From the IMG/VR virus record IMGVR_UViG_3300030372_005500: a stretch of 64,000 bases of DNA; one strand, given 5' to 3'. Below the pieces are notes generated by a model. The model ran no database searches, had not been told where the DNA came from, and saw nothing but the letters and a program-made list of their open reading frames with translations. Shown one piece after another: positions 1-64,000 of this stretch. The number at the start of each line of letters is the position of its first letter. Within the stretch, counting starts at the first letter, position 1. The position numbers and the translations under genes are program-made. This DNA comes from an uncultured virus (IMG/VR IMGVR_UViG_3300030372_005500) (taxonomy: Duplodnaviria > Heunggongvirae > Uroviricota > Caudoviricetes).

Positions 1-129
1 AAAGGTGCATCAGACAAAGCATGGACTGAAGTAAGAGGTGGAACTACTGGTGCTAAAGTAGAAGAATATATGGCAGGAAATGTTGACGGTCAGAAGAGAA
101 GAGCTAAATTAAGGGAGGTTGACATATAA
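1..129 (+). CDS. 3' end of a hypothetical protein (partial)
   Basis: Frame 1 is open from base 1 to TAA 127-129, which overlaps the ATG at 129. Confidence 0.6.
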   Translation, partial: KGASDKAWTEVRGGTTGAKVEEYMAGNVDGQKRRAKLREVDI

Positions 130-887
130 TGGCAAGACCACGTTCTATGCGGTCTAAAGAGACTGGACAGAAAGCAAGAAGATTAAGAGCAGCAGGACTT
201 GACCCAAAAGATGTTCCTGCAAGAACAGGGCCTTATATGCTAAAAGAGGGAATTACTGGAGAAAAGAAGAAGAGTTTATTTGGAGACAGATACAAATTAT
301 CAGGACCTTCAAAGACAAAAGACCCTTTTAAGTATCAGAAAAGAGTAGATAAACAGTTAGAGAAGAGATTAGACAATTTTGATAGATTAACTGTAATGCA
401 GAAAGATAAAGATTATGACTTCTTATCAAGAAAGCAAGCAAGAGGTCAAGATTGGAGCTCAAATAAGGAAAGACGATATTATAAACAATTAGACGCCTGG
501 TTCAAAGGCAACGGTAGAGTAAATCAACTTATACGTGAAGACGGTGTTCTTGCCTTCTTTAAAAGAGGTAAAGATGCCCTTAAAGACAGAAGAGATAAAA
601 GAAGAAAGGCAGAAGCACGAAATAAAGAAATACAAAAGAAGATTGATGCAGAAAAAGCCGAAAGTGCAAGAATAAAGCTGGAACAAAAAGCCCAAAAGAG
701 AGAAGCTGTAAGAGAATCAATACCAGGGTTCAGGACTGCAGAAAGAAAGGGCAAGGACATTTCAATGAAATTGAAAAATTTCAAGGAAGCAAGAAAGACC
801 AAGAAAGAAAAAGCAAAAAACAAGGAGGAAAATATGCCGAAAGTACAAGAAAAAGCAGTACGTGGGCGATATACCTATAAAATATGA
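129..887 (+). CDS. Lys/Arg-rich hypothetical protein with coiled coil
   Basis: 252 aa ORF, GGAGG upstream, TAATG coupling. Confidence 0.75.
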   Translation: MARPRSMRSKETGQKARRLRAAGLDPKDVPARTGPYMLKEGITGEKKKSLFGDRYKLSGPSKTKDPFKYQKRVDKQLEKRLDNFDRLTVMQKDKDYDFLSRKQARGQDWSSNKERRYYKQLDAWFKGNGRVNQLIREDGVLAFFKRGKDALKDRRDKRRKAEARNKEIQKKIDAEKAESARIKLEQKAQKREAVRESIPGFRTAERKGKDISMKLKNFKEARKTKKEKAKNKEENMPKVQEKAVRGRYTYKI

Positions 888-1144
888 GCAGAAAACAAAG
901 TGGAACATTTAGCAAGCGAGGGGATAAAACCCAAACACTAACCGCCAAAGGCGTAGAGATCAAGGCAAAGATAGATGGTAAGGTTAAAGTCGATAGAGAC
1001 GGCTTTGGTCGAATCAAGAATATCTCAGCTGAGAAATTAACTCTGAAAGCAGAGGACCCTAATAAGAAGACCCCATGGGTATTCAAATTAGATACAAAGC
1101 GTAATGAGAGTTTCAAAGGTCAGAAGATAAAGGACAAATACTGA
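884..1144 (+). CDS. Small basic hypothetical protein
   Basis: 86 aa ORF, ATGA overlap. Confidence 0.7.
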   Translation: MSRKQSGTFSKRGDKTQTLTAKGVEIKAKIDGKVKVDRDGFGRIKNISAEKLTLKAEDPNKKTPWVFKLDTKRNESFKGQKIKDKY

Positions 1145-1148
1145 AACA

Positions 1149-1565
1149 ATGGCTCGGAAGCATGACTACTATGTCAATGTCCTACCTAAGAAGGAAAAAG
1201 AAACTAAAACAAAGAGTTTCTTCAGAATAGGTAAGTCAAAGAAGACTACTTCTTTTAGTAAAGAACCAGAGATACGGTTCCAGGCTATTGACCAAGCAGA
1301 AGCTTCCAAAATAAAGAAAGATTTAGAAAAAGGTGGTAACGTTAAGGCCGAAGTACAGAAAGTATTAGGACCTGAGAGAACGGTAACTGTAACTCAGAGA
1401 GTAACTGGCAGTCTAAGGGCAGAGCCAGATGTTAATCATGATGAATTAAGAAAGAATGTTAACAATGCATTACCAACATCGTCCGCACTACTACCTAAAG
1501 TTCCAACAGAAGAGATTTACAGAGAATCTAAACCAGGTGTAGAAGTAAAGGAGGAAGATGAATAA
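1149..1565 (+). CDS. Hypothetical protein
   Basis: 138 aa ORF in the operon. Confidence 0.7.
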   Translation: MARKHDYYVNVLPKKEKETKTKSFFRIGKSKKTTSFSKEPEIRFQAIDQAEASKIKKDLEKGGNVKAEVQKVLGPERTVTVTQRVTGSLRAEPDVNHDELRKNVNNALPTSSALLPKVPTEEIYRESKPGVEVKEEDE

Positions 1566-1618
1566 TGATTTGTGATTGTAAAGAATGCAAATGTGAATGT
1601 TGCAAGGATAATGATTAA
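1565..1618 (+). CDS. Cys-rich micropeptide MICDCKECKCECCKDND (metallothionein-like)
   Basis: TAATG-coupled, GGAGG upstream, 6 Cys in 17 aa; not in ORF track. Confidence 0.45.
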   Translation: MICDCKECKCECCKDND

Positions 1619-1729
1619 GTGTTAGAGAGATCATTTGAAATAGTCGTTCTTCTTACATCAACAGTTATAACGCTTGCAATTGTATTACAAACAATAGGAA
1701 TATTAATTCAAAACATGAAGAAGTTATAA
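1619..1729 (+). CDS. Small single-TM peptide (36 aa, GTG start)
   Basis: Fills the gap exactly; hydrophobic stretch; TAATG coupling to 1729. Confidence 0.45.
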   Translation: MLERSFEIVVLLTSTVITLAIVLQTIGILIQNMKKL

Positions 1730-2043
1730 TGGCAGCATCAAGGTACCAGGCAACCGCAGATTTAGTAGCAACCGCTGCAGTAGCAGCAGTAGTGCTGTAT
1801 ACTGTGAGAAGAGTATTTGTAGATAGAAATGGTTTTCTGGTTGGAGAAAATAAAAACGGCAATAAGCAAAAGATAGCTTCACCAGTAAAACCAAGTGGAT
1901 GGAGATTAATAGATCCAAAAGATAATAAAGCAAAGGGTAAAATTTACAAGACCAAAGAAGAAGCCCGTAAAGCATATAATAAGAAGTACGCTAATAAGAA
2001 AGTAAAGAGGGAGGACGATGGTCCTTTTAGTTTAAGAATATGA
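1729..2043 (+). CDS. Small protein with N-terminal hydrophobic helix and basic C-terminus
   Basis: 104 aa; LVATAAVAAVVLYTV segment. Confidence 0.7.
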   Translation: MAASRYQATADLVATAAVAAVVLYTVRRVFVDRNGFLVGENKNGNKQKIASPVKPSGWRLIDPKDNKAKGKIYKTKEEARKAYNKKYANKKVKREDDGPFSLRI

Positions 2044-2435
2044 GCCAAAGATATAACACAAGAGCACCTCCAGTAACCAGTCCAACACAACAGAATAATT
2101 TTAAAGTAAAAGAAGGAAAGAATCCAGAACAAGTAGTATACATCTCAGTAAACGCTGCATCAAAGACGCCAGGAGCGGCAGTCAACGCAGCACCTAACAT
2201 TTCGCCACGATTAGCACAATCGTTAATACAAAGCAATAAGCAGAACTATAGGTCAGGTCAGACAATTACAGTCACCGATGGCCAGCAGGAGTTCAATTTC
2301 AAGAGAAGAGGAGATAGGGTAATACAAGAAAAACCCATGAATAACAATGGCAAGTCTCCCAGAAGAAGAAAACGCTCCGAACCGTCTGCTGAAGGTCAAT
2401 TATCTGAAGCGGAGGTAATGCGTGGAGCGTATTAG
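2040..2435 (+). CDS. Hypothetical basic protein
   Basis: 131 aa, ATGA overlap. Confidence 0.7.
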   Translation: MSQRYNTRAPPVTSPTQQNNFKVKEGKNPEQVVYISVNAASKTPGAAVNAAPNISPRLAQSLIQSNKQNYRSGQTITVTDGQQEFNFKRRGDRVIQEKPMNNNGKSPRRRKRSEPSAEGQLSEAEVMRGAY

Positions 2436-3843
2436 AGAATTTTTTAGCGATTATTTATATAATGATAAGAAATTATTCGGGACTATACCTGTTTTAGCAA
2501 TACTATGTATGTCTTTAATAATTATAAGTCCAGAACCAGAGGTAGAGCCATACCAAGACCCAGAATTATTGGAATTTGAAGTAGAGTCTTATGAAAAATT
2601 AGATATAAAGGTTGCATCAAAGACACCATCTACCTTTTCACAAGTAGGTGATTCTATTGCAACAATAGATAAAGGGCACTTAGTTCTTCAGAACACTTAT
2701 AATGAATTAATCTGGGCAGAAGAGATAACTGGTATGGATTATGTTGTTGGAGTCGATTATGATTACAATTCCGAATATATTATATTATATGGAAGTTACA
2801 AGAATGAATTTGGAGTAGTTTGGGTTTATAGTATAGAAGGAGAGAAATATGCTTACGTTCAAGATGAAGTAGGAGTAATAACTTCTGCAGTAGTGTATAA
2901 CGAATATTTAATTTATGGAACGGACTCTTCTTTTGATACAGAAGCAAATTCACGTTTAATATTCACATTAGTAGATGAAACAAAAATAATTCATGATTCA
3001 TCTGATTACATAGATGTAAATACGATTGAGATAGATGGTAAGGGCGGTTGGTCCACAATAGACATATCAGAAAACGGGGAATATGTGGCCGCAGCCTTTT
3101 CAGACCCAGAAGACAAAACGTTAGGCACAACTGCACTCTATAGCTTAGAAGACGGCAGACCAGAACTATGTTGGAAGCCATATCCAGTACATGGTTCAAT
3201 AACAGAGATAGAACTTTCTTCTGATGGTATGAAAATGGCAGCTGGAACGGCAGAAGGCACTGTTATGTTTTGGCATCAAGCCCCTTACCAAACCAGTGAG
3301 CAATGGTATGCACAGTTTGCAGAAGGTGCTGAGATCTCTGACATAGAGTTAAGTCCAGATGGTACAAAGTTAGTTGCAGCAGGTGGTCAAAGTCAGAATG
3401 AGTCTATAGGTTATTGGGGTTATTGGGAAACTGAACCAATATATGAAGACGAAGAAGTATTCGAGGAAGACCCTTATTATTCTCCAACCTGGTCTAAGAG
3501 ACTTGAATCAGGATATATCATGACAGTAAATCTATATGAAGAAGAAAATGTGTTTTACACACGCAATATAGATAATAACATAAAAGGCTACTTTACAGTA
3601 GACCAATCACAGTTCTACAATACAAATTGGGGTTACATAAGGAATGCAGAATGGAATGAATGGAAGGAAACTCATTTAGCTGAAGCAGAAGAATCTGCAA
3701 GCAATGATAATGAGGGTAAAACGGTCTGGTCAAGTCCAAACACTTATTATCCAGTTATAGTTGTGGGATTAATCCTGTACGCTGGTTACAAAGGTGGCCA
3801 GATATCAAGAACATGGATGGAGGAAAAAAATGCTAACGCTTAA
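2422..3843 (+). CDS. Acidic WD40/PQQ-like beta-propeller membrane protein
   Basis: Repeats such as IDISENGEYVAA, IELSSDGMKMAAG, IELSPDGTKLVAAG; N- and C-terminal TM helices. Confidence 0.75.
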   Translation: MERIREFFSDYLYNDKKLFGTIPVLAILCMSLIIISPEPEVEPYQDPELLEFEVESYEKLDIKVASKTPSTFSQVGDSIATIDKGHLVLQNTYNELIWAEEITGMDYVVGVDYDYNSEYIILYGSYKNEFGVVWVYSIEGEKYAYVQDEVGVITSAVVYNEYLIYGTDSSFDTEANSRLIFTLVDETKIIHDSSDYIDVNTIEIDGKGGWSTIDISENGEYVAAAFSDPEDKTLGTTALYSLEDGRPELCWKPYPVHGSITEIELSSDGMKMAAGTAEGTVMFWHQAPYQTSEQWYAQFAEGAEISDIELSPDGTKLVAAGGQSQNESIGYWGYWETEPIYEDEEVFEEDPYYSPTWSKRLESGYIMTVNLYEEENVFYTRNIDNNIKGYFTVDQSQFYNTNWGYIRNAEWNEWKETHLAEAEESASNDNEGKTVWSSPNTYYPVIVVGLILYAGYKGGQISRTWMEEKNANA

Positions 3844-6800
3844 TTCAACGCACAGATGGTCTGACACAGATAAACAAATCTGGTCTGAGTTTGTAGTATA
3901 CTTTATGGTATACTCAACTATATTGGTAGGTTTCGGAATCGCCAGTGATGACAGTGGAACTATGTTAGATAGTTTCCGTTTCCTTGATAATGCAGAAGAG
4001 AGACAGATAGAACAATTTCTTAAGATAGTTCACATGTGGCAAACAAATCCTTACATGATGTCATTATGGATGGGCTTTGAACATTTTAATACAGATGTAG
4101 TCGAAGGTTATGGTAAAAAGGCAGTTAATACAATTAAAGAAGAAGTTCTGAATCCGATAGGTTCAGGAATACTTGGTGGTCTATCCAAGTTATCTCCATT
4201 CGGTTCAGCCTCTGCAGGTTCAGTGGCATGGGATGGCGGTGGTGCAGATAATAATTGGAATACACCAAATAACTGGAATCCAGACGGAGTTCCAATTACT
4301 GGAGATGACGTTACAATAGATGCCTCAGGCACTACAATTATTTTAAATGACCATATAGGCGGAGGGCAAACTAATCTCGGTCTTAATAGTTTTAGAATAG
4401 ATGCAGGAACATTAAATACTAATGATGGTTCTAACAGGATGTTTACAGTTACAGGAGAAGTAATAGTAATTGGAACAATAAATGCTACAGGTTCAGACAT
4501 TTTCTTTGGAGGTTTAAAGATTGAAAATGGTGGAGAGTATATAGCAACAACAGCTACAACAACTATTACTGGAGAGATAGATGTAAGTGGAACCAAATAC
4601 GCTTTGTGGACGGCTTATGGTTCTACACATGGGAATGGTACTTTTACACACAGTAATGGTACAGTTCATTTCAAAGATACTACAAATACAACGCATCCTA
4701 TAGTACAAAGTGGAGGAGACAAATTCTATGATGTTGAAGTTACTCTAACTGGCGCATTCCCTATTCTAATAGCCCACCATAATATGCAGACGGTTAACGG
4801 TAGTTGTAGTGGTTCAGCAGATAGTAAGACTGACTGTGAGGATGCTGGAGACACTTGGACTCGTGGTGGAAACTTTACATTACATGAAGGAAAATTTACA
4901 GATGGATCTAATGGATTCCATATAGGTGGAGATGTATTAGTTAAGGATGGAGGATTTTTACAAAATAGTACAAGCACATCTCAGGTTAAATACTCACAGA
5001 CTATAGAAGTCGAGAGTGGTGGAACTTGGAAAGCACCTACGGGATTCTATCAGCTAAATGATTTATCTGGTGGCGCATATGTTATAAATCTCCATGATGG
5101 AGCAATGTTCTATCACCAAAATGGGACTATAGAATTATTAGGAGGACATGACTCTAATAGTTACGTACATTTTGGATATACTGCTGGTTATGATAATCAT
5201 ATGTATAATTTTACAATTGAAGGAGACCATGCTGGCGGTGCAAGCGACTTCGAAGCATATTCTCATATAGGAATAGAAAATGATTTTATACTTGAAAAGG
5301 GAAGGTGGCTATATTGGTCAAGCTATGCTTTCGAGGTTTATGGAAACACAATCATAGGCGGTGGTGCCAGTGCTTCTGAACTAACTTGCTATGGTGCATG
5401 TGATTTAGATTTCTATGGCCCAGTTACAGTAAAAGAGAATGGTAATGTTATTGGCAATCATCCTTCTACAGAGGCAGAGACTGAGATGAATTTCCATGGA
5501 GGACTACATATTGCGGAAGGAATTAGTTCAAATGATTTTGAAAGACCAAAAGTAATGACAGCCTCAAGCATAGTAAATGATTCAGGAGATGTCTGGTTAA
5601 ATTTACGTTCTGGTTATACAAACAATCCTATACTAATTTCAGGAGGTGGTGGTACACTTGATGGAGACTTTGATAGTCATTCCACAGATGGTGCATTAGC
5701 CTTTGATATAGATACTGAGGCAGTAATGGATTTTGCAGGTAGTGGAGACTATGTTGAGATGGGTGACGGAGTTAGTAGGACCTGGACTAACGGAATAACT
5801 TCTTCTGCATGGATTTACAGAACAGGAAGTGATGAAGATTTCGTAAATGTATTAGATGCAAGCAATGGATTCTCTTGGTCTATCTTTGCTGATGGAAGGA
5901 TCTGGTGGTATGCAGGAGACCTTAGCACAGCTAATGCCCAATCACCAACAAGTCCTTCAACACTAAGAATTCCTGAAAACTCATGGCAGCATGTTGCCCT
6001 AAGTTATAATCCAGATACGGATACTATGACTTCTTATCTAAATGGACAGATATTTTATTGTTGGGGCCCAAGCGGATGTGGTACGACTGCAACCATTACA
6101 GGAACTATAGCAAACGGAACCAGTAATAATAACATAGGAAAGTGGAGCAACAGCAATTATAATTGGGAAGGAAAGATAGCAGACTCTCGTCTTTACGATG
6201 AAGCTCTTGACATCTCAGAGATACAATTACTGGCTTCAAGAGTATATAGAGAAACTCCTACTACTCCATTTGCATGGTGGAAACTTAATGACACAGTAAA
6301 TGCAATAGATAATCTTGGTAGTTGTGATGGAACACCTTCAGACTGTGATGGGACAGCTCATTGGGACGGAGGCAATTGGGTATATCCTTATACTGTAAAC
6401 ATTCATCCAGGAACTGTTTTAGAGGAGAACGTAACAGTAAGTAATGGAACACTAAGTGGACTTGCATCTTCATACATTAACTTTGATGGAACTAATGATA
6501 TTCTACACACCTCAAGTGATTTCACAATGTCACATGATAATTCAACTATATCTATCTGGGTTAAGAAAGACAATGCTACAGGCAATGAAGATAATATAAT
6601 GGGTGAAACTGATGACCCTAATCAGCATTGGTTCAAAATAGATACTAATGGAGATATAGAATTTAGAGATTATGGGACTGGAAGCGTAAGGTGTGATACT
6701 GCTATTACTGACACAGAGTGGCATCACGTGGTAGTTACATTAAATGGCGATGATAATGGTGCGATTTACGTTGACGGTGTTGCTCAAACATTAACAACTA

Positions 6801-9800
6801 ACGCAGTATCAGCCGACCTTACATTTGATTCATTTGGTGCAAGAGGTTCTACGACTGACCCATTTGATGGTAAGATGAGAGACATAAGAGTTTATGATGT
6901 AGGTTTAAGTGCAGATCAAGTTAACTCTCTTTATCTTAACACTTTATTAGCTACTCCACAACATCATTGGAGATTAGATGAAGGTAGTTGGACTGGCAGT
7001 TATGATAGGTTAGATACAGGATATGCTACAGCAGCACCACTTAATGCAAGTGGAGCAACCATGCAGAATGCAGATGTCCACATAGGTAACCTATGGATTG
7101 ATGGCGCAGACTCAACATTCAGCGCACCAAGAGGCGAGTTAATCCTTGATGGAGAACTTAGAACAGCTGGAGCATTACAGTATTACTGTATTAACGAGGT
7201 CAGTGGTGGCGAGTATATCCATAATAACGGAAAAGTAAATTTCCAATTCTTAGCATGGGATTCATGTATTGCAAAATTTGATGAATTAAATGATGTTGAA
7301 GTTAATCTTTCGACCACTTCATGGAGAGTTAATTGGAGATCAGATTCATCAGATACTGTAGTACTTGATGGAGATTTAGAATTAACATCTGGAGCATGGA
7401 GACCTAACGTAGAAGCACAGCATCAGACAATAAGTGGCCGTGTATCCGTAGCTAATAATGCTACACTGGGTTGGAATACCACAAGCTATAGTGGTACTTG
7501 GTCTTTCGGTTGCCTTCGTTTAGATTCAGGAAGTTATTACTATGCAACCACTGGAACTACTAAGATAACTGGTTCAGATTGTTCTTCTACCAATAGTGGT
7601 TACTATTGGGATAATGCAGGTGGAAATTATTTCCACCATGGAGGTACAGTAGAATTAGATACGGTAGAGGGTTCACAATGGGTTAAGAATACAAATGCAG
7701 ACCATCCTTTCTATAATTTCACACTGACATCAGCAGGTGGGTTCAGTGCAAGATGTAATTCACCCTTCCATGTTGAAAATATACTTCGTGTAGATAGCAA
7801 TACATTAGACTGCGGTAATGTCACTGAATTAAATGCCAGGACAATAATAAACAATAGCACTATTAGTTTAGGAAGTACTACCCTATATATTCATTCATTT
7901 TATCAGAATGGCAATATGAATTCTGATGGAAGCACAGAGGTTAATTTCATAGGAACTGGAGGGGTAATCCATGGAGACTTAGGTAGTGCAACAATCGATG
8001 TAGAGTTAGATCATGCTCTTGACTTTGATGGCACAGGAGAATATGTGTTAACACCATTTGAATGGGATAACGATTTAGGTAGTGGAGATGCAACAATCTC
8101 TCTATGGATTAATCCAGATTCATTTGAGGCTGCAGATTATAACTCACCTCGTTTGATAATGGATGGTTATGCCTCAGGCACTCCAAGATGGATGTTCTTT
8201 GGTTGTTATACTGAGAATACAGGTTGGTGTTCAGTAGGCCGTACAGAACAATACGTAAGATTCGTTGAGCATGGTTCAAATGATACATTAGAATCTGGAG
8301 ACATGATTGCAGGAACATGGAATCATATTATATTAGAATATGATGCAAGTGAAACAACAATTAAAATGTATCAGAATGGTATTGAAGTAGATAGCGATAC
8401 AAGCTACAGTAATGGTTTTGGAACTGCAAGTGCATTCCTGAAGTTGGGTGGAACTTCTTGGGATGATTATGATGGAAGATTAGCAGACGTAAGAGTTTAC
8501 AATTCAGTATTAAGTGATTCAGATGTAGAAAAGCTTTCAAGCGGCATAAATAGACCAACATTGGCAAATCCATTAGCATGGTATAAGTTAAATGAATCAA
8601 CAGGATTACCACAGGATTCAAGCGGTAATGCACACCATGTTGTATCAGACCAAGGTGCAGACATCATAAGTTCACCATACAGTATAAAATTAACTAACAC
8701 ATTCAATACAGGTGGAGACCTTGTAATAACAGAAGGAACTATTGACAGCTCTGGATTAAGTTATCTGGAGTTCGATGGTGACAATGACAGTGTGGATGCA
8801 GGAGATATAGATGCAGGAACTTCTAATCTTTCTATAGCTGGATGGTTTAAATTAAGTTCATCTGATATGGGCGGTGCAGCAGGGACACTTATAGCTAAGG
8901 GAGACAATAGTGGTGATAGAGTTTGGACTGTATTCTATTCAGCAGGTAATGGTGTAAGATTTGCTCTTAGTGACAGCGGAAGTGCATTTAACGATGAAGT
9001 GACATCATCAGCTGCAATTACAGATACAGACTGGCATCATTTTGTAGCAACATATGAATCAAGCACAGCAATTAAAATTTATATCGATGGAGAATTAGAA
9101 GCAACTAACAGTTCAGGTATTACTTCGGCTTTAAGAGATACAGATGATGATTTAAGAATTGGAACTAACTCAGATAGTAAAGTAGATTTTAGTGGTAGTT
9201 TAAGTGATATGAGAATTTATGATTATACATTAAGTGAAGAACAAGTTCATGAATTATATGGAGGAACATTTCCAGTAACTCCACTTTATTGGTGGAAGCT
9301 GGGTGGTGTAGAGTATGACCGAAATGGAATAATATCTGAACATGGACTCACATCATTATGGAATCCAAATGGAGACCCTTCTTACAATGGAATTTCTGGA
9401 ACCTCAGTAGGAAGTCAATGGACTAACGCTTATTGTGATATTTTTACAATACACCAGGATGAAGAGAACACAGTAACTTGTACTGAGAACACAGGAGGCT
9501 CTGGTTGGGCAGGATTCGGAGACGGAGGTTATACTGGAAACACTACCAGCATTTGGGACCAACAAGGACACGATAGAATTTACGAGAACGAAGTATATGT
9601 TGCTGAGTTTGATTTAATAGTACATCCAGGAACTGATGGATCAGGCCCATTCAAGTGGGGATTACAAACAAGTCCAGTTGGTTCAGCCTGTGCAAGTGCA
9701 ATTAATATAACTCAAAGTCCAGCAACAAGTGGAAGAATAGTCCACACTTATATTGGCAACGGAAATGCATCATGTGAGAGTAGTGGCGGACTTTTCTCTG

Positions 9801-12800
9801 TAGAAATGCAGTCAGATGGTTCAAACACTCAGAGCTTCAGCATATCGAACGCTAAATTGACAAAGTATACAGGAGCTGTAGCAACAATGATGGATTTTGA
9901 TAGTGATTCTTTTTCACAGGGAGCATTCTCTGTCAGTGATGTAATTATACAAGCAGACGGTCATTTGATTGCACCAACTGATTTGCTAAGATTCAATGGC
10001 GACTTCCATACAGATGGAACATTCACAAACAATGAAGGAACTCTTTGGAATGTAAAGAGTGGTGGAAAGATAAATGGAACTGTAGATCCAGTATTGTATA
10101 AGTTAGGATGTGGTTCTAACTTTGAGATTGAATACAGTATTACTGTCGAAAAAGAAATAAATTGTTATGCAATTGATTTAAGAGATTCAGGACATCAAGT
10201 ATTACTAACAGTAGGAACTGAGATGTCTCAAGGCACCGTCCGTGCATCATTGGTAAATGCTCCAAGTCATAGTTCTGGTAGCTGGAACATTGAATTAAAC
10301 AGCACTTACAAACATGGAATAGTTGGAGCAAGTGAACAATTCCCTGCATTAATAGTTGCAACAAGAGAGGATGGTAATTCACTAATTCAGAATTCAGGAG
10401 GTGGGGCTTACATAACTTTAGGTGATGTAATAGTTCAAGGAACGCTTGGGAAACTTGGCAATGCAGAACATTTTGATATTACGGGCGATGTTACATTTGA
10501 ACATCTTTATCTAAGAAGTGGAGCTACATTTGATTGTAATAACCATGATGTATATTTCAATTCTTTAACAATAGTAGGAACATTCAATAGTGGTGGAAGT
10601 TGTACTATAAACCAGCTTGGAGCACAAGGTCACTTACTTGGAGATATAGGTGATATGGATTATAATGTAAGCCTTGATAGTGTATTCAATTTTGATGGTG
10701 ATGATTATATCAAAGGGTCAGATACAAGCTTATTAGATTTTGGTTCAAGTGACTTCACAGTTTCAGTTTGGACAAATGCAATATATACAAGTCAAGGCAG
10801 TAGTTACAATACATTAGTAACTAATGGAGAAGCCAGTTCAACTGGAGATGGCTTTGCATTGAATATAATGGCTAATGGGCAAATTTGGTTTAAGGCAGGT
10901 GGAGGCTCATATGTTACCACTTCAACAGGAGCTTATGCAAACGATGGTACTTGGGCTCACATAGCTGGAGTAAAAAATGGTACAGAGCTTTTAATATATG
11001 TAAATGGAGAACAAGTTTATGCCAGCAATGTAACTAATGCAAGTATAAACAATAATGCAGCTATTATGATAGGAGGAGATTATAATTCCTCAGACAATCC
11101 ACAAGGAGTAAGAAGAGTTACAGGTTCTATAGCAGACGTAAAGATATTCGATGATAATTTAAGTCAACCTGAAGTTGCAAGGATGGCAGCTTATATCAAT
11201 GTAAGTGGAGAATCTTCTGGAGAACCAGAAAAGCTTGCAAGTTGGTGGAAGCTAACAAATGAATCATTTAAAGATTCAAGTGTAGACAATGAGTCTTTAT
11301 CTTGTGACTCTATGATTCATGCAGCCTGTTACAAAGAAATACTATATCCAAGTGGAACAATAGAACAGGCGTATCCTTTCACTATAGAATACAGGAATGG
11401 TTCAAATGCTAATGGAGATATTACAGTTGCTAATGGAACTTTAGATCTCGAAAGAACAAGTGTTCCAGAATTTGATGGAACTGATGATTTAGTTAACGTT
11501 GGAGACTCGAATGCAATTATTACAGGAACTGATGTAACTTTTTCTTGTTGGGTTAAAGTTGATAGTAGCCATACTTCGGTAACATATCTTATGGCAAATC
11601 AAAAGGGTTCAGGTTCTACTAATATGTCTTTAGCAATTAATAGAAACGATACTGGTACTGGGGCTGGAGGTCAAGTATCAGGATTTGTATGGAATGGTAG
11701 CACTCATATTTTTACAGCGTATGATGCAGGAATCAACGATAATGAATGGCATCACATAGTTTATACTACTACAGGTAGTTCTCAAGCATTATACATTGAC
11801 GGCATTCAAGTTGCTACAGCTTCTGGGGCTTTTTCAAATTCAGCTTCTACTGATGATATGTCTATAGGTGCATTCAACGCAGCTTCTCCATCGGATTATT
11901 TAGACGGGATAATGACTGACGTAAGAGTATACAAACACGCATTATCTGAAGAACAAGCTTATGCAGTATATACAAATCAATCACCAATAACTCCAGACCA
12001 CTGGTGGCTACATCAATTTACAAGTAATACGGCAATAGAAGATTACGGAACAGCTACAGATTCTGATGGAGTCTATAATGGAGGCTGGTCTCATTTCAGT
12101 GAAACCCACAATAGTTTACAATTAAATAAAAACTCAATATTCAGAGCAGCACTAATTACTACAACCATAGATGGAAAGAACTCTGGTAATTGGGCTGTAA
12201 ACTTTGAGCATGGATTTTATGACGGTAACGGAGGAATTCTTTCATTAACAGCCACGGGTTCAAATATTAACTTTGGTAATGACGGAACTCCAAGTCATGT
12301 ACAGTATAATGGTAGTGGAACTTCTTGTCTTGCTGGGCCACCGTGGGAACAGAAATTAACAGGAGCTTTGTTCATTAACTCTGGAACATTAGAATTATGT
12401 CAGGACCAGATTTACCTAAATGCATCTGGTGATGGAGTTACAGTTGCAGGTGGAACTTTAGATTTAACAGGTAGTACTGGAGCTCATAAATTTGACAAGC
12501 TCGTTATAACAAGTGGAACATTCAAAGCACCGCAATACTTAGAGATAGAAGGTAGTGGCGCTGGAAAGCTCACATGGAGTGGCGGAAGCTTTGTACATAA
12601 TTATGGAACAGTAGAAGTAACAGGTAATAATGGAACTGGAATAAATATTGCAGGAACTTCAGGCAACTTGTATAATTTAATTTTAAACAATGGTGAATGT
12701 GATATCTGTAGTATATCTATGCTTGGCGTAAGTACAAGCGCTCCAGCAATAATAGAAGGAGACCTTACTGCAAAGAGAGGTACAATTATTCCTAATACCT

Positions 12801-15800
12801 CAACACATGACTATACCATTTATGGAACTACTACAATAGAGAGTATAGCTACTTTTAACAATGCAAGTACATCTGGAGATTGGATTCACTATGGTACAGT
12901 CATTAATTATGGAGAATATACTATATCTTCAAAAACCAATACATACTATGGAGGAATAATCAATAGAGGAACCTTCAACAGCAACTCTACAGTTACCTTC
13001 GCAGGAACTGGCGGAGTATGGGATGGAGACCTTGCAAGTGCAGATGTAGATATAGATCTTGACGACGCCCTCGACTTTGACGGTGGGTTTGTTACATTAC
13101 CTAATATATCAATTAGCACAGATGTAACCTTCTCTATGTGGGTCAAACCAGATTTTAATTCAGCTGCAACTTCTTATGCAATGTTGGGGCAAGGCACAAA
13201 CGACACAGATAGGATATATCTGCAAATTGTCAATAACCAAGCCAGAATAAATATGCAAGTAGATAATGCAGATTGCTGGTCTAATTATGTAGACATAGGA
13301 GATTACAGTTGGATGCACGTAGCAATAGTAAGAGACAATACATCAGGAGATAATCAATTCTATATTAATGGAATAGATGCAGGAGTCAATACTAATAAGC
13401 CAGCGTATGGTATAGATATAGGAAACATTGGCGCTCATGATGGCGGCACACATCCATTTGATGGAACTATAGCAGATGTAAGAATATATACATCAAAATT
13501 GAATGCAACAGAACTATCAACATTAAACTCTTCTATCGGAGTTCCAACTACAGTAGCTCCTATACACTGGTATAAGTTAGATGATGGGGCTGGCAATCCA
13601 CAAGATTCCGCAGGAACCAACCATGCATCAGCAAATACTGCAACATGGATAGACTCTCCATACAGCATAATGCCACAAGGTTCAGCAACAACATCTGGAG
13701 ATGTTGATGTAATAAGCGGAATACTTGATTCTACTTACATGTCTTATGTTGATCTTGATGGTGTTGATGATTATATCCAGCTATCTCAAACAGACCTTGC
13801 AAAGACATCAGACTATACACTTTCTATCTGGTTCAAGACAGATGATGCAACAGCTTCAACATCATGTGCTTCTAACTGTAATAGATTAGAGAATCCATTA
13901 TTTGGTTTCGTATCTGGAGACCCAGCCTATGCGATAGATTACGGAATTGATGGGGGCAAATTAACAATACATCATTACGGAGGTTCAGCATGGGCGCAAG
14001 AACAAGGAGCTACCACAGTTTCAGATGACGTCTGGCACCACGTATCTTTCGTTTATTCAAATCAGACTGCGGACGTATATCTTGACGGAGTCCTGGAAAT
14101 GTCTGGAGTTAGTGCTACACAATCCTCTTCTAATTTTGAATGGGACCAGATAGGGTCCAGCTATGGTGGGAAATATTTCTCAGGAAGTTTAAGAGATGCA
14201 AGGTATGACGATTATACCTTAAGCGCAGAACAGGTGGCTTCACTCTACGGTGGAACATACTTGCCTATTGGACAAAACCAATGGGCACTTGGAGGTAACA
14301 GCCTTGACAATGGTGAAATATTCGCAAGTACTACAGGAAACCCACTGAATGGCTTTGATTACTTTGCAGGAGGATGGTTGCCTAATAATTCTGGATTAAA
14401 CTGCGACCAATTCAAAGAACCAGATAATGGTTCAGTATATGTAAGAACCAGCACTACTGGCCAATACTGTGGTGCAGGAGTTGATTATTCAACACCAGCT
14501 ATGAATCTATATGTAGGAAATGTATTCCAAGCTAAATTCGATTACAATAAAACTTCAGGAACATGTAATGTTACTACTTATGTAGGAAGTGGCCCAGTAG
14601 GAAGTTCAAAAAGCACACCTAACGTAGCTGCATCAGTAGGCGCTAATAACAACTATCATAGAATAACTTCAACCTACCTTAATGGAACATGGGGAAGTGA
14701 GACTAATGGTAATTGTCACTTTGAAATACACAATATGGAATTAATAGGATACACTGGAAACCCAGGATATAATGATGGAGTTACAATAGTTCATACTGAC
14801 TTCGTATTGGAAGGAAGGCTTGACGTTAGTAATAATAGTAAATTTATAGCACCAAGAGGTAACTTAGAATTAAATAGCCATTTAACAGTAGACCTAACTG
14901 CAGATTTCCAACATAATCAAGGAACAGTAGTAATAGATGGGACAGTTGAATTATTCCCATTAGATTATGCTTCTGCAAATGCTCCAATTACTTTCTATAA
15001 TATAACCCATACATCTGGAACTCTTTACATTGAAAGGCCAATAGTTGTAGAAAATACTTATCTTAAGACTGGAGGAAACGCCATTCATTATTCTAAAGCA
15101 ACGTTTGGAACAGAAACGAGTGCAGGTACATTGACAATTAACTCAGGGGAATGGCAAATGTATCCATATTATAATAATGCATATTTGTATGGAGCTTCTG
15201 AATTATTCCCAGTTGTAATAGATGGTAGTGGAATAGTTAATTGGTCACACGCTAACAATCATGAAGTTTATACTAAATGGATAGACTATCAAAATGATGC
15301 AGAGCTTGAAGGAAGGTGTTCTGCAGGTGGCCATTCAACTAAGGGAGCTTGTGAAGGTGCAGGAGAGACTTGGAGTTATACAGTTTTAATTATTGATGGA
15401 ACCAGTTATTTCCAAGATATAGAAGCAAATGGCGGATACCTCGACTTTAATGGACAGCAAGTAACAGTAGATCACATATCAACTAATAATTTCAGTAGAG
15501 TATACAATGGAAGTTCAACTACCGCTGTAGTCTACGCTAAGTCTGCTGAAAGAATAGGAGGGTATATTTTCTGTGTGACTGCAGTATGTGGAGAGGCAGT
15601 TGGAGATATAACTGTCATAATGGTAGATGGTGCAACTGAAAGCACTTCCTTAACATATGGAACCTATATGACAACACTTGCATACAATTTAGGAGACGGC
15701 AAATGCTCTTATGGTAATCAAAAATATCCTACATCACCAAATGCATTACCAGACTTCTTTATAATGAGTGGATGTGTCGAGCATCAGACAGGAGGGACAC

Positions 15801-18800
15801 CAACCAGGACAACTGACGTCACAATAGTTTCTGGCTCTACCTTTGACCTTGACGACAATGGAACCAGAGAACTTGAAATTCATGGAGACATGTATCTCGA
15901 CACAGGATTATTGGGAGAATCTATGTTCTCTAACGATGATACAGACTCAAGAGAATACTATGGATACAATTATGATGATAGGGCTGCATTCGAGAATGAG
16001 AATGTAACTTGGGAGACTTGGGTTAAAGTACAACCAGGAAGTAACGCCTTTACATTATTCCAGATAAATGGCGCATGGGATGACCAGAGACTCTTCATGG
16101 CTGGTGATGGAAAATTAGGATTAGATGTAAACCTATGTTATTCAAGTTGTTCAGATTCTACACACATTTCATCTGACTTTCCGAACCACGGAGACTACAG
16201 CGGTAAAGACTTGTCTGGAGATATAAGAGATGGAACCTGGCATCACATTGTAGTAATAATCGGTTCAGATACTTATCCACAAGTATGGTTAGATGGTGTT
16301 CTTATTGCAAAATGGGATGGTAATCAGCTTGATACCTATGGAAGCCTAAGATCAGACTTAACTGGATATTATATTAATGGAAACTCAACCTATCCAGTAT
16401 ATGTTAATGGATATGCAACAAACGACCCATTAGTCGCAGCATCGGGTGGACAAGGAACCTTTGACATGAGTATGTTCAGAGTATTTGATGGAACAAAGAC
16501 AATAGAAGATATTCGAGCAGATATGTTTAACAGAACTCCAGTAAACAACACAGGAGCAACACTTGTCGCTAACTGGTTATTCACTAAAGGAACTGATTAC
16601 ACTTATGTAAATGACGAGTCTGGAAATGGATATGAATTAGAGCTAAGAAATAATTCAGATGATTCTTCTACAGATGATGCATGGAGACAAAAGTACGGTG
16701 CTAAGACTACTGAAACAAGTGCAGCAGGAAATGAATATTATACAGGAGTATTATTATTCGGAGAAGGTAAGATAACTTTCGACGGTGGAACAACACATAC
16801 ACTGTACATGAAATGCCATCAGTCTTGGAAATCAGCTCATTTCTATGACCTCAACATAACTTCAGGAGATACTGTAAATGCAATTATAGGAGAATATTAT
16901 TCATGTGGAGGAGGAATAGGTATAACTCATAATCTAACAGTAGATGGATTATTAAATTACAGCTCTGCAAGTAGGCTACAATGGATAGGTGCTGATAATG
17001 CAGGAGCTTCAGCATTAGATGGCACTGAAGTATTATCTTCAAGTTCAGACCCAATAACTTCATCTAACCTTACTGGAGGAATGTGGGGAACTACTGGAGG
17101 AAATAATAATGATAAAATGTATTTCCCAGCATATAACAACTATGCAAGTGTATCTCATCAATTTGGAACAATAATTATGACTGGTGATTGGGAAACTGGA
17201 GAATTCTCGTTTGACGGTGGAGATACTTTAGATACAAATGGTTATGACATCCTTACAGTAAGACTCTTTGGTTATAATCCAGATAATTTAATAGTAGGTG
17301 GTGGATCTACAATTACTTTCAGAGATACAACTAATACTGGGTTTAGAAATTGGGGAGGAGACAAAGCTGATTTAGATGCACAGTTCAATGGCTTTGCAGG
17401 AGCACATTTCTATAATGAGAATGGTAGCACCAGATTAGAAGGTTCAACAAATGTTTACACTGGAGCAGATGATATAACTGTCTCAGGTTGGTATCAATTT
17501 AAAGACGGAGGAACATATGATTCTCCTTTAAGCTACGACCCATATGTCAGTATGTGGGGCGTTAATGGAACTGGTGATGGTGGGCTTTCAATAATAGGTA
17601 ACTCTTTCTTAATGTTAGCAAATGGAGGTTGCTTCAGATATTTCTCAAACAGCGATATGGGTGATATCCTTAACGGAGAATGGCACCACGTTGTTGCTTA
17701 CGCAGACTGGGCTGACCCTGACACTTATAGATTATTCGTAGATGGAGTAGAAGTTTCTGGAAATGGTCCAGTAACTGGTTCATGTGGCTCAGTAGATGCA
17801 ACTTCTATGGGTGGTTCGATTACAATAGGTAGTGGAGGATATGGTGCCTTTGAAGGTGGCATTGCAGATGTTAGATTCTTTAGTGGAGATAAGACAGGAG
17901 ATGTAGCAACATTGTATAATAGTGGAAATAATCCAGCCACAAATGAAGGTAACACATTTGCAGACTCTGGTAATTCAATAGGTGCAGACCATTGGTATAA
18001 ATTAAACGAGACAGATGACTTTACAGCAGATGCAAACGACAGCGTAGGAAGTGAAGACTTGACTAAAAGTGGTAAAGTAAATAGTGGAAATGTTGTGGTT
18101 ACTGCAGAGAACCCAGGTTCAAATTATTGGACTTGTTATACTGAAATGACATTTACAGCAAATCACTCCACATTTGAATATTTCCAAAGATGTGGTGATA
18201 GTGCATCCAATCATCAATACGACGTGATAAACAGTACTTTCCAGAACAATCAAGCAGGGTATTTTGCAGTAAATTTAGGAGCTGCGCAAATAGTTAGATT
18301 TAATGAGAATACAGTTTCAGGAAATCAGTATGGTTTTGGTGTAAGGGCCATGTGGTCTGGCAGCTCATATCCCTTATATTTCAATAACAATACAATAAGT
18401 GGATCTATCACAGACGTCTCGGCATTCGATGGAGTTGCAGAATTTAAAAACTCTAACTTTGATATAAGTAAAGTAGCTGGAACTGCAGGAGTAGTTTCCA
18501 TAAATCATAATGATGTTGCTGATTCTTATTACATAGTTAATTCATCTGGGTTCACAGTAAGTCAGTCAAGCATAGACAACAAAGTAGCAACTATAGCACC
18601 AACACATGTTTACGTCTATGAAGGAACATGGAACCTAAATCAGAATGCAAACATTGATACTCTAACATTAGAATTACAATCAGGTGGAGAAGTACACGTT
18701 AATACAGACAATACATGGGGTACAGTAACTCCAGCTAATATTAATTCATATCCAGAGATAGGAACAGGAGCAGTTCTTTATTGGTGGAATTCAGTATTCA

Positions 18801-19837
18801 ATCCAATGGCAATAACACGACATGAAGATGCAGGATTAATTGCAGGTAATATAAACTCAACAGTTAACTATGAAATCTATGGTAAAGCAGACTTTGGCGA
18901 TGCACCAGTAGGATATGCACCAACATCATCAAATGCAATAGTGTTAAGGGCGCCTGATTGTGCTTTACCATTCTTACAATACTGTACAGTATATACTATG
19001 GATAATTCTGATATTGTACAAATGCTAAATTTAACAATCTATAATCATTCAAAGTGGAATCAATTAGAAGGAAGTATCAGTGAATACCATCCAGCAAGCA
19101 CTGGTGTTGAGATTAACCCAGGAGGGCTATGGTCTTTAACAGGTAGTGCGCCTCAAATATCAGAAGCAAGAAGACTATCTTCCTTACCAAATGGAATATG
19201 GAATTTAACTCCTGTAGGATGTAGAACTGATTCAATATTTATTTCTTTAAGTAACATAAGACATGAATTTGAACCATGTGGACAAATACCATACTTTGCA
19301 TTTACAGGCGCAGATGTTTGGCCAGGTAATGATACTGTGTGGTTTGATGGAAAGATATCTGTAACAGATGGAGTACAAATCAACACGCCTTCTGCAATTA
19401 TACTTGGCAATACACTATCAAGTTCACATAACATAAGTGTAATTGTATTAAGTAACATAACACAACCTGAAAACTTAACAGTAGATCTATGGTTTATGAA
19501 AATGGACAATCCAGATACAGTTACAGATGAATGTAATATTGATGATGCAATATCAAAAGGATATTACTGTAATGTCTGGACTAAAGTGTCTATGCTCAAT
19601 CACTTAGATGGAAACTACTCTTATGAATTTACAGCATGGTATCCAGGAGAATACCAATACTTCATGGAGGCGAATGATACTAAGAATGACGTTACGGATT
19701 ACTTTACCTTTAAGATGGTAAAGGCTCCAGGACCATTTGATAAACTGGTAGGATTATTCCCATTGTTTATAACTGTATCATTTGTAGGCGTAGCCGTGCC
19801 TGTTATAACGAGGTTTTTAACTGGAGGTGTAGCATGA
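3830..19837 (+). CDS. Giant (about 5335 aa) membrane-anchored adhesin/spike with about 10 LamG (concanavalin A-like) domains and beta-helix-like spacers
   Basis: Repeated FDG..D / W(H/N/Q)H(V/I) / Y.(D/N)G / F.G.(I/L).D.R.Y LamG motifs; TM segments near both termini; likely start ATG 3830 after GGAGG (ORF track starts at 3794). Confidence 0.85.
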   Translation: MLTLNSTHRWSDTDKQIWSEFVVYFMVYSTILVGFGIASDDSGTMLDSFRFLDNAEERQIEQFLKIVHMWQTNPYMMSLWMGFEHFNTDVVEGYGKKAVNTIKEEVLNPIGSGILGGLSKLSPFGSASAGSVAWDGGGADNNWNTPNNWNPDGVPITGDDVTIDASGTTIILNDHIGGGQTNLGLNSFRIDAGTLNTNDGSNRMFTVTGEVIVIGTINATGSDIFFGGLKIENGGEYIATTATTTITGEIDVSGTKYALWTAYGSTHGNGTFTHSNGTVHFKDTTNTTHPIVQSGGDKFYDVEVTLTGAFPILIAHHNMQTVNGSCSGSADSKTDCEDAGDTWTRGGNFTLHEGKFTDGSNGFHIGGDVLVKDGGFLQNSTSTSQVKYSQTIEVESGGTWKAPTGFYQLNDLSGGAYVINLHDGAMFYHQNGTIELLGGHDSNSYVHFGYTAGYDNHMYNFTIEGDHAGGASDFEAYSHIGIENDFILEKGRWLYWSSYAFEVYGNTIIGGGASASELTCYGACDLDFYGPVTVKENGNVIGNHPSTEAETEMNFHGGLHIAEGISSNDFERPKVMTASSIVNDSGDVWLNLRSGYTNNPILISGGGGTLDGDFDSHSTDGALAFDIDTEAVMDFAGSGDYVEMGDGVSRTWTNGITSSAWIYRTGSDEDFVNVLDASNGFSWSIFADGRIWWYAGDLSTANAQSPTSPSTLRIPENSWQHVALSYNPDTDTMTSYLNGQIFYCWGPSGCGTTATITGTIANGTSNNNIGKWSNSNYNWEGKIADSRLYDEALDISEIQLLASRVYRETPTTPFAWWKLNDTVNAIDNLGSCDGTPSDCDGTAHWDGGNWVYPYTVNIHPGTVLEENVTVSNGTLSGLASSYINFDGTNDILHTSSDFTMSHDNSTISIWVKKDNATGNEDNIMGETDDPNQHWFKIDTNGDIEFRDYGTGSVRCDTAITDTEWHHVVVTLNGDDNGAIYVDGVAQTLTTNAVSADLTFDSFGARGSTTDPFDGKMRDIRVYDVGLSADQVNSLYLNTLLATPQHHWRLDEGSWTGSYDRLDTGYATAAPLNASGATMQNADVHIGNLWIDGADSTFSAPRGELILDGELRTAGALQYYCINEVSGGEYIHNNGKVNFQFLAWDSCIAKFDELNDVEVNLSTTSWRVNWRSDSSDTVVLDGDLELTSGAWRPNVEAQHQTISGRVSVANNATLGWNTTSYSGTWSFGCLRLDSGSYYYATTGTTKITGSDCSSTNSGYYWDNAGGNYFHHGGTVELDTVEGSQWVKNTNADHPFYNFTLTSAGGFSARCNSPFHVENILRVDSNTLDCGNVTELNARTIINNSTISLGSTTLYIHSFYQNGNMNSDGSTEVNFIGTGGVIHGDLGSATIDVELDHALDFDGTGEYVLTPFEWDNDLGSGDATISLWINPDSFEAADYNSPRLIMDGYASGTPRWMFFGCYTENTGWCSVGRTEQYVRFVEHGSNDTLESGDMIAGTWNHIILEYDASETTIKMYQNGIEVDSDTSYSNGFGTASAFLKLGGTSWDDYDGRLADVRVYNSVLSDSDVEKLSSGINRPTLANPLAWYKLNESTGLPQDSSGNAHHVVSDQGADIISSPYSIKLTNTFNTGGDLVITEGTIDSSGLSYLEFDGDNDSVDAGDIDAGTSNLSIAGWFKLSSSDMGGAAGTLIAKGDNSGDRVWTVFYSAGNGVRFALSDSGSAFNDEVTSSAAITDTDWHHFVATYESSTAIKIYIDGELEATNSSGITSALRDTDDDLRIGTNSDSKVDFSGSLSDMRIYDYTLSEEQVHELYGGTFPVTPLYWWKLGGVEYDRNGIISEHGLTSLWNPNGDPSYNGISGTSVGSQWTNAYCDIFTIHQDEENTVTCTENTGGSGWAGFGDGGYTGNTTSIWDQQGHDRIYENEVYVAEFDLIVHPGTDGSGPFKWGLQTSPVGSACASAINITQSPATSGRIVHTYIGNGNASCESSGGLFSVEMQSDGSNTQSFSISNAKLTKYTGAVATMMDFDSDSFSQGAFSVSDVIIQADGHLIAPTDLLRFNGDFHTDGTFTNNEGTLWNVKSGGKINGTVDPVLYKLGCGSNFEIEYSITVEKEINCYAIDLRDSGHQVLLTVGTEMSQGTVRASLVNAPSHSSGSWNIELNSTYKHGIVGASEQFPALIVATREDGNSLIQNSGGGAYITLGDVIVQGTLGKLGNAEHFDITGDVTFEHLYLRSGATFDCNNHDVYFNSLTIVGTFNSGGSCTINQLGAQGHLLGDIGDMDYNVSLDSVFNFDGDDYIKGSDTSLLDFGSSDFTVSVWTNAIYTSQGSSYNTLVTNGEASSTGDGFALNIMANGQIWFKAGGGSYVTTSTGAYANDGTWAHIAGVKNGTELLIYVNGEQVYASNVTNASINNNAAIMIGGDYNSSDNPQGVRRVTGSIADVKIFDDNLSQPEVARMAAYINVSGESSGEPEKLASWWKLTNESFKDSSVDNESLSCDSMIHAACYKEILYPSGTIEQAYPFTIEYRNGSNANGDITVANGTLDLERTSVPEFDGTDDLVNVGDSNAIITGTDVTFSCWVKVDSSHTSVTYLMANQKGSGSTNMSLAINRNDTGTGAGGQVSGFVWNGSTHIFTAYDAGINDNEWHHIVYTTTGSSQALYIDGIQVATASGAFSNSASTDDMSIGAFNAASPSDYLDGIMTDVRVYKHALSEEQAYAVYTNQSPITPDHWWLHQFTSNTAIEDYGTATDSDGVYNGGWSHFSETHNSLQLNKNSIFRAALITTTIDGKNSGNWAVNFEHGFYDGNGGILSLTATGSNINFGNDGTPSHVQYNGSGTSCLAGPPWEQKLTGALFINSGTLELCQDQIYLNASGDGVTVAGGTLDLTGSTGAHKFDKLVITSGTFKAPQYLEIEGSGAGKLTWSGGSFVHNYGTVEVTGNNGTGINIAGTSGNLYNLILNNGECDICSISMLGVSTSAPAIIEGDLTAKRGTIIPNTSTHDYTIYGTTTIESIATFNNASTSGDWIHYGTVINYGEYTISSKTNTYYGGIINRGTFNSNSTVTFAGTGGVWDGDLASADVDIDLDDALDFDGGFVTLPNISISTDVTFSMWVKPDFNSAATSYAMLGQGTNDTDRIYLQIVNNQARINMQVDNADCWSNYVDIGDYSWMHVAIVRDNTSGDNQFYINGIDAGVNTNKPAYGIDIGNIGAHDGGTHPFDGTIADVRIYTSKLNATELSTLNSSIGVPTTVAPIHWYKLDDGAGNPQDSAGTNHASANTATWIDSPYSIMPQGSATTSGDVDVISGILDSTYMSYVDLDGVDDYIQLSQTDLAKTSDYTLSIWFKTDDATASTSCASNCNRLENPLFGFVSGDPAYAIDYGIDGGKLTIHHYGGSAWAQEQGATTVSDDVWHHVSFVYSNQTADVYLDGVLEMSGVSATQSSSNFEWDQIGSSYGGKYFSGSLRDARYDDYTLSAEQVASLYGGTYLPIGQNQWALGGNSLDNGEIFASTTGNPLNGFDYFAGGWLPNNSGLNCDQFKEPDNGSVYVRTSTTGQYCGAGVDYSTPAMNLYVGNVFQAKFDYNKTSGTCNVTTYVGSGPVGSSKSTPNVAASVGANNNYHRITSTYLNGTWGSETNGNCHFEIHNMELIGYTGNPGYNDGVTIVHTDFVLEGRLDVSNNSKFIAPRGNLELNSHLTVDLTADFQHNQGTVVIDGTVELFPLDYASANAPITFYNITHTSGTLYIERPIVVENTYLKTGGNAIHYSKATFGTETSAGTLTINSGEWQMYPYYNNAYLYGASELFPVVIDGSGIVNWSHANNHEVYTKWIDYQNDAELEGRCSAGGHSTKGACEGAGETWSYTVLIIDGTSYFQDIEANGGYLDFNGQQVTVDHISTNNFSRVYNGSSTTAVVYAKSAERIGGYIFCVTAVCGEAVGDITVIMVDGATESTSLTYGTYMTTLAYNLGDGKCSYGNQKYPTSPNALPDFFIMSGCVEHQTGGTPTRTTDVTIVSGSTFDLDDNGTRELEIHGDMYLDTGLLGESMFSNDDTDSREYYGYNYDDRAAFENENVTWETWVKVQPGSNAFTLFQINGAWDDQRLFMAGDGKLGLDVNLCYSSCSDSTHISSDFPNHGDYSGKDLSGDIRDGTWHHIVVIIGSDTYPQVWLDGVLIAKWDGNQLDTYGSLRSDLTGYYINGNSTYPVYVNGYATNDPLVAASGGQGTFDMSMFRVFDGTKTIEDIRADMFNRTPVNNTGATLVANWLFTKGTDYTYVNDESGNGYELELRNNSDDSSTDDAWRQKYGAKTTETSAAGNEYYTGVLLFGEGKITFDGGTTHTLYMKCHQSWKSAHFYDLNITSGDTVNAIIGEYYSCGGGIGITHNLTVDGLLNYSSASRLQWIGADNAGASALDGTEVLSSSSDPITSSNLTGGMWGTTGGNNNDKMYFPAYNNYASVSHQFGTIIMTGDWETGEFSFDGGDTLDTNGYDILTVRLFGYNPDNLIVGGGSTITFRDTTNTGFRNWGGDKADLDAQFNGFAGAHFYNENGSTRLEGSTNVYTGADDITVSGWYQFKDGGTYDSPLSYDPYVSMWGVNGTGDGGLSIIGNSFLMLANGGCFRYFSNSDMGDILNGEWHHVVAYADWADPDTYRLFVDGVEVSGNGPVTGSCGSVDATSMGGSITIGSGGYGAFEGGIADVRFFSGDKTGDVATLYNSGNNPATNEGNTFADSGNSIGADHWYKLNETDDFTADANDSVGSEDLTKSGKVNSGNVVVTAENPGSNYWTCYTEMTFTANHSTFEYFQRCGDSASNHQYDVINSTFQNNQAGYFAVNLGAAQIVRFNENTVSGNQYGFGVRAMWSGSSYPLYFNNNTISGSITDVSAFDGVAEFKNSNFDISKVAGTAGVVSINHNDVADSYYIVNSSGFTVSQSSIDNKVATIAPTHVYVYEGTWNLNQNANIDTLTLELQSGGEVHVNTDNTWGTVTPANINSYPEIGTGAVLYWWNSVFNPMAITRHEDAGLIAGNINSTVNYEIYGKADFGDAPVGYAPTSSNAIVLRAPDCALPFLQYCTVYTMDNSDIVQMLNLTIYNHSKWNQLEGSISEYHPASTGVEINPGGLWSLTGSAPQISEARRLSSLPNGIWNLTPVGCRTDSIFISLSNIRHEFEPCGQIPYFAFTGADVWPGNDTVWFDGKISVTDGVQINTPSAIILGNTLSSSHNISVIVLSNITQPENLTVDLWFMKMDNPDTVTDECNIDDAISKGYYCNVWTKVSMLNHLDGNYSYEFTAWYPGEYQYFMEANDTKNDVTDYFTFKMVKAPGPFDKLVGLFPLFITVSFVGVAVPVITRFLTGGVA

Positions 19838-22800
19838 ATAAGAGTGTAGCTTTTTTTATTGGGTTTATTTTTGTAATGCTACCAGTTGCATCGGCAGGAA
19901 TAATCTATGATGAAGAGACAAGAGAAGTATCAGAGATAGCTGGTAAATGGCTTAACACTTGGGGTGCTCAACCAGATACAAATTGGACAGCAGATGCAGT
20001 CCAGTTAGACGACCAGAACCTATATTTTGGTGACAGTGAAGTAGGTATTGATTATTCTAAACATATGACTATATCTGATGATGGTGCTTATGGTGCAATC
20101 AACTATGCACAGTCTGGGCCAGGTTCAGAATTAAACACTTATTTCGTTAATACAGATGATGGAGCTGGGCAATATTATGGTAAGTCAGCCCTTGCAATGT
20201 CTGATGATGGTAACTACATAATATATGGTGACGAAGAGAATGCTGGAAGTCAAGGTAGTATATTTTTCTTTGGTCTTGAAGAAGGCCCAATATGGTCATT
20301 CAAACTTCCATATGCAGATAATGAAGTTGATGATATAGCTATTTCAGATGATGGAGAATATGCAGCTGTTGCAACAGCAGGAACTGGCGCTAATAGACTT
20401 ATATTCCAAAGAGAAAATAATACTTTAATTCATAATAGTTCAATGGATGAAGCTTGGCTAACAGCAATTTCAGGTAATGGGAAGTATGCAGCATTCACAG
20501 GTGAAAATATTGATGGTGACGACGCAATATACGTACATGATATAGAAAATAATGTAATGGCTTGGGAAGCTGCGTTAGATGATAGGCCTTACGAGGTAAA
20601 GATTTCAGGCGACGGGGAAATCGTTATAGTTGGTTTAGATTCAGGTTCGCATGATGAACTTCAAGTATTTGATTCTGAAGATGGTACTCTACTATGGAGT
20701 GCTAATGCTGCAGATGATGTTCGTGGAATAGATGTGACATATGATCATTCAAAGATTGTTTTCGGAGATTGGGATGGTTATACTTATCTCTATAATGGAA
20801 TAACAGGCACAGAAATCTGGTCTCATATTGGAGATGGCCAAAGGATACGCTGCGAACCGCAAATAAGTAATGACGGTGAGTGGCTTGCAAATTTAAGAAG
20901 TGAACCAGATTCTCTAATGGTTTGGAATTCAGCTTCTTCAACACCAGTCTTGTATAATAATCTTGATGAATTACCATCAGGTTCTGGACTTGAATTAGAT
21001 ATGTCAGATGATGGTCATTATATCGCATTATTTGATTCTGAAGAGCATTTCCATATATTTTATGATGGTAATGATGGATGGCAACAATCAGATTCAATAC
21101 CTATATGGAGTAAACACTCATCAGGTAGTGATGCAGAAATAGTTATCTCTTCGGGTGGTACTTTTGCATTTACTGAAGAAGATGAACAGACTTTAAGCTA
21201 CGGCAAAATACCAATATTTACTAATAGTTATAATCACGATGAACCAATCTATGATGAGATGTGGGCTGATGACGACCATGCAACAGACTTAGCCGACTAT
21301 GAAGCAATAGGAGATTTGGAAGGACTCTATTTATTTGAGGAAGGTGCAGGTACAAGTACAAAAGACTACAGTGGAAACGGTAATGACGGAGTTCTAAATC
21401 CTACAGGAGAACCAGTCTGGAAAAGCGGAAAGATGGGTGGTGGAATAGGATTCGATGGAGTTGATGATTATGTACAGATTGGAGATGAGTTCGATGACTT
21501 AACTGAAATATCATTTGGTGGTTGGGCAAAGGTCGATGCTACAACTGGAGTCACACAAACGATGTTCAGTAAATATTACAGTAAGTTCCGAATAGGAATG
21601 ACTGGTTCTAACTATTACTTTTGTGAATTGAACGGTGGGGCTGCAACATGGAGATATGGCCCTAATGCAGTAGGAACAGAAGGAGAATGGCATCATCATG
21701 TTTGCGTATATAATAAAATTGATGGGTCATTAAAATACTACTATGATGGAATAGACGCCAGCGGTTCTTATTCAGGAGACAATATAGGTTGGGACCCTTC
21801 TGGTGGTGCACAGGTGAATATTGGAGCTCATGCAGGTAGTTCTTGGCATTGGAATGGAGACTTAGATGAGATTTTCCTTTATTCAAATGACCTTTCCGCT
21901 TCAGACGTAGCTGCTCTCTATGCTATTTCACATGACCGTATGGAATCAGGCCTTGTCGGTCACTGGCGCATGGAGGAAGGAACTGGGTCTACAGTTGAAG
22001 ACCTAAGTGGTAATGGTAATGAAGGCACTATTACTGGAGCTACATGGGATACTGGTTACTTTGGTAACGGACTTGACTTTGACGGCAGCACAAATAAAGT
22101 TGAAGTTAGCTCATTTACTAACGCACCTAATACAGCCGTAACGGTTTCTTACTGGATTAATTTAGAATCGCACACAGGAACTTTTGGCGCAATAAATATG
22201 GGCGGTGCAGGAGATCATAGACTATATACAGACGGCAGAATAAATTCAAGAATATGGACTGATGCTGGAGTAGATGAAGCTGAACCTAATCCAGGTGAAT
22301 GGTTAACTAAAAACCAATGGCACCATATTGCATTTACATGGGCTGCAGGAGGCAACCACAATACATATCTAAATGGTGTTCAGGTTGGTTCTGATGCATC
22401 TATTGGAACTGTAATAGACCCAGCATTCGATTCATTTGAAATATTCCCTGAGGCTGGAGGAGATGGGAATGGTAAGATAGATGAAGTTCAAGTATGGTTA
22501 AGAGACCTAACAGCAGCAGAGATAACAGACCTATACAATTTACATTATCACGGAAGTCCCTCAGGAATAGATTCGGCACAATTGGGTAGATACGTCGTTT
22601 CACGAACTAACAGTGGAGAAGGCGGAGGTGGACTTACATTATTCGATACACATTCTGGAACACTTGCAACACCTAAATGGACTGCAGATGTAGGCCCAGG
22701 AGACCTTGTAGGAATTAGTGATAATGCTGCACCAATTATAATTTCAGGAAGCACTAATGGCGAAGTAAAATTACACGACTTAGCAGGAACTGAAAGAATG

Positions 22801-25800
22801 TCTTTCACTTCAGAATTAGCAATAACTGGTATCGCAATAATGGATGATAATTCATATGCATTTGCAAGTAGTGCAGATCACTATCTTTATGGTTTTGACC
22901 TTCACCCTGTAATAGACTCTGAACCTGATTGGTCTGTATTTTTAGATTCTGCTGCAACAGCACTTGCATTTGATGGCACTACACTTTCAGTAGGAACTGA
23001 GAAAGGAGATGTAATAGCTTTCAACACAGCAGGAGTTGAACAGTGGAGAGAAAATATAGGCGGACCTATTGATTTCATTGAATCCTCAAACGGAAGAATT
23101 CTTGCAGATAGTGTCGAAGTATATGATGATGAAGACATTGGTTTACAACTATGGAGTGAAGATGACCTTGGAATACAAGACGACAGTGATACCAGTATGT
23201 ATTACAAATTAGGAGTTCCAGACCTTCTTTATCAATTTGATAGTGCAAGTACATTTAATGTAAATGACCCTATAACAGATAGCAGTGTAAATGGATTTGA
23301 TGGAACTGTAAAGGATTGGTTTACAAGTGGTCACTCACACAAATCTGATGGAGTGCTTGGTAGTGGATTTTATAGTGAGAGTAGGCAGGTAGAAATACTT
23401 GAGAGTCCTACTTTTGCAGATGATTATACACTTTCATTATGGATTAAACCAGAAATAGATGATGGAACTCAAAGAGGAATGATACAGAAAGTAAATTTCT
23501 GGTCATTAGGATGGACTTTAATATTACAAGATTGTAAAGTTAAAGCAGGTTTTGGTTCTTCAACTGGCTCTGATTATTGGAGTCTTCAGTCAGAAGAGTT
23601 ATGTAATGCATGGCATCATGTTGTAATGACACTCGATAAAAGCGAAACAGAAGTTAAATTATATGTCGATGGTGAATTAGTAGATACTTTCAATAGTGCT
23701 TTATTTGCAGGAGATATTGAACCTACAAATGACATGAGCCTTGGATATTATTCTGGTGGAACTAATTACATAGGATATTATGATGAGGTTGCAGTTTGGG
23801 ATGGAAAACACAGCAGTGAAACAGAAATAAGACAATTGTTTGAAGATACTAAAGGCAGAGTATATGACGTCGAGGATGACCTTATAGGATACTGGCCATT
23901 AGATAATGATGCTGATGATTACAGTGGTAATGGATATGACGGAGTTATAACTACTGCAACACCAAGCGAAGGACATGTAGGAGGAGCTTATTATTTTAGT
24001 GGCTCAGACGAAATTACAATATCAGATAACTTAGATGAAATAACTACAAGCGATGAATTTACAGTAGCAGCTTGGTTTAATGCAGATTCTTCAGGTTCAG
24101 GTTATAGGTGGATAGTTGCAAGAGGAACTGCATGGGGTGCAGGTAATTTAGGTATTTATTTACACACAGATGGAACTATTCAAGCTTCAGCCTATGATGT
24201 AAGCGGTGCACAGACTATATCTTCATCCACAAATGGTTGGGATGATGATAACTGGCATCACGTTGTTTATAGTTATGACGGAGAAAGAGCTAAGTTACAT
24301 GTTGATGGTAAATTAAATGCCTGGGGAGATTCTTCAGGAGATGACCTCTTATCACATAGTACTGCAGAAATTAAAATTGGAGATAGGAGTGGAGCTAACT
24401 TTGAAGGAACTATTGACGAAGTTGCTATCTGGGACAGAGCTATAGGTAATGATGAAGCTAAACAACTATTCTATAATAGCCAAGGTCAGTTCCAATCAAG
24501 CTTGTTAGCATTTTATCCATTTGTTGACTTAGATGACTATAGTGGAAATGGCCATGATTTAGAGCCACTTGCAGGAGGTGCCACTATTGATCTCGGACTA
24601 ATCTTTGAAGGTGTAGTTTTTGATGGAGTCAATGATTATGCAGAGATTACGGATACAAGTGAGGATTTTGGTGGACACGGTGGAATGACATGGAATTTCT
24701 GGGTTCAACCAACAGGTTCTGGCACATCTGGTAAAGTTATTATAGATAAGTTAGGTGTATTTAGATTTTATATAAATCCGACTGGTACCTTTTATGGATA
24801 TATCTATCTGGAAACTGCAGGAGAGAATGCAGGATATGGTAATTGCGCACCATCTTCTCCTTTCCAATTCGATTCATGGCAGATGTTGACTGTAACTTAT
24901 GATTCTTCTGATACTTCTTTAAGATATTATTATGATGGAGTTGAATTCCATACATGTGACTTAAGCACTGGAACAGGTACAGCAGCACAAGGAGAGCTTA
25001 TTATGAATAATAATAATCCAGTATGTATAGCTTCACAAGAATGTGGTGGGTCAGCAGCTAATTTTTATGAGGGTAAAGCAGATGAGATTGGAGTCTGGTC
25101 AAGGGCATTATCTGTTGAAGAGATAGGAGAATTATACAACGTAAGGTCTTACGATAAAGATAAAGCAAATACATTTATATTTACAACAGATGGAGAAGTA
25201 ATAGGTGAACCAGGAGGAATATATACATATTCAGATGCAGATATCGCAGAAGACGGTACTATTGCATTTGTAGATGATACTCCAGGATATTGTAGTAATT
25301 CCCCATCTGTGTATACTACAAAGGCAACTTGTAAAGCTGTTGGATATTTTTGGTATGATGGTCCCGAAATGCAAGTATGGGCTAACACATTGAATAGTGC
25401 AGCATCTTTTAGTTGGCCACACGATTCTACAAATGAGAATAAGAATATACAAGTATCAGACGGTGGTGGTAATGGCCCTGTAGCAATAAGTACAGGCGAT
25501 TTCACAGTTTGTGGATGGGTTAAAGCAGACGATGCAGACGAAAGGAACGGTATCATAAGTGATGGTTACTATGTTTATGGATCTAATGACGGTTGGGGTC
25601 TTGGTATGAAGGGAGGTGCCTGGAGATGGAATGTTAATAATGCAGCAACAGGATTAAGTGCACTTGGAAGTTCAACTTCAACAACGACTGATTGGACGCA
25701 TTTATGTGGTATAAGGGATGATGAAGGCCGTAAGTTATTCGTAAATGGTGTATTAGATGCAAGTGATGCAAATGCAATAGGACTTGATGCAAGTAATACT

Positions 25801-28278
25801 AACGATTTAAACTTCGGTGTCAGAAGCAGTGTACCTTCTCAGAGTCCAAGAGGTCCATTTAATGGGGCAATAAGTGATGTTAGAATTTATACATCAGCAC
25901 TTTCATCTGAAGAAATACTAACATTATCAGAAACAAATCCAGTTATTACAGGAATGTATGCTTCAATACCATCAACAGAAGCAGGTTGGTGGAAATTAGA
26001 CGAAGACTTTTCCAGTGGAGTCACTGCAGCAGATTCAAGTGGAAACGGTAATACAGGAACAAACAATGGTGCCGAGACATATTACGAGAATATGCCAGCA
26101 CGTTATGGAGTGTTCGATGGCGTTGAAGGAACACAAGTATTAACAGAGGAAAGACAAATATATGGTAATGATGACCTTCAGACAGCCACAGCATCTCTCT
26201 GGATGTATGTTGCAAATGAAGCGCCATCTCTTGAAACTGCAATAGCATACGGGCGTGCTTGGGGTACATCTGAAAGTTTGACAGGTGGATTTATGATGGG
26301 TGCTCACTCAAGTTCTTACATTTACAATCTACACTCAACAGATGGGTCAGGTTCATTCAATAGAGATTCATGTAATCATGCACCAAGTGGTTCATATTCT
26401 TCTTCAGATAATTATGGTGAATGGGTTCATCTTACAATGAAATTTGATTCAACAATGGGAGTTACAGATTCATTAGAGTCTTATCTTAATGGACATAAGG
26501 TATATACTTGTTCATCAACTTATAGCTACGTTAATACTCCAAGTAATTCATATTACGAGAAATTAAGTATAGGAGCCGTCGAATGGGGAGGTCAAGCTTT
26601 TGAAGGATTTATAGCTGATGTAAGAATATTTAATACTGCATTAAGTCAAGAAGACATAACTTCTCTTGCTTCAATTAACCCTGCAACAACAGGAAAATAT
26701 GCTGACACATTTGCAACTCCTGTTTCTTGGTATAAATTAAATGGAAATGCTGAGGATAGTACAGATAATGAGTTAACGGCAAATGAAAATGGAGGTTTAC
26801 TATACAACAGTCCAGACTCAGACTATATTTTCACTGACAAGGGAAGCTACTATACAGGAGGTGTACAAGATGTTGCTTTTGGTAATTCAGGAAGCACATT
26901 AGTTGCAGTAGATGACAGATACGGGTGGCCTATGGAATCAGGCAGAGTAACTTATTGGGATTCACTTGGTAATGGTTGGCAGACAACAGATAGTGATGAA
27001 AGCTTTCACATTTATGAATCAGGATTAGTAACAACAGTAATGGAAGATAATAGAAATCTTGTATGGGGTACAAGTAATAGTAATACACATTTTAAGACAC
27101 CAGGATTACATCCAACTTCTGCAAACGTAATTGCATTTTGGCAGTTACAAGCTGGAACAGGGAGACCAGTTTACACCAAAGTAGTTCCACAGATTGTGAA
27201 TAATGGAACTTGGTGGGCTGGAGCAATGGCAGTATCTGTAGAGGGAGATCTATGGGTAGAGTCAAAATACGATGGCGATGGGGGGCAGCAATACTTTGCA
27301 TTATACAAGTATGATAAGTTGGGTAATTTAGAAACAACTTTAACACAGGAGACATATCATTTCATGAAGAAACAGATATTTAATCCAGATTCACGGTCCT
27401 CAATTGACATAGCAACAAATGGAAGCGTACTTCTTTCAATAGATAACAACTTCATTTTCATATCAGAAGATACTCCCAACTTGCTAACGATTGAGGGCAA
27501 TGATTTTTCAGGCCCAGGACAAGTCAAATTCTTAGGAGATACTGGATTAGTCGCTTTATCTGGCGCTAAAGGTAGTGCAAATGAATATGCAGTCTATAAT
27601 TTACACACTAACTCTGTTGTTTGGCAATTTAATTCAGATGTAACTGCATTCCAGATAGATGCAAGTGACAATGGAGATTACATAATATTTACAAATGGAA
27701 CACAGATGCTTTTCAAAGCTCCAACAAATAATACATTATTTACTAAAGCAATAGCTGGAGTTAAAGCAGCATCAGTAGCAAACAATGGAGTAGTAGCCGT
27801 TGCTTCATCTACAGAAGGCTGGTTCATATATGATAAAACGGGAGATTTACTTCTCTCAGGCGGCTCTGGACAGAGAGTATATGATATTGATTTAGACCAT
27901 GCAGGTAACTGGTTTGCAGTAAGTGGTTATGATATCGACAAAGGAAGTGCATGGATGGAAGTGTGGGCTTTAGAAGAAGATAGACCATTTTATGAAAAAT
28001 ATGACAGAGCCTTTAGAACAGAAAAATCATCAGATACTGGAGACATAAGATCATACAGAGTTATGATGGGTGAAGGGTCTATCCAAGTATTATGGGGTTG
28101 GGCAGGACCAGGTGGCTCAGGAGCTGAACTATATACATTTGAGTATGGAATTACTCTTATGGAAATATTAGAAGCCAATATTAATTTAGCATTTAGTACT
28201 ATAATTCTTATTGCAATAATAATTGCAATGATAGGATTTTTAAGAAAAATGATAAAAGGAAGTGGTATAGTTGGGTAG
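19834..28278 (+). CDS. 2814 aa secreted, C-terminally anchored protein with beta-propeller repeats and about 7 LamG domains
   Basis: Signal peptide MNKSVAFFIGFIFVMLPVASA; ISDDG-type propeller repeats; LamG motifs; C-terminal TM helix. Confidence 0.85.
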   Translation: MNKSVAFFIGFIFVMLPVASAGIIYDEETREVSEIAGKWLNTWGAQPDTNWTADAVQLDDQNLYFGDSEVGIDYSKHMTISDDGAYGAINYAQSGPGSELNTYFVNTDDGAGQYYGKSALAMSDDGNYIIYGDEENAGSQGSIFFFGLEEGPIWSFKLPYADNEVDDIAISDDGEYAAVATAGTGANRLIFQRENNTLIHNSSMDEAWLTAISGNGKYAAFTGENIDGDDAIYVHDIENNVMAWEAALDDRPYEVKISGDGEIVIVGLDSGSHDELQVFDSEDGTLLWSANAADDVRGIDVTYDHSKIVFGDWDGYTYLYNGITGTEIWSHIGDGQRIRCEPQISNDGEWLANLRSEPDSLMVWNSASSTPVLYNNLDELPSGSGLELDMSDDGHYIALFDSEEHFHIFYDGNDGWQQSDSIPIWSKHSSGSDAEIVISSGGTFAFTEEDEQTLSYGKIPIFTNSYNHDEPIYDEMWADDDHATDLADYEAIGDLEGLYLFEEGAGTSTKDYSGNGNDGVLNPTGEPVWKSGKMGGGIGFDGVDDYVQIGDEFDDLTEISFGGWAKVDATTGVTQTMFSKYYSKFRIGMTGSNYYFCELNGGAATWRYGPNAVGTEGEWHHHVCVYNKIDGSLKYYYDGIDASGSYSGDNIGWDPSGGAQVNIGAHAGSSWHWNGDLDEIFLYSNDLSASDVAALYAISHDRMESGLVGHWRMEEGTGSTVEDLSGNGNEGTITGATWDTGYFGNGLDFDGSTNKVEVSSFTNAPNTAVTVSYWINLESHTGTFGAINMGGAGDHRLYTDGRINSRIWTDAGVDEAEPNPGEWLTKNQWHHIAFTWAAGGNHNTYLNGVQVGSDASIGTVIDPAFDSFEIFPEAGGDGNGKIDEVQVWLRDLTAAEITDLYNLHYHGSPSGIDSAQLGRYVVSRTNSGEGGGGLTLFDTHSGTLATPKWTADVGPGDLVGISDNAAPIIISGSTNGEVKLHDLAGTERMSFTSELAITGIAIMDDNSYAFASSADHYLYGFDLHPVIDSEPDWSVFLDSAATALAFDGTTLSVGTEKGDVIAFNTAGVEQWRENIGGPIDFIESSNGRILADSVEVYDDEDIGLQLWSEDDLGIQDDSDTSMYYKLGVPDLLYQFDSASTFNVNDPITDSSVNGFDGTVKDWFTSGHSHKSDGVLGSGFYSESRQVEILESPTFADDYTLSLWIKPEIDDGTQRGMIQKVNFWSLGWTLILQDCKVKAGFGSSTGSDYWSLQSEELCNAWHHVVMTLDKSETEVKLYVDGELVDTFNSALFAGDIEPTNDMSLGYYSGGTNYIGYYDEVAVWDGKHSSETEIRQLFEDTKGRVYDVEDDLIGYWPLDNDADDYSGNGYDGVITTATPSEGHVGGAYYFSGSDEITISDNLDEITTSDEFTVAAWFNADSSGSGYRWIVARGTAWGAGNLGIYLHTDGTIQASAYDVSGAQTISSSTNGWDDDNWHHVVYSYDGERAKLHVDGKLNAWGDSSGDDLLSHSTAEIKIGDRSGANFEGTIDEVAIWDRAIGNDEAKQLFYNSQGQFQSSLLAFYPFVDLDDYSGNGHDLEPLAGGATIDLGLIFEGVVFDGVNDYAEITDTSEDFGGHGGMTWNFWVQPTGSGTSGKVIIDKLGVFRFYINPTGTFYGYIYLETAGENAGYGNCAPSSPFQFDSWQMLTVTYDSSDTSLRYYYDGVEFHTCDLSTGTGTAAQGELIMNNNNPVCIASQECGGSAANFYEGKADEIGVWSRALSVEEIGELYNVRSYDKDKANTFIFTTDGEVIGEPGGIYTYSDADIAEDGTIAFVDDTPGYCSNSPSVYTTKATCKAVGYFWYDGPEMQVWANTLNSAASFSWPHDSTNENKNIQVSDGGGNGPVAISTGDFTVCGWVKADDADERNGIISDGYYVYGSNDGWGLGMKGGAWRWNVNNAATGLSALGSSTSTTTDWTHLCGIRDDEGRKLFVNGVLDASDANAIGLDASNTNDLNFGVRSSVPSQSPRGPFNGAISDVRIYTSALSSEEILTLSETNPVITGMYASIPSTEAGWWKLDEDFSSGVTAADSSGNGNTGTNNGAETYYENMPARYGVFDGVEGTQVLTEERQIYGNDDLQTATASLWMYVANEAPSLETAIAYGRAWGTSESLTGGFMMGAHSSSYIYNLHSTDGSGSFNRDSCNHAPSGSYSSSDNYGEWVHLTMKFDSTMGVTDSLESYLNGHKVYTCSSTYSYVNTPSNSYYEKLSIGAVEWGGQAFEGFIADVRIFNTALSQEDITSLASINPATTGKYADTFATPVSWYKLNGNAEDSTDNELTANENGGLLYNSPDSDYIFTDKGSYYTGGVQDVAFGNSGSTLVAVDDRYGWPMESGRVTYWDSLGNGWQTTDSDESFHIYESGLVTTVMEDNRNLVWGTSNSNTHFKTPGLHPTSANVIAFWQLQAGTGRPVYTKVVPQIVNNGTWWAGAMAVSVEGDLWVESKYDGDGGQQYFALYKYDKLGNLETTLTQETYHFMKKQIFNPDSRSSIDIATNGSVLLSIDNNFIFISEDTPNLLTIEGNDFSGPGQVKFLGDTGLVALSGAKGSANEYAVYNLHTNSVVWQFNSDVTAFQIDASDNGDYIIFTNGTQMLFKAPTNNTLFTKAIAGVKAASVANNGVVAVASSTEGWFIYDKTGDLLLSGGSGQRVYDIDLDHAGNWFAVSGYDIDKGSAWMEVWALEEDRPFYEKYDRAFRTEKSSDTGDIRSYRVMMGEGSIQVLWGWAGPGGSGAELYTFEYGITLMEILEANINLAFSTIILIAIIIAMIGFLRKMIKGSGIVG

Positions 28279-29002
28279 ATTTTTTAATAGAAAGCCAGCC
28301 TCATATGCACCGTTTAAGGGTAAAAAAGTAACGGTAAGTACGAGTAAGAATGGGTTCACTGTGAAGGGACCAGTACCTACAGAATATGTTGTAGCAGCAA
28401 AAGGAAATACAAATCCTACTTACTGGAATAAAGTAATAGCTAAATGGGAAGCTAAACCTTTGTATCAAAGGAAGAACGATGCTAATCTCTATAAGCTGAT
28501 TGAGAAAGAAAATGCAGCTTATGATAAACGCAATGCAGGGCAGTTCGCAGAAAGACGCCCAATTCAAAAGACAGTAATTAAAGAGGCAAAGTCGCCACGA
28601 GCCTCTAAATTACCTGACACCAAGGCGGAGGCTCCTACTGCAAAACGGGAGCCAGTGAGGCCTATGGTTTCACAAAAGCCTTTCCAAGTTCCTGTTGGAG
28701 TTAGATTTAATACAAAAACGGGAGGAACAGAGGTAGAAGATAGATTTGTTCCTTTCAGTAAAGAAACTGGTAAAATGTTACAAACAAGAGATATTTCTGG
28801 AAAGAAGTATGCAGAGAGTCCAAATAAGGTTGCAAGTGATTTAGGAATAACAGGAAACCAAAAGAAAAGATTCATCAAAGTTCTTACAGGCAGAATGAAG
28901 TTCCAGGACTTACAGGCAGGAGAATATTCAAAATACGATAGATTTAGGAATAGAGTCAGAGCTGGTGGAGCAAGGCTACAACAAGGAGAAGGTAGCTTTT
29001 AA
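28271..29002 (+). CDS. Basic hypothetical protein
   Basis: 243 aa, TTG start overlapping the upstream gene. Confidence 0.65.
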   Translation: MGRFFNRKPASYAPFKGKKVTVSTSKNGFTVKGPVPTEYVVAAKGNTNPTYWNKVIAKWEAKPLYQRKNDANLYKLIEKENAAYDKRNAGQFAERRPIQKTVIKEAKSPRASKLPDTKAEAPTAKREPVRPMVSQKPFQVPVGVRFNTKTGGTEVEDRFVPFSKETGKMLQTRDISGKKYAESPNKVASDLGITGNQKKRFIKVLTGRMKFQDLQAGEYSKYDRFRNRVRAGGARLQQGEGSF

Positions 29003-30882
29003 TGGTTAAAAGGTATCGCTCCAGGACACGCAGAGGAACTGCAGGATTCGCAGGACAATCTGATTATGAAGTAGATACTAAAGAACCAAGAAGATTTGAA
29101 CAATTTCTATCATCCTCTTTTAGGCCAGACTATAGATTAAAAGATAGTGGACAACTACCTACAGTACAACAAAGTAAAATGGCTTCAAGATTCTTTAGCC
29201 AAGAAAGAGTCCAAAAAGATTATGCAACAAGATACGTTAATCAATCATATAATGAAAAGTTAGAATGGAAAGAAAAGGGAGTAGATCCCGTTACATTGAA
29301 TATGCCTTCAGAAGTATATCCATACGGTGGTGGCCTTTCACCACACAGGCAAATGACAAAACAAGAGTTAGTTGTAAATTACTTGGGTTCAAGGGCAGTT
29401 GCCCAGTCAATAATGCAATATAAGATAGAAAATGGACAGGCAAATATAGCTCCACAAGATGCTCAGTTATCAAGGAACAGATTAATACGTGGAGATTATG
29501 ATTCAGAGTTTGATGAAACAATTCCAGTAGTACCTTATCCAGTAGTTTCACAATATAAAGGAGAAGAGACTTTTAGAGTAGGCACAGTAGAAGAAGCTGC
29601 ACTTAGGGAAAGAAGATGGTGGAATTCACAAGAAGGTCTACAAGGAATACCAATTAGAAAAGACCAAAAAGAACTTACAGATGAACAAGTAAATGGAGTC
29701 TGGCAAACTGTAGCTCCTGAGATATATAGAAGAATAGGTGGCCCTTTACTTAAACAAGAAATAGGTAGAGAAAGGCCAGTACCATCTATAAGAGGCTCAG
29801 AACCATTAATAAGAAAATCAGACGGCACATTTGAACCAGCCGTACATGGGTTTGATTTTGATGGAACTATTAACTCAGCAAGAAATCAAGAATTAACAGA
29901 AAGAATAGAAAATGATTTAGAAGTAGCAGATAATAATGGTGAAGAAGATAGAGCGTTCTATCTTCAAGATTCACTTAGTAGAGTAGTAGATGAGAGAGTA
30001 ATTAAGCCAAGATGGGCTATGCTTGCCACAAGACAGTCAGACCCAAATAACCCTGAAAAAATGGAAACTTTTGAGGATGTAAAAAGAGCACCTTCTATTT
30101 CACAAGATAATTTAGAATTCTGGGGTATGCCTGTAGAATACAGAGATCAAGTAGATGTCGAAGAAAGACAAGATGGCATGGTAAATTGGCATAATCAACA
30201 ACAGTATAGAGCATTACATGCTGGAGCTTGGGAAACCAATTATCTTAATCCTGAATTTGAGCCAGGTATGTTTGCATCACCACGAGATATAGAATACAGA
30301 ACGCTTGGCGTAACTGGGAAATATAACTTTGAAGCATCAAGAATTCAATCGGGTTTAGAAAATAGAGACGTAGACCCAGGAGAAATCGAAAGGAAATACA
30401 TTTTCGGTACTGTAAATCCAGTAGAAACAAGGCCAAAAGGAGAAGAAGGCCAGAGATTTGACAGAGATGTAGTAGATAAAACATTAAACACAGCTAATTC
30501 ACCAGAATATCGAAACGCATTAGTAAGATGGAGAAAGGACGGCATTTCTAAACAAAGAGATTATGATGGTAAAGAGAACACTTCCGCTTTATTATATCTC
30601 TCACCAAATGATAACAAATTAAGATTAGAGGAAGAGTTTGCATCAGATCCACAAAATACTTCAACTTGGAAGACATCAAGGCACCAGTTTGCAAAGAACG
30701 TAGGTGCTACAGAAGACCAGCAACAAGAGAATTTAGTAGCAGTTCAGCCACTTAGGGAAGGTTTGATAGAAGGCCCAGATGCAACATCAGTTGAAAAATC
30801 AATAAGAGAAGACAGCCGAATATGGGGCGAGTATGCAAGAGTTAGAGGAGAAGAACAAGGTGGTTTCAAGATACGGGAATAG
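29002..30882 (+). CDS. Hypothetical protein (626 aa)
   Basis: Long ORF, TAATG coupling. Confidence 0.8.
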   Translation: MVKRYRSRTRRGTAGFAGQSDYEVDTKEPRRFEQFLSSSFRPDYRLKDSGQLPTVQQSKMASRFFSQERVQKDYATRYVNQSYNEKLEWKEKGVDPVTLNMPSEVYPYGGGLSPHRQMTKQELVVNYLGSRAVAQSIMQYKIENGQANIAPQDAQLSRNRLIRGDYDSEFDETIPVVPYPVVSQYKGEETFRVGTVEEAALRERRWWNSQEGLQGIPIRKDQKELTDEQVNGVWQTVAPEIYRRIGGPLLKQEIGRERPVPSIRGSEPLIRKSDGTFEPAVHGFDFDGTINSARNQELTERIENDLEVADNNGEEDRAFYLQDSLSRVVDERVIKPRWAMLATRQSDPNNPEKMETFEDVKRAPSISQDNLEFWGMPVEYRDQVDVEERQDGMVNWHNQQQYRALHAGAWETNYLNPEFEPGMFASPRDIEYRTLGVTGKYNFEASRIQSGLENRDVDPGEIERKYIFGTVNPVETRPKGEEGQRFDRDVVDKTLNTANSPEYRNALVRWRKDGISKQRDYDGKENTSALLYLSPNDNKLRLEEEFASDPQNTSTWKTSRHQFAKNVGATEDQQQENLVAVQPLREGLIEGPDATSVEKSIREDSRIWGEYARVRGEEQGGFKIRE

Positions 30883-31672
30883 AATGAGAGCAAGAAGCAA
30901 ACCAATGATGACCCAATCCTATGCGGTCAAAGAGTCCTTAGACCCTATAGAAACACAGAAGCCTAAGATCACAGTAAAAACAATACAATGGTATGGATTC
31001 CCAGACATAATAAGAGCCAAATATCAAGGTAAGACATATGAATTTACAAGAGACGACATAGTACGTGAATACTTTAATGAGACAGGTAAGAACGTAAGTT
31101 ATAACCAAACTATTTCAAAATCAGAACAAGGAAAGTTATTTGTTGCTAAATTAAATAGAAGTGGTGATTTATCTGAATTTATACAGTTTGCTAATTACCC
31201 AGTAATAGGTGGAAATAGAATGACTACAGTAAGCCACAGAACATCTATGTTCTTTAAACAAGCTGAAGACCCTCGATGGAATAGGCAATATAGGATGACA
31301 GATAGTATGTATAATGAAAAGATAGGTGAAAGTATGGCTGAAGATGAGTTTACAGACAGGTTTAGTAACAAAACAGAAGAAGATTATCCATTAGGTGCAA
31401 AAGAAGCATATCAGGCAGGTATTGCTGATGCTTTAGATGTAGTTAAGAAAACCAAAGGCGGTAAGATAGACAAAAGAAATGCCTTATCAAAGGCAATAGA
31501 CCAGACGGGACCCGACTGGGCAAAAGTTGAAGGAATGCTGTTAGTAAATACAAGACTAAAGAAATTAGATGCCAGCTATTCCAGAGATATTCACAAAGAC
31601 CTTAAACGGTCTGTTGATGATGCTGTAGGAGGCGACAGTAAAGACGTCTCAGAATTCGTGGTGGAAAGATGA
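30833..31672 (+). CDS. Hypothetical protein (start uncertain)
   Basis: 279 aa ORF in the operon. Confidence 0.7.
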   Translation: MQELEEKNKVVSRYGNRMRARSKPMMTQSYAVKESLDPIETQKPKITVKTIQWYGFPDIIRAKYQGKTYEFTRDDIVREYFNETGKNVSYNQTISKSEQGKLFVAKLNRSGDLSEFIQFANYPVIGGNRMTTVSHRTSMFFKQAEDPRWNRQYRMTDSMYNEKIGESMAEDEFTDRFSNKTEEDYPLGAKEAYQAGIADALDVVKKTKGGKIDKRNALSKAIDQTGPDWAKVEGMLLVNTRLKKLDASYSRDIHKDLKRSVDDAVGGDSKDVSEFVVER

Positions 31673-32073
31673 GTTTATTCGGAAAAAAAGAAGAAAGTCG
31701 TAAAAGCAAGAACAATCCAGTTCAGAAGGCTGCATTAGATGCAGAAGCTGCAAGATACAGGATGAAGAAGCAAGAATATGAAGCAAGGCAAGGAGATTAT
31801 GCATTTAAGGTACAAGCACAACAACAAGCAATGCAACCTCAACAACCTCGGCAACCAATGCAACCTCAGCCGATGCAACCAAGTAATCCTGCACCTCAAC
31901 CGATGCCAGATTCACAATTACAGAATTATGCTATGCCAAAACCACAAAGGAAAAAGAAAAAGCAATTAACTATAGGACAAGAGATGGCTAAGTTCGGAGA
32001 AAAGAATGGTGGCTGGACTAAAGGAATTACTTCAAAAGCAGACGAGAAGAGGTGGAAGAGAAAGTATGCCTAA
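31669..32073 (+). CDS. Hypothetical protein with Q/P-rich low-complexity linker
   Basis: 134 aa; QQQAMQPQQPRQPMQPQPMQP. Confidence 0.7.
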   Translation: MSLFGKKEESRKSKNNPVQKAALDAEAARYRMKKQEYEARQGDYAFKVQAQQQAMQPQQPRQPMQPQPMQPSNPAPQPMPDSQLQNYAMPKPQRKKKKQLTIGQEMAKFGEKNGGWTKGITSKADEKRWKRKYA

Positions 32074-32500
32074 GTTTAACAACCGTCGCAAAGTCATACG
32101 TAATGTCAAAAACTACCCATCTTATGATGCAGGTAGATCTGCAGTATGGCATGAAGCTTTCAAGGCAAAGAAACCAGTAGGTCACCTTAGAAAGAGAGAC
32201 GGTTCGTTAGTTAAAGTAAGAACACCCTTAACAAGAGAATGGAAACGTAAGAAAGGTAAATGGATAGTTAATGACCTTGTAGACAAATACAAGACACCTG
32301 AAAAGGCAAGAATGAATTATAGGAAAGATTTTGAGGATTACATAGCTCCGCAGTATAAAGAAAAAGGCTGGAGAAACTACGAATTAGATTGGCTTAAGAA
32401 CTGGATTGATGAAGAATTATACAGACGTTCACGTAAGTCAACCAACAGAGAAGAATTTAAAATGAAAGAAATCATGCAAGGTAAGAAGGTAGAACTATGA
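32066..32500 (+). CDS. Basic hypothetical protein
   Basis: Likely start ATG 32066 (MPKFNNRR). Confidence 0.65.
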   Translation: MPKFNNRRKVIRNVKNYPSYDAGRSAVWHEAFKAKKPVGHLRKRDGSLVKVRTPLTREWKRKKGKWIVNDLVDKYKTPEKARMNYRKDFEDYIAPQYKEKGWRNYELDWLKNWIDEELYRRSRKSTNREEFKMKEIMQGKKVEL

Positions 32501-32634
32501 GTCGGCCACTTAAAGCATCAAGTAAGTCGAGTTCATACAGCGCACGTTGGAGACCGCCAAGGCCCAAGAAGAAGAAAAACACAGGCCCATTAAGAATAAA
32601 GGGCTTTGCAAATTATAGGATGAAGAAGAAATAA
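32497..32634 (+). CDS. 45 aa highly basic peptide
   Basis: ATGA-coupled; MSRPLKASSK...NYRMKKK; fills the gap. Confidence 0.55.
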   Translation: MSRPLKASSKSSSYSARWRPPRPKKKKNTGPLRIKGFANYRMKKK

Positions 32635-32690
32635 TGTGCAAATACTGTGAAAGCGGACACGATTATTTGTGGGAGAATTGCGATGCCTAA
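32634..32690 (+). CDS. Cys/His micropeptide MCKYCESGHDYLWENCDA
   Basis: TAATG-coupled, CxxC..H..C pattern. Confidence 0.35.
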   Translation: MCKYCESGHDYLWENCDA

Positions 32691-33795
32691 ATTCAAAATA
32701 AGAGATTCACAAGTAAAATATCAGGAAGATAAAGAAAAGAGACCTCTATCAAAATATGAAATGATTAATAGGGGATATAATTCAAATTTAACATTTACTA
32801 CACAAGAGCAAATGAGAAGAAGTGCAGTCAAAGAATTTTCATATGGTGGCCGTTACTATGATGTACAGGAAGTTTCAGGAAAGAGAAGAAGAAAATATGG
32901 AGAAATGGGTCCCCAAGTATTCATACCACCTCAAGACAGACTTTACAACGGAGCTATGGTGTGGACAAGAGATTATAGAAGCCCAGTAGATGCTGAAACT
33001 TTATATTCTACTCAGGTTAAGAGTGATGCTGACCTATCAAGAAGGCCAGCACATATATTGTCAGTCTATTCAAACCCTACGAGGGAAGAAAAAAGATTTG
33101 AGATATATCAATTTGAGGAAGTAAGCGACAAAATCTATGGCAAACCAGTCTCAGCAGCCGAAAGGAAGAAAGCAGCATTTGCACAGAAGAGAGGTGAAAC
33201 ATTCCCAGAAGGTTTGAAGGACTTAGAAGCCCCGAAACAATCTACTACTACGGACCTAAGGAATTCTGGAAATATAGAAGACAAAGTAAAATTAGATTTA
33301 TTACAAAGAGGAATGACAGTAGAACCAGGCAATCGCTTTGGTTCCTTATTTATTGCAAGAGACAGTTATGAAAGAGACCCTGTCACTGGAGCAAAATTAA
33401 ATCATTCAGATTATTCTATCGCAGTTATCCCAGAATCAAGTGAAGTACCTTATTGGACATTAACAGGACTTACAAGAGTAACTAAAGCTACTGGAAAAGG
33501 ACAATATATTATAGCTATTGTAGCAGATGATGGAAAAGTAAGATATGTTGCCTTTGATAGAATTGGCGGAGGAAAGAATGGTCCTCGCAATAATTGGAAA
33601 GTAAGAAAGAGATTACAAGACTCAGGAATAGAGTTTAAACGAGGTTTCTGGAACGAAACAAATAAGAATAAGAACCTAAGGCGTGAGATCAACAATCATT
33701 ATTTCGGAGGGCCTTCTGATTTTCATTTAAGCAAAGAAGAAAGAAAGAAACGCTGGTCAGCATATAGAGATGAAGGCAAAAGGGAGTTTAATTGA
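32683..33795 (+). CDS. Protein with a tRNA-intron endonuclease (EndA/Sen) catalytic-domain homologue at about 33277-33564
   Basis: DLLQRGMTVEPGNRFG..YER..HSDY..V.PE..LTGLTRV..GK..IIAIVADDG.V.Y matches the archaeal EndA C-terminal pattern DL..RGY.VK.G.KYG.DF..YE..HS.Y.V.V..E..L.G..RVA.SVRK..LIAIVD.DG...Y (recalled, not searched). Confidence 0.75.
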   Translation: MPKFKIRDSQVKYQEDKEKRPLSKYEMINRGYNSNLTFTTQEQMRRSAVKEFSYGGRYYDVQEVSGKRRRKYGEMGPQVFIPPQDRLYNGAMVWTRDYRSPVDAETLYSTQVKSDADLSRRPAHILSVYSNPTREEKRFEIYQFEEVSDKIYGKPVSAAERKKAAFAQKRGETFPEGLKDLEAPKQSTTTDLRNSGNIEDKVKLDLLQRGMTVEPGNRFGSLFIARDSYERDPVTGAKLNHSDYSIAVIPESSEVPYWTLTGLTRVTKATGKGQYIIAIVADDGKVRYVAFDRIGGGKNGPRNNWKVRKRLQDSGIEFKRGFWNETNKNKNLRREINNHYFGGPSDFHLSKEERKKRWSAYRDEGKREFN

Positions 33796-33986
33796 TGGGT
33801 AAGAAATCAAAACACTATTTCAGAGACGGAACACCATATAAGGGGCCTTATCATAAGATGCCTGATGGTACCTTAGATACAGGAAAGACACACACCAGTA
33901 GTTCAGTGAGAATATTCCATCTTAATGAGTTGCCAACAAAAGCAGCAAAAGCAAAAGCAAGGAGATTTGAATTCAAACTTAAATGA
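33795..33986 (+). CDS. Small His-rich basic protein of a type common in marine viruses
   Basis: HYFRDGTPYKGPYHKMPDG..TGKTH motif. Confidence 0.6.
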   Translation: MGKKSKHYFRDGTPYKGPYHKMPDGTLDTGKTHTSSSVRIFHLNELPTKAAKAKARRFEFKLK

Positions 33987-34555
33987 GCGATAGATACAGT
34001 TCAGGTTATTCCGCAGCATTAAAGAAGAACAGAGAGCAAGAGAAGCGTCAACAGAAAAGAATTGAATTAAAAGAAAAAGCAAAATCATTTTTACCAAGCA
34101 ATCCATTTAGGGCAAGAGCAAAAGACAATGAAGGCATAAGAACTTCAAACAAGTTTAGTAGACAAATACCAAAGAGCGGCAATAGGCCACGCAATGTAAT
34201 TTATGTTTTAGGTAAAGTTAAAGAAGCAAATGACCCTAATCTAACTCAAAAAACAAGATTTAAGAGATTAGATGAGGCTGAAAGAAGGATACAGCAAGAT
34301 GGTGAAATGAGAGGATATTATACTAAACATGCACAAATAATAACGGGCGGAAGGCCGACTGAATCTGAAAAAGAAGCTGCAAAACAATTTGTAAATAGCT
34401 CAATAAGGTCATACCCTGGAAACAGTAGAGATAGGCAAGTTAGATTAGGAGTTGCAAGCTGGATGATAACTAAATCAGATTACTTCTGGAACGAAGCAAA
34501 TCGCAGCGGTGCACTTAAATCATATGAAAAATGGGAGAAGAGATACGGTGAGTAA
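33983..34555 (+). CDS. Basic hypothetical protein
   Basis: 190 aa, ATGA overlap. Confidence 0.7.
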   Translation: MSDRYSSGYSAALKKNREQEKRQQKRIELKEKAKSFLPSNPFRARAKDNEGIRTSNKFSRQIPKSGNRPRNVIYVLGKVKEANDPNLTQKTRFKRLDEAERRIQQDGEMRGYYTKHAQIITGGRPTESEKEAAKQFVNSSIRSYPGNSRDRQVRLGVASWMITKSDYFWNEANRSGALKSYEKWEKRYGE

Positions 34556-34826
34556 ATATCGATTAAAAAAAGCTGGAGTTTCAAAATACAATACTCCAAA
34601 ACGCACGCCCAATCATAAAACGAAATCTCATATTGTTGTAGCTAAAGATGGAGATAAAATAAAAACTATAAGATTTGGACAACAAGGTGTAAAAGGCTCT
34701 CCAAAGAAGAAAGGCGAAAGCAAAGCATACAGAATGAGAAGATTATCTTTTAAGGCAAGACATGCCAAGAATATTAAGAAAGGTAAACTTTCAGCAGCAT
34801 ATTGGTCAGATAAGGTGAAATGGTAA
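34548..34826 (+). CDS. Small basic viral protein (IRFGQQG...SFKARH...SAAYW..KVKW type)
   Basis: Motif pattern recalled from marine phage hypothetical proteins; likely GTG start 34548. Confidence 0.65.
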   Translation: MSKYRLKKAGVSKYNTPKRTPNHKTKSHIVVAKDGDKIKTIRFGQQGVKGSPKKKGESKAYRMRRLSFKARHAKNIKKGKLSAAYWSDKVKW

Positions 34827-35557
34827 TGAGTAGATATCGAAGAAGAGCACCGCCAGTTTCCAGAACAACTCCTTTCAAAAAGGGAGTAAGTCCTACTTTA
34901 CAGATAAGACAACAAGTCCAGGATGCTGAAAAAAACAGAGAAAAAGATTATCAAAAGAGGCGTGAACAGTTAAGGGAAAGAATAAATGCCCGTGTTAAGC
35001 AATTAGAACAGTATAGATCACAATTAACAGAAGTTCAAGCAGTAGGTCAAGCAGTTTCAAGGAAAGAAGCTAAAGATAACATAAAAAAGAATAAACAAGA
35101 AGTTAAGAAAAGAAAGACCTACATTGATGCCTCTGGTAAGAAAATAAAAGAAGACCAAAATACAAAAAAGGTAATGAATAAGGCAGTAATTTCTCTACCA
35201 CCTAAGAAAGTATTTTCTAACCCAGATACCTGGGTTAAGATAGATATGGATGGTGACAGAAGCACTGAAAACGATAAGTGGAAATTAGAAGATATTGAAA
35301 AGACAATGAACTTATTTGTAAAACAAGGTAAGGCCGTAACTGCAGACCCAAGCGAAATAAAGGAAACAACAGGAGGGCAGAATGTATACAAGTATTCTGG
35401 AAAAACACTTTGGGAAGGAGTTACAGTAATCTATGATGAGGATTCAAAAGAAATATGGGCAAAACAAGAGATTAAAAAGCCCAGACAGGTAGAATATACC
35501 AAAAACGAATTAGCCAACTTCGCAGTAAGCGAAGACGGTTTTGCGGAGGACTTCTAA
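34826..35557 (+). CDS. Hypothetical protein with N-terminal coiled coil
   Basis: TAATG coupling; MSRYRRR start. Confidence 0.7.
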   Translation: MSRYRRRAPPVSRTTPFKKGVSPTLQIRQQVQDAEKNREKDYQKRREQLRERINARVKQLEQYRSQLTEVQAVGQAVSRKEAKDNIKKNKQEVKKRKTYIDASGKKIKEDQNTKKVMNKAVISLPPKKVFSNPDTWVKIDMDGDRSTENDKWKLEDIEKTMNLFVKQGKAVTADPSEIKETTGGQNVYKYSGKTLWEGVTVIYDEDSKEIWAKQEIKKPRQVEYTKNELANFAVSEDGFAEDF

Positions 35558-35809
35558 ATGAGTGCAGCAAAGATAGCTGGTTATTTAGCTCCCTATTTAG
35601 TCAAAGAAGGCATTGACATGGCCAAACCGAAGGTAAAGGGATTCTTTACCAAAGAAGAACACACCCATGCTGATGGTTCAAAAACCACTCAGGAAATAAA
35701 AGGTGATATCAAGGGCGGTAAGGCAAAGAATGTTGAAGTCAAGACTAAATCAGATGGATCTATAACACCAGTAAAAGAAACAAAAGTAACATACAAACTA
35801 AAAAAGTAA
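35558..35809 (+). CDS. Small basic hypothetical protein
   Basis: 83 aa, GGAGG upstream. Confidence 0.65.
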   Translation: MSAAKIAGYLAPYLVKEGIDMAKPKVKGFFTKEEHTHADGSKTTQEIKGDIKGGKAKNVEVKTKSDGSITPVKETKVTYKLKK

Positions 35810-36268
35810 ATGAATAAAATAAGTAGCAGTAAGCCAAGAGTACGTAGCTCTAAAGTAAATATGGCAGGTAATTATACCAAGCCTAAATTGAGGAAGAATT
35901 TATTTTTTAAAATAAAGTCTGGAAGCAAAGGCGGTTCTGCAGGACAATGGTCCGCACGTAAAGCTCAGTTACTAAGTAAGCAATATGAATCAGCAGGAGG
36001 TGGCTATTCTATGGGTGTTAAGAAATCACAAAAATCACTAAGAAATTGGACTGATGAAAATTGGGATTATGTAACCAAGTCAGATAGTAAAAAGCCTAAA
36101 TCTAAAAGAGGCAGATATTTACCTAAAGAAGTCAGGATGAACTTAACTCCATCTGAAAAGAAAATAACTAATATGAAAAAAAGAAAGGCAGGCGGAGTAG
36201 GAACCAGAGTAAGTTATTCGAAGAATATAGCTAAGATGGTAAATCAAACAAGGAGTTCTAAAAAATGA
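35810..36268 (+). CDS. DUF5872-like basic viral protein
   Basis: YTKP.LR...GSKGG..GQWSARKAQ....Y...GGGY and L..WT.E.W...RYLP motifs. Confidence 0.65.
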   Translation: MNKISSSKPRVRSSKVNMAGNYTKPKLRKNLFFKIKSGSKGGSAGQWSARKAQLLSKQYESAGGGYSMGVKKSQKSLRNWTDENWDYVTKSDSKKPKSKRGRYLPKEVRMNLTPSEKKITNMKKRKAGGVGTRVSYSKNIAKMVNQTRSSKK

Positions 36269-36918
36269 GTAAAATAAAATTCAAGCTCTCTTCAGAGAGT
36301 AAGCCGAGCGTGCTAAAGCCCACCTTCTACGTTAAGGAGGAAATAGGTACAGTTCCTGTTAAACAAAAAAAGACTTTTTACAAGGGAGTAAGGATAACAA
36401 ATAAATTATCTGATGACTTAGGACTTCCTAAACAGGCAAAGCAGGGTGCGAAGGAGATATTCAGAAGATATAGTAATTCTGGAGCTATGCAAGGGCGTAA
36501 GACAGAAGATTCTGCGGTAGCAAGTGTTTATCTTGCAGCAAGGCAAGCTAATTTCCCAAGAAGTTTAGATGCAATAAGTAAGAAGAGCGATATATCTAAA
36601 GTAAGAATAAGTAGGGCTGCTAAATCAATTAACAAATCTCAGAAACTTGCAATAAAGCCTCCTGCAGCACCAGAACTTATAGGAGCTGCAGCATCAAAAC
36701 TTAAGTTAAGGCCACAACAGACAAGTAAATCAATAACTAAAGCAAATACATATTTCACAAAAGGTTTCGCAGGAAGTTCTGCACCAAGTTCTGTAGCAGC
36801 AGTAGCAGTTTATAATTCGAGCGATAAGACTCAAAAGCAAGTTTCAGCTGCATTTGGTATAAGTGAAACAACACTAAGAAACACCAGGAAGAGAATAATG
36901 AAAAATGGAGGTAAATAG
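36265..36918 (+). CDS. tfb: TFIIB/TFB core-like protein (two cyclin folds plus C-terminal HTH, no Zn-ribbon)
   Basis: LSDDLGLP..AKEIFR..QGRK.E..AVASVYLAARQ..FPRSLD.I; second repeat ending KTQKQVSAAFGISETTLRN (TFB BRE-binding HTH pattern). Confidence 0.8.
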   Translation: MSKIKFKLSSESKPSVLKPTFYVKEEIGTVPVKQKKTFYKGVRITNKLSDDLGLPKQAKQGAKEIFRRYSNSGAMQGRKTEDSAVASVYLAARQANFPRSLDAISKKSDISKVRISRAAKSINKSQKLAIKPPAAPELIGAAASKLKLRPQQTSKSITKANTYFTKGFAGSSAPSSVAAVAVYNSSDKTQKQVSAAFGISETTLRNTRKRIMKNGGK

Positions 36919-36947
36919 GTTATATAACCATTTACTTACAGTTATAT
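36918..36947 (+). promoter_or_regulatory. Putative archaeal TATA box for a leaderless transcript
   Basis: TTATATAA at about 36920-36927, about 20 nt before ATG 36948, no SD. Confidence 0.4.
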
Positions 36948-37163
36948 ATGTCAAAGTACCCTCCTTCACAGAGATATTACGTCGTTAACAAATTAGGCGG
37001 AGTTTGGAATCTTTATAGTGCGCCAGACAAAAAAACTGCATTTAAATTTAAGGAAAGAGTTCAGAAAGATATGGGCAAAGGCTATGTCAAAGATATAGTT
37101 CGTGGTCAAGAACAAGCCTTCCTAATAAGAGATATAGCAAGAAAGGAGGACAAGAAGAAATAA
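36948..37163 (+). CDS. Small basic hypothetical protein
   Basis: 71 aa ORF. Confidence 0.65.
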   Translation: MSKYPPSQRYYVVNKLGGVWNLYSAPDKKTAFKFKERVQKDMGKGYVKDIVRGQEQAFLIRDIARKEDKKK

Positions 37164-37291
37164 TGACTGAAGAAAAACCCAGAAAGAATAAGACAAAAAT
37201 ATACATTTGTACTTGCGTTCACGGGCATCAAAACTGTAGCTGTAAGGGAACTGGTTACATAGAGGGAGTCACATGCGCTATCTTAGCTTAA
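37163..37291 (+). CDS. 42 aa Cys-rich microprotein (CTC..H..CSCKGTG)
   Basis: TAATG-coupled, GGAGG upstream; not in ORF track. Confidence 0.5.
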
Positions 37292-39057
37292 TTCTATCTT
37301 TTATTTTACTAATACCAACCGCAAGCGCATATGAGTGGGGTCCTCCATCATATCACTCAGAAGAGGGTTGGATCTATGGTGACGGTTCAGATTGGAATAG
37401 TACTACTTATGCTTCTCAAGTAATAACTATCAGTGGCGACGGAGAGAAGATTTCCTTTGTAAACAATAGTAAATTGTATACGTTAGATAAAGAAGGAGAG
37501 GTATTATGGTCGCATCAGTTTAATTCTTCCATCCGAACAACAAGTGTTGATTCCGACACTACGGGCCAGATTATAGTCGTAGCTGGTGCGACACTAAATG
37601 GTGGAATACTATACTGTTTCAATAATGATAATTTAGTTTTCAAGAATGAAGAAGACAATATTATCACTTCAGCAAGATTAAGTGACGATGGAAGCACGGT
37701 AATCTATGGAACAGACAGTATTTCAGGCAATATGTCTCGTTTAGCAGTATTAGATACTGAAACTGGTGATGAAATTTGGAATTCAGATGGTAAAGTTTTT
37801 GAGAGTAGTGCCTCATATGATGGATTAGGTGGCTTTCGTTCAGTAAGTCTTTCAGAAGACGGTTCTTATGCCGTAGGTGGTTATTGGGATATAGATGATT
37901 CAAGCGGTTTTATTATTTTTATTAATGTTGCACAGAATTATGTAATATGGATGAATGGAGCATTTGGAGAAATAACTACCGTAGATTTAACGCCTGATGG
38001 ACAGAAATTAGCTGCAGGAACGGCTACAGGAAAGATTTATTATTTTGGAGAGTCCACAGAAACTTATGAGCCAACCTGGACAGACCAATGGAAAATAGAA
38101 GGTGGCGTTATGGAAGTGGAGATCTCAGACAATGGTCAATACTTAGTTGCAGGCGGTGGAAATATACAAGTAATTAATGCAACTGGACAATTATCGTTCT
38201 ATAATACAGATGGCGAAACACTTTGGAGTAAGAAGGCAAATGGTTGGAATGGAATGGGGCTTGTGATATCAGTTGCAATAAGTGATAGTGGTAATTTAGT
38301 AAGTGCATCTACTCTTAATGGCCAGTTACTTGCAATAGATACAGTTAAAGGTGAGATTTATTATCAATATACTATAGACATACCATTAGACAGTGATGAA
38401 GATGGATTAAATGATGATTACGAGAGAGAGATAGGTACCGACCCTAATAATCCAGACACAGATGGAGATGGTTTAACAGATTATGAAGAAGATTTAATAG
38501 GAACTGACCCTACTGTGCCTGATACAGACGGGGATGGCTTAAGTGATTGGGAAGAAGAAGTAATAGATACTGACCCATTAGACCCAGATACAGATGATGA
38601 CGGTATTGGCGATGCAGAAGAATATGAGCATGATAGTGACCCCTTAGACCCTGATTCTTGGCCAGATTATGATGAAGATAATGAACCAGATACAGATAAT
38701 CAATTAGATAATAGAGACCCAATTAACGATTTAGAAGATATACCTGATAGGGACGACACTGACCTACCTGAATCTTTAGTAGACTTTCAGGAAATAGTTT
38801 ACGTTGATGAGAATAACACATATATTCAGTTTTTAGACTGTATGCCAAATTGCCCACCTATGCAAAGTGTAGATATGAGCGATAATGGAGATACAACAAT
38901 AACATTCGGAGAAGGTAGGCTTTCTTTTTCAATAACAATTACAGACCCACTTGAATTTAGTGAGTATGTTTCTGAGGCTTGGAGTGGCAGTTATCTTGGT
39001 GCATTTGTATTATTGGCGATAGGCTTTATAGGGTGGAATGCTGGGAGGAAAAAGTGA
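37273..39057 (+). CDS. Secreted beta-propeller protein with Ca-binding DTDGDGL (thrombospondin type 3-like) repeats and C-terminal TM anchor
   Basis: Signal peptide, ISGDG/LSDDG/ISDNG repeats, four D.D.DG(L/I).D..E...GTDP repeats, TM at the end. Confidence 0.8.
38389..38655 (+). repeat. Coding tandem repeats of about 66 nt (DTDGDGLxDxEE..GTDP)
   Basis: Four imperfect 22-aa units. Confidence 0.75.
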
Positions 39058-39488
39058 CCAAAGTAGTTGGAGCAAGTAATCGCAAGGAAACAACCTGGCA
39101 AAAGACAAAAAGATATGCCTCGTATACCAGTCCAAGTTACCAAGCATTCAGATATGGTTATACAATTGGAGATTATAAGTATAAAGTTCCAAAAACAAAG
39201 GAAGTTAAGATTAATTCATTATATGTGAAACCAGATACAAAGCCAAATGAGGCTCAAATTGAGAAATTTGTAAAAGAATACAAAGAAACTGGCAAATGTC
39301 CTAAGATAGGAGTGGTAGTTGACTCAAAAGGCAGGAAACTGGTTGTAAGTGGCGTTAATGGCGTCATAGCCGCTGATAGAGTAGGGAAGGCTAAGGTAGA
39401 GGTTTTGGACGCTAAAACACTGCCTCTTGACAAATTCCCCCAGAAATGGAAATTTGAATGGAAGAAATACAGGAGTAAGAAATGGTAG
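39054..39488 (+). CDS. Basic protein with a degenerate ParB/Srx-like domain
   Basis: PKIGVVVD...[23 protein letters not shown] resembles ParB-N P.I.V.....I.DG.HR..AA...G...V; likely GTG start 39054. Confidence 0.45.
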
Positions 39489-39703
39489 CAACATACGACG
39501 AAACTACAGAGATACTAAAGATATTGACTAAATATATCAAGGATCATGGTAAAATTAAGGATTTCGCAAAAGAACTGGTTTCAAAAGTGGGTCGAAAGAC
39601 AGATAATCAGAGTTTGAAAGAAACCTTAACATTATTTTATCAGATAATACTTGATAGACAGGTATCAGAAGCAGGTTTTGCAGTCAATAGTAGCAGTATT
39701 TAG
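39482..39703 (+). CDS. Hypothetical protein
   Basis: 73 aa ORF ending the left operon. Confidence 0.6.
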   Translation: MVATYDETTEILKILTKYIKDHGKIKDFAKELVSKVGRKTDNQSLKETLTLFYQIILDRQVSEAGFAVNSSSI

Positions 39704-39704
39704 C

Positions 39705-39904
39705 TTAAAAAAGCACCTTTATATACTACTTATACCTATATAAGGGTAGAGACAAAGTTTGAGTATTTTACTTGTAATTCCTACTTATTAGGGCCTCTCA
39801 AAAGGAGGTAGTTCCGATTTGGAAGGGTTACATATGATTTTTAGGAGTCTTACTGATTATTTTGCGTGATTAATCAGGCTTAAAGAGAGTTATAGTAATT
39901 ATTC
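39705..39904 (+). promoter_or_regulatory. Intergenic control region with TATA-like boxes upstream of the hairpin-punctuated array
   Basis: TTTATATA at about 39718 after an A-rich BRE-like run; TTAAAG at about 39880, about 25 nt before the first hairpin. Confidence 0.4.
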
Positions 39905-39975
39905 CCATATTCTTCGGAATATGGCGGTTCGGGGGTAGCGACCTGAGTCGTTAGTACGCAATAAGTTAGCGCAGT
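39905..39975 (+). ncRNA. Structured 5' leader of the array
   Basis: CCATATTC-TTCG-GAATATGG hairpin (39905-39924) followed by a GU-rich stem (about 39923-39952). Confidence 0.4.
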
Positions 39976-40003
39976 AGGCCTTCGGGCCTTCAGGTGAAAA
40001 ACC

Positions 40004-40258
40004 ATGTTTAACATACAAACAGCAATAATAGCAACATGTCTATCACTAATTGGACTAATATTAGCCCACGTTAGTGTGACAGTAGAACCAAGCATAGCAA
40101 CAGCAGCAGGAATATTTTGGCTAATAAATGCCTTCGCCCTGGTGCTAAACATAATGCTAACGCCATTTACACCATTGGCATCAGTAACAGCATGCTTTAA
40201 TTGGATAAATCTCCAAATTTTAGCATACTATTGTGATGGTCATGGAGTGGTGTGGTAG
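40004..40258 (+). CDS. Small membrane protein (2-3 TM)
   Basis: 84 aa hydrophobic; element plus AGGTGA SD upstream. Confidence 0.7.
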   Translation: MFNIQTAIIATCLSLIGLILAHVSVTVEPSIATAAGIFWLINAFALVLNIMLTPFTPLASVTACFNWINLQILAYYCDGHGVVW

Positions 40259-40288
40259 AAGGGCCTTCGGGCCGTCAGGTGAAAAACC

Positions 40289-40426
40289 ATGGATAAAAAT
40301 AAAATAAAAGAAACCAGAAATAAATATTTGACTCCTTTTGAATTAAAGGAGTTTAAGCAATTGAGAGATTGTAAGGGCCTTCGGGCCGTCATCTGTAATC
40401 ACATCCAGGGCCGTAGGGGTGTGTAG
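40289..40426 (+). CDS. 45 aa hypothetical peptide
   Basis: Element plus AGGTGA SD upstream; reads through the 40376 element. Confidence 0.4.
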   Translation: MDKNKIKETRNKYLTPFELKEFKQLRDCKGLRAVICNHIQGRRGV

Positions 40427-40441
40427 ATCAAGGCCCATCAG

Positions 40442-40801
40442 ATGAGTGAAACACTAATATCAACAAGATGTGTAGAATGTGGCTCAGACACAGTGAAGGA
40501 CGGATATGTGAATAGATGTTCTTACAGTGGTGAAGGTATTGACGCATATAATTGTGGACAATGCCAATCAGCATTAGAATACTACGTTTTTGGGGACTCA
40601 GCATATGAAGATACTGAGACTTACGAAGAAGTAGAAGCAATAGACCATGCAAGGGAAAATGACCCTGATTGGGCTGAAAAACATTGTGACGAAGAGAGCT
40701 ATGAAAAATATCTTGAAGAAAGAATAGAAGAAATAGATAAACAAGACCCAGGTGCAAAACCTTTCAGAGAATTGGTTCAGAGCATTTGGGCAAGGGCTTA
40801 G
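40442..40801 (+). CDS. Zn-ribbon-like acidic protein
   Basis: CVECG and CGQC pairs; element upstream. Confidence 0.7.
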   Translation: MSETLISTRCVECGSDTVKDGYVNRCSYSGEGIDAYNCGQCQSALEYYVFGDSAYEDTETYEEVEAIDHARENDPDWAEKHCDEESYEKYLEERIEEIDKQDPGAKPFRELVQSIWARA

Positions 40802-40819
40802 GCCTGTCAGGTGAAAACC

Positions 40820-41047
40820 ATGGTATCGACAAAATACAAAAAGAATTTCCAGAAAATGGAATTAAAGAAGTTTGGGATATTCAATCCTAAATGGAGCGAG
40901 CCGTTGGAAGTATTTCCAACGCATCAAAAAGCATCAGAAGCACTTATAGATGCCTTTGACCACAGATCAAGGAACTGTATGTGCACAGATTGCTTACAAA
41001 GTGGGATACACGAACCAGAAGTGTGCGTGATACTCCCCGTGGCCTAA
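40820..41047 (+). CDS. Small Cys-containing hypothetical protein
   Basis: CMCTDC; ATG 40820 after GGTGA (or in-frame GTG 40811). Confidence 0.65.
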   Translation: MVSTKYKKNFQKMELKKFGIFNPKWSEPLEVFPTHQKASEALIDAFDHRSRNCMCTDCLQSGIHEPEVCVILPVA

Positions 41048-41099
41048 GGGCCGTCATGTTTTTATATTATTTCGCAGTATATTATAATAGAGCAATCAT

Positions 41100-41393
41100 A
41101 TGGTAAATTTCAATAGAGAAAAAAGAAGCTCAAAACAAATAGATAGACGAGAAGCGAGAAAACTGAAGCTAAGGCTCTTTAGAGTCCATGCGGAGAGTGT
41201 TCAATTACCGTTTATTCTCGTTTGGGCAAAAACAAAAGATGATGCATTAGATTGGGCAAAGCAACAGCCAATAGATGATTGGTATGAGCACGAAACTAAG
41301 CCTCATTTTGTACAGGAACACCAGGCAGAGTTAATTGAGCATGTAAATGACTTAGTTAGCAAAGGTCAGAAAGTTCCAAAGGCAGGGGAGTAA
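41100..41393 (+). CDS. Hypothetical protein
   Basis: 97 aa; ATC-AT-ATG start context; stop in the next hairpin loop. Confidence 0.7.
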   Translation: MVNFNREKRSSKQIDRREARKLKLRLFRVHAESVQLPFILVWAKTKDDALDWAKQQPIDDWYEHETKPHFVQEHQAELIEHVNDLVSKGQKVPKAGE

Positions 41394-41402
41394 TCCCGTC
41401 AC

Positions 41403-41552
41403 ATGAGCGAGAAAACAGCACTTTTTTTTGCTACAATAGATGGATTCGATGATAATAAGTTAGGAAAATTATCAGAAGAAATTGAAGATGTAGGAAAAAA
41501 ATATGGAGTAAAAATTTGGTTGGATGCAGTAATAGAGGCACCAACAGAATAG
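41403..41552 (+). CDS. 49 aa hypothetical protein
   Basis: Bounded exactly by two elements; not in ORF track. Confidence 0.65.
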   Translation: MSEKTALFFATIDGFDDNKLGKLSEEIEDVGKKYGVKIWLDAVIEAPTE

Positions 41553-41569
41553 GGGCGTAAGCCCGTCAG

Positions 41570-41794
41570 ATGAAAGTAAGAGAACTAATAGAAGAGCTTG
41601 AATGCTATCCAGATGATTTGGAAGTCAAATTGGCACATCAGCCAAATTGGCCTTTTCAATATTCAATTGGTGATGTAGTTGAAGCTAAATTAGATGACGA
41701 AGACCCAAGTAAAGGAAACGCAGTGTTTATTGGTGAATGTGAACAAGAAGAATATTTACCATATTCTGCAAGTTGTGCATTGGGTTGGAAATAG
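41570..41794 (+). CDS. Small viral protein (MKVRELIEELE.YP.D.EV type)
   Basis: 74 aa, bounded by elements. Confidence 0.75.
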   Translation: MKVRELIEELECYPDDLEVKLAHQPNWPFQYSIGDVVEAKLDDEDPSKGNAVFIGECEQEEYLPYSASCALGWK

Positions 41795-41811
41795 GGGCTT
41801 AAGCCCGTCTT

Positions 41812-42000
41812 ATGAGAGAATTAAACGAAATCTGCGTTATTCCTGAGGGAATGTTAGCAAGGATGAGAAGACTTAGAGCAGATTGGAAAGCAACAGAGAT
41901 TATGCATGAAACAGAAGACCGCCCAATGATGGTAATGTATTATAAGGGCAAGATTCATGCAATTGACCAATTGATTGAAGTCTTAGGAGAAGGGGTGTAA
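41812..42000 (+). CDS. Hypothetical protein
   Basis: 62 aa, bounded by elements. Confidence 0.7.
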   Translation: MRELNEICVIPEGMLARMRRLRADWKATEIMHETEDRPMMVMYYKGKIHAIDQLIEVLGEGV

Positions 42001-42044
42001 ACCCGTCAGATGTTGCAGGTTGGTCTCACCCTGCACTCTATCAT

Positions 42045-42110
42045 ATGGCAAAAAAAACATGTAGAGATTGTCCTAACAATGGATGCCCAAGGTGTCCAGT
42101 GGAGGGATAA
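42045..42110 (+). CDS. Cys-rich micropeptide MAKKTCRDCPNNGCPRCPVEG
   Basis: ATC-AT-ATG context, two CxxC, TAATG-coupled to 42110. Confidence 0.5.
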   Translation: MAKKTCRDCPNNGCPRCPVEG

Positions 42111-42325
42111 TGGTCGAATTAGATGATTTGAGAGTAGAACTGATAAGCATAATAGCTGAAATCAGGGCTGACCCAATACCAGAGCAAATGGATAAACATT
42201 TTAAGTTGCACAAAAATTCTGTGCAATTTGGTTTAGACAGGGCTGTGACAATCATTGATTCCGTTATTGAAGCGGTTATAGCTAACGATAATGAATTGAA
42301 TGATGATGGGACATATGGGCTTTAG
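42110..42325 (+). CDS. Hypothetical protein
   Basis: Likely start ATG 42110 after GGAGG; stop in hairpin loop. Confidence 0.65.
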   Translation: MVELDDLRVELISIIAEIRADPIPEQMDKHFKLHKNSVQFGLDRAVTIIDSVIEAVIANDNELNDDGTYGL

Positions 42326-42334
42326 GGCCCTCAT

Positions 42335-42682
42335 ATGGGAACAAGATGTAACATAAAAGTGACTGATGGTCATGATACATTATGGTTCTATAGGCACTGG
42401 GATGGTTATCCATCTGCAGTAGAGCCAAGTTTAGAACCACTAATGGAGAAGTTAAAAGAAGGTAAACTTAGGACCAATGTAGGTCAGTTTGCTGGTTGGT
42501 TAACTATAATTGGACATGAGGAAGCTGGAAATCCTAAAATGGGTGAAGCATGGAAATGTGGAAACTATGAGCCTACAACAGGCGAGCATGGTGACATTGA
42601 ATATCTATACACTATAGATCTAAAGAATAAAACATTACATTGTTTAGATTTATATGAATCCAAAAGAGGAATGTGGGCCTGA
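42335..42682 (+). CDS. Conserved viral hypothetical protein (MGTR...Y.HWDGYP...HGDIEY.Y type)
   Basis: Motif pattern common in phage early regions; bounded by elements. Confidence 0.75.
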   Translation: MGTRCNIKVTDGHDTLWFYRHWDGYPSAVEPSLEPLMEKLKEGKLRTNVGQFAGWLTIIGHEEAGNPKMGEAWKCGNYEPTTGEHGDIEYLYTIDLKNKTLHCLDLYESKRGMWA

Positions 42683-42694
42683 GAAGGCCGTCAT

Positions 42695-42943
42695 ATGGAA
42701 CAAGAATTAGTAGACATAGATAAGTTACAAAAAAGGTTATTGAAAAAGAATGGATGCGGTATACAAGGCCCAGGGAATGGAGGATGGCCTTGCAATAGTT
42801 GTTTCCACGCAATGGAAATACCTGGATTGAAACAAGATATACACGACTATTGGTTAGCAGTATTAGCTGTAAGAGGCGATTATGAGTGGGTTGAACCCAA
42901 TCATGAACTAATAGAAGAGTTATATCATGCATTAGGGGCTTAG
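42695..42943 (+). CDS. Hypothetical protein (C..WPC..CFH)
   Basis: 82 aa, bounded by elements. Confidence 0.7.
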   Translation: MEQELVDIDKLQKRLLKKNGCGIQGPGNGGWPCNSCFHAMEIPGLKQDIHDYWLAVLAVRGDYEWVEPNHELIEELYHALGA

Positions 42944-42952
42944 GCCCGTCTT

Positions 42953-43510
42953 ATGCCAAATTGGTGCGAAAATTCAACAAAGATTGAAGGAAAGAAAGAG
43001 ATAGTCTTAGACTTTCTCAAAGCAATAGGAAACGGAGATACAGATAGCGAGATGTGTTTCGACTTCGACAAGATATTACCTGTTCCTGAAGAATTCCAAG
43101 GAGTTCATGAAGGCAATACCACAATAGATGGTAAGCAGGTAACATATTGGAGAGAAGTTGGTACCAATCAAATCGCAATCAGTAACTCTGAGATCAACCG
43201 ATTAACCAAGAAATATGGTTCTTTCGGATGGTATAACTGGTCAATAGAAAACTGGGGGACCAAATGGCCTCCAAGTGAGACCTTTGCAAGGACATATGAT
43301 TTAGATGAAGACTATGGCGTGCATATAGATTATGACACGGCTTGGTGCCCTCCAACGGGGATTCTAAAGAAATTACAGGCAGATTGGCCTGAATTAAATA
43401 TCCGAACAAAATGGCGTGAGGAAGGTATGGGCGAAGAAGGATTGATTAAATTTAATCCAGATGGTTCAGCCAACTCAGAGTCTTACACAAGAAGTATAGA
43501 TGACTGGTAG
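42953..43510 (+). CDS. DUF1281/YubB-type ferredoxin-like domain protein
   Basis: MPNWCEN, FDFDKILPVP, WYNW..ENWGTKW, (F/Y)DTAW.PP motifs. Confidence 0.75.
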   Translation: MPNWCENSTKIEGKKEIVLDFLKAIGNGDTDSEMCFDFDKILPVPEEFQGVHEGNTTIDGKQVTYWREVGTNQIAISNSEINRLTKKYGSFGWYNWSIENWGTKWPPSETFARTYDLDEDYGVHIDYDTAWCPPTGILKKLQADWPELNIRTKWREEGMGEEGLIKFNPDGSANSESYTRSIDDW

Positions 43511-43527
43511 GGGCGAAAGCCCGTCTT

Positions 43528-43758
43528 ATGACATATAGAATAGTTATAACAAGAAACGGAGATTATGTAGCAGGACAAGCAAACAGATTAGACAATCTGG
43601 TAAAAAGCTTTAAGTTAGATGACGAAGAAGAATTTCTCGAATGTGTAGGAGAAATGCAGAGTTTATCTGATTATAGCCTGCAAGAGATATTTTATGCATC
43701 AGAGCATGAAAAGGAGACTTTTAATCTGACAAAATATCTCAGCAACAAGGGGGATTAG
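43528..43758 (+). CDS. Hypothetical protein
   Basis: 76 aa, bounded by elements. Confidence 0.7.
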   Translation: MTYRIVITRNGDYVAGQANRLDNLVKSFKLDDEEEFLECVGEMQSLSDYSLQEIFYASEHEKETFNLTKYLSNKGD

Positions 43759-43767
43759 CCCCGTCAA

Positions 43768-44511
43768 ATGGTATTAAAAGTAACCAGAAAAAGCGGCAAT
43801 ACGAAGACAGGACCGATTGCCGTAACAAATAGGTCTGGAAAGCAAAACATTTTTGGAACTTGCCCAGATAGTTGTAAGTTGATGTTACCTGGTCACAAAG
43901 GTAGTGATGAGGTCGATGTCGATTATCTTACGGCATTAAGAAAGGCAGTCCCAGAAAAAGGCAAGGCGTGGACTTATACCCACTCCATAGCTTTTAGAAG
44001 GCGATTTAGGCCAAGTAGAGAAGGAGAGACCTGTATAAATTCATCATGTGATACCATTGATGATATTTTGGATGCCCAAGATAGAGGACATCCAAGTGTG
44101 ACAGTAATACCTGAGCAAGGAGCAACTGAATTTATTCGGAAGCTTCGAGGTAAAGGGATAAAAATAGGAATCTGTCCAGCACAGTTAAAGAAAGATATGA
44201 CCTGTTCTAATTGTGGTGGTGCAAGTGGACCTTGGTGTTCAATGCATGACCGCCACTTTACAGTGGGATTTTTATCTCACGGAACAGGAAAGAAGCAAGC
44301 AGAAGACTGTGAAAAACAAGGAGGTTGTTATGCAGCCTACTTTAGGACAAGATGGCAATGGGATAAATTAGCCCTAAAAGAAGAATCTAAACAAACCGAT
44401 GGAGAAAAACTCCTTGAGTTTGCAGAAACTTTACCAGAAGGTAGTTTACTACGTCACCATGTCGTCGGTGATATGATGAAGGACACAAAATCTCGGCACT
44501 TCGAGTGCTGA
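43768..44511 (+). CDS. Cys-rich phage protein (Gp88-like)
   Basis: SGN.KTGPI.VT, TCP.SC, WTYTH, CPAQ....TC..C, CYA, LRHHV.GD motifs. Confidence 0.6.
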   Translation: MVLKVTRKSGNTKTGPIAVTNRSGKQNIFGTCPDSCKLMLPGHKGSDEVDVDYLTALRKAVPEKGKAWTYTHSIAFRRRFRPSREGETCINSSCDTIDDILDAQDRGHPSVTVIPEQGATEFIRKLRGKGIKIGICPAQLKKDMTCSNCGGASGPWCSMHDRHFTVGFLSHGTGKKQAEDCEKQGGCYAAYFRTRWQWDKLALKEESKQTDGEKLLEFAETLPEGSLLRHHVVGDMMKDTKSRHFEC

Positions 44512-44531
44512 GTGGGGCTTCGGCCCGTCAT

Positions 44532-44693
44532 ATGGATATAAAAGAAATTAAATATATAAACAAGGAATTGAATGGAAAAGATATAGAGGCTATATCAGAG
44601 ATTATTCATGAAGCCTTAGTTGAAAAAGAAATTAGTTATGAATCATTTAGCTATGAGATACACGTTAGCTATAATGAACTAAATGGGGAGTAA
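44532..44693 (+). CDS. 53 aa acidic hypothetical protein
   Basis: Start reassigned to ATG 44532 after the element. Confidence 0.65.
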   Translation: MDIKEIKYINKELNGKDIEAISEIIHEALVEKEISYESFSYEIHVSYNELNGE

Positions 44694-44702
44694 TCCCGTC
44701 AT

Positions 44703-44846
44703 ATGGAAACTAAAAATAAGGAGTCATGTTCACATGACCACCGAATAACAAGAATTAGTTGGAAAGATAATTACTCAATTTCTGAATGTCAGAAATGTAA
44801 AATAGTATGGAATGAAGAGACTGGTGAAGTTATTAAAAGGCCTTAA
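44703..44846 (+). CDS. 47 aa Zn-finger-like microprotein (C.H...C..C)
   Basis: Bounded by elements; not in ORF track. Confidence 0.65.
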   Translation: METKNKESCSHDHRITRISWKDNYSISECQKCKIVWNEETGEVIKRP

Positions 44847-44855
44847 GGCCATCAT

Positions 44856-45791
44856 ATGAGTTTAAAAGATGAGCTGATAGCATATCTGGCAGACCCTAAA
44901 ACGCTAAAGGATATTTATCCAGCATTTAGAAATGTTAAACCTTCCACAATTAGAGGAAGATTAAACGAGAATGTTGGTAAATGCTTCAAACGTGTTACAC
45001 GTGGAGTATACTTAGCAACAAAAGGGAATAGCCAATGTGTTATCATCGAAGGAGACGCATGGGATAAGATCAAGGATTTTGAGGATGATTCAATAGATGT
45101 AATCATCACAGACCCACCTTACTCATGCTTGGACCAGCAAATGAAAGTCGGTTCAACACGAAAGCGTAATCTTAATCGTGGCTGGAAATTTGATACAAAG
45201 GATTTTGATTCAGAATTACTGAATCATTTCTATAGAGTATTGAAGCCAAAAGGTCACTTCTATACGTTTTTACCTGCAATAGCTCATGATACAGTTGAGT
45301 ATAATGAACAGATTAGAAAATTAGCTATAGATTGTGGATTTTATTTTCACAAGATAGCTATTTGGGATAAAGGTCATATGGGAATGGGTTACCATTTCCG
45401 TAATAGACATGAAACAATATACTTCTTTTCAAAGGGGTATGTTGGGGCAAAAGATTTGCCTATGACGTATGCTGATAATGGTTCAAGACTGTGTTTAACA
45501 AAACCCGATGTTTTGAAACACACGAGACCACATCATACGAAGAAAATACATGAGACCGAGAAACCAGTTCAATTACTCGTTGATATCTTAGAGTATTGCA
45601 CTAAGCCAGGCGATGTAGCTCTGGACCCTTTCGGGGGTTCTTTGAGTTTAGCTTTGGCATGTATGGAAACTAAGACAAATGCAATAGTGATTGAAAAGGA
45701 CAAAGAAATGGTCCAAAAGGGAATACAGCGTGTGGCGGCACACGCCCCTTCAGATGAAAACGAAACGAACCGCATGGTTCGGCTTCAATAA
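44856..45791 (+). CDS. N6-adenine/N4-cytosine DNA methyltransferase (beta class) with N-terminal HTH-like extension
   Basis: IITDPPY catalytic motif, H.TEKP..L, VALDPFGGS SAM-binding motif. Confidence 0.88.
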   Translation: MSLKDELIAYLADPKTLKDIYPAFRNVKPSTIRGRLNENVGKCFKRVTRGVYLATKGNSQCVIIEGDAWDKIKDFEDDSIDVIITDPPYSCLDQQMKVGSTRKRNLNRGWKFDTKDFDSELLNHFYRVLKPKGHFYTFLPAIAHDTVEYNEQIRKLAIDCGFYFHKIAIWDKGHMGMGYHFRNRHETIYFFSKGYVGAKDLPMTYADNGSRLCLTKPDVLKHTRPHHTKKIHETEKPVQLLVDILEYCTKPGDVALDPFGGSLSLALACMETKTNAIVIEKDKEMVQKGIQRVAAHAPSDENETNRMVRLQ

Positions 45792-46449
45792 CATCAAAAC
45801 GCTATACAATGGACAGCTAAAGGTATTGGACCTATTCTCTGGTTTAGAGGGTTGGTCACAAGCTTTTAGAGACAGAGGTCATGATGTATTAACTTTGGAT
45901 AGTGATCCAAGGTTTGATTCTGACATCTGTATAGACATAAGGGAATTTAGTACATTACAACTTCCCTGGAAGCCAGATATAATTCTGGCATCACCGCCTT
46001 GCAACGCATTTTCTGTTGCAAGCATAGGAAAACATTGGGGTGGTGGCAAGAGAGCTTATGTGCCTAAATCAGAAGGTGCAAAGCTTGGTATCGAATTAGT
46101 AGAACATACTAAAGATTTGATACAAGCCATAGACCCATATTTCTTTGTGATAGAAAACCCAAGAGGTTTACTAAGGAAATTAGGACTTCTTGATGAGTTT
46201 GAAAGGCATACGGTGACATATTGTCAATACGGAGAGACAAGAATGAAACCTACGGATCTCTGGGGTGGTTTTCCACCCAGTTTGAAGTTAAAGGACCCAT
46301 GTAAGAATGGTGCTCCTTGTCATGAAGCTGCTCCAAGAGGAGCAAGAACTGGCAGTCAAGGCTTGAATAAGTTTGAGAGTGCCAAAATACCGTATAAATT
46401 AGCTGAAGCCGTTTGTATAGCCGCAGAAAAGGATAGAAGCCGAACGTAA
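45754..46449 (+). CDS. C5-cytosine DNA methyltransferase-like protein (short form)
   Basis: VLDLFSG, ASPPC, IENP motifs; likely start ATG 45754 after an extended element. Confidence 0.8.
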   Translation: MKTKRTAWFGFNNIKTLYNGQLKVLDLFSGLEGWSQAFRDRGHDVLTLDSDPRFDSDICIDIREFSTLQLPWKPDIILASPPCNAFSVASIGKHWGGGKRAYVPKSEGAKLGIELVEHTKDLIQAIDPYFFVIENPRGLLRKLGLLDEFERHTVTYCQYGETRMKPTDLWGGFPPSLKLKDPCKNGAPCHEAAPRGARTGSQGLNKFESAKIPYKLAEAVCIAAEKDRSRT

Positions 46450-46564
46450 ATCGGTTTATTGATACTGATAAGTCTCGTAAACGATACGTTTGGTTTAAAT
46501 ACATCCTAACACTATATATTAATGAGGATAACGGGGAGTTCATGGTGGTCTCCCCCTCAATCAG

Positions 46565-47680
46565 ATGAGTGAAGAAAAAACTGTCTCTTTAAAAAAAGAG
46601 ACATTTGAAAGCATAGTGGACCTTGCCTCAGAATTAGAGAGGCAGGGAGGCAGCAAGTTAGACCTTGTTGTAGATCCAAGAAACCTATCTGCAGAGGTTG
46701 TCACAGACGGTGACAAATCTCAAGTAGTAGTTAATGTGCCAGATAATGGAACTTTTCCATTAACTGACCATGCACATGCACAAGTAAGTGATAAGCTGAA
46801 AATCCCAAAGCGGTATTATGACCGCATGAAGGATAGCAAGCCTGATTTACTTTGTGAAAATGTAAATGAATGGCTACAGGAGGATACTCCAAGACTTCTA
46901 AGAATTCTTGAAGTATTTCCAGGTGATGGGCTCAAAATAAGAGCCTTTTTATCTGACAGGTATAGAGTTCTGGATAATCACGGATTGCTTGGAGCATCGT
47001 TACAGGCTTTACAAGGCATCAAAGAGAAAGGAACTGATGTCGATATAGTCAGGACGAGTTTAACAGAAACAAACATGTATATCAAAGCCCGTTCACCCAG
47101 TTTGGGTGTGGACTTTGGTGAAAGAGGTGAAGTACACCCAGGAATTATTATCTCTAATTCAGAGGTAGGTTCTGGTGGAGTAAAAGTATCTCCCTTTTTC
47201 TATTTCTTAGCATGTTCAAACGGATTAATATCCGAACAAAAGTTCGGTAAAATCCATTTGGGTAGCAAGTTAGAATTAGGAGAACTTGTTTCACAGCAGA
47301 CTCAAAATTTAGAGGATGCAGCAGTTTGGAGTTCTATAAACGACCTGATAAGCGGCACATTTGATGCCGATGGCTTTGACGTGCTTATGAAACAACTGAA
47401 AGCGACTACCGAAAGGGAAGTTCTAAATCCAGTTGAAGCAGTCAACAACGTGGTTAAAGAATTCAAACTACCTGAAGGACACATGGATACACTCCTTAGT
47501 GAGTTCTCTACATCAAGAGACTACACACAATGGGGTTTGTTCAATGCCGTAACTGCAGTCGGTAAGACTGTTGGCGGTGAGAACCAACGTGTAGAATGGG
47601 AAAAGACAGGCGGCAAAATAGCCGTCATGGATGGGGGTCAATTCGAGAGATTGGCACCTCTTCCTGAAAATGGGGCGTAA
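46565..47680 (+). CDS. DUF932-like protein
   Basis: L.IP..YYDRM, RAFLSDRYR.LDN, G..ISNSEVG.G...V......CSNG, T.WGL.NAVT motifs. Confidence 0.7.
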   Translation: MSEEKTVSLKKETFESIVDLASELERQGGSKLDLVVDPRNLSAEVVTDGDKSQVVVNVPDNGTFPLTDHAHAQVSDKLKIPKRYYDRMKDSKPDLLCENVNEWLQEDTPRLLRILEVFPGDGLKIRAFLSDRYRVLDNHGLLGASLQALQGIKEKGTDVDIVRTSLTETNMYIKARSPSLGVDFGERGEVHPGIIISNSEVGSGGVKVSPFFYFLACSNGLISEQKFGKIHLGSKLELGELVSQQTQNLEDAAVWSSINDLISGTFDADGFDVLMKQLKATTEREVLNPVEAVNNVVKEFKLPEGHMDTLLSEFSTSRDYTQWGLFNAVTAVGKTVGGENQRVEWEKTGGKIAVMDGGQFERLAPLPENGA

Positions 47681-47764
47681 GCCCGTCAAATGGGCATATA
47701 GCACACTTGTGTGAAGACTGATTGGTGAAGCATTCTTAACATAACCTCACACAAGGCCCTTCAT

Positions 47765-48133
47765 ATGGCTTGGACAGCAAAAAACAATGAAGAAATCGAC
47801 GCATATATTAAAAAAAGTAACCTAACAATAAATACGAAAGATACTAAATTTCTATATTGTAGGCCACGAAATGTAGTTGAAGCAGAGAAAAGAAGACTTA
47901 ATTTATTAAATAGATTAGAAGAGATCATTAGATGTTCTAAAAAGTTGATAGATGAAAATATAATTCGTTCTCAGCTTTCAGCTATGAGATATATACATGC
48001 TGGAGATGAAAAAGGAAGAACAGAGGCGATTAAATTTGATGAAATTGTAAAATCAGATGAACGCCTTATAAGAATATGCAAAGAGCTTATAGATATAGCT
48101 AACAAAAAGCATAATTCAAAAAAGGGGAAGTAA
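47765..48133 (+). CDS. Hypothetical protein
   Basis: 122 aa, bounded by elements. Confidence 0.7.
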   Translation: MAWTAKNNEEIDAYIKKSNLTINTKDTKFLYCRPRNVVEAEKRRLNLLNRLEEIIRCSKKLIDENIIRSQLSAMRYIHAGDEKGRTEAIKFDEIVKSDERLIRICKELIDIANKKHNSKKGK

Positions 48134-48143
48134 TTCCCGTCGT

Positions 48144-48329
48144 ATGAAAGAATTTACAAATAAAATATCAGAATTGTTTTATGGTGAGACACATGAAGAT
48201 GCAATTAATAATAATACTTGCGTAATATGCAAGGATAAAGTAACAAAATTTAAAGATGAAGTTAGTATGAGAGAATACAAGATTTCAGGATTTTGTCAAA
48301 AGTGTCAAGATGAAACATTTGGGGCGTAA
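48144..48329 (+). CDS. Zn-finger microprotein (CVIC...EY.ISG.CQ.CQD..F)
   Basis: 61 aa, two CxxC. Confidence 0.75.
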   Translation: MKEFTNKISELFYGETHEDAINNNTCVICKDKVTKFKDEVSMREYKISGFCQKCQDETFGA

Positions 48330-48338
48330 GCCTCTCTT

Positions 48339-48566
48339 ATGAGTAAAGAAGTAGTAACAGGAAAACTATTTGAAGAACACATTTGTGGATGCAAGGTATA
48401 TGTTTTAGAAACCATAAGCAGCAATCCTACAAGAAATTATGTAAATGAATTATGTCATTATCATGATGAATATGTAGGAAGTTCTATACGAGATATGGAA
48501 AACGACCCAAGTAATTACGAGGGCATAGATGGCTGCGAATGGGCAGATAAACTTGCACAAGAATAG
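48339..48566 (+). CDS. Small Cys/His protein
   Basis: 75 aa; CGC..C..H. Confidence 0.7.
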   Translation: MSKEVVTGKLFEEHICGCKVYVLETISSNPTRNYVNELCHYHDEYVGSSIRDMENDPSNYEGIDGCEWADKLAQE

Positions 48567-48600
48567 AAAGAGATAAAAATGTGCCTATACTGGCACTCAG

Positions 48601-48981
48601 ATGAGCAAAGCAAAAGCAAGTCCACAGCATCCTAAGTGGAGCGTCTTAGATGACGCACCCAGGGGAAGGCAAGTTTTGGTTGATATTGGATTATCCAAAT
48701 CACCCAAAGAATCTAAGACTAACTACGGTTTTGGACAATGGGACGGTGAGATCATACATTTATGGTCAGCACCAGAGATTCATTCTTTAGTTCTTATTAG
48801 AACTAAGCAATGGACAATCGACATGGTTGAAACCGTTATGGAAAGATACACTGCGACTTTCAAGACAATCAATGATGATATAGAGTCATATGATTTTCAA
48901 GAAGTCATTGCAGAAGAGTTAGTTCAGTGGGATAGTATCCCAGCAAGGCCAGTACCTCGACCAGAGGCTCTGGAAGAATAG
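48601..48981 (+). CDS. Hypothetical protein
   Basis: 126 aa, bounded by elements. Confidence 0.7.
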   Translation: MSKAKASPQHPKWSVLDDAPRGRQVLVDIGLSKSPKESKTNYGFGQWDGEIIHLWSAPEIHSLVLIRTKQWTIDMVETVMERYTATFKTINDDIESYDFQEVIAEELVQWDSIPARPVPRPEALEE

Positions 48982-48998
48982 GGGCGAAAGCCCGTCAT

Positions 48999-49277
48999 AT
49001 GAAATTGAAAGAATTAAAAATAGAAATCAATGATGCAATAGAAATGAAAGATGTAGTAACATTAGCATATCTGAATAATGAGCATCACGACCTTATAGCA
49101 ACTGAATTAAATAATTTTGATTCAGCGCATCTTGAAGAGTTAACAACCAAAATGGAGAATTTTGATGTAGACTCGGCAAGATTGAGCTATAAAGAAGTGG
49201 AAGAGTATTATTCTAAAAGTAAAAAAGATGCATTAACTATCTTGAATGAATTTGCCTCAAAAGTTGGTTTAGAATAG
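48999..49277 (+). CDS. Acidic helical hypothetical protein
   Basis: 92 aa, bounded by elements. Confidence 0.7.
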   Translation: MKLKELKIEINDAIEMKDVVTLAYLNNEHHDLIATELNNFDSAHLEELTTKMENFDVDSARLSYKEVEEYYSKSKKDALTILNEFASKVGLE

Positions 49278-49294
49278 GGCCTGAGGGCCGTCAT

Positions 49295-49447
49295 ATGGAA
49301 GAAGATGAAAGAAAATGCTTTACCTGTGGTTGGGTTGGAGATTATGGAGAATTCATGCTAATAAATGAAGGGTATGAATGCTTAGAATGTTCAGAAAAAA
49401 ACAGGACAGAGTATGAAAACAGGAAATGGGGCGACATAAATGCCTAA
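49295..49447 (+). CDS. 50 aa Zn-finger microprotein (CFTCGW...CLEC)
   Basis: Bounded by elements; not in ORF track. Confidence 0.7.
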   Translation: MEEDERKCFTCGWVGDYGEFMLINEGYECLECSEKNRTEYENRKWGDINA

Positions 49448-49468
49448 CCTGGGCCTTCGGGCCATCTT

Positions 49469-49633
49469 ATGAGTGAAAAAGAATTAAATGCTTTCAAAGA
49501 TGGTGTTGCAAATGCACTATTAGAAGGCAAGGTAAATGAAGACTTAAAAGACAAATATTGTAGACATAGTTATAAACAAGGCTATGACTTTGGTTTAACT
49601 ATGTATTGTAGATATAATGAATTAGATAAATAA
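49469..49633 (+). CDS. 54 aa hypothetical protein (Y.QGYDFG)
   Basis: Bounded by elements; not in ORF track. Confidence 0.65.
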   Translation: MSEKELNAFKDGVANALLEGKVNEDLKDKYCRHSYKQGYDFGLTMYCRYNELDK

Positions 49634-49651
49634 AGGCCTAAGGGCCATCAG

Positions 49652-50053
49652 ATGAATAAGGAACAAACATTAGATTATTGGGCTTCATTGGAGCCTGATG
49701 AGCCTATGCTACCACGTCCTATACGTCCAGACCACAAAGGGTCTACCTACACCTGTGATTCAATTAGAATAACAGGAAGTAGAGCGTATATTGATAGTTG
49801 GTTAGGCAACAATAAGTGGCTATTGGAAAGAGAGAACCATAAAACTCGGCTACAAGTCACATACAAGGAGACTGTTGATAGAGATACAGGACTTCCGACA
49901 GGAAAATACAGTTTTTACTGTCAAGTATGGGCAAGAAGTAAGGCCTTGAATAATTATTCAAGAGCAGTACGCAAGGAGCCAGAGATAACTGTAGATCTCA
50001 AACCAATGCAGAGCCACAAAAGTTTAAAGGAGTTAGCTAATAGCTTCTTATGA
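49652..50053 (+). CDS. Hypothetical protein
   Basis: 133 aa, element upstream. Confidence 0.7.
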   Translation: MNKEQTLDYWASLEPDEPMLPRPIRPDHKGSTYTCDSIRITGSRAYIDSWLGNNKWLLERENHKTRLQVTYKETVDRDTGLPTGKYSFYCQVWARSKALNNYSRAVRKEPEITVDLKPMQSHKSLKELANSFL

Positions 50054-50081
50054 ACGGAACAGGGGGCGAGAGTCCCGTCAG

Positions 50082-50234
50082 ATGAGCATATTAACAATTA
50101 TATTGACTTGCGCTGTAATAATAGCGATTGGAATTCCAATTGTATTACACCAAGCAGGCAGATTGAAAGCTGTCGCAGAATCAAAATATGGAAAGAACTG
50201 GAGGCGATATGATGTTTCGGATAATAGAGAATAA
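50082..50234 (+). CDS. 50 aa single-TM protein
   Basis: Element upstream; MSILTIILTCAVIIAIGIPIVL. Confidence 0.6.
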   Translation: MSILTIILTCAVIIAIGIPIVLHQAGRLKAVAESKYGKNWRRYDVSDNRE

Positions 50235-50346
50235 TAAGGTAATATTTGAAACGGATAATATTAATAAATTAATAGAGTATATGGAAAGAAATGAAGAGAC
50301 ATATAATCCAAAATTTATATCGTCCACTGCATCCAGACACAGATAA
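50209..50346 (+). CDS. 45 aa hypothetical peptide
   Basis: GGAGG SD; stop abuts the 50347 element. Confidence 0.5.
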   Translation: MMFRIIENNKVIFETDNINKLIEYMERNEETYNPKFISSTASRHR

Positions 50347-50363
50347 GGCCTTACGGCCATCTT

Positions 50364-50609
50364 ATGAAAAAATACAGATTTTGGTTTCACTACAATAAAC
50401 CAGAGAGTCGTAAAACTGGGAAACCAGTTATGACGGTTCATTACAGAGACCGATGTATTATGGCAGATAATATTGAATGTAATGTAGAAACCGAGACGCA
50501 TAGGCGTAAGAGACAACCTTACATGGTAATCAGAGGTTGGGCAGAGAGCGTTAAAATACGGATAGATTCAACACTTGATTATCAACACGGTGATGTAGTG
50601 ATCAACTAA
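50364..50609 (+). CDS. Small viral protein (FWFHYNKP......MTVH....C type)
   Basis: 81 aa, bounded by elements. Confidence 0.7.
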   Translation: MKKYRFWFHYNKPESRKTGKPVMTVHYRDRCIMADNIECNVETETHRRKRQPYMVIRGWAESVKIRIDSTLDYQHGDVVIN

Positions 50610-50626
50610 GTGCCTTCGGGCATCAT

Positions 50627-50839
50627 ATGGCAAAAGATTTTGAAGTAAGCTTTGTAGAAACAAGTTGGTATTCAACAACAATAATTAGATTGAGTAACAA
50701 TGAATACGAAGAAGCAATAAAGAACGACAACCTAAATGAAGTATTACAAGAGTTATATTGGGATGACACATCTCCTCCTGAGATAACAGATACAACAAAA
50801 CCTGAATACTTCATAGAAGAGGTTGAAAAAGCAGAATAG
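50627..50839 (+). CDS. Acidic hypothetical protein
   Basis: 70 aa, bounded by elements. Confidence 0.7.
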   Translation: MAKDFEVSFVETSWYSTTIIRLSNNEYEEAIKNDNLNEVLQELYWDDTSPPEITDTTKPEYFIEEVEKAE

Positions 50840-50856
50840 GGCCTTCGGGCCATCTT

Positions 50857-51099
50857 ATGGATATAAATGAAAAACGTTGGCTAACTAAAATTAAAAAACA
50901 ATTAGTCGGTAAAACAATAGTAAAAATAGAATACATGCACGAAGATGTAGTAGAAACCAATATGTGGTCTTCAAGACCCATATGTATACTATTAGATGAT
51001 GGTAATTGGATTTATCCAATGTGTGATGACGAAGGTAATAATGGCGGAGCCATGGGAACTACCTTTGAAGATTTACAGACAATACCTGTATTCTATTAG
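50857..51099 (+). CDS. Small viral protein (L.GKTI..I.Y....DDEGN.GG type)
   Basis: 80 aa, bounded by elements. Confidence 0.7.
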   Translation: MDINEKRWLTKIKKQLVGKTIVKIEYMHEDVVETNMWSSRPICILLDDGNWIYPMCDDEGNNGGAMGTTFEDLQTIPVFY

Positions 51100-51116
51100 G
51101 GGCGAAAGCCCGTCAT

Positions 51117-51428
51117 ATGGAAATAAATGAATTAATAGACAAAAGACAGAATTTAGAAGAACAGTTAAAAGAAATCAATAGAAACATAGAGAAGGAAACA
51201 ACTAAGACAAAGCCAAAACAGTACAATGTAAACTTTGTTTTAGGTGTTAACTGCAATATGATTGTTTTAGCACATTCTAAAACTGAAGCAAAAGAAATAA
51301 TAGACGAATTTGTAGAAGATGTTCAGTTTTCAGGAGAACTGCATGACCAAGATTTTGAGGATACAGTAGAAGACGGATATTATGAAAAGTCAGAAGGCGA
51401 TAAGCCTCAATATTTATTTCTTGAATAA
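51117..51428 (+). CDS. Acidic hypothetical protein, last gene of the array
   Basis: 103 aa, element upstream, terminator downstream. Confidence 0.7.
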   Translation: MEINELIDKRQNLEEQLKEINRNIEKETTKTKPKQYNVNFVLGVNCNMIVLAHSKTEAKEIIDEFVEDVQFSGELHDQDFEDTVEDGYYEKSEGDKPQYLFLE

Positions 51429-51430
51429 GA

Positions 51431-51468
51431 GCCCTGTCACAGGAAACACCTGTGATGGGGTTTTTTTT
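51431..51468 (+). terminator. Stem-loop plus T8 terminator
   Basis: CCCTGTCACAGG-AAACA-CCTGTGATGGGG-TTTTTTTT. Confidence 0.75.
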
Positions 51469-51488
51469 ATTTTGAAAATCGCTAATCA

Positions 51489-51525
51489 GGCCCTATCAGG
51501 CAAACAACCTGGTAGGGCTTTTTTT
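51489..51525 (+). terminator. Second stem-loop plus T-tract terminator
   Basis: GCCCTATCAGG-CAAACAA-CCTGGTAGGGC-TTTTTTT. Confidence 0.75.
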
Positions 51526-51534
51526 ATTTTTATA

Positions 51535-51570
51535 GAAAGTATTTATACGGTTCCCAGCTATTAAAAAATA
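51535..51570 (+). promoter_or_regulatory. Putative BRE-TATA promoter for a leaderless transcript
   Basis: GAAAGTATTTATAC about 22 nt upstream of ATG 51571. Confidence 0.5.
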
Positions 51571-51753
51571 ATGTTCGAGAGTGTTATTGATTCATTGACC
51601 TCAATTTTGGTTGTCTTTTGCTTAATGATGATTTCACTATATGCAGGCTTCATAATGGGTCTGAAAAAGAAAGTGGATCTACTGACAGACGGATATATTT
51701 CAGGCCTGGAAGAAGAGAATAAAAGGTTGAGAAGTGAAAAAAGAAAAAGCTGA
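51571..51753 (+). CDS. Small single-TM protein
   Basis: 60 aa, hydrophobic N-terminal half. Confidence 0.65.
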   Translation: MFESVIDSLTSILVVFCLMMISLYAGFIMGLKKKVDLLTDGYISGLEEENKRLRSEKRKS

Positions 51754-52135
51754 TGCTAAAACAATTGTTTTGTCATATCTGGCAAGTAAGAGGGACGCCT
51801 TTCTCAAAATGGCAGACAAATACGAACAAAAAACATTTACAGTAACTCCACATATTATATCAAGGTATGCGGATGCAGAGGTTTTACACACCAAACCTTT
51901 TTGCAAGCCTCTACAGTATAGTATATTGAAATACTTAGACTTTCTTAGAGACGAGCCTTGGGTTGTCAGTGCAGAAGAAGTTAGATTAGATATAAATCTA
52001 ACAGATAGTGGCGTATCGAAAATAGAATACAAATTCGTTTTCAAAAAAAATGATATGGAGGAATATAATGAAGAAGACCCTGAGTATATTACAAGCGACA
52101 CTATTGCTGCTTCTAATAATATCACCAGCAGTTAA
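51734..52135 (+). CDS. Hypothetical protein
   Basis: 133 aa, GTG start. Confidence 0.6.
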   Translation: MKKEKADAKTIVLSYLASKRDAFLKMADKYEQKTFTVTPHIISRYADAEVLHTKPFCKPLQYSILKYLDFLRDEPWVVSAEEVRLDINLTDSGVSKIEYKFVFKKNDMEEYNEEDPEYITSDTIAASNNITSS

Positions 52136-55100
52136 TGCTGAAGAGAGAGAACAAACGGTAGACATAGAATTTAAGTCTGATTTTGAATCACCATTTAGAC
52201 AGAATATATTGTCTCAGGACCAGATGACGTTGAATATGGAGACCTGGGCCATTCAGCCTAAAGGAGTATATTCAGGACCAATAATGTCTGAAAACATAAT
52301 GCAATTTGATTTTCAATTAAGAAGTAATCAAGTTACATCTAATCTTATATCAAATGAACCAGCATTGAGACAAATAATTCCAACTGAAGAGGCTTTTTTT
52401 GGATATGATTATAATATAGACAGTGACTTGAATTGTTATGCAGAAACAATCTCATCCAATAATCCTGATGATGATTATACAAATGACTTTGAGGACGATT
52501 ATGATTGCTTAGGGTTACCAGAAGATTGGTCAAATAGCGATAATTCTATAACTGACCCATATGGAAGAGATGATATGGGAAAGATTTGGTCAGATTACAA
52601 ATCATCTCCAGACATAATAAGCTACGAAACAAATATCCCTTTATGGGGTGAAGATAGTTACAGATCATACTTTGCAGCATCTGTGCCAGTTCAGTTTTCT
52701 CACCAAGACATTATGAGTGGAGCAAGTGAATTTTGGGTTAGAACTCCAATAGACGGCAAATATAATCCTGCAAATTCTCAACTTGCTATATTTGAAATAG
52801 ACGATATAAATGATATAGAGTTTGGAGTGGAACCAAATAGCATATTGAATAACACAGCATGGAATGGAGAATGGCAGAATCCAATAGCATATACACCTCC
52901 AGAGATGATTAGAAATGCAGATATAACTCACGCTAATGGAAATTTAATCTATGAAAATAGTCTAAATGGACACTCAGCACTTGCTTTTGATTTTTCTGAG
53001 GCTGTTTGTGCGACAGTAGACAATGGTACAAATGATGCAGATTCAGGTTCTAACCCATACATAAGCTCCAATGGTAAAAACCTCGAAGCAGTATTCCAAT
53101 CATCGGCCAATATGTATTGTCCTGAGGGTAATTTCCCAATAATACAATCAGAATCTATACCAGTACATTCCACACAGACATTACAATTACCAACAGAATA
53201 CGATACAAGCCTAACATCAACAAGTTGGGACCGTACATATCATAGAGTAAATTCATTTATCTATCCAAATCAACCTTATCTATTTGTATTTCTTTTAGAA
53301 TTAGAAGAATCAAATCCAATTATATCATGGACTGCAGAAGATGCAAATGGCCCAGGACAAGAGACATTCATTAGATATGGAGAATATAATTTTAGCAATC
53401 CATTTAATGATGATGGGCAATTAAATTACTTAAGAAATCCACATACTCACAATTCAAATACAGAAAGAGTGCCTTTAGACTCAGGAACTTCATTTGTTTT
53501 CACACAAGGTCAATCACAAGACATGGCAGGTTATCGCTTTCATGCAGATAATACAACAGTTTCGTTTATGAAAGAACTTCCAGAGGCAGTATCTCATAGT
53601 CCAGGAGCAGATGGCAAATTTGATTGGTATGATGGAGACCCTGCAGTTAATGATGATGAATTGGATTTCGTATCATTGTATATGCCCTTTATTAATCATG
53701 AAAGAAAAGATATTACTATAGAATACATGGCCTTGGCTTATGAACTTCAAGATGATGGAGATGTATTTTTGAAGCAGTGGATGAATGCCTCAAGAATGGG
53801 TTGTTTCAATGACACAAGACCTCAAGGTACTGGTTTTTCAAGTTCTTCAGCAAACTGGGATAATATGTGTGAAGATCCATTAGATACGGAAGATTATTAT
53901 GGAATGAGTGAAATGTTAGATGCGAAACACAATTATTATTATTCTGGATTCTGGTATTTAGGATATCCTGACGAAGGGCTTAGTATTCGGCCAATGGATG
54001 GCTCCACAGGCACAGCTCTTGAAGGTTTTAGTTGTGCATATAGTGACCTTGTTAATTGGGGTACAAATTGCCGTAGTGATGATTTTCAAAGAAGAGCAGG
54101 AGTTCTAAATGATGAAACTACAAATCCAGAATATTTTAGAAAACAACATACAGATTATTTCTTGCATACTTCTGAATTAATACCTGAAAATGGGACAACA
54201 CACATATTATATTTATTTAAATTTGCAGGAACTCACCATTGGCAATCAAATATTGAAGATGTATGTTTTTATTGTGATGCTCAAAATCCATTCACTCCTG
54301 CAGAATTCACTTCAAGTGCAAACGAAGCAGGTACGATTCAAGAAATGAACCGAATAACTTCTTTCAATAAGGACCGAGATTCAGATGGTGACGGTAGAAC
54401 TGATACCGATTGCTTGCAATATTCATGCCAGCAGAATACAACAGACATAACTTTATTGATACAAAAACCGTCTTCTAAAACTGGAGAAAGAGAATTACCG
54501 TTGCCTATCTGGGGTGTAGGGCCAAATATGACTTGCATAAGTCGGTCAACTTTTAATTTTAATGGGGTTGACCCTGGAACTATATCGTCGGATAATGTAA
54601 CAACTTGTCCAGGCACCTTTTCTGCACCAATTAATGGATGGGCTAAGTATCAAGAAGTACATGATAGGGTTGATGGCTACCGAATAGATGGAGCAAGAAA
54701 TGAATTGATTGTATCAAGTGCAGATTGGTTTAATCCGTTAGGAATTTGGTGCACAAATGATAGAATTCAATTAGGTTTTGGCGCAATAAATGGATACGGA
54801 TGGAACACTGCAAAACCATGTGTTACTGATGATAGTTTGCAAGGGTGGTCAAATGCCGATAACAAAGGTGAAGATAGGGCGAGAGGAGTTTATGAGATCA
54901 ATGGAAGAAGTGCTACATACACAAGCATACATGACTATGAGTTTCATTCAACAGAATTAATGGCTTCAGCATCACTTACAAGCGGTAGGTGGACTGAAGT
55001 AAAAGGAACATCAACTGGTTTTGATTATTTAGACAATACATTTAGGCATAAGATAGTTGAAAGGAACATTTATGAACTTACGATAGTCACATCTAATTAT

Positions 55101-55631
55101 GATGTACCTGAATGTCCAGTAGGCACTACTGAAGTGGATGGTCTTAATTGTGCAGATTCAGGAGATGTAGCACTAAGAAGTGTAATATCAGATACAGTGA
55201 ATGTATTGAAAGATGTAGGACATTCTTGTAATCCCGTAAGTGTTAACTCTCAAGCGGCTTATTGGGATGTTACATATGATATGGACTGGGACAAATGTGG
55301 TAGTTCAATAAAAGATGCTATAGCAGGAGTAGCCCAATATGATTGGGGTACTTTTGTAGAAGGGGCGCAAGCACTGTATGGAAATATAGAAGATGCAATA
55401 GGAAAGGCTTGGGAGCAAATTAAAGGGCTTGGAGAATGGTTTGCTCGTGTTGCAGTAGATGCAATGGGCATAATAACAAGTTTATTCCATGAGATAGGAG
55501 CCCATATGGATGAAATCGTTACGGGATTCTTATATCTTGCAGGATTACTTGGACTTTCATTCTTTTTACAGATGATAGTAAGATTTGGTGCAACAATATT
55601 AATTTCTATTGAAAGAAGAGGTGCAGCATAA
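52068..55631 (+). CDS. Large secreted Cys-containing protein with C-terminal amphipathic helices and TM anchor (candidate spike/envelope protein)
   Basis: Signal peptide MKKTLSILQATLLLLLIISPAVNA after GGAGG; C-terminal TM. Confidence 0.75.
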   Translation: MKKTLSILQATLLLLLIISPAVNAEEREQTVDIEFKSDFESPFRQNILSQDQMTLNMETWAIQPKGVYSGPIMSENIMQFDFQLRSNQVTSNLISNEPALRQIIPTEEAFFGYDYNIDSDLNCYAETISSNNPDDDYTNDFEDDYDCLGLPEDWSNSDNSITDPYGRDDMGKIWSDYKSSPDIISYETNIPLWGEDSYRSYFAASVPVQFSHQDIMSGASEFWVRTPIDGKYNPANSQLAIFEIDDINDIEFGVEPNSILNNTAWNGEWQNPIAYTPPEMIRNADITHANGNLIYENSLNGHSALAFDFSEAVCATVDNGTNDADSGSNPYISSNGKNLEAVFQSSANMYCPEGNFPIIQSESIPVHSTQTLQLPTEYDTSLTSTSWDRTYHRVNSFIYPNQPYLFVFLLELEESNPIISWTAEDANGPGQETFIRYGEYNFSNPFNDDGQLNYLRNPHTHNSNTERVPLDSGTSFVFTQGQSQDMAGYRFHADNTTVSFMKELPEAVSHSPGADGKFDWYDGDPAVNDDELDFVSLYMPFINHERKDITIEYMALAYELQDDGDVFLKQWMNASRMGCFNDTRPQGTGFSSSSANWDNMCEDPLDTEDYYGMSEMLDAKHNYYYSGFWYLGYPDEGLSIRPMDGSTGTALEGFSCAYSDLVNWGTNCRSDDFQRRAGVLNDETTNPEYFRKQHTDYFLHTSELIPENGTTHILYLFKFAGTHHWQSNIEDVCFYCDAQNPFTPAEFTSSANEAGTIQEMNRITSFNKDRDSDGDGRTDTDCLQYSCQQNTTDITLLIQKPSSKTGERELPLPIWGVGPNMTCISRSTFNFNGVDPGTISSDNVTTCPGTFSAPINGWAKYQEVHDRVDGYRIDGARNELIVSSADWFNPLGIWCTNDRIQLGFGAINGYGWNTAKPCVTDDSLQGWSNADNKGEDRARGVYEINGRSATYTSIHDYEFHSTELMASASLTSGRWTEVKGTSTGFDYLDNTFRHKIVERNIYELTIVTSNYDVPECPVGTTEVDGLNCADSGDVALRSVISDTVNVLKDVGHSCNPVSVNSQAAYWDVTYDMDWDKCGSSIKDAIAGVAQYDWGTFVEGAQALYGNIEDAIGKAWEQIKGLGEWFARVAVDAMGIITSLFHEIGAHMDEIVTGFLYLAGLLGLSFFLQMIVRFGATILISIERRGAA

Positions 55632-55698
55632 TGTTTGAAAGACTAAAAATGTTTTTATATCTTTTAGAATCATATAGGGAGCACAAAGGAGATTTAGA

Positions 55699-58506
55699 AT
55701 GAGAGCAATATTCGTATTCATAGTATTAATGGTAAACATAGCATCACCTGCAATGGCAGATGAAGATAGTATTTTTGAAGGTAGTAAACCAATTAACATT
55801 GAACGAGTTCTTGAAGTATCTGAAGACTTATTAGTTGCTAATGCAACGGAGAATGTAAATCTAATTAATGTAGGCGATACAGCAAATATAACACGAAATA
55901 TAGAGACTTGGACTGATTTTAAAAATACAACAGGTGAAGACGGAGCTTATGTCGGTGCACCGTTTGAAGAGAATATACTTAGAGTAAATGATTCAGGTGC
56001 GGTAATCGTATCAGGGTTACTCAGAGCTCCATCGGATGCAATCATGTCAGGAGCTTCAGAAGGATGGCTCAGGATACCTTTGAATCTTAATATTAATGAA
56101 ACATACAAGAAGTGTGCATTGACTTTTAATGAAGATTACCAAACGCCACCTCTACCAGAGAATCCTTGGCAGGCATGTTCACCTAATTTAGATATAAGAA
56201 TGCAGATCTACCACATAGGAAATCCTAATTCTTATAATTTGACTGCAGATGGATATCCAAGCCTATGTTGTAAATGGGGTTCTGATTATAATCCTGGTTG
56301 GAGCGATATGGAATTATTTGATTCATATTTTGACCATTCAATAGAGCCTTTAGCACATCCAACTAAAGTATGGGACAAAGTATATCGTCACTCCCATAAA
56401 GACCAGAAATGTTCTCCAGAATTTTTTATGCCATGGGCACCACCTGGACTTGAAAGTGTAATGCCACAAGAGATAGCAGATTATTATGGTGCTACAAATC
56501 CTATGATACCTGGAGGATGTAGAGATGCAACAGATAACTCAATTCCTCTTACAGGAGACCTAATAAGAAGAGATATAGACAATAGAACTTATCTTTGGTG
56601 GTCATTCCCATGGTATCCTGATGAACACTATGCCTATATAATAGAAACTAATAACTCAATGATATTTCCTGAGGTATATTGGACAACTGCAGACCTTGGT
56701 GATGATGGGATAAGTAAGAGTTATTTGAAATTAGAAGATAATATGCATTATAGTTTGAAAGAAGAATGGGCATCACTATCACCAGCGACTTGTGGTGTTT
56801 CAGGTTACTTTAAAACAGATTGCGATGATAATTTGGTTTACAATAATTATACACTTCCAGTAGACCTCGGAACTTCTGTATTATTTACAGAAGGCCATGG
56901 TTATGGTGTAAGAGGCTTTAACATTACTGATACTGCTACAACATACAATAATCTTGGTTATGGACAGAATACACAATGGGAATATAGAACACCTCTTGAT
57001 GGAATAATGTTCTATGACAGGTTAGATAGAGCATTTGATAATACTAAAGATAGATTAACATTCACTATGCCCTTTTCATTACCAGATGTTACAAACACTA
57101 ACACAACTGATTTTGAAGAGCGAGCAATAGTAACTACTTGCGTACAAGGATTAGATGATTCTTTAATGCCAATAGATGACGAGAGCTGGACATGCAATCA
57201 GCAGGTTGCAACAGACCATGTAATCATAAGTGGAAGAGATACGGACGTAGATACGGCTTCAAACATACTATATGCTCAGAATACATGGGGTTCTGGTATT
57301 TGTTATGATCATACAAGTGCAGTTCCTGCAGTACCTAATTGTGATGAATATGGAGATTATGGTATATGGACTTCAAGTGGTGGTGGTTTTGAAGATACTG
57401 CATTTACTCCAGGGCGACAAGATGGAGATGAAAATCTACACGGAGCTACTTATCTAAAATACTGGATGTCTTTTGAATTTTATGACCCTCCAACTATAGA
57501 TGGAGGAGGTTTAGTAGATATGAGTCCTCAATGTCAATATTCAGTTGATTTCTATACTATTTCATGTAGAGGAGATGGAACCCGAATCTGGTTACATGAC
57601 TTTGCAGGTGAAGAGATGGATGAAGATTCTCAATTAATGAATTCAATGTGGGTATTCCAGGGCGGCAATTTAACTAATGCTCACAGCACACAAGAAGCTG
57701 AAGAGGGTTATTTTGACCATAGACACTTTAGACAAGTAGGAAGTCCATTCCCTCTTTATACTGAATCTTATACATATGCAAATAATATATCTATGTGGAA
57801 TAATTCAATTAATCTTAAGCATTATAATTGGAGACCTTTCCATACTACAGAAATATCAGAAGGAACATTAGCTAACATAAATCCAGTCCAAGTAGGTCAA
57901 ATATTTGAATATCATGTTAAAGTAATACATGAGGGTGTAGAATATACGAACTGTGAAGCCTATGAAGTAGTTCAAGGAATAAAGGAAGGTAATGTAATGT
58001 TAGATAGTTATTCTTTCCAGGGTTCTGGCATGCCTCTTGAATTTGCAGAGGATGGCTTTTGTGACGGTAAAAGTTTCAAGGAAGTATATAATTTCGTTCA
58101 ACAGACTACTGAACAATGTAGGGCGTTAAATCCGAGTGGAAATGGTAAAGGTGGTTTCTGTGAAGCAGGAATGTTAAATTGGCAGACAAGAGAGCTAATA
58201 GAATTACCAGGCTTAATTAGTCAGGAAGTTAATTTAGCATTTATGTTGGAGATTTTGGCCTTCATAGTAAATAGAATAGAAGAGAACCTAAATTCTGTTG
58301 GTCAACTTATATTGTTCCTTCTCCCATTTTCAATATTCATAGTAGGTATTGCAATAATATGGCATGCTACCAGGATGTTAACTTTGATGATAAGAGGTGA
58401 ATTAGATATGGCCTTAGAGCTTACTGACCTTGATAGGTTCGGTATTGCAGGTATAACAAAGGCCTTTACCAATTTAGATTATCTGCGGAGGAGGCCGAAA
58501 GAGTAA
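55699..58506 (+). CDS. Large secreted, TM-anchored paralogue of the 52068 protein
   Basis: Signal peptide; shared IMSGASE.W.R.P and P.D.GTS..FT.G motifs; C-terminal TM. Confidence 0.75.
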   Translation: MRAIFVFIVLMVNIASPAMADEDSIFEGSKPINIERVLEVSEDLLVANATENVNLINVGDTANITRNIETWTDFKNTTGEDGAYVGAPFEENILRVNDSGAVIVSGLLRAPSDAIMSGASEGWLRIPLNLNINETYKKCALTFNEDYQTPPLPENPWQACSPNLDIRMQIYHIGNPNSYNLTADGYPSLCCKWGSDYNPGWSDMELFDSYFDHSIEPLAHPTKVWDKVYRHSHKDQKCSPEFFMPWAPPGLESVMPQEIADYYGATNPMIPGGCRDATDNSIPLTGDLIRRDIDNRTYLWWSFPWYPDEHYAYIIETNNSMIFPEVYWTTADLGDDGISKSYLKLEDNMHYSLKEEWASLSPATCGVSGYFKTDCDDNLVYNNYTLPVDLGTSVLFTEGHGYGVRGFNITDTATTYNNLGYGQNTQWEYRTPLDGIMFYDRLDRAFDNTKDRLTFTMPFSLPDVTNTNTTDFEERAIVTTCVQGLDDSLMPIDDESWTCNQQVATDHVIISGRDTDVDTASNILYAQNTWGSGICYDHTSAVPAVPNCDEYGDYGIWTSSGGGFEDTAFTPGRQDGDENLHGATYLKYWMSFEFYDPPTIDGGGLVDMSPQCQYSVDFYTISCRGDGTRIWLHDFAGEEMDEDSQLMNSMWVFQGGNLTNAHSTQEAEEGYFDHRHFRQVGSPFPLYTESYTYANNISMWNNSINLKHYNWRPFHTTEISEGTLANINPVQVGQIFEYHVKVIHEGVEYTNCEAYEVVQGIKEGNVMLDSYSFQGSGMPLEFAEDGFCDGKSFKEVYNFVQQTTEQCRALNPSGNGKGGFCEAGMLNWQTRELIELPGLISQEVNLAFMLEILAFIVNRIEENLNSVGQLILFLLPFSIFIVGIAIIWHATRMLTLMIRGELDMALELTDLDRFGIAGITKAFTNLDYLRRRPKE

Positions 58507-59003
58507 TGGTAAAGATAGATAAGCCAATAAAGGAGAATTATCCGAATGTCTTTGAAGCATTCGATTATATGGAATTAGGGTTTTGGGTTCTTACAGTAAT
58601 AACTATAGTAACTTTAGCCAGTATATTATTTAAATTCTTATCAAGTTATGGAATAGATGATAGTAGAGATCTACTACACCCTGGTCTACGTTTTGGTCCA
58701 GGACATTTTGCACATCGAGTGGTTTTAGTTATATTGTACCTACTTAGGTTTTTAGGTGTAATAATAGTCATAACTGAGTTTGTAGAAGGTTTTGACTTTA
58801 ATTTATTCATGGAAATGAATTATTGGGATTTCTTTGTTTTAGGGCTGTTACCAGCATTTTTCTGGTTCGGCTTTTTCTTGGTTCTTAGCGAATGGTTTAA
58901 GTTCCAGTGGATGGGTTCAGTACAGAGGTGGGAAGAATATATTGAGGCCTATACCTTGGAATTACCTGAGCCTGACTACGAAGAAGAATATTACGAAGAA
59001 TAA
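58506..59003 (+). CDS. Integral membrane protein (about 3 TM)
   Basis: 165 aa, three hydrophobic segments. Confidence 0.7.
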   Translation: MVKIDKPIKENYPNVFEAFDYMELGFWVLTVITIVTLASILFKFLSSYGIDDSRDLLHPGLRFGPGHFAHRVVLVILYLLRFLGVIIVITEFVEGFDFNLFMEMNYWDFFVLGLLPAFFWFGFFLVLSEWFKFQWMGSVQRWEEYIEAYTLELPEPDYEEEYYEE

Positions 59004-59020
59004 AATAGGAAGAAACGACA

Positions 59021-59776
59021 ATGGCAGACAGCATAATGACGGAGGAACTCTTCACTCTATTATTAATTGGGATGGTAGGATTCTACTTTCTCAGTTTAGT
59101 AATAAAGAACGCATACGGTTTGGCGTTCCTCAGAACCAGCAACCAAAGACAGAAATCTTTGAAGGTAATAGACCCACATGCATTACAGCGTGTAAAACAC
59201 GACATAATACAATCATGTAAGGCGTCTTTACCAAGAGGACCAGCCAAACTATGGCTAACAGGCAGTAGACACGTCTCAAGGGTGTTTCTGGGGCATATAG
59301 AGGGCATTAACGAAACAAACTCAATAAGGTGGTTTGTTGTAAAGCCAAAAAAGGTTAGTATCTTTTCTTTTTCTATACCTCTTTCATATTCCAGAGTTAT
59401 AGCCGTTCACAAAGATTATTGTTCACACCCTACAAGTCCAGATATATTTATTAGAGCCACAAGTATCAATCTTCATGCAGACGCTTTCTGGGTTCCATCA
59501 TATATTGATGATTATGAAGAGCCAATTGACACTCAAAGACTTCTTGAAATGTGGGATGAATTAATAATGGATTGGAAAGTATGGATGCTAAGATTCCAGC
59601 ATATAGTCCAGACTGATCTCGGACCTCGTTTATTGGTAAGAGCTATGAATCCAAGTATAGCAGACAGGGCCAAGGAAATATACCCTGGAGGTCCAGTAAG
59701 AGAAATAGAAGTTAATGAACAAACAGGAGGCAAATATACTGAGCCTCCTAAAAACCCAAGGGGGCCTATGCAATGA
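59021..59776 (+). CDS. N-terminally anchored membrane protein
   Basis: 251 aa, one N-terminal TM. Confidence 0.7.
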   Translation: MADSIMTEELFTLLLIGMVGFYFLSLVIKNAYGLAFLRTSNQRQKSLKVIDPHALQRVKHDIIQSCKASLPRGPAKLWLTGSRHVSRVFLGHIEGINETNSIRWFVVKPKKVSIFSFSIPLSYSRVIAVHKDYCSHPTSPDIFIRATSINLHADAFWVPSYIDDYEEPIDTQRLLEMWDELIMDWKVWMLRFQHIVQTDLGPRLLVRAMNPSIADRAKEIYPGGPVREIEVNEQTGGKYTEPPKNPRGPMQ

Positions 59777-60849
59777 TGTGGCCAGATGCACTCTTCATAT
59801 ACTGTATGAAGGGTTTGATACACTATACTACAGCATATCCTGATATTTCAACAGGTCAAGATGCATTTCTGAATGATTGGGGTGTAATACTATTAGTTTC
59901 TGCAGTTGTATTATGGGTATTCAAAGAATTTTATCATTTATTCTTTGAACCAATCATTAGACCCAACCTTGTTCTGAAAGATGAGTTTCAGGAGAAAGTA
60001 GAAGGTAGGATTGTTTGGGTCAAAGGAGTAAAAGAAGGATTCTTTTACGCTTATTGGTTATTCTGGTCAGGACTCTATAGGAGATTCCCAAGGTTCCAGG
60101 GTATGGATTATCAATTTGGAGTAATGATGTTAACCTATGGATTAGTTAGAAGTTTACAGAGTATGCATTTTCAGTTGATGGAAGTAAATATAATACCAGT
60201 ATGGGGTCCAGACATGGGTATTTGGGGCCGTATCTGTTTCTATGGCAGTATCCCTTTCCTATTAGGATATATTTTAACAAACAGAGAAGACTTTGATAAA
60301 TGTATAGAATTAGATGACGAAAGCCCTTACAACATCGCATTAGGTAGGAGAATGACAGAAGGCAAGGTAATCTACTTTAGACAGACAGGCCAATACTTAC
60401 CTCAATTACTAAGAACATCTCAATTATGGATAGACGATTCAGTAGAATTACATCATTTTTGGGGTAGAGTGGTTATAGAGGCTACAAACATATCATACAC
60501 GCCAAATCCTAATCTTGATTACTTCGTATTGCATTATGCAAATGATGCACCAGTTACTCTTGAGGATTGGCAGGGTGTAACTCACTTAGTAAGTAATGAC
60601 CTAAAAGGTTCACAAAAGCTATCTGTAGCTGCTTCTGCAGCAGATCCAGACGTATTAAAGAGACAACAAGAGAGAACTACTTTTGTTTTCAACCCAGACT
60701 GGGAGAAATTAATTCTGGAGTTAGCAGAATCAGACGGAGTTATAACTGACGAAGAGAAAGAAATACTTGCACGTTACAATTTAGATGCCGAAGATTTACA
60801 AAAGAAATCTAAGCAGTCTAAGCCGACTTCTGTAAGAGCTCAAGATTAA
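59773..60849 (+). CDS. Multi-pass membrane protein with soluble C-terminal domain
   Basis: 358 aa, several hydrophobic segments. Confidence 0.7.
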   Translation: MMWPDALFIYCMKGLIHYTTAYPDISTGQDAFLNDWGVILLVSAVVLWVFKEFYHLFFEPIIRPNLVLKDEFQEKVEGRIVWVKGVKEGFFYAYWLFWSGLYRRFPRFQGMDYQFGVMMLTYGLVRSLQSMHFQLMEVNIIPVWGPDMGIWGRICFYGSIPFLLGYILTNREDFDKCIELDDESPYNIALGRRMTEGKVIYFRQTGQYLPQLLRTSQLWIDDSVELHHFWGRVVIEATNISYTPNPNLDYFVLHYANDAPVTLEDWQGVTHLVSNDLKGSQKLSVAASAADPDVLKRQQERTTFVFNPDWEKLILELAESDGVITDEEKEILARYNLDAEDLQKKSKQSKPTSVRAQD

Positions 60850-61675
60850 GTCTTTTAGCAGCAGCTTTACACATTGCCACAGAGGCATTTTCTACAGCTT
60901 CAGCCATGAGGTTACCAGAGTATATCTTTAGGCCTTTGAATTCATTTCTACCATTAACTAACATCATATCTTTCTTTTCACCTTGTAGTTCTCTGATGAA
61001 GTCCATTAATGTTTCCACTTTGTTTCCTCCAGCCTTCTCAATATATCTCTGCAGTAACATTTCCTTACCTTCTTGTTCCACAGGTGCATATTGAGCTTTA
61101 ATTGCTGGATCTAAATCAGGAAAGCGATGAATATATGCTTGCCTAAAGAATGGATACTTATAGTTAGATAAAGCAGTAGTAGTCGGATAGTGAACTGCTA
61201 CATAACCTCTTTTTCCGTGAACTGTATAGACAGTATTGAATAAACTGATTCTATCACTAACACCAGGGTTAAGGAAACGAAGTTTAGGTAAATTAAGTAT
61301 CATAATCTTTCTACGCTTTCTTACAACCATTAATGCTTGTATGATAGCTTTATTGACAGAGTTTTGCCATTCTTGGGAGAAAAGAGCACTTCCAGCTTCG
61401 TCAAGTATAATTGGTGTTTCATCATCGTTTACATCTAATAACTCAAGGAAACCAGCCCCATCATAGGTAATCATGGTGTTTAAATCAAATTCACAGCCCA
61501 AAGCCTCACAGAAATACTGTGCCATTTGAATACTAAGAACAGTTTTACCAGTTCCAGGTATTCCTACATTAACAATAACTGCATCCCAATCATTTTTAAT
61601 TCTGGCACATATCTTGTAACAGTCTTGCCTCAGCAAATCATTCTCGGCAACATAATTAGTAAGTATAGAGCTCAC
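60818..61675 (-). CDS. P-loop ATPase (Zot/FtsK-HerA-like; candidate genome packaging or assembly ATPase)
   Basis: Walker A GIPGTGKT, Walker B IILDEA, downstream VRKRR-hhhh motif. Confidence 0.75.
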   Translation of the reverse strand: MSSILTNYVAENDLLRQDCYKICARIKNDWDAVIVNVGIPGTGKTVLSIQMAQYFCEALGCEFDLNTMITYDGAGFLELLDVNDDETPIILDEAGSALFSQEWQNSVNKAIIQALMVVRKRRKIMILNLPKLRFLNPGVSDRISLFNTVYTVHGKRGYVAVHYPTTTALSNYKYPFFRQAYIHRFPDLDPAIKAQYAPVEQEGKEMLLQRYIEKAGGNKVETLMDFIRELQGEKKDMMLVNGRNEFKGLKIYSGNLMAEAVENASVAMCKAAAKRLNLELLQKSA

Positions 61676-62172
61676 AATTCTCCTCCATCATCTACAACCC
61701 TTGATTCTTCTGGGTCAATAACTACATTGCCGTCTTTATCCTTCGGAACACCAATAGAACTATCATCATACATCTTTGATTTACTAACCTTTGTCTTTTT
61801 AACAAGTGGCTGTATAACTTCATCAAATAGTTTCCAGCAAAGACCATTCATCTTGAATAAACGGCTTGGTGGAGGTCTTTCCATGGCCATAGTAGGGTCA
61901 TCCCAATTCTTTTCTACAATTCCACGCATATCTCTAAATTCCTTAACAACTTCTCTTATTCTCTTATTTGCAACAAGTTTTAGTTCTTTATCAGTTAAAT
62001 CCCAATGAGGTCGTAGCATAGAAACAAATATCTCAACAGCATAAAACAATCCTTCAGGATTACCAGAGGCTGCAGCTCCAGTAATTGCACTCTGAACTTC
62101 CATTAGTTTATCAGTATAGCCTGGTTTACGCCAATTGCTTGCGCCACCAGATGCTTGTGGGTCTTGGTCCAT
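61672..62172 (-). CDS. Hypothetical protein
   Basis: 166 aa, coupled to the ATPase (ATGA overlap, GGAG upstream). Confidence 0.7.
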   Translation of the reverse strand: MDQDPQASGGASNWRKPGYTDKLMEVQSAITGAAASGNPEGLFYAVEIFVSMLRPHWDLTDKELKLVANKRIREVVKEFRDMRGIVEKNWDDPTMAMERPPPSRLFKMNGLCWKLFDEVIQPLVKKTKVSKSKMYDDSSIGVPKDKDGNVVIDPEESRVVDDGGEL

Positions 62173-62474
62173 TAAACTCCGAAAACAGCTTTCTTACGTT
62201 GTTCCAGTTCACGTTGAACGTTGTCAATGAATCTTAGAACAGTCTGAGCATCAAATCTCATTGGGCCTGCGTCCCCAGTCCCTTTGAAGAAATCAAAAGG
62301 GTTGGGCAGTTTATTGTCGTGTTGGCATCTCATAACTATTGTGTCCAGATCACGCTGTGCTCTCATAAGTGCTATAGGGTCATCAGCGTGCTCATAATTC
62401 CGATAGAATGAGGTAACTCGTTCTTGTAACGAGCTCTCATCAAATGTTGGTTCCGAAAAGCTTCCTCTGCTCAT
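62172..62474 (-). CDS. Hypothetical protein
   Basis: 100 aa, TAATG coupling. Confidence 0.65.
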   Translation of the reverse strand: MSRGSFSEPTFDESSLQERVTSFYRNYEHADDPIALMRAQRDLDTIVMRCQHDNKLPNPFDFFKGTGDAGPMRFDAQTVLRFIDNVQRELEQRKKAVFGV

Positions 62475-62512
62475 CGGGAAATCAAAAAGCGGAAAACGTA
62501 TTTATACTTTTA
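62475..62512 (-). promoter_or_regulatory. Putative BRE-TATA promoter of the ATPase operon (leaderless)
   Basis: Minus strand AAAAGTATAAATAC about 22 nt upstream of ATG 62474; similar to the 51535 box. Confidence 0.5.
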
Positions 62513-62624
62513 GAAGACACACACACCTTCATTTCCACTGGAAAAAGATTGGTGGCCGTAATAACCTGGCAATGGTTAGGGTGGGGCCACCGTATTGTTA
62601 TTTAAACAGCACTCTATATATCTG

Positions 62625-62920
62625 ATGGCAATGGCAACTATGGGTGGTTAAGAAATGGCAACAAACTTACAAACAGAAGCATTAAAATTATTGGTCGGGC
62701 CTCCAGCAATTCCTGCTGCGGCAGTCGCCAAAAGATTAGGTGTGAATAAAGCAACAGTATCTAAGTGGATACGTCGATGGCTCGACGAAGGAAAAATAAT
62801 ACAAGACCCCAACGCAATAGAAATATCAAGTTGGATAACTGGAGGCAGACCTCCTAAAATTTATGTGGCTAAATATCATGGCAACAAAGGTAGCACACCA
62901 TTGGAAACTAATATGGCAAC
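62625..62920 (+). repeat. ATGGCAAC direct repeats (iteron/operator-like)
   Basis: Exact copies at 62631, 62655, 62878, 62913; near copies at 62625, 62901. Confidence 0.55.
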
Positions 62921-63644
62921 TAAGGTACCTGCAGTGATTACTTCAACGGATGCCGTAGAGCCTTCAATGATTTTAGATGGAAATTATGCAAGGCCTCATT
63001 CTGGAGCTTGGATTTGCAGAGGAGTGAACAAGCCAAAGACTGATCTGTCAGAATCAAGACTTTGTGTTAAGGATAATACAATAAATCAAGTAAGAAATAT
63101 ACGATTAGATTATACAGATGGCTGGAGAGTAAATTACAAAGAAGGTCCTCGAAAAAGGAGTGTAATTATCTATCCTCCAAGTAAGGAGATGACTACTCTA
63201 ACTACACTTGATGATTTTATAGTAGACCGAGAGAAAAAGATGATGAATATATGGAATGATATTGTTCGTAGTTTTGGGTTTGATTATAAGTTCCTTGACC
63301 AGATGGTTCCAATGGAAATAGGGGTGCCTGTGTCTGACGAAGGATTGAGCAGAGAAGCAGGTGAAAGAATAAAGACTGTTGATGGAGATATGTGGGTTGA
63401 CCGTTCTGAAGAAGCAGTAGTTCCAGGTGCAGTAGAATTAGAAGGCGATGCGCCTGTAATGAGAGGTCTTGCAAAGATGCCAGACTTGCTTCATGAAATT
63501 ATTCTTGAGTTAGGTAAAGGCCGTAAAGAAATGGGTGAAAATACCAATGAAAGATTAGAAAGGCTTGAGAATGCAATGACTAAATTATTAGATGGTGTAG
63601 ATGAGCCTGAAGATGACGATAAAGAAGTAGAGGGTTACGTTTAA
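62655..63644 (+). CDS. HTH-domain protein, possible replication initiator or regulator
   Basis: AAVAKRLGVNKATVSKWIRRW HTH; internal repeats; function is inference. Confidence 0.6.
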   Translation: MATNLQTEALKLLVGPPAIPAAAVAKRLGVNKATVSKWIRRWLDEGKIIQDPNAIEISSWITGGRPPKIYVAKYHGNKGSTPLETNMATKVPAVITSTDAVEPSMILDGNYARPHSGAWICRGVNKPKTDLSESRLCVKDNTINQVRNIRLDYTDGWRVNYKEGPRKRSVIIYPPSKEMTTLTTLDDFIVDREKKMMNIWNDIVRSFGFDYKFLDQMVPMEIGVPVSDEGLSREAGERIKTVDGDMWVDRSEEAVVPGAVELEGDAPVMRGLAKMPDLLHEIILELGKGRKEMGENTNERLERLENAMTKLLDGVDEPEDDDKEVEGYV

Positions 63645-63657
63645 GTACTGTATATTA

Positions 63658-63846
63658 GTGCCTACACTAAACATGGTTCTAAACAAGAAAACAAACTTTG
63701 GTCATCCTGATTGGGATAAAGCACCAGAGTGGGCTGAATATCTTGTTCATGATATGTTTACTGGCCAATGGGTATGGTTAGAGAAGCACCCAAGGTTTTG
63801 GCATGAAGGTAAAACTTTAGTAGTAGTAATGGAGGTCAATGAATAA
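63658..63846 (+). CDS. Small viral protein (DW..APEWA..L..D..G.W.W...P type)
   Basis: 62 aa ORF, start uncertain. Confidence 0.55.
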   Translation: MPTLNMVLNKKTNFGHPDWDKAPEWAEYLVHDMFTGQWVWLEKHPRFWHEGKTLVVVMEVNE

Positions 63847-63985
63847 AACAGATATGCTTGGTTTAACAATACTTATAATGTGTATAATTTATGTGATTGT
63901 TATCTTCATATATGCAGAAATTGAAGTTTATATGGAAAGAGATCCAATAGAATGGCTATTAGGATTCGGAGAAAAAAATGAGTGA
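63839..63985 (+). CDS. 48 aa single-TM protein
   Basis: GGAGGT SD, hydrophobic segment; not in ORF track. Confidence 0.5.
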   Translation: MNKTDMLGLTILIMCIIYVIVIFIYAEIEVYMERDPIEWLLGFGEKNE

Positions 63986-64000
63986 CAAAAATAGAAAAAT

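Follow-up and report, generated by a model that had tools for sequence, protein, structure and literature searches.

A Hairpin–NUC Element Repeated along a Viral Gene Array: RNA-Library Joints in One Register and a Possible Route to One-Gene Rings

Introduction

The 64,000-nucleotide stretch of DNA analysed here (the window) comes from an uncultured virus of the Caudoviricetes (IMG/VR record IMGVR_UViG_3300030372_005500), a marine virus whose hosts are likely archaea. It contains a gene for a protein resembling the splicing endonuclease EndA and, about 6 kb away in another gene block, an array of some 30 short genes separated by small hairpins. The question raised by this locus is whether the RNA of the array is cut at the hairpins and, if so, by which enzyme and into which products. 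An initial annotation had proposed an mRNA-dicing programme, in which the EndA homologue or the EndA of the host would cut in or after a conserved NTC triplet.

The circular RNAs of archaea described in PMC4344496, PMC7714728, and PMC12558985 consist for the most part of introns, rRNA intermediates, and non-coding RNAs. A search of literature titles and abstracts returned neither a system of the present kind nor a virus-encoded EndA; subscription papers fall mostly outside that scope, and supplements could list a viral EndA annotation. The reading that we prefer, to which we give somewhat less than an even chance, is that the array RNA is cut after NUC, probably by the EndA-derived protein, and that the pieces are closed into rings by an RtcB-type ligase.

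Results and Discussion

The Gene Array and Its Element

The genes of the array are co-directional, and no stretch between two cuts contains more than one main gene, whose stop codon lies upstream of the cut, the sole exception being 44856–45791. Since the stop codons lie immediately 5′ of the hairpin or within its loop, pieces cut at the elements would contain whole genes. Shine–Dalgarno-like words are rare at the array starts (4/30 vs 16/30, P = 0.002). TATA words were not located at the elements of the array, and promoter-like sites number 35 compared to 37.6 in shuffles, i.e., there is no excess. The array looks early.

The element itself occurs in 34 helix-bearing copies between 39989 and 51114, all on the + strand, and consists of a G+C helix of 4–5 bp followed by NTC-NN-(A)TG, about 20 nt in total. 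The T and the C of NTC are invariant (34/34), while the ATG follows two bases after NTC in 29 of the 34 copies; the other five, which have no ATG in that position, still retain the TC. In the 24 copies having a 4-bp stem and a tetraloop, 96/96 stem pairs are Watson–Crick or G–U, with the third pair exchanging between G–C and C–G (13 vs 11), and the loops are of RNA type (UUCG, GNRA). A strict scan finds 27 matches in the array, compared to none on its minus strand and none on either strand of the remaining 61,438 bases; 200 shuffles give 0.02 matches on average (maximum 1). The 4-bp helix with a conserved NTC that had been noted at the outset is thereby borne out as a strand-specific element with an exact spacing to the AUG.

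Covariation is seen between the base that precedes UC and the one 5′ of the helix (G·G 18, A·A 5, Watson–Crick or G–U 7 among the 34 copies; P = 0.001 overall), but inside one stem family it weakens to P = 0.09, and descent may be the explanation. To judge from this pattern, the base before UC may close a fifth pair. The cut discussed below falls after the third base following the 4-bp stem; if the fifth pair forms, it falls after the second unpaired base, which is the register used by EndA.

The initial annotation had also pointed to three extended copies with a bulge on the 5′ strand and to a likeness with relaxed BHB/BHL motifs. The bulged fold is the minimum-energy fold of the copy at 45719, while those at 46523 and 47692 can be drawn but are not the predicted fold (Table 1), and the bulge is thus confirmed in part. 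The likeness holds loosely, as a helix with unpaired bases. It does not extend to a flanking outer helix, for which no register around the element pairs above shuffles, and the loops stay intact with a single cut.

Several other assignments were considered and rejected. A long-range BHB between elements is rejected, most stems not being self-complementary between copies. A cut at NUC suggests a hammerhead ribozyme, whose substrate follows the NUH rule; however, there is no Rfam match in the window, and 0 cores with stem II are present in the 73-kb record. No CRISPR or Cas6 family was detected by Pfam or Rfam. Charybdis elements, as far as their published description goes, are unrelated.

Table 1. 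Positions of the features discussed (window numbering; joints given as donor>acceptor)
Feature	Positions	Strand	Runs	Details
EndA-derived protein, 370 aa	32683..33795	+
TATA-like boxes, putative polycistron promoter, 5′ of array	39718..39745	+
Gene array, ~30 short genes with 34 helix-NTC-NN-(A)TG elements between	39977..51428	+
Element, NTC end 41400, joined to internal site 41123	41386..41405	+	X1	side 46
575-nt unit, Api92-like gene (PF18406), back-joined	42951..43525	+	X1, X2	43518>42944; sides 86 and 66; 12 shared letters
Extended element: outer helix, 6-nt bulge on 5′ strand, inner hairpin, TTC-AG-ATG	45717..45756	+		z −3.1
Extended element before DUF932 gene, outer helix and 5–6-nt bulge	46523..46567	+		drawable only, z −0.5
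Element, NTC end 47687, joined to internal site 47460	47673..47692	+	X5	side 30
Extended element, 10-nt bulge	47692..47767	+		drawable only, z −0.5
174-nt unit, 50-aa gene, back-joined	49293..49466	+	X2	49464>49291; side 45; 2 shared letters
263-nt unit, 81-aa gene, back-joined	50362..50624	+	X1, X2	50620>50358; sides 66 and 82; 4 shared letters
Element, NTC end 51114, joined to internal site 50944	51100..51119	+
Two long T-tailed hairpins at array end, putative terminators	51427..51525	+		fold z −6.9, −5.8

Joints in Ocean RNA Libraries

The RNA data are assembled contigs of marine metatranscriptomes, which are unstranded and in which each joint is one contig per run. Six distinct back-joints were found within the array, and all six start at an element, the chance of which is ~1e-12 under uniform placement. 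The only register common to the six is NUC|NN-AUG, that is, a cut after the C that leaves a leader of 2 nt; the joint 51114>50944, having no shared letter, fixes this register. The transcript ends predicted at NTC, with leaders of 2–3 nt, are thus found. Three joints link consecutive elements and give whole-gene rings of 174, 263, and 575 nt. The remaining three, one of which (47687>47460) comes from a second sample, link an element to unrelated internal acceptor sites with 0–2 shared letters, as would be expected of a free RNA 3′ end. The donor hairpins retain their loops in the joints, with one cut per element. The dicing reading accordingly stands as regards the ends at NTC, while the appearance of the pieces as back-joined rings had not been foreseen. 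Two joints starting outside the array, 38490>38432 (TSP3 repeats, foreign letters between) and 38502>49537 (X3, side 21), were left out of the count.

Linear pieces bridging a short-loop element in sample S1 number 0/7 in X1 and 0/4 in X2, where 4.5 and 2.3 are expected (P = 5e-4 and 0.03), counts that rest on the longest records listed (8 of 26 for X1). Uncut copies do exist, as pieces bridging elements amount to 3/7 in X6 and 1/5 in X5. No back-joint was seen in X6, and no array joint in X3 or X4, which are relatives with small shares. In X1, 5/26 array contigs carry back-joints compared to 0/13 contigs of the upstream block, a difference that is not significant (P = 0.11).

Homology-driven template switching and assembly tangles are disfavoured as sources of the joints. 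Five of the six joints carry 0–4 shared letters, and none links the element pairs in which 23, 21, and 19 letters are identical. Moreover, the array does not contain any 25-mer twice, and repeats therefore cannot have tangled the assembly.

A more specific alternative is that the array is diced into linear near-leaderless mRNAs and that the rings arise in the library, when the reverse transcriptase reaches the 5′ end of a molecule and jumps to that molecule's free 3′ end. Jumps at fragment ends could produce the three joints between NUC and internal sites, and all six joints come from one study and one library type, the whole-gene rings all from one sample (two runs). However, the same three rings recur in the two runs (the 174-nt unit in X1 as a matching loose end at 49471) and are the assembler's path at mean depths of 3–19, which a rare artefact seldom becomes at such depths. 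We consider this alternative improbable, and it would itself still require RNA ends at NUC. The internal acceptors can also be accommodated by the ring closure that we prefer, as RtcB would join a cyclic-phosphate end to a 5′-OH made by decay (PMC4344496).

We have also considered that the joints stem from DNA, the elements being recombination sites at which single-gene mini-circles are excised, perhaps by a viral tyrosine recombinase, in the manner of PeSL or integron attC sites. PeSL repeats are described as yielding DNA mini-circles (PMC2839356), RNA libraries can contain DNA, and a tyrosine-recombinase-like gene is present at G000 69174–69743, with matches below the cut-offs. Such an origin is nevertheless quite improbable, because the joints avoid the longest homologies, their shared letters are few in all but one case, and the internal acceptors have no core in common with the element. 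Strand specificity, exact AUG spacing, RNA-type loops, and the lack of a promoter also set the element apart from the PeSLs of that description. In addition, X1 and X2 leave the flanking non-coding bins uncovered, which speaks weakly against bulk DNA and is the only use made here of cover gaps.

Finally, the element could be a translation signal only, either a termination–reinitiation spacer or an initiation gate, with the joints being noise. This would agree with the fixed distance of 9–21 nt from stop to start, with the lack of Shine–Dalgarno sites, with the existence of uncut RNA, and with the reinitiation reported as common in archaea (PMC6728339). Yet it leaves unexplained both the six joints in one register and the TC kept in the five ATG-less copies, and its probability is in our view very slight.

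The EndA-Derived Protein

The EndA-like gene proposed at the start is confirmed by a match to PF01974 above the Pfam cut-off (E = 1.2e-6), by a match to the M. jannaschii enzyme 1a79 (E = 8e-4), and by an hhalign probability to EndA of 98.9. When the model of the protein is compared with 48,161 chains, splicing endonucleases take ranks 1–9 (Z 12.0–8.3), with 7uxa_A at Z 12.0 (rmsd 1.9, 98 aligned) and 1a79_A at Z 10.4; as modelled, the protein has the EndA fold. The catalytic-type domain (~195–295) keeps R218, H241, R265, K272, and R293. It is accompanied by a second alpha/beta domain (~34–155) and by a C-terminal extension that is family-specific. TIGR00324, the profile for a full-length EndA with its N-terminal domain, matches the C-terminal half only, at 33.8 bits compared to a cut-off of 59.6. 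We have also considered residues 38–148 as a second EndA unit, but they give no profile match to EndA, and their model has a related alpha/beta fold that is Hjc-like (Z 8.1, rmsd 3.1, 98 aligned).

The Tyr-His-Lys triad is incomplete. The column of the catalytic Tyr, occupied by Tyr in 7/7 cellular-type EndAs, contains Arg (R226) in 11/11 family sequences, and the nearby Y229 is not conserved. The His and Lys, on the other hand, are invariant in 38 family sequences spanning 29–100% identity. In the alignment to cellular-type EndAs, 11/11 sequences also have R265 and R293, which match the bulge-sandwich residues (Arg and Arg/Trp) and whose roles are taken from PMC12397907, as well as R/K218, the GxKxG-loop basic residue. 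According to the same source, a Tyr-to-Ala replacement abolishes the activity of the ARMAN-2 EndA.

Both the replaced Tyr and the distance of the gene from the array count against the viral EndA as the cutter, as does its place among basic and probably late genes when the array looks early. The same cut and ring closure at NUC could instead be the work of another viral protein or of a nuclease of the host, be it some other endonuclease or EndA itself, acting alone or together with a viral partner. The EndA-like protein would then be a non-catalytic RNA binder, a specificity subunit, or a decoy of host EndA. The fifth pair, if real, would give the register of EndA, and host EndA is described as cutting mRNA leaders and yielding circles (PMC7714728). 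However, the EndAs covered by PMC6379350 require a BHB or relaxed BHB and cut both sides, while the present element has no outer helix and its loops are found uncut in the joints. Of 42 BHB pairings that can be drawn, just one comes within a base of any cut. The retained His and Lys would moreover be needless in a pure binder. We regard this alternative as rather unlikely. The window contains no tRNA gene that could serve as another substrate.

The family forms a clade of its own (99/96), and dN is well below dS with respect to 4/4 relatives, which indicates purifying selection. The gene is syntenic in 5/5 metagenome loci, all of which end before the position of the array. Scans of viral contigs gave no relatives; two loci found there have a single pattern match apiece and lack an array. 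Genome contigs gave nothing relevant (three single matches, in Acidobacteria), the phage collection no match, and the Atlas searches no usable match. None of these results implies that relatives with the array are absent.

Proposed Mechanism

In the preferred reading, the hairpin–NUC element likely marks where RNA is to be cut. A single long transcript of the array, which we infer to extend from the TATA boxes to the terminators, is the likely precursor, and cleavage behind the C of every NUC would likely divide it into one-gene pieces. The cutting enzyme is probably the EndA-derived protein of the virus, which would leave 2′,3′-cyclic-phosphate and 5′-OH ends. These would be joined by an RtcB-type ligase of the host; RtcB occurs in 4/4 archaeal genomes used as controls, and a search of the virus record did not find it. 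With 2 nt before the AUG and no Shine–Dalgarno site, each piece so released would be a near-leaderless mRNA. Ring closure would rebuild the element and, in most units, bring the stop codon to 9–21 nt from the AUG of the same gene. Such a ring would permit shielding from exonucleases and perhaps successive rounds of re-initiation.

A fuller version of this proposal is gene-by-gene circular mRNA, in which a captured EndA acts as a single-cut Arg-His-Lys enzyme that reads a 20-nt hairpin-UC tag, host RtcB closes some 30 genes into rings, and translation proceeds by repeated termination and re-initiation. We consider it somewhat unlikely that all of these parts hold together. If true, closing whole protein-coding genes into rings at a recurring signal would be a kind of gene expression new to prokaryotic viruses. 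It would also make testable both the translation of circular mRNA by archaeal ribosomes and EndA cutting without its tyrosine, and the 20-nt tag, portable and directing both single-cut processing and ring closure, would constitute a compact RNA tool.

Comparison with Known Systems

In the early polycistron of T7, the host enzyme RNase III cuts at a small number of sites with long stems. The present array would share with it an early viral transcript that is divided at intergenic hairpins into gene-sized mRNAs, but the T7 products keep Shine–Dalgarno leaders and are linear. Cas6/Csy4 enzymes act by transesterification, cutting once at a set distance from the 3′ side of a short hairpin that recurs along the transcript, and thereby turn an array into units, as proposed here. 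In the present case, the units are mRNAs, and the repeats vary in sequence with the pairing kept.

The archaeal EndA/BHB systems described in PMC7714728 and PMC6379350 (tRNA introns, pre-rRNA, and the 5′ UTR intron of Haloferax volcanii HVO_1309) have in common with this locus an EndA-fold protein, a short G+C helix that is followed on its 3′ side by unpaired bases, and probably the circular form and the end chemistry of the RNA products. The central 4-bp helix of the BHB is found in 24 copies, possibly as 5 bp with the closing pair. The element differs from these descriptions in its apparently single cut per site, in lacking an outer helix, and in the sequence-specific UC. Further differences are the 34 sites in what is likely one viral transcript, the putative circles consisting of whole protein-coding genes, and the virus-encoded candidate enzyme with Arg for the catalytic Tyr.

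The PeSL cassettes of T4-type phages, in the account of PMC2839356, likewise have a repeated intergenic stem-loop between stop and start, small accessory genes, and single-gene circles. They carry sigma-70 promoters, terminators, and Shine–Dalgarno sites, and their circles are DNA formed by recombination, whereas the 20-nt element has no promoter, terminator, or Shine–Dalgarno site, and its joints share one phosphodiester register.

Hairpin-NTC Element and Array Layout

The genes of the array are preceded by a short G+C helix followed directly by N-T-C (NUC in the RNA), an arrangement that the initial annotation had described and that our analysis confirms in 34 copies from 39989 to 51114. A strict scan returns 27 matches in the array, against 0.02 per shuffle; the array's other strand and the rest of the record (61,438 bases) yield none. 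The T and C of NTC are invariant in all copies. The stems covary: 96 of 96 stem pairs are kept in the 24 tetraloop copies, with a G-C/C-G exchange. An ATG follows two bases on in 29 of the 34, an AGGTGA word with a later ATG in three, while two have no start there. SD-like words are less common before array starts (4 of 30) than before other starts (16 of 30). The three AGGTGA copies are among the first elements (39989, 40274, and 40806; window 39977-40822), and since their ATG lies 12-13 bases past the cut, these genes would retain an SD-like leader, unlike the later ones.

Stop codons lie inside the hairpin loop or just 5' of the hairpin, so that each NTC-to-NTC stretch holds a complete gene. 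The sole exception is an N6/N4 methylase (44856-45791), whose frame extends 40 bases beyond the cut of an extended element (45749); a cut at this site would therefore separate it from its stop codon. In the region 41794-48329, about one-third of the units have a stop codon as the hairpin loop and a length that is a multiple of three, such that a ring would place the stop 9 bases 5' of the AUG, in frame.

TATA-like boxes lie upstream of the array, which ends in two strong T-tailed hairpins. Between the boxes and the first element (39821-39955) are a long rod-like hairpin and a 12-bp hairpin (z -1.5 and -1.8), neither with an Rfam match, which are possibly a leader or an origin. In the region 41059-41102, gene 41100 has ATC-AT-ATG without a G+C hairpin, downstream of a TATA-like stretch, and this may be an internal leaderless promoter.

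The element had also been likened to the relaxed bulge-helix-bulge (BHB) substrates of EndA. This likeness holds only loosely: the outer helix is absent in every register, and the element is thus not a BHB. Of three extended copies said to carry a bulge 3' of the 5' helix strand, the one at 45719 has a minimum-energy fold as described; those at 46523 and 47692 do not.

Joints at the Elements in Assembled RNA Contigs

The RNA data are assembled contigs, which carry no strand or level information, from runs labeled as marine or aquatic metagenomes; six runs contain part of the array. Contigs of four runs were aligned to 32200-52100 and of three runs to 39700-51700, with run X1 in both. The former alignment gives seven joints, of which five begin at array elements and two, in TSP3 repeats outside the array, were excluded from the array count. 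A sixth array joint comes from the latter, in a two-piece record of X5 (another sample of the same study). The joints do not track homology, and the array has no 25-mer repeats.

Three joints connect an element with the preceding one, giving whole-gene rings (see the table). In the others (41400>41123, 51114>50944, and 47687>47460), the element is joined to a site inside the gene just before it, giving partial rings. The piece of gene 41100 is seen joined at internal site 41123 only, as would be expected if a triphosphate 5' end is not ligatable.

Ring units and further annotated genes. X1 and X2 are RNA runs of one sample; L011 is part of the same virus record.
Feature	Coordinates	Remarks
Ring unit	42951-43525	Joint in X1, X2
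Ring unit	49293-49466	Joint in X2; loose end in X1
Ring unit	50362-50624	Joint in X1, X2
TFIIB-like genes (two)	Window 36265-36918; L011:2410-3084	Divergent; one with C-terminal HTH
Tyrosine-recombinase-like gene	L011:7174-7743	189 aa; short, catalytic part only; scores below family cut-offs
Hydrophobic peptides (four)	L011:8276-9011	56-59 aa; tandem paralogs

The only cut position compatible with all six joints is directly 3' of the C in NTC, two bases before the AUG, presuming that no letters are added at the joints; the whole-gene rings by themselves are also compatible with a cut one base earlier. This agrees with the earlier proposal of a cut at NTC leaving a 2-3 nt leader.

Among the longest linear pieces of the X1/X2 sample, none crosses a short-loop element (0 of 7 in X1 and 0 of 4 in X2, versus 4.5 and 2.3 expected), and one X1 piece spans the long-loop element at 40439. 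Elements are spanned by 1 of 5 linear pieces in X5 and 3 of 7 in X6, which means that linear RNA, either uncut or rejoined, or else DNA occurs as well. Relative to the upstream block, the array shows no significant excess of back-joints in X1 (P 0.11). Dicing at NUC is supported by environmental RNA. We consider RNA-level cutting there by some enzyme highly probable, and the rings probably exist in vivo.

The EndA-Derived Protein

Both profile and fold comparisons match the viral EndA-like protein P0001 (32683-33795) to the catalytic domain of EndA (model pLDDT 63). Its family is small (nine proteins at 63-95% identity, four distant at about 30-40%, and one short fragment) and forms a single clade separate from cellular-type EndAs (support 99/96), the viral and cellular labels being presumptive, for rows that mostly come without genomic context. 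The gene keeps its syntenic position in 5 of 5 loci retrieved, is under purifying selection (e.g., catalytic-domain dN 0.13-0.14 vs dS 0.9-1.0 against loci L002 and L003), and is partly covered by X1 contigs.

All of 38 sequences keep His241 and Lys272, and R265, R293, and R/K218 align with the residues that are described as holding the RNA in the EndAs of ARMAN-2 and A. fulgidus (PMC12397907). The catalytic Tyr column is Arg226 in every family member. Y229, suggested by pairwise alignment as the catalytic Tyr, is not conserved, as 4 of 10 close relatives have Leu or Asn there. P0001 is thus EndA-derived yet lacks the full catalytic triad. A second alpha/beta domain, at residues 34-155, has a related fold but does not match EndA in sequence.

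The gene lies within a run of very Lys/Arg-rich genes of no assigned function (29002-36268). Some of its neighbors (33795, 34524, and 35810) are absent from L002 or L004, where it is retained.

Proposed Mechanism

Most likely, a metal-free endonuclease would cleave a single transcript after UC, one time at each element; the hairpin end would then carry a cyclic phosphate, and the next piece would begin with a 5'-OH two bases before the AUG. Such ends are joined by the ligase RtcB (PMC4344496). A search for RtcB found it in 4 of 4 archaeal control genomes but not in the virus record. Ligation of both ends of one piece would yield a whole-gene ring, and ligation to a decay-made end a partial ring.

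The cut made by EndA follows the second bulged base (PMC12397907); the proposed cut in the array would follow the third base when the count starts at the 4-bp stem. Covariation links the N of NUC to the base 5' of the helix (30 of 34 are G.G, A.A, Watson-Crick, or G-U; P 0.001, and P 0.09 within one stem family); if the two pair, the cut falls after the second unpaired base.

We tentatively regard P0001 as the best candidate for the cutting enzyme, because it is EndA-derived, its binding residues are intact, and the genome has no tRNA or BHB substrate in view. The link is plausible and is rated somewhat short of probable, because the Tyr is missing and the gene lies in another block. Cutting may turn translation on through leaderless starts, stabilize the message, or shut off early genes; the whole-gene design favors use over destruction.

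The system resembles T7 early-RNA processing in outcome and Cas6 in geometry, while its likely chemistry and its circular product are like those of EndA/RtcB. It belongs to none of the nearest classes, since the element differs from BHB substrates and from the T4-type stem-loop cassette PeSL (PMC2839356), and P0001 from triad-bearing EndAs. The comparison drew on PMC6379350, PMC12397907, PMC7714728, PMC12558985, PMC4344496, PMC6728339, PMC2839356, and 10.1101/2025.08.03.668216. Literature searches returned no title or abstract that reports an EndA encoded by a virus, or circular mRNAs of viruses of archaea or of phages. What is new here, and most surprising, is ring closure.

Genome and Host

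The window spans bases 1-64000 of a single virus record of 73,064 bases. The genome is likely circular, its end and start being connected on a contig of a relative. It encodes two TFIIB-like proteins, giant laminin-G proteins, DNA methylases, a PD-(D/E)XK nuclease, and a tyrosine-recombinase-like protein; neither tRNA genes nor Rfam matches were found in the window. TFIIB and EndA suggest an archaeal host. The four hydrophobic peptides resemble the coat proteins of filamentous or spindle-shaped viruses. The laminin-G proteins (5347 and 2814 aa; window 3794-28278) are missing from the syntenic site in L003 (L003:4790-6275). On an unrelated virus contig (L006:3500-5100, minus strand), small genes are preceded by repeats of another short motif, which ends in an SD word.

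Follow-up and report, generated by a model that had tools for sequence, protein, structure and literature searches.

Hairpins with C(UUCG)G and GNRA loops have reportedly been found between phage genes, an observation credited to Tuerk et al. in 1988. The early promoters of phage N4 contain a small hairpin, with the transcription start a few bases downstream, and Huber et al. are said to have described, in 2019, termination-reinitiation at close stop/start pairs in archaea and bacteria. In T4-type phages, cassette stem-loops called PeSLs mediate modular shuffling, and PeSL mini-circles are documented (PMC2839356).

The window that we analysed, a 64,000-nt stretch of DNA from an uncultured virus, contains a block of genes separated by a recurrent element in which a GC stem, as a rule of 4 bp and closing a 4-nt loop, precedes R-T-C, any two nucleotides, and ATG. 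We catalogued 35 elements between positions 39977 and 51119, on the + strand only, and thereby confirmed that the punctuation elements noticed in a preliminary description of this DNA are real. The catalogue comprises 25 compact copies directly 5' of an ATG, two compact copies without an ATG (40376, 41041), three copies of the form hairpin-GTC/TTC-AGGTGA(SD)-ATG (39977, 40262, 40794), and five long or offset hairpins that keep (R/T)TC-NN-ATG (40408, 42013, 45734, 46533, 47692). The preliminary count of 29 compact and about seven extended copies comes close to this catalogue, and all five of the copies it gave as examples were found where it had placed them. The features are as follows.

39905..51530, + strand: block of about 34 co-oriented genes with 35 punctuation elements, ending in two terminators
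39977..40006, +: SD-extended element, GGCC-TTCG-GGCC-TTC-AGGTGA-AAAACC-ATG
40262..40291, +: SD-extended element, GGCC-TTCG-GGCC-GTC-AGGTGA-AAAACC-ATG
40376..40395, +: compact element without ATG, GTC-AT-CTG, within the 3' part of gene 40289-40426
40408..40444, +: long-loop element, GGGCC...GGCCC-ATC-AG-ATG
40794..40822, +: SD-extended element, GGGC-TTAG-GCCT-GTC-AGGTGA-AAACC-ATG; GTG in frame at 40811
41041..41060, +: compact element without ATG, GTC-AT-GTT, followed by promoter-like AT-rich 41061-41088 and gene 41100
41386..41405, +: compact element, GGGA-GTAA-TCCC-GTC-AC-ATG; its C is the 3' partner end of RNA joint 41400->41123
41553..41572, +: compact element, GGGC-GTAA-GCCC-GTC-AG-ATG
41795..41814, +: compact element, GGGC-TTAA-GCCC-GTC-TT-ATG
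41993..42012, +: compact element, GGGT-GTAA-ACCC-GTC-AG-ATG; probably emptied, since element 42013 adjoins it directly
42013..42047, +: offset element, 6-bp hairpin TGCAGG...CCTGCA, CTCT-ATC-AT-ATG, followed by a 21-codon CxxC...CxxC gene
42317..42337, +: compact element, GGGCT-TTAG-GGCCC-TC-AT-ATG
42676..42697, +: compact element, GGCCT-GAGA-AGGCC-GTC-AT-ATG
42936..42955, +: compact element at the 5' side of RNA back-joint 43518->42944 (575 nt)
43511..43530, +: compact element at the 3' side of this 575-nt joint (X6 and X18)
43750..43770, +: compact element, GGGG-ATTAG-CCCC-GTC-AA-ATG
44515..44534, +: compact element, GGGC-TTCG-GCCC-GTC-AT-ATG
44686..44705, +: compact element, GGGA-GTAA-TCCC-GTC-AT-ATG
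44839..44858, +: compact element, GGCC-TTAA-GGCC-ATC-AT-ATG, 5' of an N6/N4 DNA methylase
45734..45756, +: offset element, GGCG-GCACA-CGCC-CC-TTC-AG-ATG, in the 3' end of the first methylase gene and 5' of a C5 methylase
46533..46567, +: offset element, GGGGAG...CTCCCC-CTCA-ATC-AG-ATG, 5' of a DUF932-like gene
47673..47692, +: compact element, emptied site with only a 3-codon ORF downstream
47692..47767, +: long element, GGGC...(9-bp inner helix)...GCCC-TTC-AT-ATG
48125..48146, +: compact element, GGGAA-GTAA-TTCCC-GTC-GT-ATG
48321..48341, +: compact element, GGGGC-GTAA-GCCTC-TC-TT-ATG, with a single G-U pair
48581..48603, +: element, GTGCC-TATACT-GGCAC-TC-AG-ATG
48982..49001, +: compact element, GGGC-GAAA-GCCC-GTC-AT-ATG
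49278..49297, +: compact element at the 5' side of RNA back-joint 49464->49291 (174 nt)
49452..49471, +: compact element at the 3' side of this 174-nt joint
49635..49654, +: compact element, GGCC-TAAG-GGCC-ATC-AG-ATG
50063..50084, +: compact element, GGGGC-GAGA-GTCCC-GTC-AG-ATG, with a single G-U pair
50347..50366, +: compact element at the 5' side of RNA back-joint 50620->50358 (263 nt)
50611..50629, +: compact element, TGCC-TTCG-GGCA-TC-AT-ATG, at the 3' side of this 263-nt joint (X6 and X18)
50840..50859, +: compact element, GGCC-TTCG-GGCC-ATC-TT-ATG
51100..51119, +: compact element; its C is the exact 3' partner end of RNA joint 51114->50944
51427..51530, +: two hairpin-plus-T-run terminators, the 3' close of the block; RNA depth 0 behind them

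The strict pattern GGSCNNNNGSCCRTCNNATG, run with at most one mismatch allowed, gave 16 matches against 0.08 expected, every one on the + strand and inside the block, and none of 100 shuffled sequences got to 16. A covariance model (R1), a check that the preliminary description had proposed, gave 33 window matches at E<=1, all on the + strand and within 39974-51119, with none elsewhere in the window or on the - strand; the preliminary description had likewise noticed no copies outside the block. An Rfam gathering scan gave no matches, and no named element with such a consensus was found in Rfam 15 or in the literature searched, as had been surmised. The third stem pair swaps between C-G (15 copies) and G-C (12), and is never unpaired, over 27 distinct aligned copies. 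Paired cells amount to 93.3% in these copies versus 81.4% in shuffles (0 of 500 as high), a figure that counts copies and not independent events because much of the covariation lies between two sub-families, GGGC/GCCC then G, and GGCC/GGCC mostly then A. Further stems are GGGAA/TTCCC, GGCCT/AGGCC, GTGCC/GGCAC, and GGGG/CCCC; G-U pairs, also claimed earlier, occur on the + strand only, and in the relative L002 orthologous genes are preceded by differing stems. The variety of stems here and in L002 supports the view that selection acts on hairpin shape. As for the UUCG and GNRA loops previously remarked upon, 12 of the 30 loops listed are GNRA and seven are UNCG, and for all eight compact contexts tried, the MFE or the centroid structure contained the hairpin.

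The placement of the elements relative to the genes is equally regular. TC occupies positions -4/-3 in 30/30 element-led starts versus 1/27 starts outside, and the distance from stem to ATG is fixed at 5 nt in all 30, in agreement with the near-invariance first described. A 5-mer Shine-Dalgarno (SD)-like word precedes two of the 30 element-led genes (in both cases the hairpin's own GGGAG) versus 10 of the 27 genes lying elsewhere in the window, so that the reported lack of SD sequences also holds. In both two-gene units the second gene has a GGAGG(G) SD: gene 42110, after the 21-codon CxxC...CxxC gene, is SD-led (GGAGGG, TAATG overlap), as is the second gene (ATG 50209; GGAGG) in the unit of element 50063..50084. 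The stop codon of the upstream gene adjoins the stem in nine of the 25 compact copies and falls within or next to the loop in 11 more, and thus a cut unit would be almost without UTR; this stop lies at most 17 nt from the stem in 25/25 and overlaps the element in 20. Apart from promoter-like 41061-41088, behind which gene 41100 still starts with ATC-AT-ATG, no promoter was seen between hairpin and ATG, and one (41039) of the 35 elements was listed as terminator-like.

RNA evidence came from assembled contigs of two libraries, metatranscriptome runs X6 and X18 of one sample, whose contigs carry neither strand, read counts at joints, nor end chemistry; DNA runs X3 and X4 are from other samples. 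Joints that go back number five in the RNA runs and zero in the DNA runs, and two of the five (575-nt and 263-nt) were found in both RNA runs. All five donor (3' partner) ends fit an end after the C of RTC, some within an ambiguity that includes the C, the least ambiguous being 51114 (ambiguity 0) and 41400 (ambiguity 1). Three of the five acceptors fit the NN of the nearest upstream element, giving circles of 575, 174, and 263 nt with one whole gene each, and the other two fall inside a gene, away from any element. Every joint is confined to a single gene unit, and in two of them, 49464->49291 and 50620->50358, the neighbouring element was joined despite better-matching elements elsewhere. 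Moreover, the RNA contig 40396-40802 has its first base directly 3' of element 40376..40395. Among the 32 of 129 pieces listed, elements were bridged with at least 31 nt on each side in 0/16 RNA cases versus 11/16 DNA cases, a contrast weakened by the RNA pieces being shorter than the DNA pieces. (Note that a loose end of 9 letters in X6, at 49471, places a junction at least one base 3' of the X18 joint in that unit, so that either cutting occurs at more than one position or template switching produced some of the joints.)

These findings suggest that a long transcript is cut at the elements into single-gene messages with joinable ends. They support the proposal, among those first made, of cutting into near-leaderless monocistronic mRNAs, since all five back-joints are anchored at RTC and three start at the NN of their own unit. 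We assign a probability of about 0.5 to cleavage at RTC^NN into single-gene messages that are partly circularised, with the elements also being recombination points. The motif with its structure and placement, the SD pattern, the RNA joints, and the mosaic breakpoints are observations; in-cell cleavage, end chemistry, leaderless translation, and the identity of the acting nuclease and ligase are what we infer. The elements would be punctuation signals within a long + strand transcript, each forming a small, highly stable hairpin with single-stranded R-U-C behind it, and an endoribonuclease would cut directly after the C, occasionally one base later. Each unit would become a message whose leader is only 2 nt long (NN-AUG), and which is effectively leaderless and so would not need an SD; second genes within a unit would be barred from the leaderless route and so keep theirs. 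SD-independent initiation or reinitiation driven by the element would be compatible with cutting for the same reason. The message would end in its stop codon, the protective hairpin, and RUC, nothing more, and a cellular RNA ligase could join such ends, turning some units into single-gene RNA circles.

We considered whether the elements might act in translational coupling only, the hairpin and TC-NN-AUG restarting a terminating ribosome without an SD on an RNA that stays polycistronic, with the back-joints being library artefacts. The nearness of the upstream stops, the AUG 5 nt past the stem, and the lack of SD sequences on element-led genes are what coupling would predict, but it leaves unexplained the five donor ends at RTC, two of them without homology at the joint, the confinement of joints to one unit, and the listed RNA contigs that end at elements. 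Nor does it account for TC-NN-ATG being kept where no upstream gene is in reach (gene 41100; emptied sites such as 47673), and we consider it unlikely.

Comparison with close relatives indicates that genes are gained, lost, and moved exactly at elements, and the block ends between relatives coincide with elements. The block shared with L002 starts at element 44839..44858, and the blocks that the window shares with L002 and with L003 end at element 47673..47692. Before the DUF932-like gene, the position of offset element 46533 in the window is taken in L002 by compact GGCC-TTCG-GGCC-ATC-AG-ATG, and the gene of element 50611..50629 lies 6 kb away in L002. In DNA run X4, 49452-49634 (one gene and one element) is absent, and at 50840..50859 there is a different hairpin and a different upstream gene. 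The idea that the elements mark cassette junctions, first rated the less likely option, is thus true as an evolutionary pattern. With cleavage at RTC^NN as the preferred reading, the same roughly 20 bases between all genes would let the elements act as recombination points as well.

These mosaic breakpoints would also suit stability hairpins that double as shuffling modules, like the T4-type PeSL stem-loops. In that case the tetraloop hairpins would do no more than shield the 3' ends of mRNAs or slow decay by pausing it, and supply recombination homology, with no dedicated nuclease, the RNA ends reflecting stalled general decay. Tetraloop hairpins between phage genes and PeSL-mediated shuffling are precedents for such modules. 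We hold this to be quite improbable: a stalled 3' exonuclease does not explain the invariant TC, the 5-nt spacing in 30/30 starts, or the NN 5' ends, and both the gap between hairpin and ATG, promoter-free save for 41061-41088, and the single terminator-like listing argue against it.

Gain and loss of cassettes at elements would also be expected if neighbouring elements recombined into single-gene DNA mini-circles or tandem duplications, as with PeSLs or integron cassettes, that were picked up by the "RNA" libraries. Three of the five joints lie within short homology of neighbouring elements, one pair with two crossover points, and PeSL mini-circles are a precedent. The joints, however, are in both RNA runs and neither DNA run, and two of the five have an acceptor side without element or homology. 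Over 39500-40333 and 51593-52000 the RNA runs have zero depth and the DNA runs 3.4-6.2; inside the block RNA-run depth is uneven, unlike that of the DNA runs. A Pfam scan found no integrase or recombinase among 64 window ORFs, and DNA circles seem to us very unlikely. Least probable are hairpin promoters, at which a virus RNA polymerase, recognising the hairpin in the manner of the phage N4 virion RNA polymerase, would start 3-4 nt past it and give each gene a near-leaderless primary transcript: the N4-like geometry and the NN 5' ends would fit, but no RNA polymerase was found (both giant ORFs encode arrays of LamG/ConA-like lectin domains), + strand G-T pairs would become A-C mismatches on the template strand, and 3' ends exactly one base ahead of 5' ends, together with ligatable ends, are left unexplained.

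Cleavage at RTC^NN calls for a nuclease, and the virus carries a homologue of the tRNA-splicing endonuclease EndA. This and one further gene, relevant to the host, are given here.

32647..33795, + strand: gene encoding a two-unit homologue (382 aa) of the tRNA-splicing endonuclease EndA; candidate nuclease
36265..36918, + strand: TFIIB/TFB-like gene, two cyclin repeats, zinc ribbon absent

The EndA homologue scores 28.9 bits against PF01974 (cut-off 27), and its model (pLDDT 69.7) aligns with two-unit EndAs at Z 12.5-15.1 over 183-204 residues (rmsd 3.4-4.3 A). Across 31 sequences, His253 is invariant and Lys284 nearly so; in the viral EndA family the catalytic Tyr is not kept, Y241 varying and the MAFFT-aligned Tyr column being an invariant Arg. 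The gene lies in a structural-looking module. The element differs from a bulge-helix-bulge motif in lacking the second bulge and the flanking helices, and the putative cut falls after the third nucleotide whereas EndA cleaves between the second and third (PMC12397907). We propose the virus's own homologue as a tentative first candidate for the cutting nuclease, with the odds against it. A 105-aa protein with 60-77% identity to marine bacteriophage proteins counts against an archaeal host; nevertheless, mainly because of the TFIIB/TFB-like gene, the host of this marine virus is probably archaeal.

The preliminary description had claimed that an array of hairpin-NTC-NN-ATG elements punctuates one block of small genes, and this was borne out. 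We found 35 copies between positions 39977 and 51119, every one on the + strand, within a block (39905-51530) of about 34 small genes that is closed by two strong hairpin-plus-T-run terminators (51427-51530).

Copies of the element in the window
25 compact copies (+): hairpin with a G+C stem of 4-5 bp and a loop of 4 nt (in rare cases 5-6 nt), then R-T-C-N-N-ATG
40376, 41041 (+): two compact copies with no ATG behind them
39977, 40262, 40794 (+): three SD-extended copies; GTC or TTC, then AGGTGA (a Shine-Dalgarno word), then ATG
40408, 42013, 45734, 46533, 47692 (+): five copies with a long or displaced hairpin, ending still in (R/T)TC-NN-ATG

The window has 38% G+C and an A-rich + strand, and a strict form of the pattern (at most one mismatch) occurred in it 16 times as against 0.08 expected. 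A covariance model trained on 28 copies found 33 sites in the whole window at E<=1, all on the + strand and all within the block; that no copies lay elsewhere had been noticed before and was thereby confirmed. Consistent with the compensatory changes and G-U pairs first seen by eye, 93.3% of stem cells are paired among 27 distinct aligned copies and the third stem pair is C-G in 15 of them, G-C in 12 and unpaired in none, a covariation that owes part to two sub-families, each copied many times; G-U pairs are present in the stems on the + strand. Further stem types exist, and in L002 (a short close relative) orthologous genes are led by different hairpins of identical shape. The stem measures 4 bp in 18 of the 25 compact copies and can be extended to 5 bp in the other seven, the loops are frequently of extra-stable kinds (GNRA in 12/30, UNCG in 7/30), and the hairpin was present in the predicted MFE or centroid fold for all eight compact contexts tested. 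A comparison with Rfam, which the preliminary description had proposed, gave no match at the gathering score (Rfam 15, both strands of the whole window), and ARAGORN found no tRNA genes in the window. Note that at two places, 41993-42047 and 47673-47767 (+), a compact element is followed directly by a second, long-hairpin element, the ORF between them having only 3 codons or a doubtful 38 codons; these places look like emptied cassette sites.

TC occupies positions -4/-3 at all 30 element-led starts and at 1 of 27 starts outside the block. In 9 of the 25 compact copies the stem follows the upstream stop codon without a gap; in 11 that codon falls within the loop region, and in the remainder it is 4-17 nt off. 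A 5-mer SD-like word precedes 2 of the 30 element-led genes, as compared with 10 of 27 genes outside the block, and in both cases the word is the GGGAG of the hairpin itself, in agreement with the earlier remark that most of these genes have no Shine-Dalgarno. Two units (a unit being the stretch between neighbouring elements) contain a second gene with no element (ATG 42110 and ATG 50209), each of which overlaps the end of the first gene and has GGAGG(G) upstream. These counts, together with the SD words of the second genes, argue that the element occupies the position of the ribosome-binding site and that genes lacking an element carry such a site.

Further features of the block and its flanks
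39704-39976 (+): untranslated leader ahead of the block; contains an 8-bp hairpin with a TTCG loop at 39905-39924 and a TTTATATA box preceded by an A-rich stretch at ~39710-39726
42045-42110 (+): 21-codon gene for a CxxC...CxxC mini zinc-ribbon; conserved in L002 at 11-79, there directed by position to follow a compact element
44856-46449 (+): two DNA methylase genes (N6/N4 type, C5 type) overlapping by ~38 nt; the start of the C5 gene is led by an element embedded within the coding sequence of the N6/N4 gene
51571 (+; region 51536-51573): gene with TTTATA at -29 to -24 of its ATG and a purine-rich stretch before that, a spacing as in an archaeal BRE/TATA promoter of a leaderless mRNA

Parts of the block were present in 20 public runs from 14 studies, all marine or aquatic. 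We compared the region 39500-52000 in the assembled contigs of two metatranscriptomes from one sample, from which the window itself probably comes (X6 and X18), and of two DNA runs from other samples (X3 and X4). Five back-joints, that is, contig joints linking a downstream donor end to an upstream acceptor, were found, all of them in RNA runs; the contigs of the DNA runs had none.

Back-joints in RNA contigs (donor, acceptor, run)
41400 to 41123: X6
43518 to 42944: X6 and X18; 575 nt, one complete gene unit
49464 to 49291: X18; 174 nt, one complete gene unit
50620 to 50358: X6 and X18; 263 nt, one complete gene unit
51114 to 50944: X6

Mapping of RNA ends to the elements had been suggested at the outset, and when the ambiguity of each joint was recomputed the donor ends of all five proved compatible with an RNA 3' end directly behind the C of RTC. 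Donor 51114 is exact at this C and donor 41400 lies within one base of it. These two joints place the RNA end after the third nucleotide (with an ambiguity of 1 for 41400), and the other three fit an end either between the 2nd and 3rd nucleotides or after the 3rd. For three of the five acceptors, the first N of the nearest upstream element could be the 5' end; the remaining two fall within the same gene unit as their donors. The simplest reading of the joints is a cut at RTC^NN (after the C) and joining of both ends of the unit. Note that a 9-letter loose end at 49471 in X6 speaks against a single precise cut, as it puts the junction at least 1 base further 3' for the unit of the 49464 to 49291 joint.

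The origin of the joints could be other than this. Two of the three element-to-element joints pair with the neighbouring element despite better-matching elements elsewhere in the block, and two of the five joints have no homology at all, which argues against homology-driven chimeras and for events inside one molecule. End-to-end template jumping during library preparation, if it produced the joints, would still require RNA ends at these places. DNA mini-circles formed between neighbouring elements are a rival with a precedent, because such circles arise between neighbouring promoter-early stem-loop (PeSL) cassettes of T4-type phages (PMC2839356); we give them a low rating, since the joints occur in RNA libraries whose cover looks transcript-like and since two of the joints do not involve a second element. 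Among the 32 pieces displayed of 129, none of 16 RNA pieces bridged an element with at least 31 nt on each side as compared with 11 of 16 DNA pieces, a contrast that is only a weak hint because the RNA pieces are shorter than the DNA pieces. RNA depth was 0 before 40334 (including the first two genes) and behind 51592, places that the DNA runs covered, although a hole in contigs proves nothing.

A unit cut at both ends would read NN-AUG...stop-hairpin-RUC; with its 2-nt leader it would in effect be leaderless, and nothing but a very stable hairpin would make up its 3' end. Such cutting would explain the fixed 5-nt spacing, the absent ribosome-binding sites, the SD on second genes and the SD behind the cut site in three copies. 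We infer leaderless translation of the cut units, and likewise the chemistry of their ends. If the cut is real, this would be the first 'punctuation' system described for a prokaryotic virus in which a 20-nt signal frees nearly every gene of an operon as a minimal leaderless message, and the functioning of a gene block with no ribosome-binding sites would be explained; a 4-bp tetraloop hairpin plus UC would make a compact, portable processing tag, and RNA processing and gene shuffling would be tied to one sequence. We class the element as intercistronic RNA processing of a new variety. Full-text literature searches gave no description of such an element, and in the marine archaeal-virus papers compared the words hairpin and stem-loop are absent.

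By analogy, the element would work like mitochondrial tRNA punctuation and like the RNase III sites of T7. Ojala and colleagues are said to have described, in 1981, animal mitochondrial polycistronic transcripts punctuated by tRNAs. There too, small structured RNAs between the genes mark the cuts in a polycistron, and nearly UTR-free mRNAs result that begin at or beside the AUG; the viral signal, however, is a 12-14-nt hairpin plus RUC with no tRNAs, RNase P and RNase Z cannot be assumed to act on it, and its carrier is a prokaryotic virus for which the evidence points toward circular products. In T7 early RNA, RNase III cuts within the stem of irregular duplexes of ~20 bp or longer, at five to ten sites and not per gene, and leaves leaders that contain an SD. 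As in T7, the viral polycistron would be cut at intercistronic hairpins and its products stabilised by 3' hairpins, but the element is short, stands once per gene and would leave no SD leader of the T7 kind. C(UUCG)G and GNRA hairpins were reportedly seen in T4 intercistronic regions by Tuerk and colleagues in 1988; these are likewise extra-stable hairpins between phage genes, but they are not known to have a fixed TC or to stand at a fixed distance from the AUG, nor to be cut or to form circles. Nucleases of the Cas6 family cut the hairpin of a CRISPR repeat at a fixed place on its 3' side and leave a 2',3'-cyclic phosphate and a 5'-OH, ends that can be ligated. The element is similar in that a small hairpin recurs along a long transcript, with a cut that would fall at a fixed 3'-side place and leave ligatable ends; it differs in a cut 3 nt behind the stem, in repeats that are not identical in sequence and in 'spacers' that are genes.

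The element lacks defining features of BHB sites, PeSL modules, CRISPR repeats, attC sites and terminators. Intrinsic terminators are excluded, the T-run hairpins listed being confined to the two at 51427-51530 and the element at 41039, and an integron attC site, a 57-141-nt palindrome with R/L boxes, does not match an element of 19-22 nt with a perfect 4-5-bp stem; searches of the window ORFs gave no integrase. A CRISPR array is rejected, as stems and loops differ between copies and the units are genes of 140-1100 nt as opposed to spacers of 25-50 nt; no cas families were found among the 61 window ORFs scanned. PeSL modules of T4-type phages (PMC2839356) are short repeated stem-loop modules between many small non-essential genes; relatives differ at them in what has been inserted, deleted or moved, and circles form between neighbouring modules. 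A PeSL comprises a strong sigma-70 promoter and a stem-loop that is a terminator. Module-to-module reshuffling is found at the elements also (L002, the second relative L003, and X4). The element, in contrast, has 5 nt from hairpin to ATG, no promoter and no T-run, and its circles appear in RNA libraries. Identity with PeSL is excluded by the lack of room for a promoter, as coding sequence reaches or enters the stem; a scan for sigma-70-type promoters gave 66 sites with 64.3 expected, one of them at an element-free start (41061-41088).

The element appears to share features with archaeal bulge-helix-bulge (BHB) processing and circularisation (PMC7714728). At BHB/BHL sites EndA cuts and an RNA ligase circularises, in tRNA and rRNA precursors and in two mRNAs (cbf5 and the HVO_1309 5' UTR) (PMC7714728, PMC12397907), and circles within protein genes were observed in the archaeal field and left unexplained (PMC3326292). 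As at those sites, a 4-bp helix precedes 3 single-stranded nt at the cut; excised pieces appear as circles there, and here back-joints occur in two RNA runs (one sample, contigs) and in neither of two DNA runs; and the gene of an EndA homologue lies 6 kb upstream. Unlike a BHB site, the element has one 'bulge', the conserved 3-nt RTC, the opposite side being a closed tetraloop, and it would be cut after the 3rd nucleotide and not, as by EndA, between the 2nd and 3rd bulge nucleotides (PMC12397907). Its 35 sites, moreover, lie between protein genes and not within one RNA, so circles would hold whole ORFs. An outer helix of a BHL motif was sought by pairing the 5' flank with the bases that follow RTC in seven registers, all of which paired no better than with permuted partners, and G(-1):C pairing was seen in only 18 of 27 copies; a BHB/BHL substrate is excluded, the bulge being single and the flanking helices absent.

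The EndA homologue is the product of ORF 32647-33795 (+), of 382 aa. It matches PF01974 (tRNA-intron endonuclease catalytic domain) at 28.9 bits (gathering 27, E 1.2e-6), TIGR00324 at E 2.7e-8, which is under that family's cut-off, and 1a79 in phmmer at E 8.6e-4. The family is tiny, with 9 close relatives among 5.8 billion clusters; a library of 1.84 billion proteins gave 24 matches, comprising 6 family members and cellular EndAs. A structural model built from a 31-sequence alignment reached pLDDT 69.7 (36.1 from 9 sequences) and found 5x89, 1rlv, 2gjw and 2ohc in Foldseek at E 1e-9 to 1e-7. Against the two-unit endonucleases of M. kandleri, A. fulgidus and T. acidophilum it scored Z 12.5-15.1 over residues 51-308, although its N-terminal half may be biased, the input alignment having included cellular two-unit EndAs. 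The predicted structure has the EndA fold in the two-unit (alpha-prime type) build. In the 31 sequences His253 is invariant and Lys284 is conserved in at least 90%; the residue that HMMER aligns as the catalytic Tyr (Y241) is variable among the viral proteins, and the Tyr column in MAFFT holds an invariant Arg238. We regard this protein as a possible first candidate for the cutting nuclease, and tentatively so, because the element is not a BHB/BHL site and would be cut after the third nucleotide. Equally, the cutter could be a host nuclease, or a viral nuclease not recognised as such.

The most far-reaching reading, to which we give a probability of about 0.2, is that a marine-archaeal virus programmes circular single-gene mRNAs, its own retargeted EndA homologue cutting the early transcript and a host ligase closing the units. 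The two-unit enzyme would have been retargeted from bulge-helix-bulge sites to a minimal hairpin-RUC at 35 sites, and the tRNA ligase of the host (RtcB type) would join each unit into a circle, in which stop codon, hairpin and start codon would lie inside 20 nt. Ribosomes could thus start anew on each pass around a message that exonucleases cannot attack, and cutting by this nuclease could turn circles back into leaderless linear mRNAs. Circles formed in the cell would amount to natural circular mRNAs with whole ORFs in a prokaryotic system; to our knowledge, such mRNAs have so far been known mainly from engineered constructs. A virus-borne splicing endonuclease would also gain a role beyond tRNA and rRNA, and programmed circular mRNAs from such an enzyme would be categorically new.

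The elements are also sites of gene gain, loss and movement, as became apparent when gene order was compared in relatives, a check the preliminary description had recommended. L002 (4.5 kb, 79-89% identity to the window in shared blocks) and L003 (1.2 kb) both carry elements and are both mosaics of the window. L002 1420-4326 corresponds to window 44836-47692, a stretch that begins three bases ahead of one hairpin and ends at the ATG behind another. In L002 the gene of window 50627 stands behind the DUF7227 gene, 6 kb from its window location, and the homology begins at TC-AT-ATG, right after a hairpin that is a different one. L002 is missing five genes (42110-43758) and a further three (47765-48566), and the junction in L003 (745-772) fits two elements simultaneously. 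In X4 (DNA), 49452-49634 (one gene and one element) is missing and 50853 is preceded by another hairpin and another gene. A metagenome scan gave the window's own contig, L002, L003 and six distant DUF932 loci with neither elements nor EndA. There was no close match to the window in 50,697 phage records, and of four window proteins compared with phages by tblastn, three had no match. In IMG/VR, searches with three proteins or profiles and with three DNA patterns yielded chance single matches only, and none of the 120 loci listed had more than two element-like sites, and EndA and TFB profiles found nothing in GTDB genomes.

The host is probably an archaeon, as argued by the EndA homologue, a TFIIB/TFB-like protein and its archaeal Atlas clusters. 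The TFIIB/TFB-like protein (36265-36918, +; PF00382 E 9.6e-17, NF001658 E 1.3e-26) has only 9 close relatives, and its nearest Atlas clusters are archaeal, mostly Nitrososphaerota (a lead only). It has both cyclin repeats and a C-terminal HTH with no zinc ribbon or B-reader, and may act as a viral transcription factor or else inhibit the host TFB. Against an archaeal host stand terminators that look bacterial and the fourth of the proteins searched by tblastn, a very basic one of 105 aa (34509-34826, +; phrog_7595) with 60-77% identity to proteins in 45 marine phage records. These are podophages of Roseobacter, Synechococcus and Prochlorococcus, a striking match if the host is archaeal.

Two giant ORFs, 3794-19837 and 19834-28278 (+), encode 5347 and 2814 aa and combine 9 and 7 LamG/ConA-like lectin domains, respectively, with beta-propellers. 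As probable giant adhesins or fibres, they are unusual for a virus-like contig of 73 kb; an N4-type polymerase is excluded, both being lectin-repeat proteins. The sole clear minus-strand gene group of the window lies at 60818-62474 (-), and one of its proteins has weak similarity to DnaA-like/STAND NTPases (phrog_5484, E 1.9e-8).
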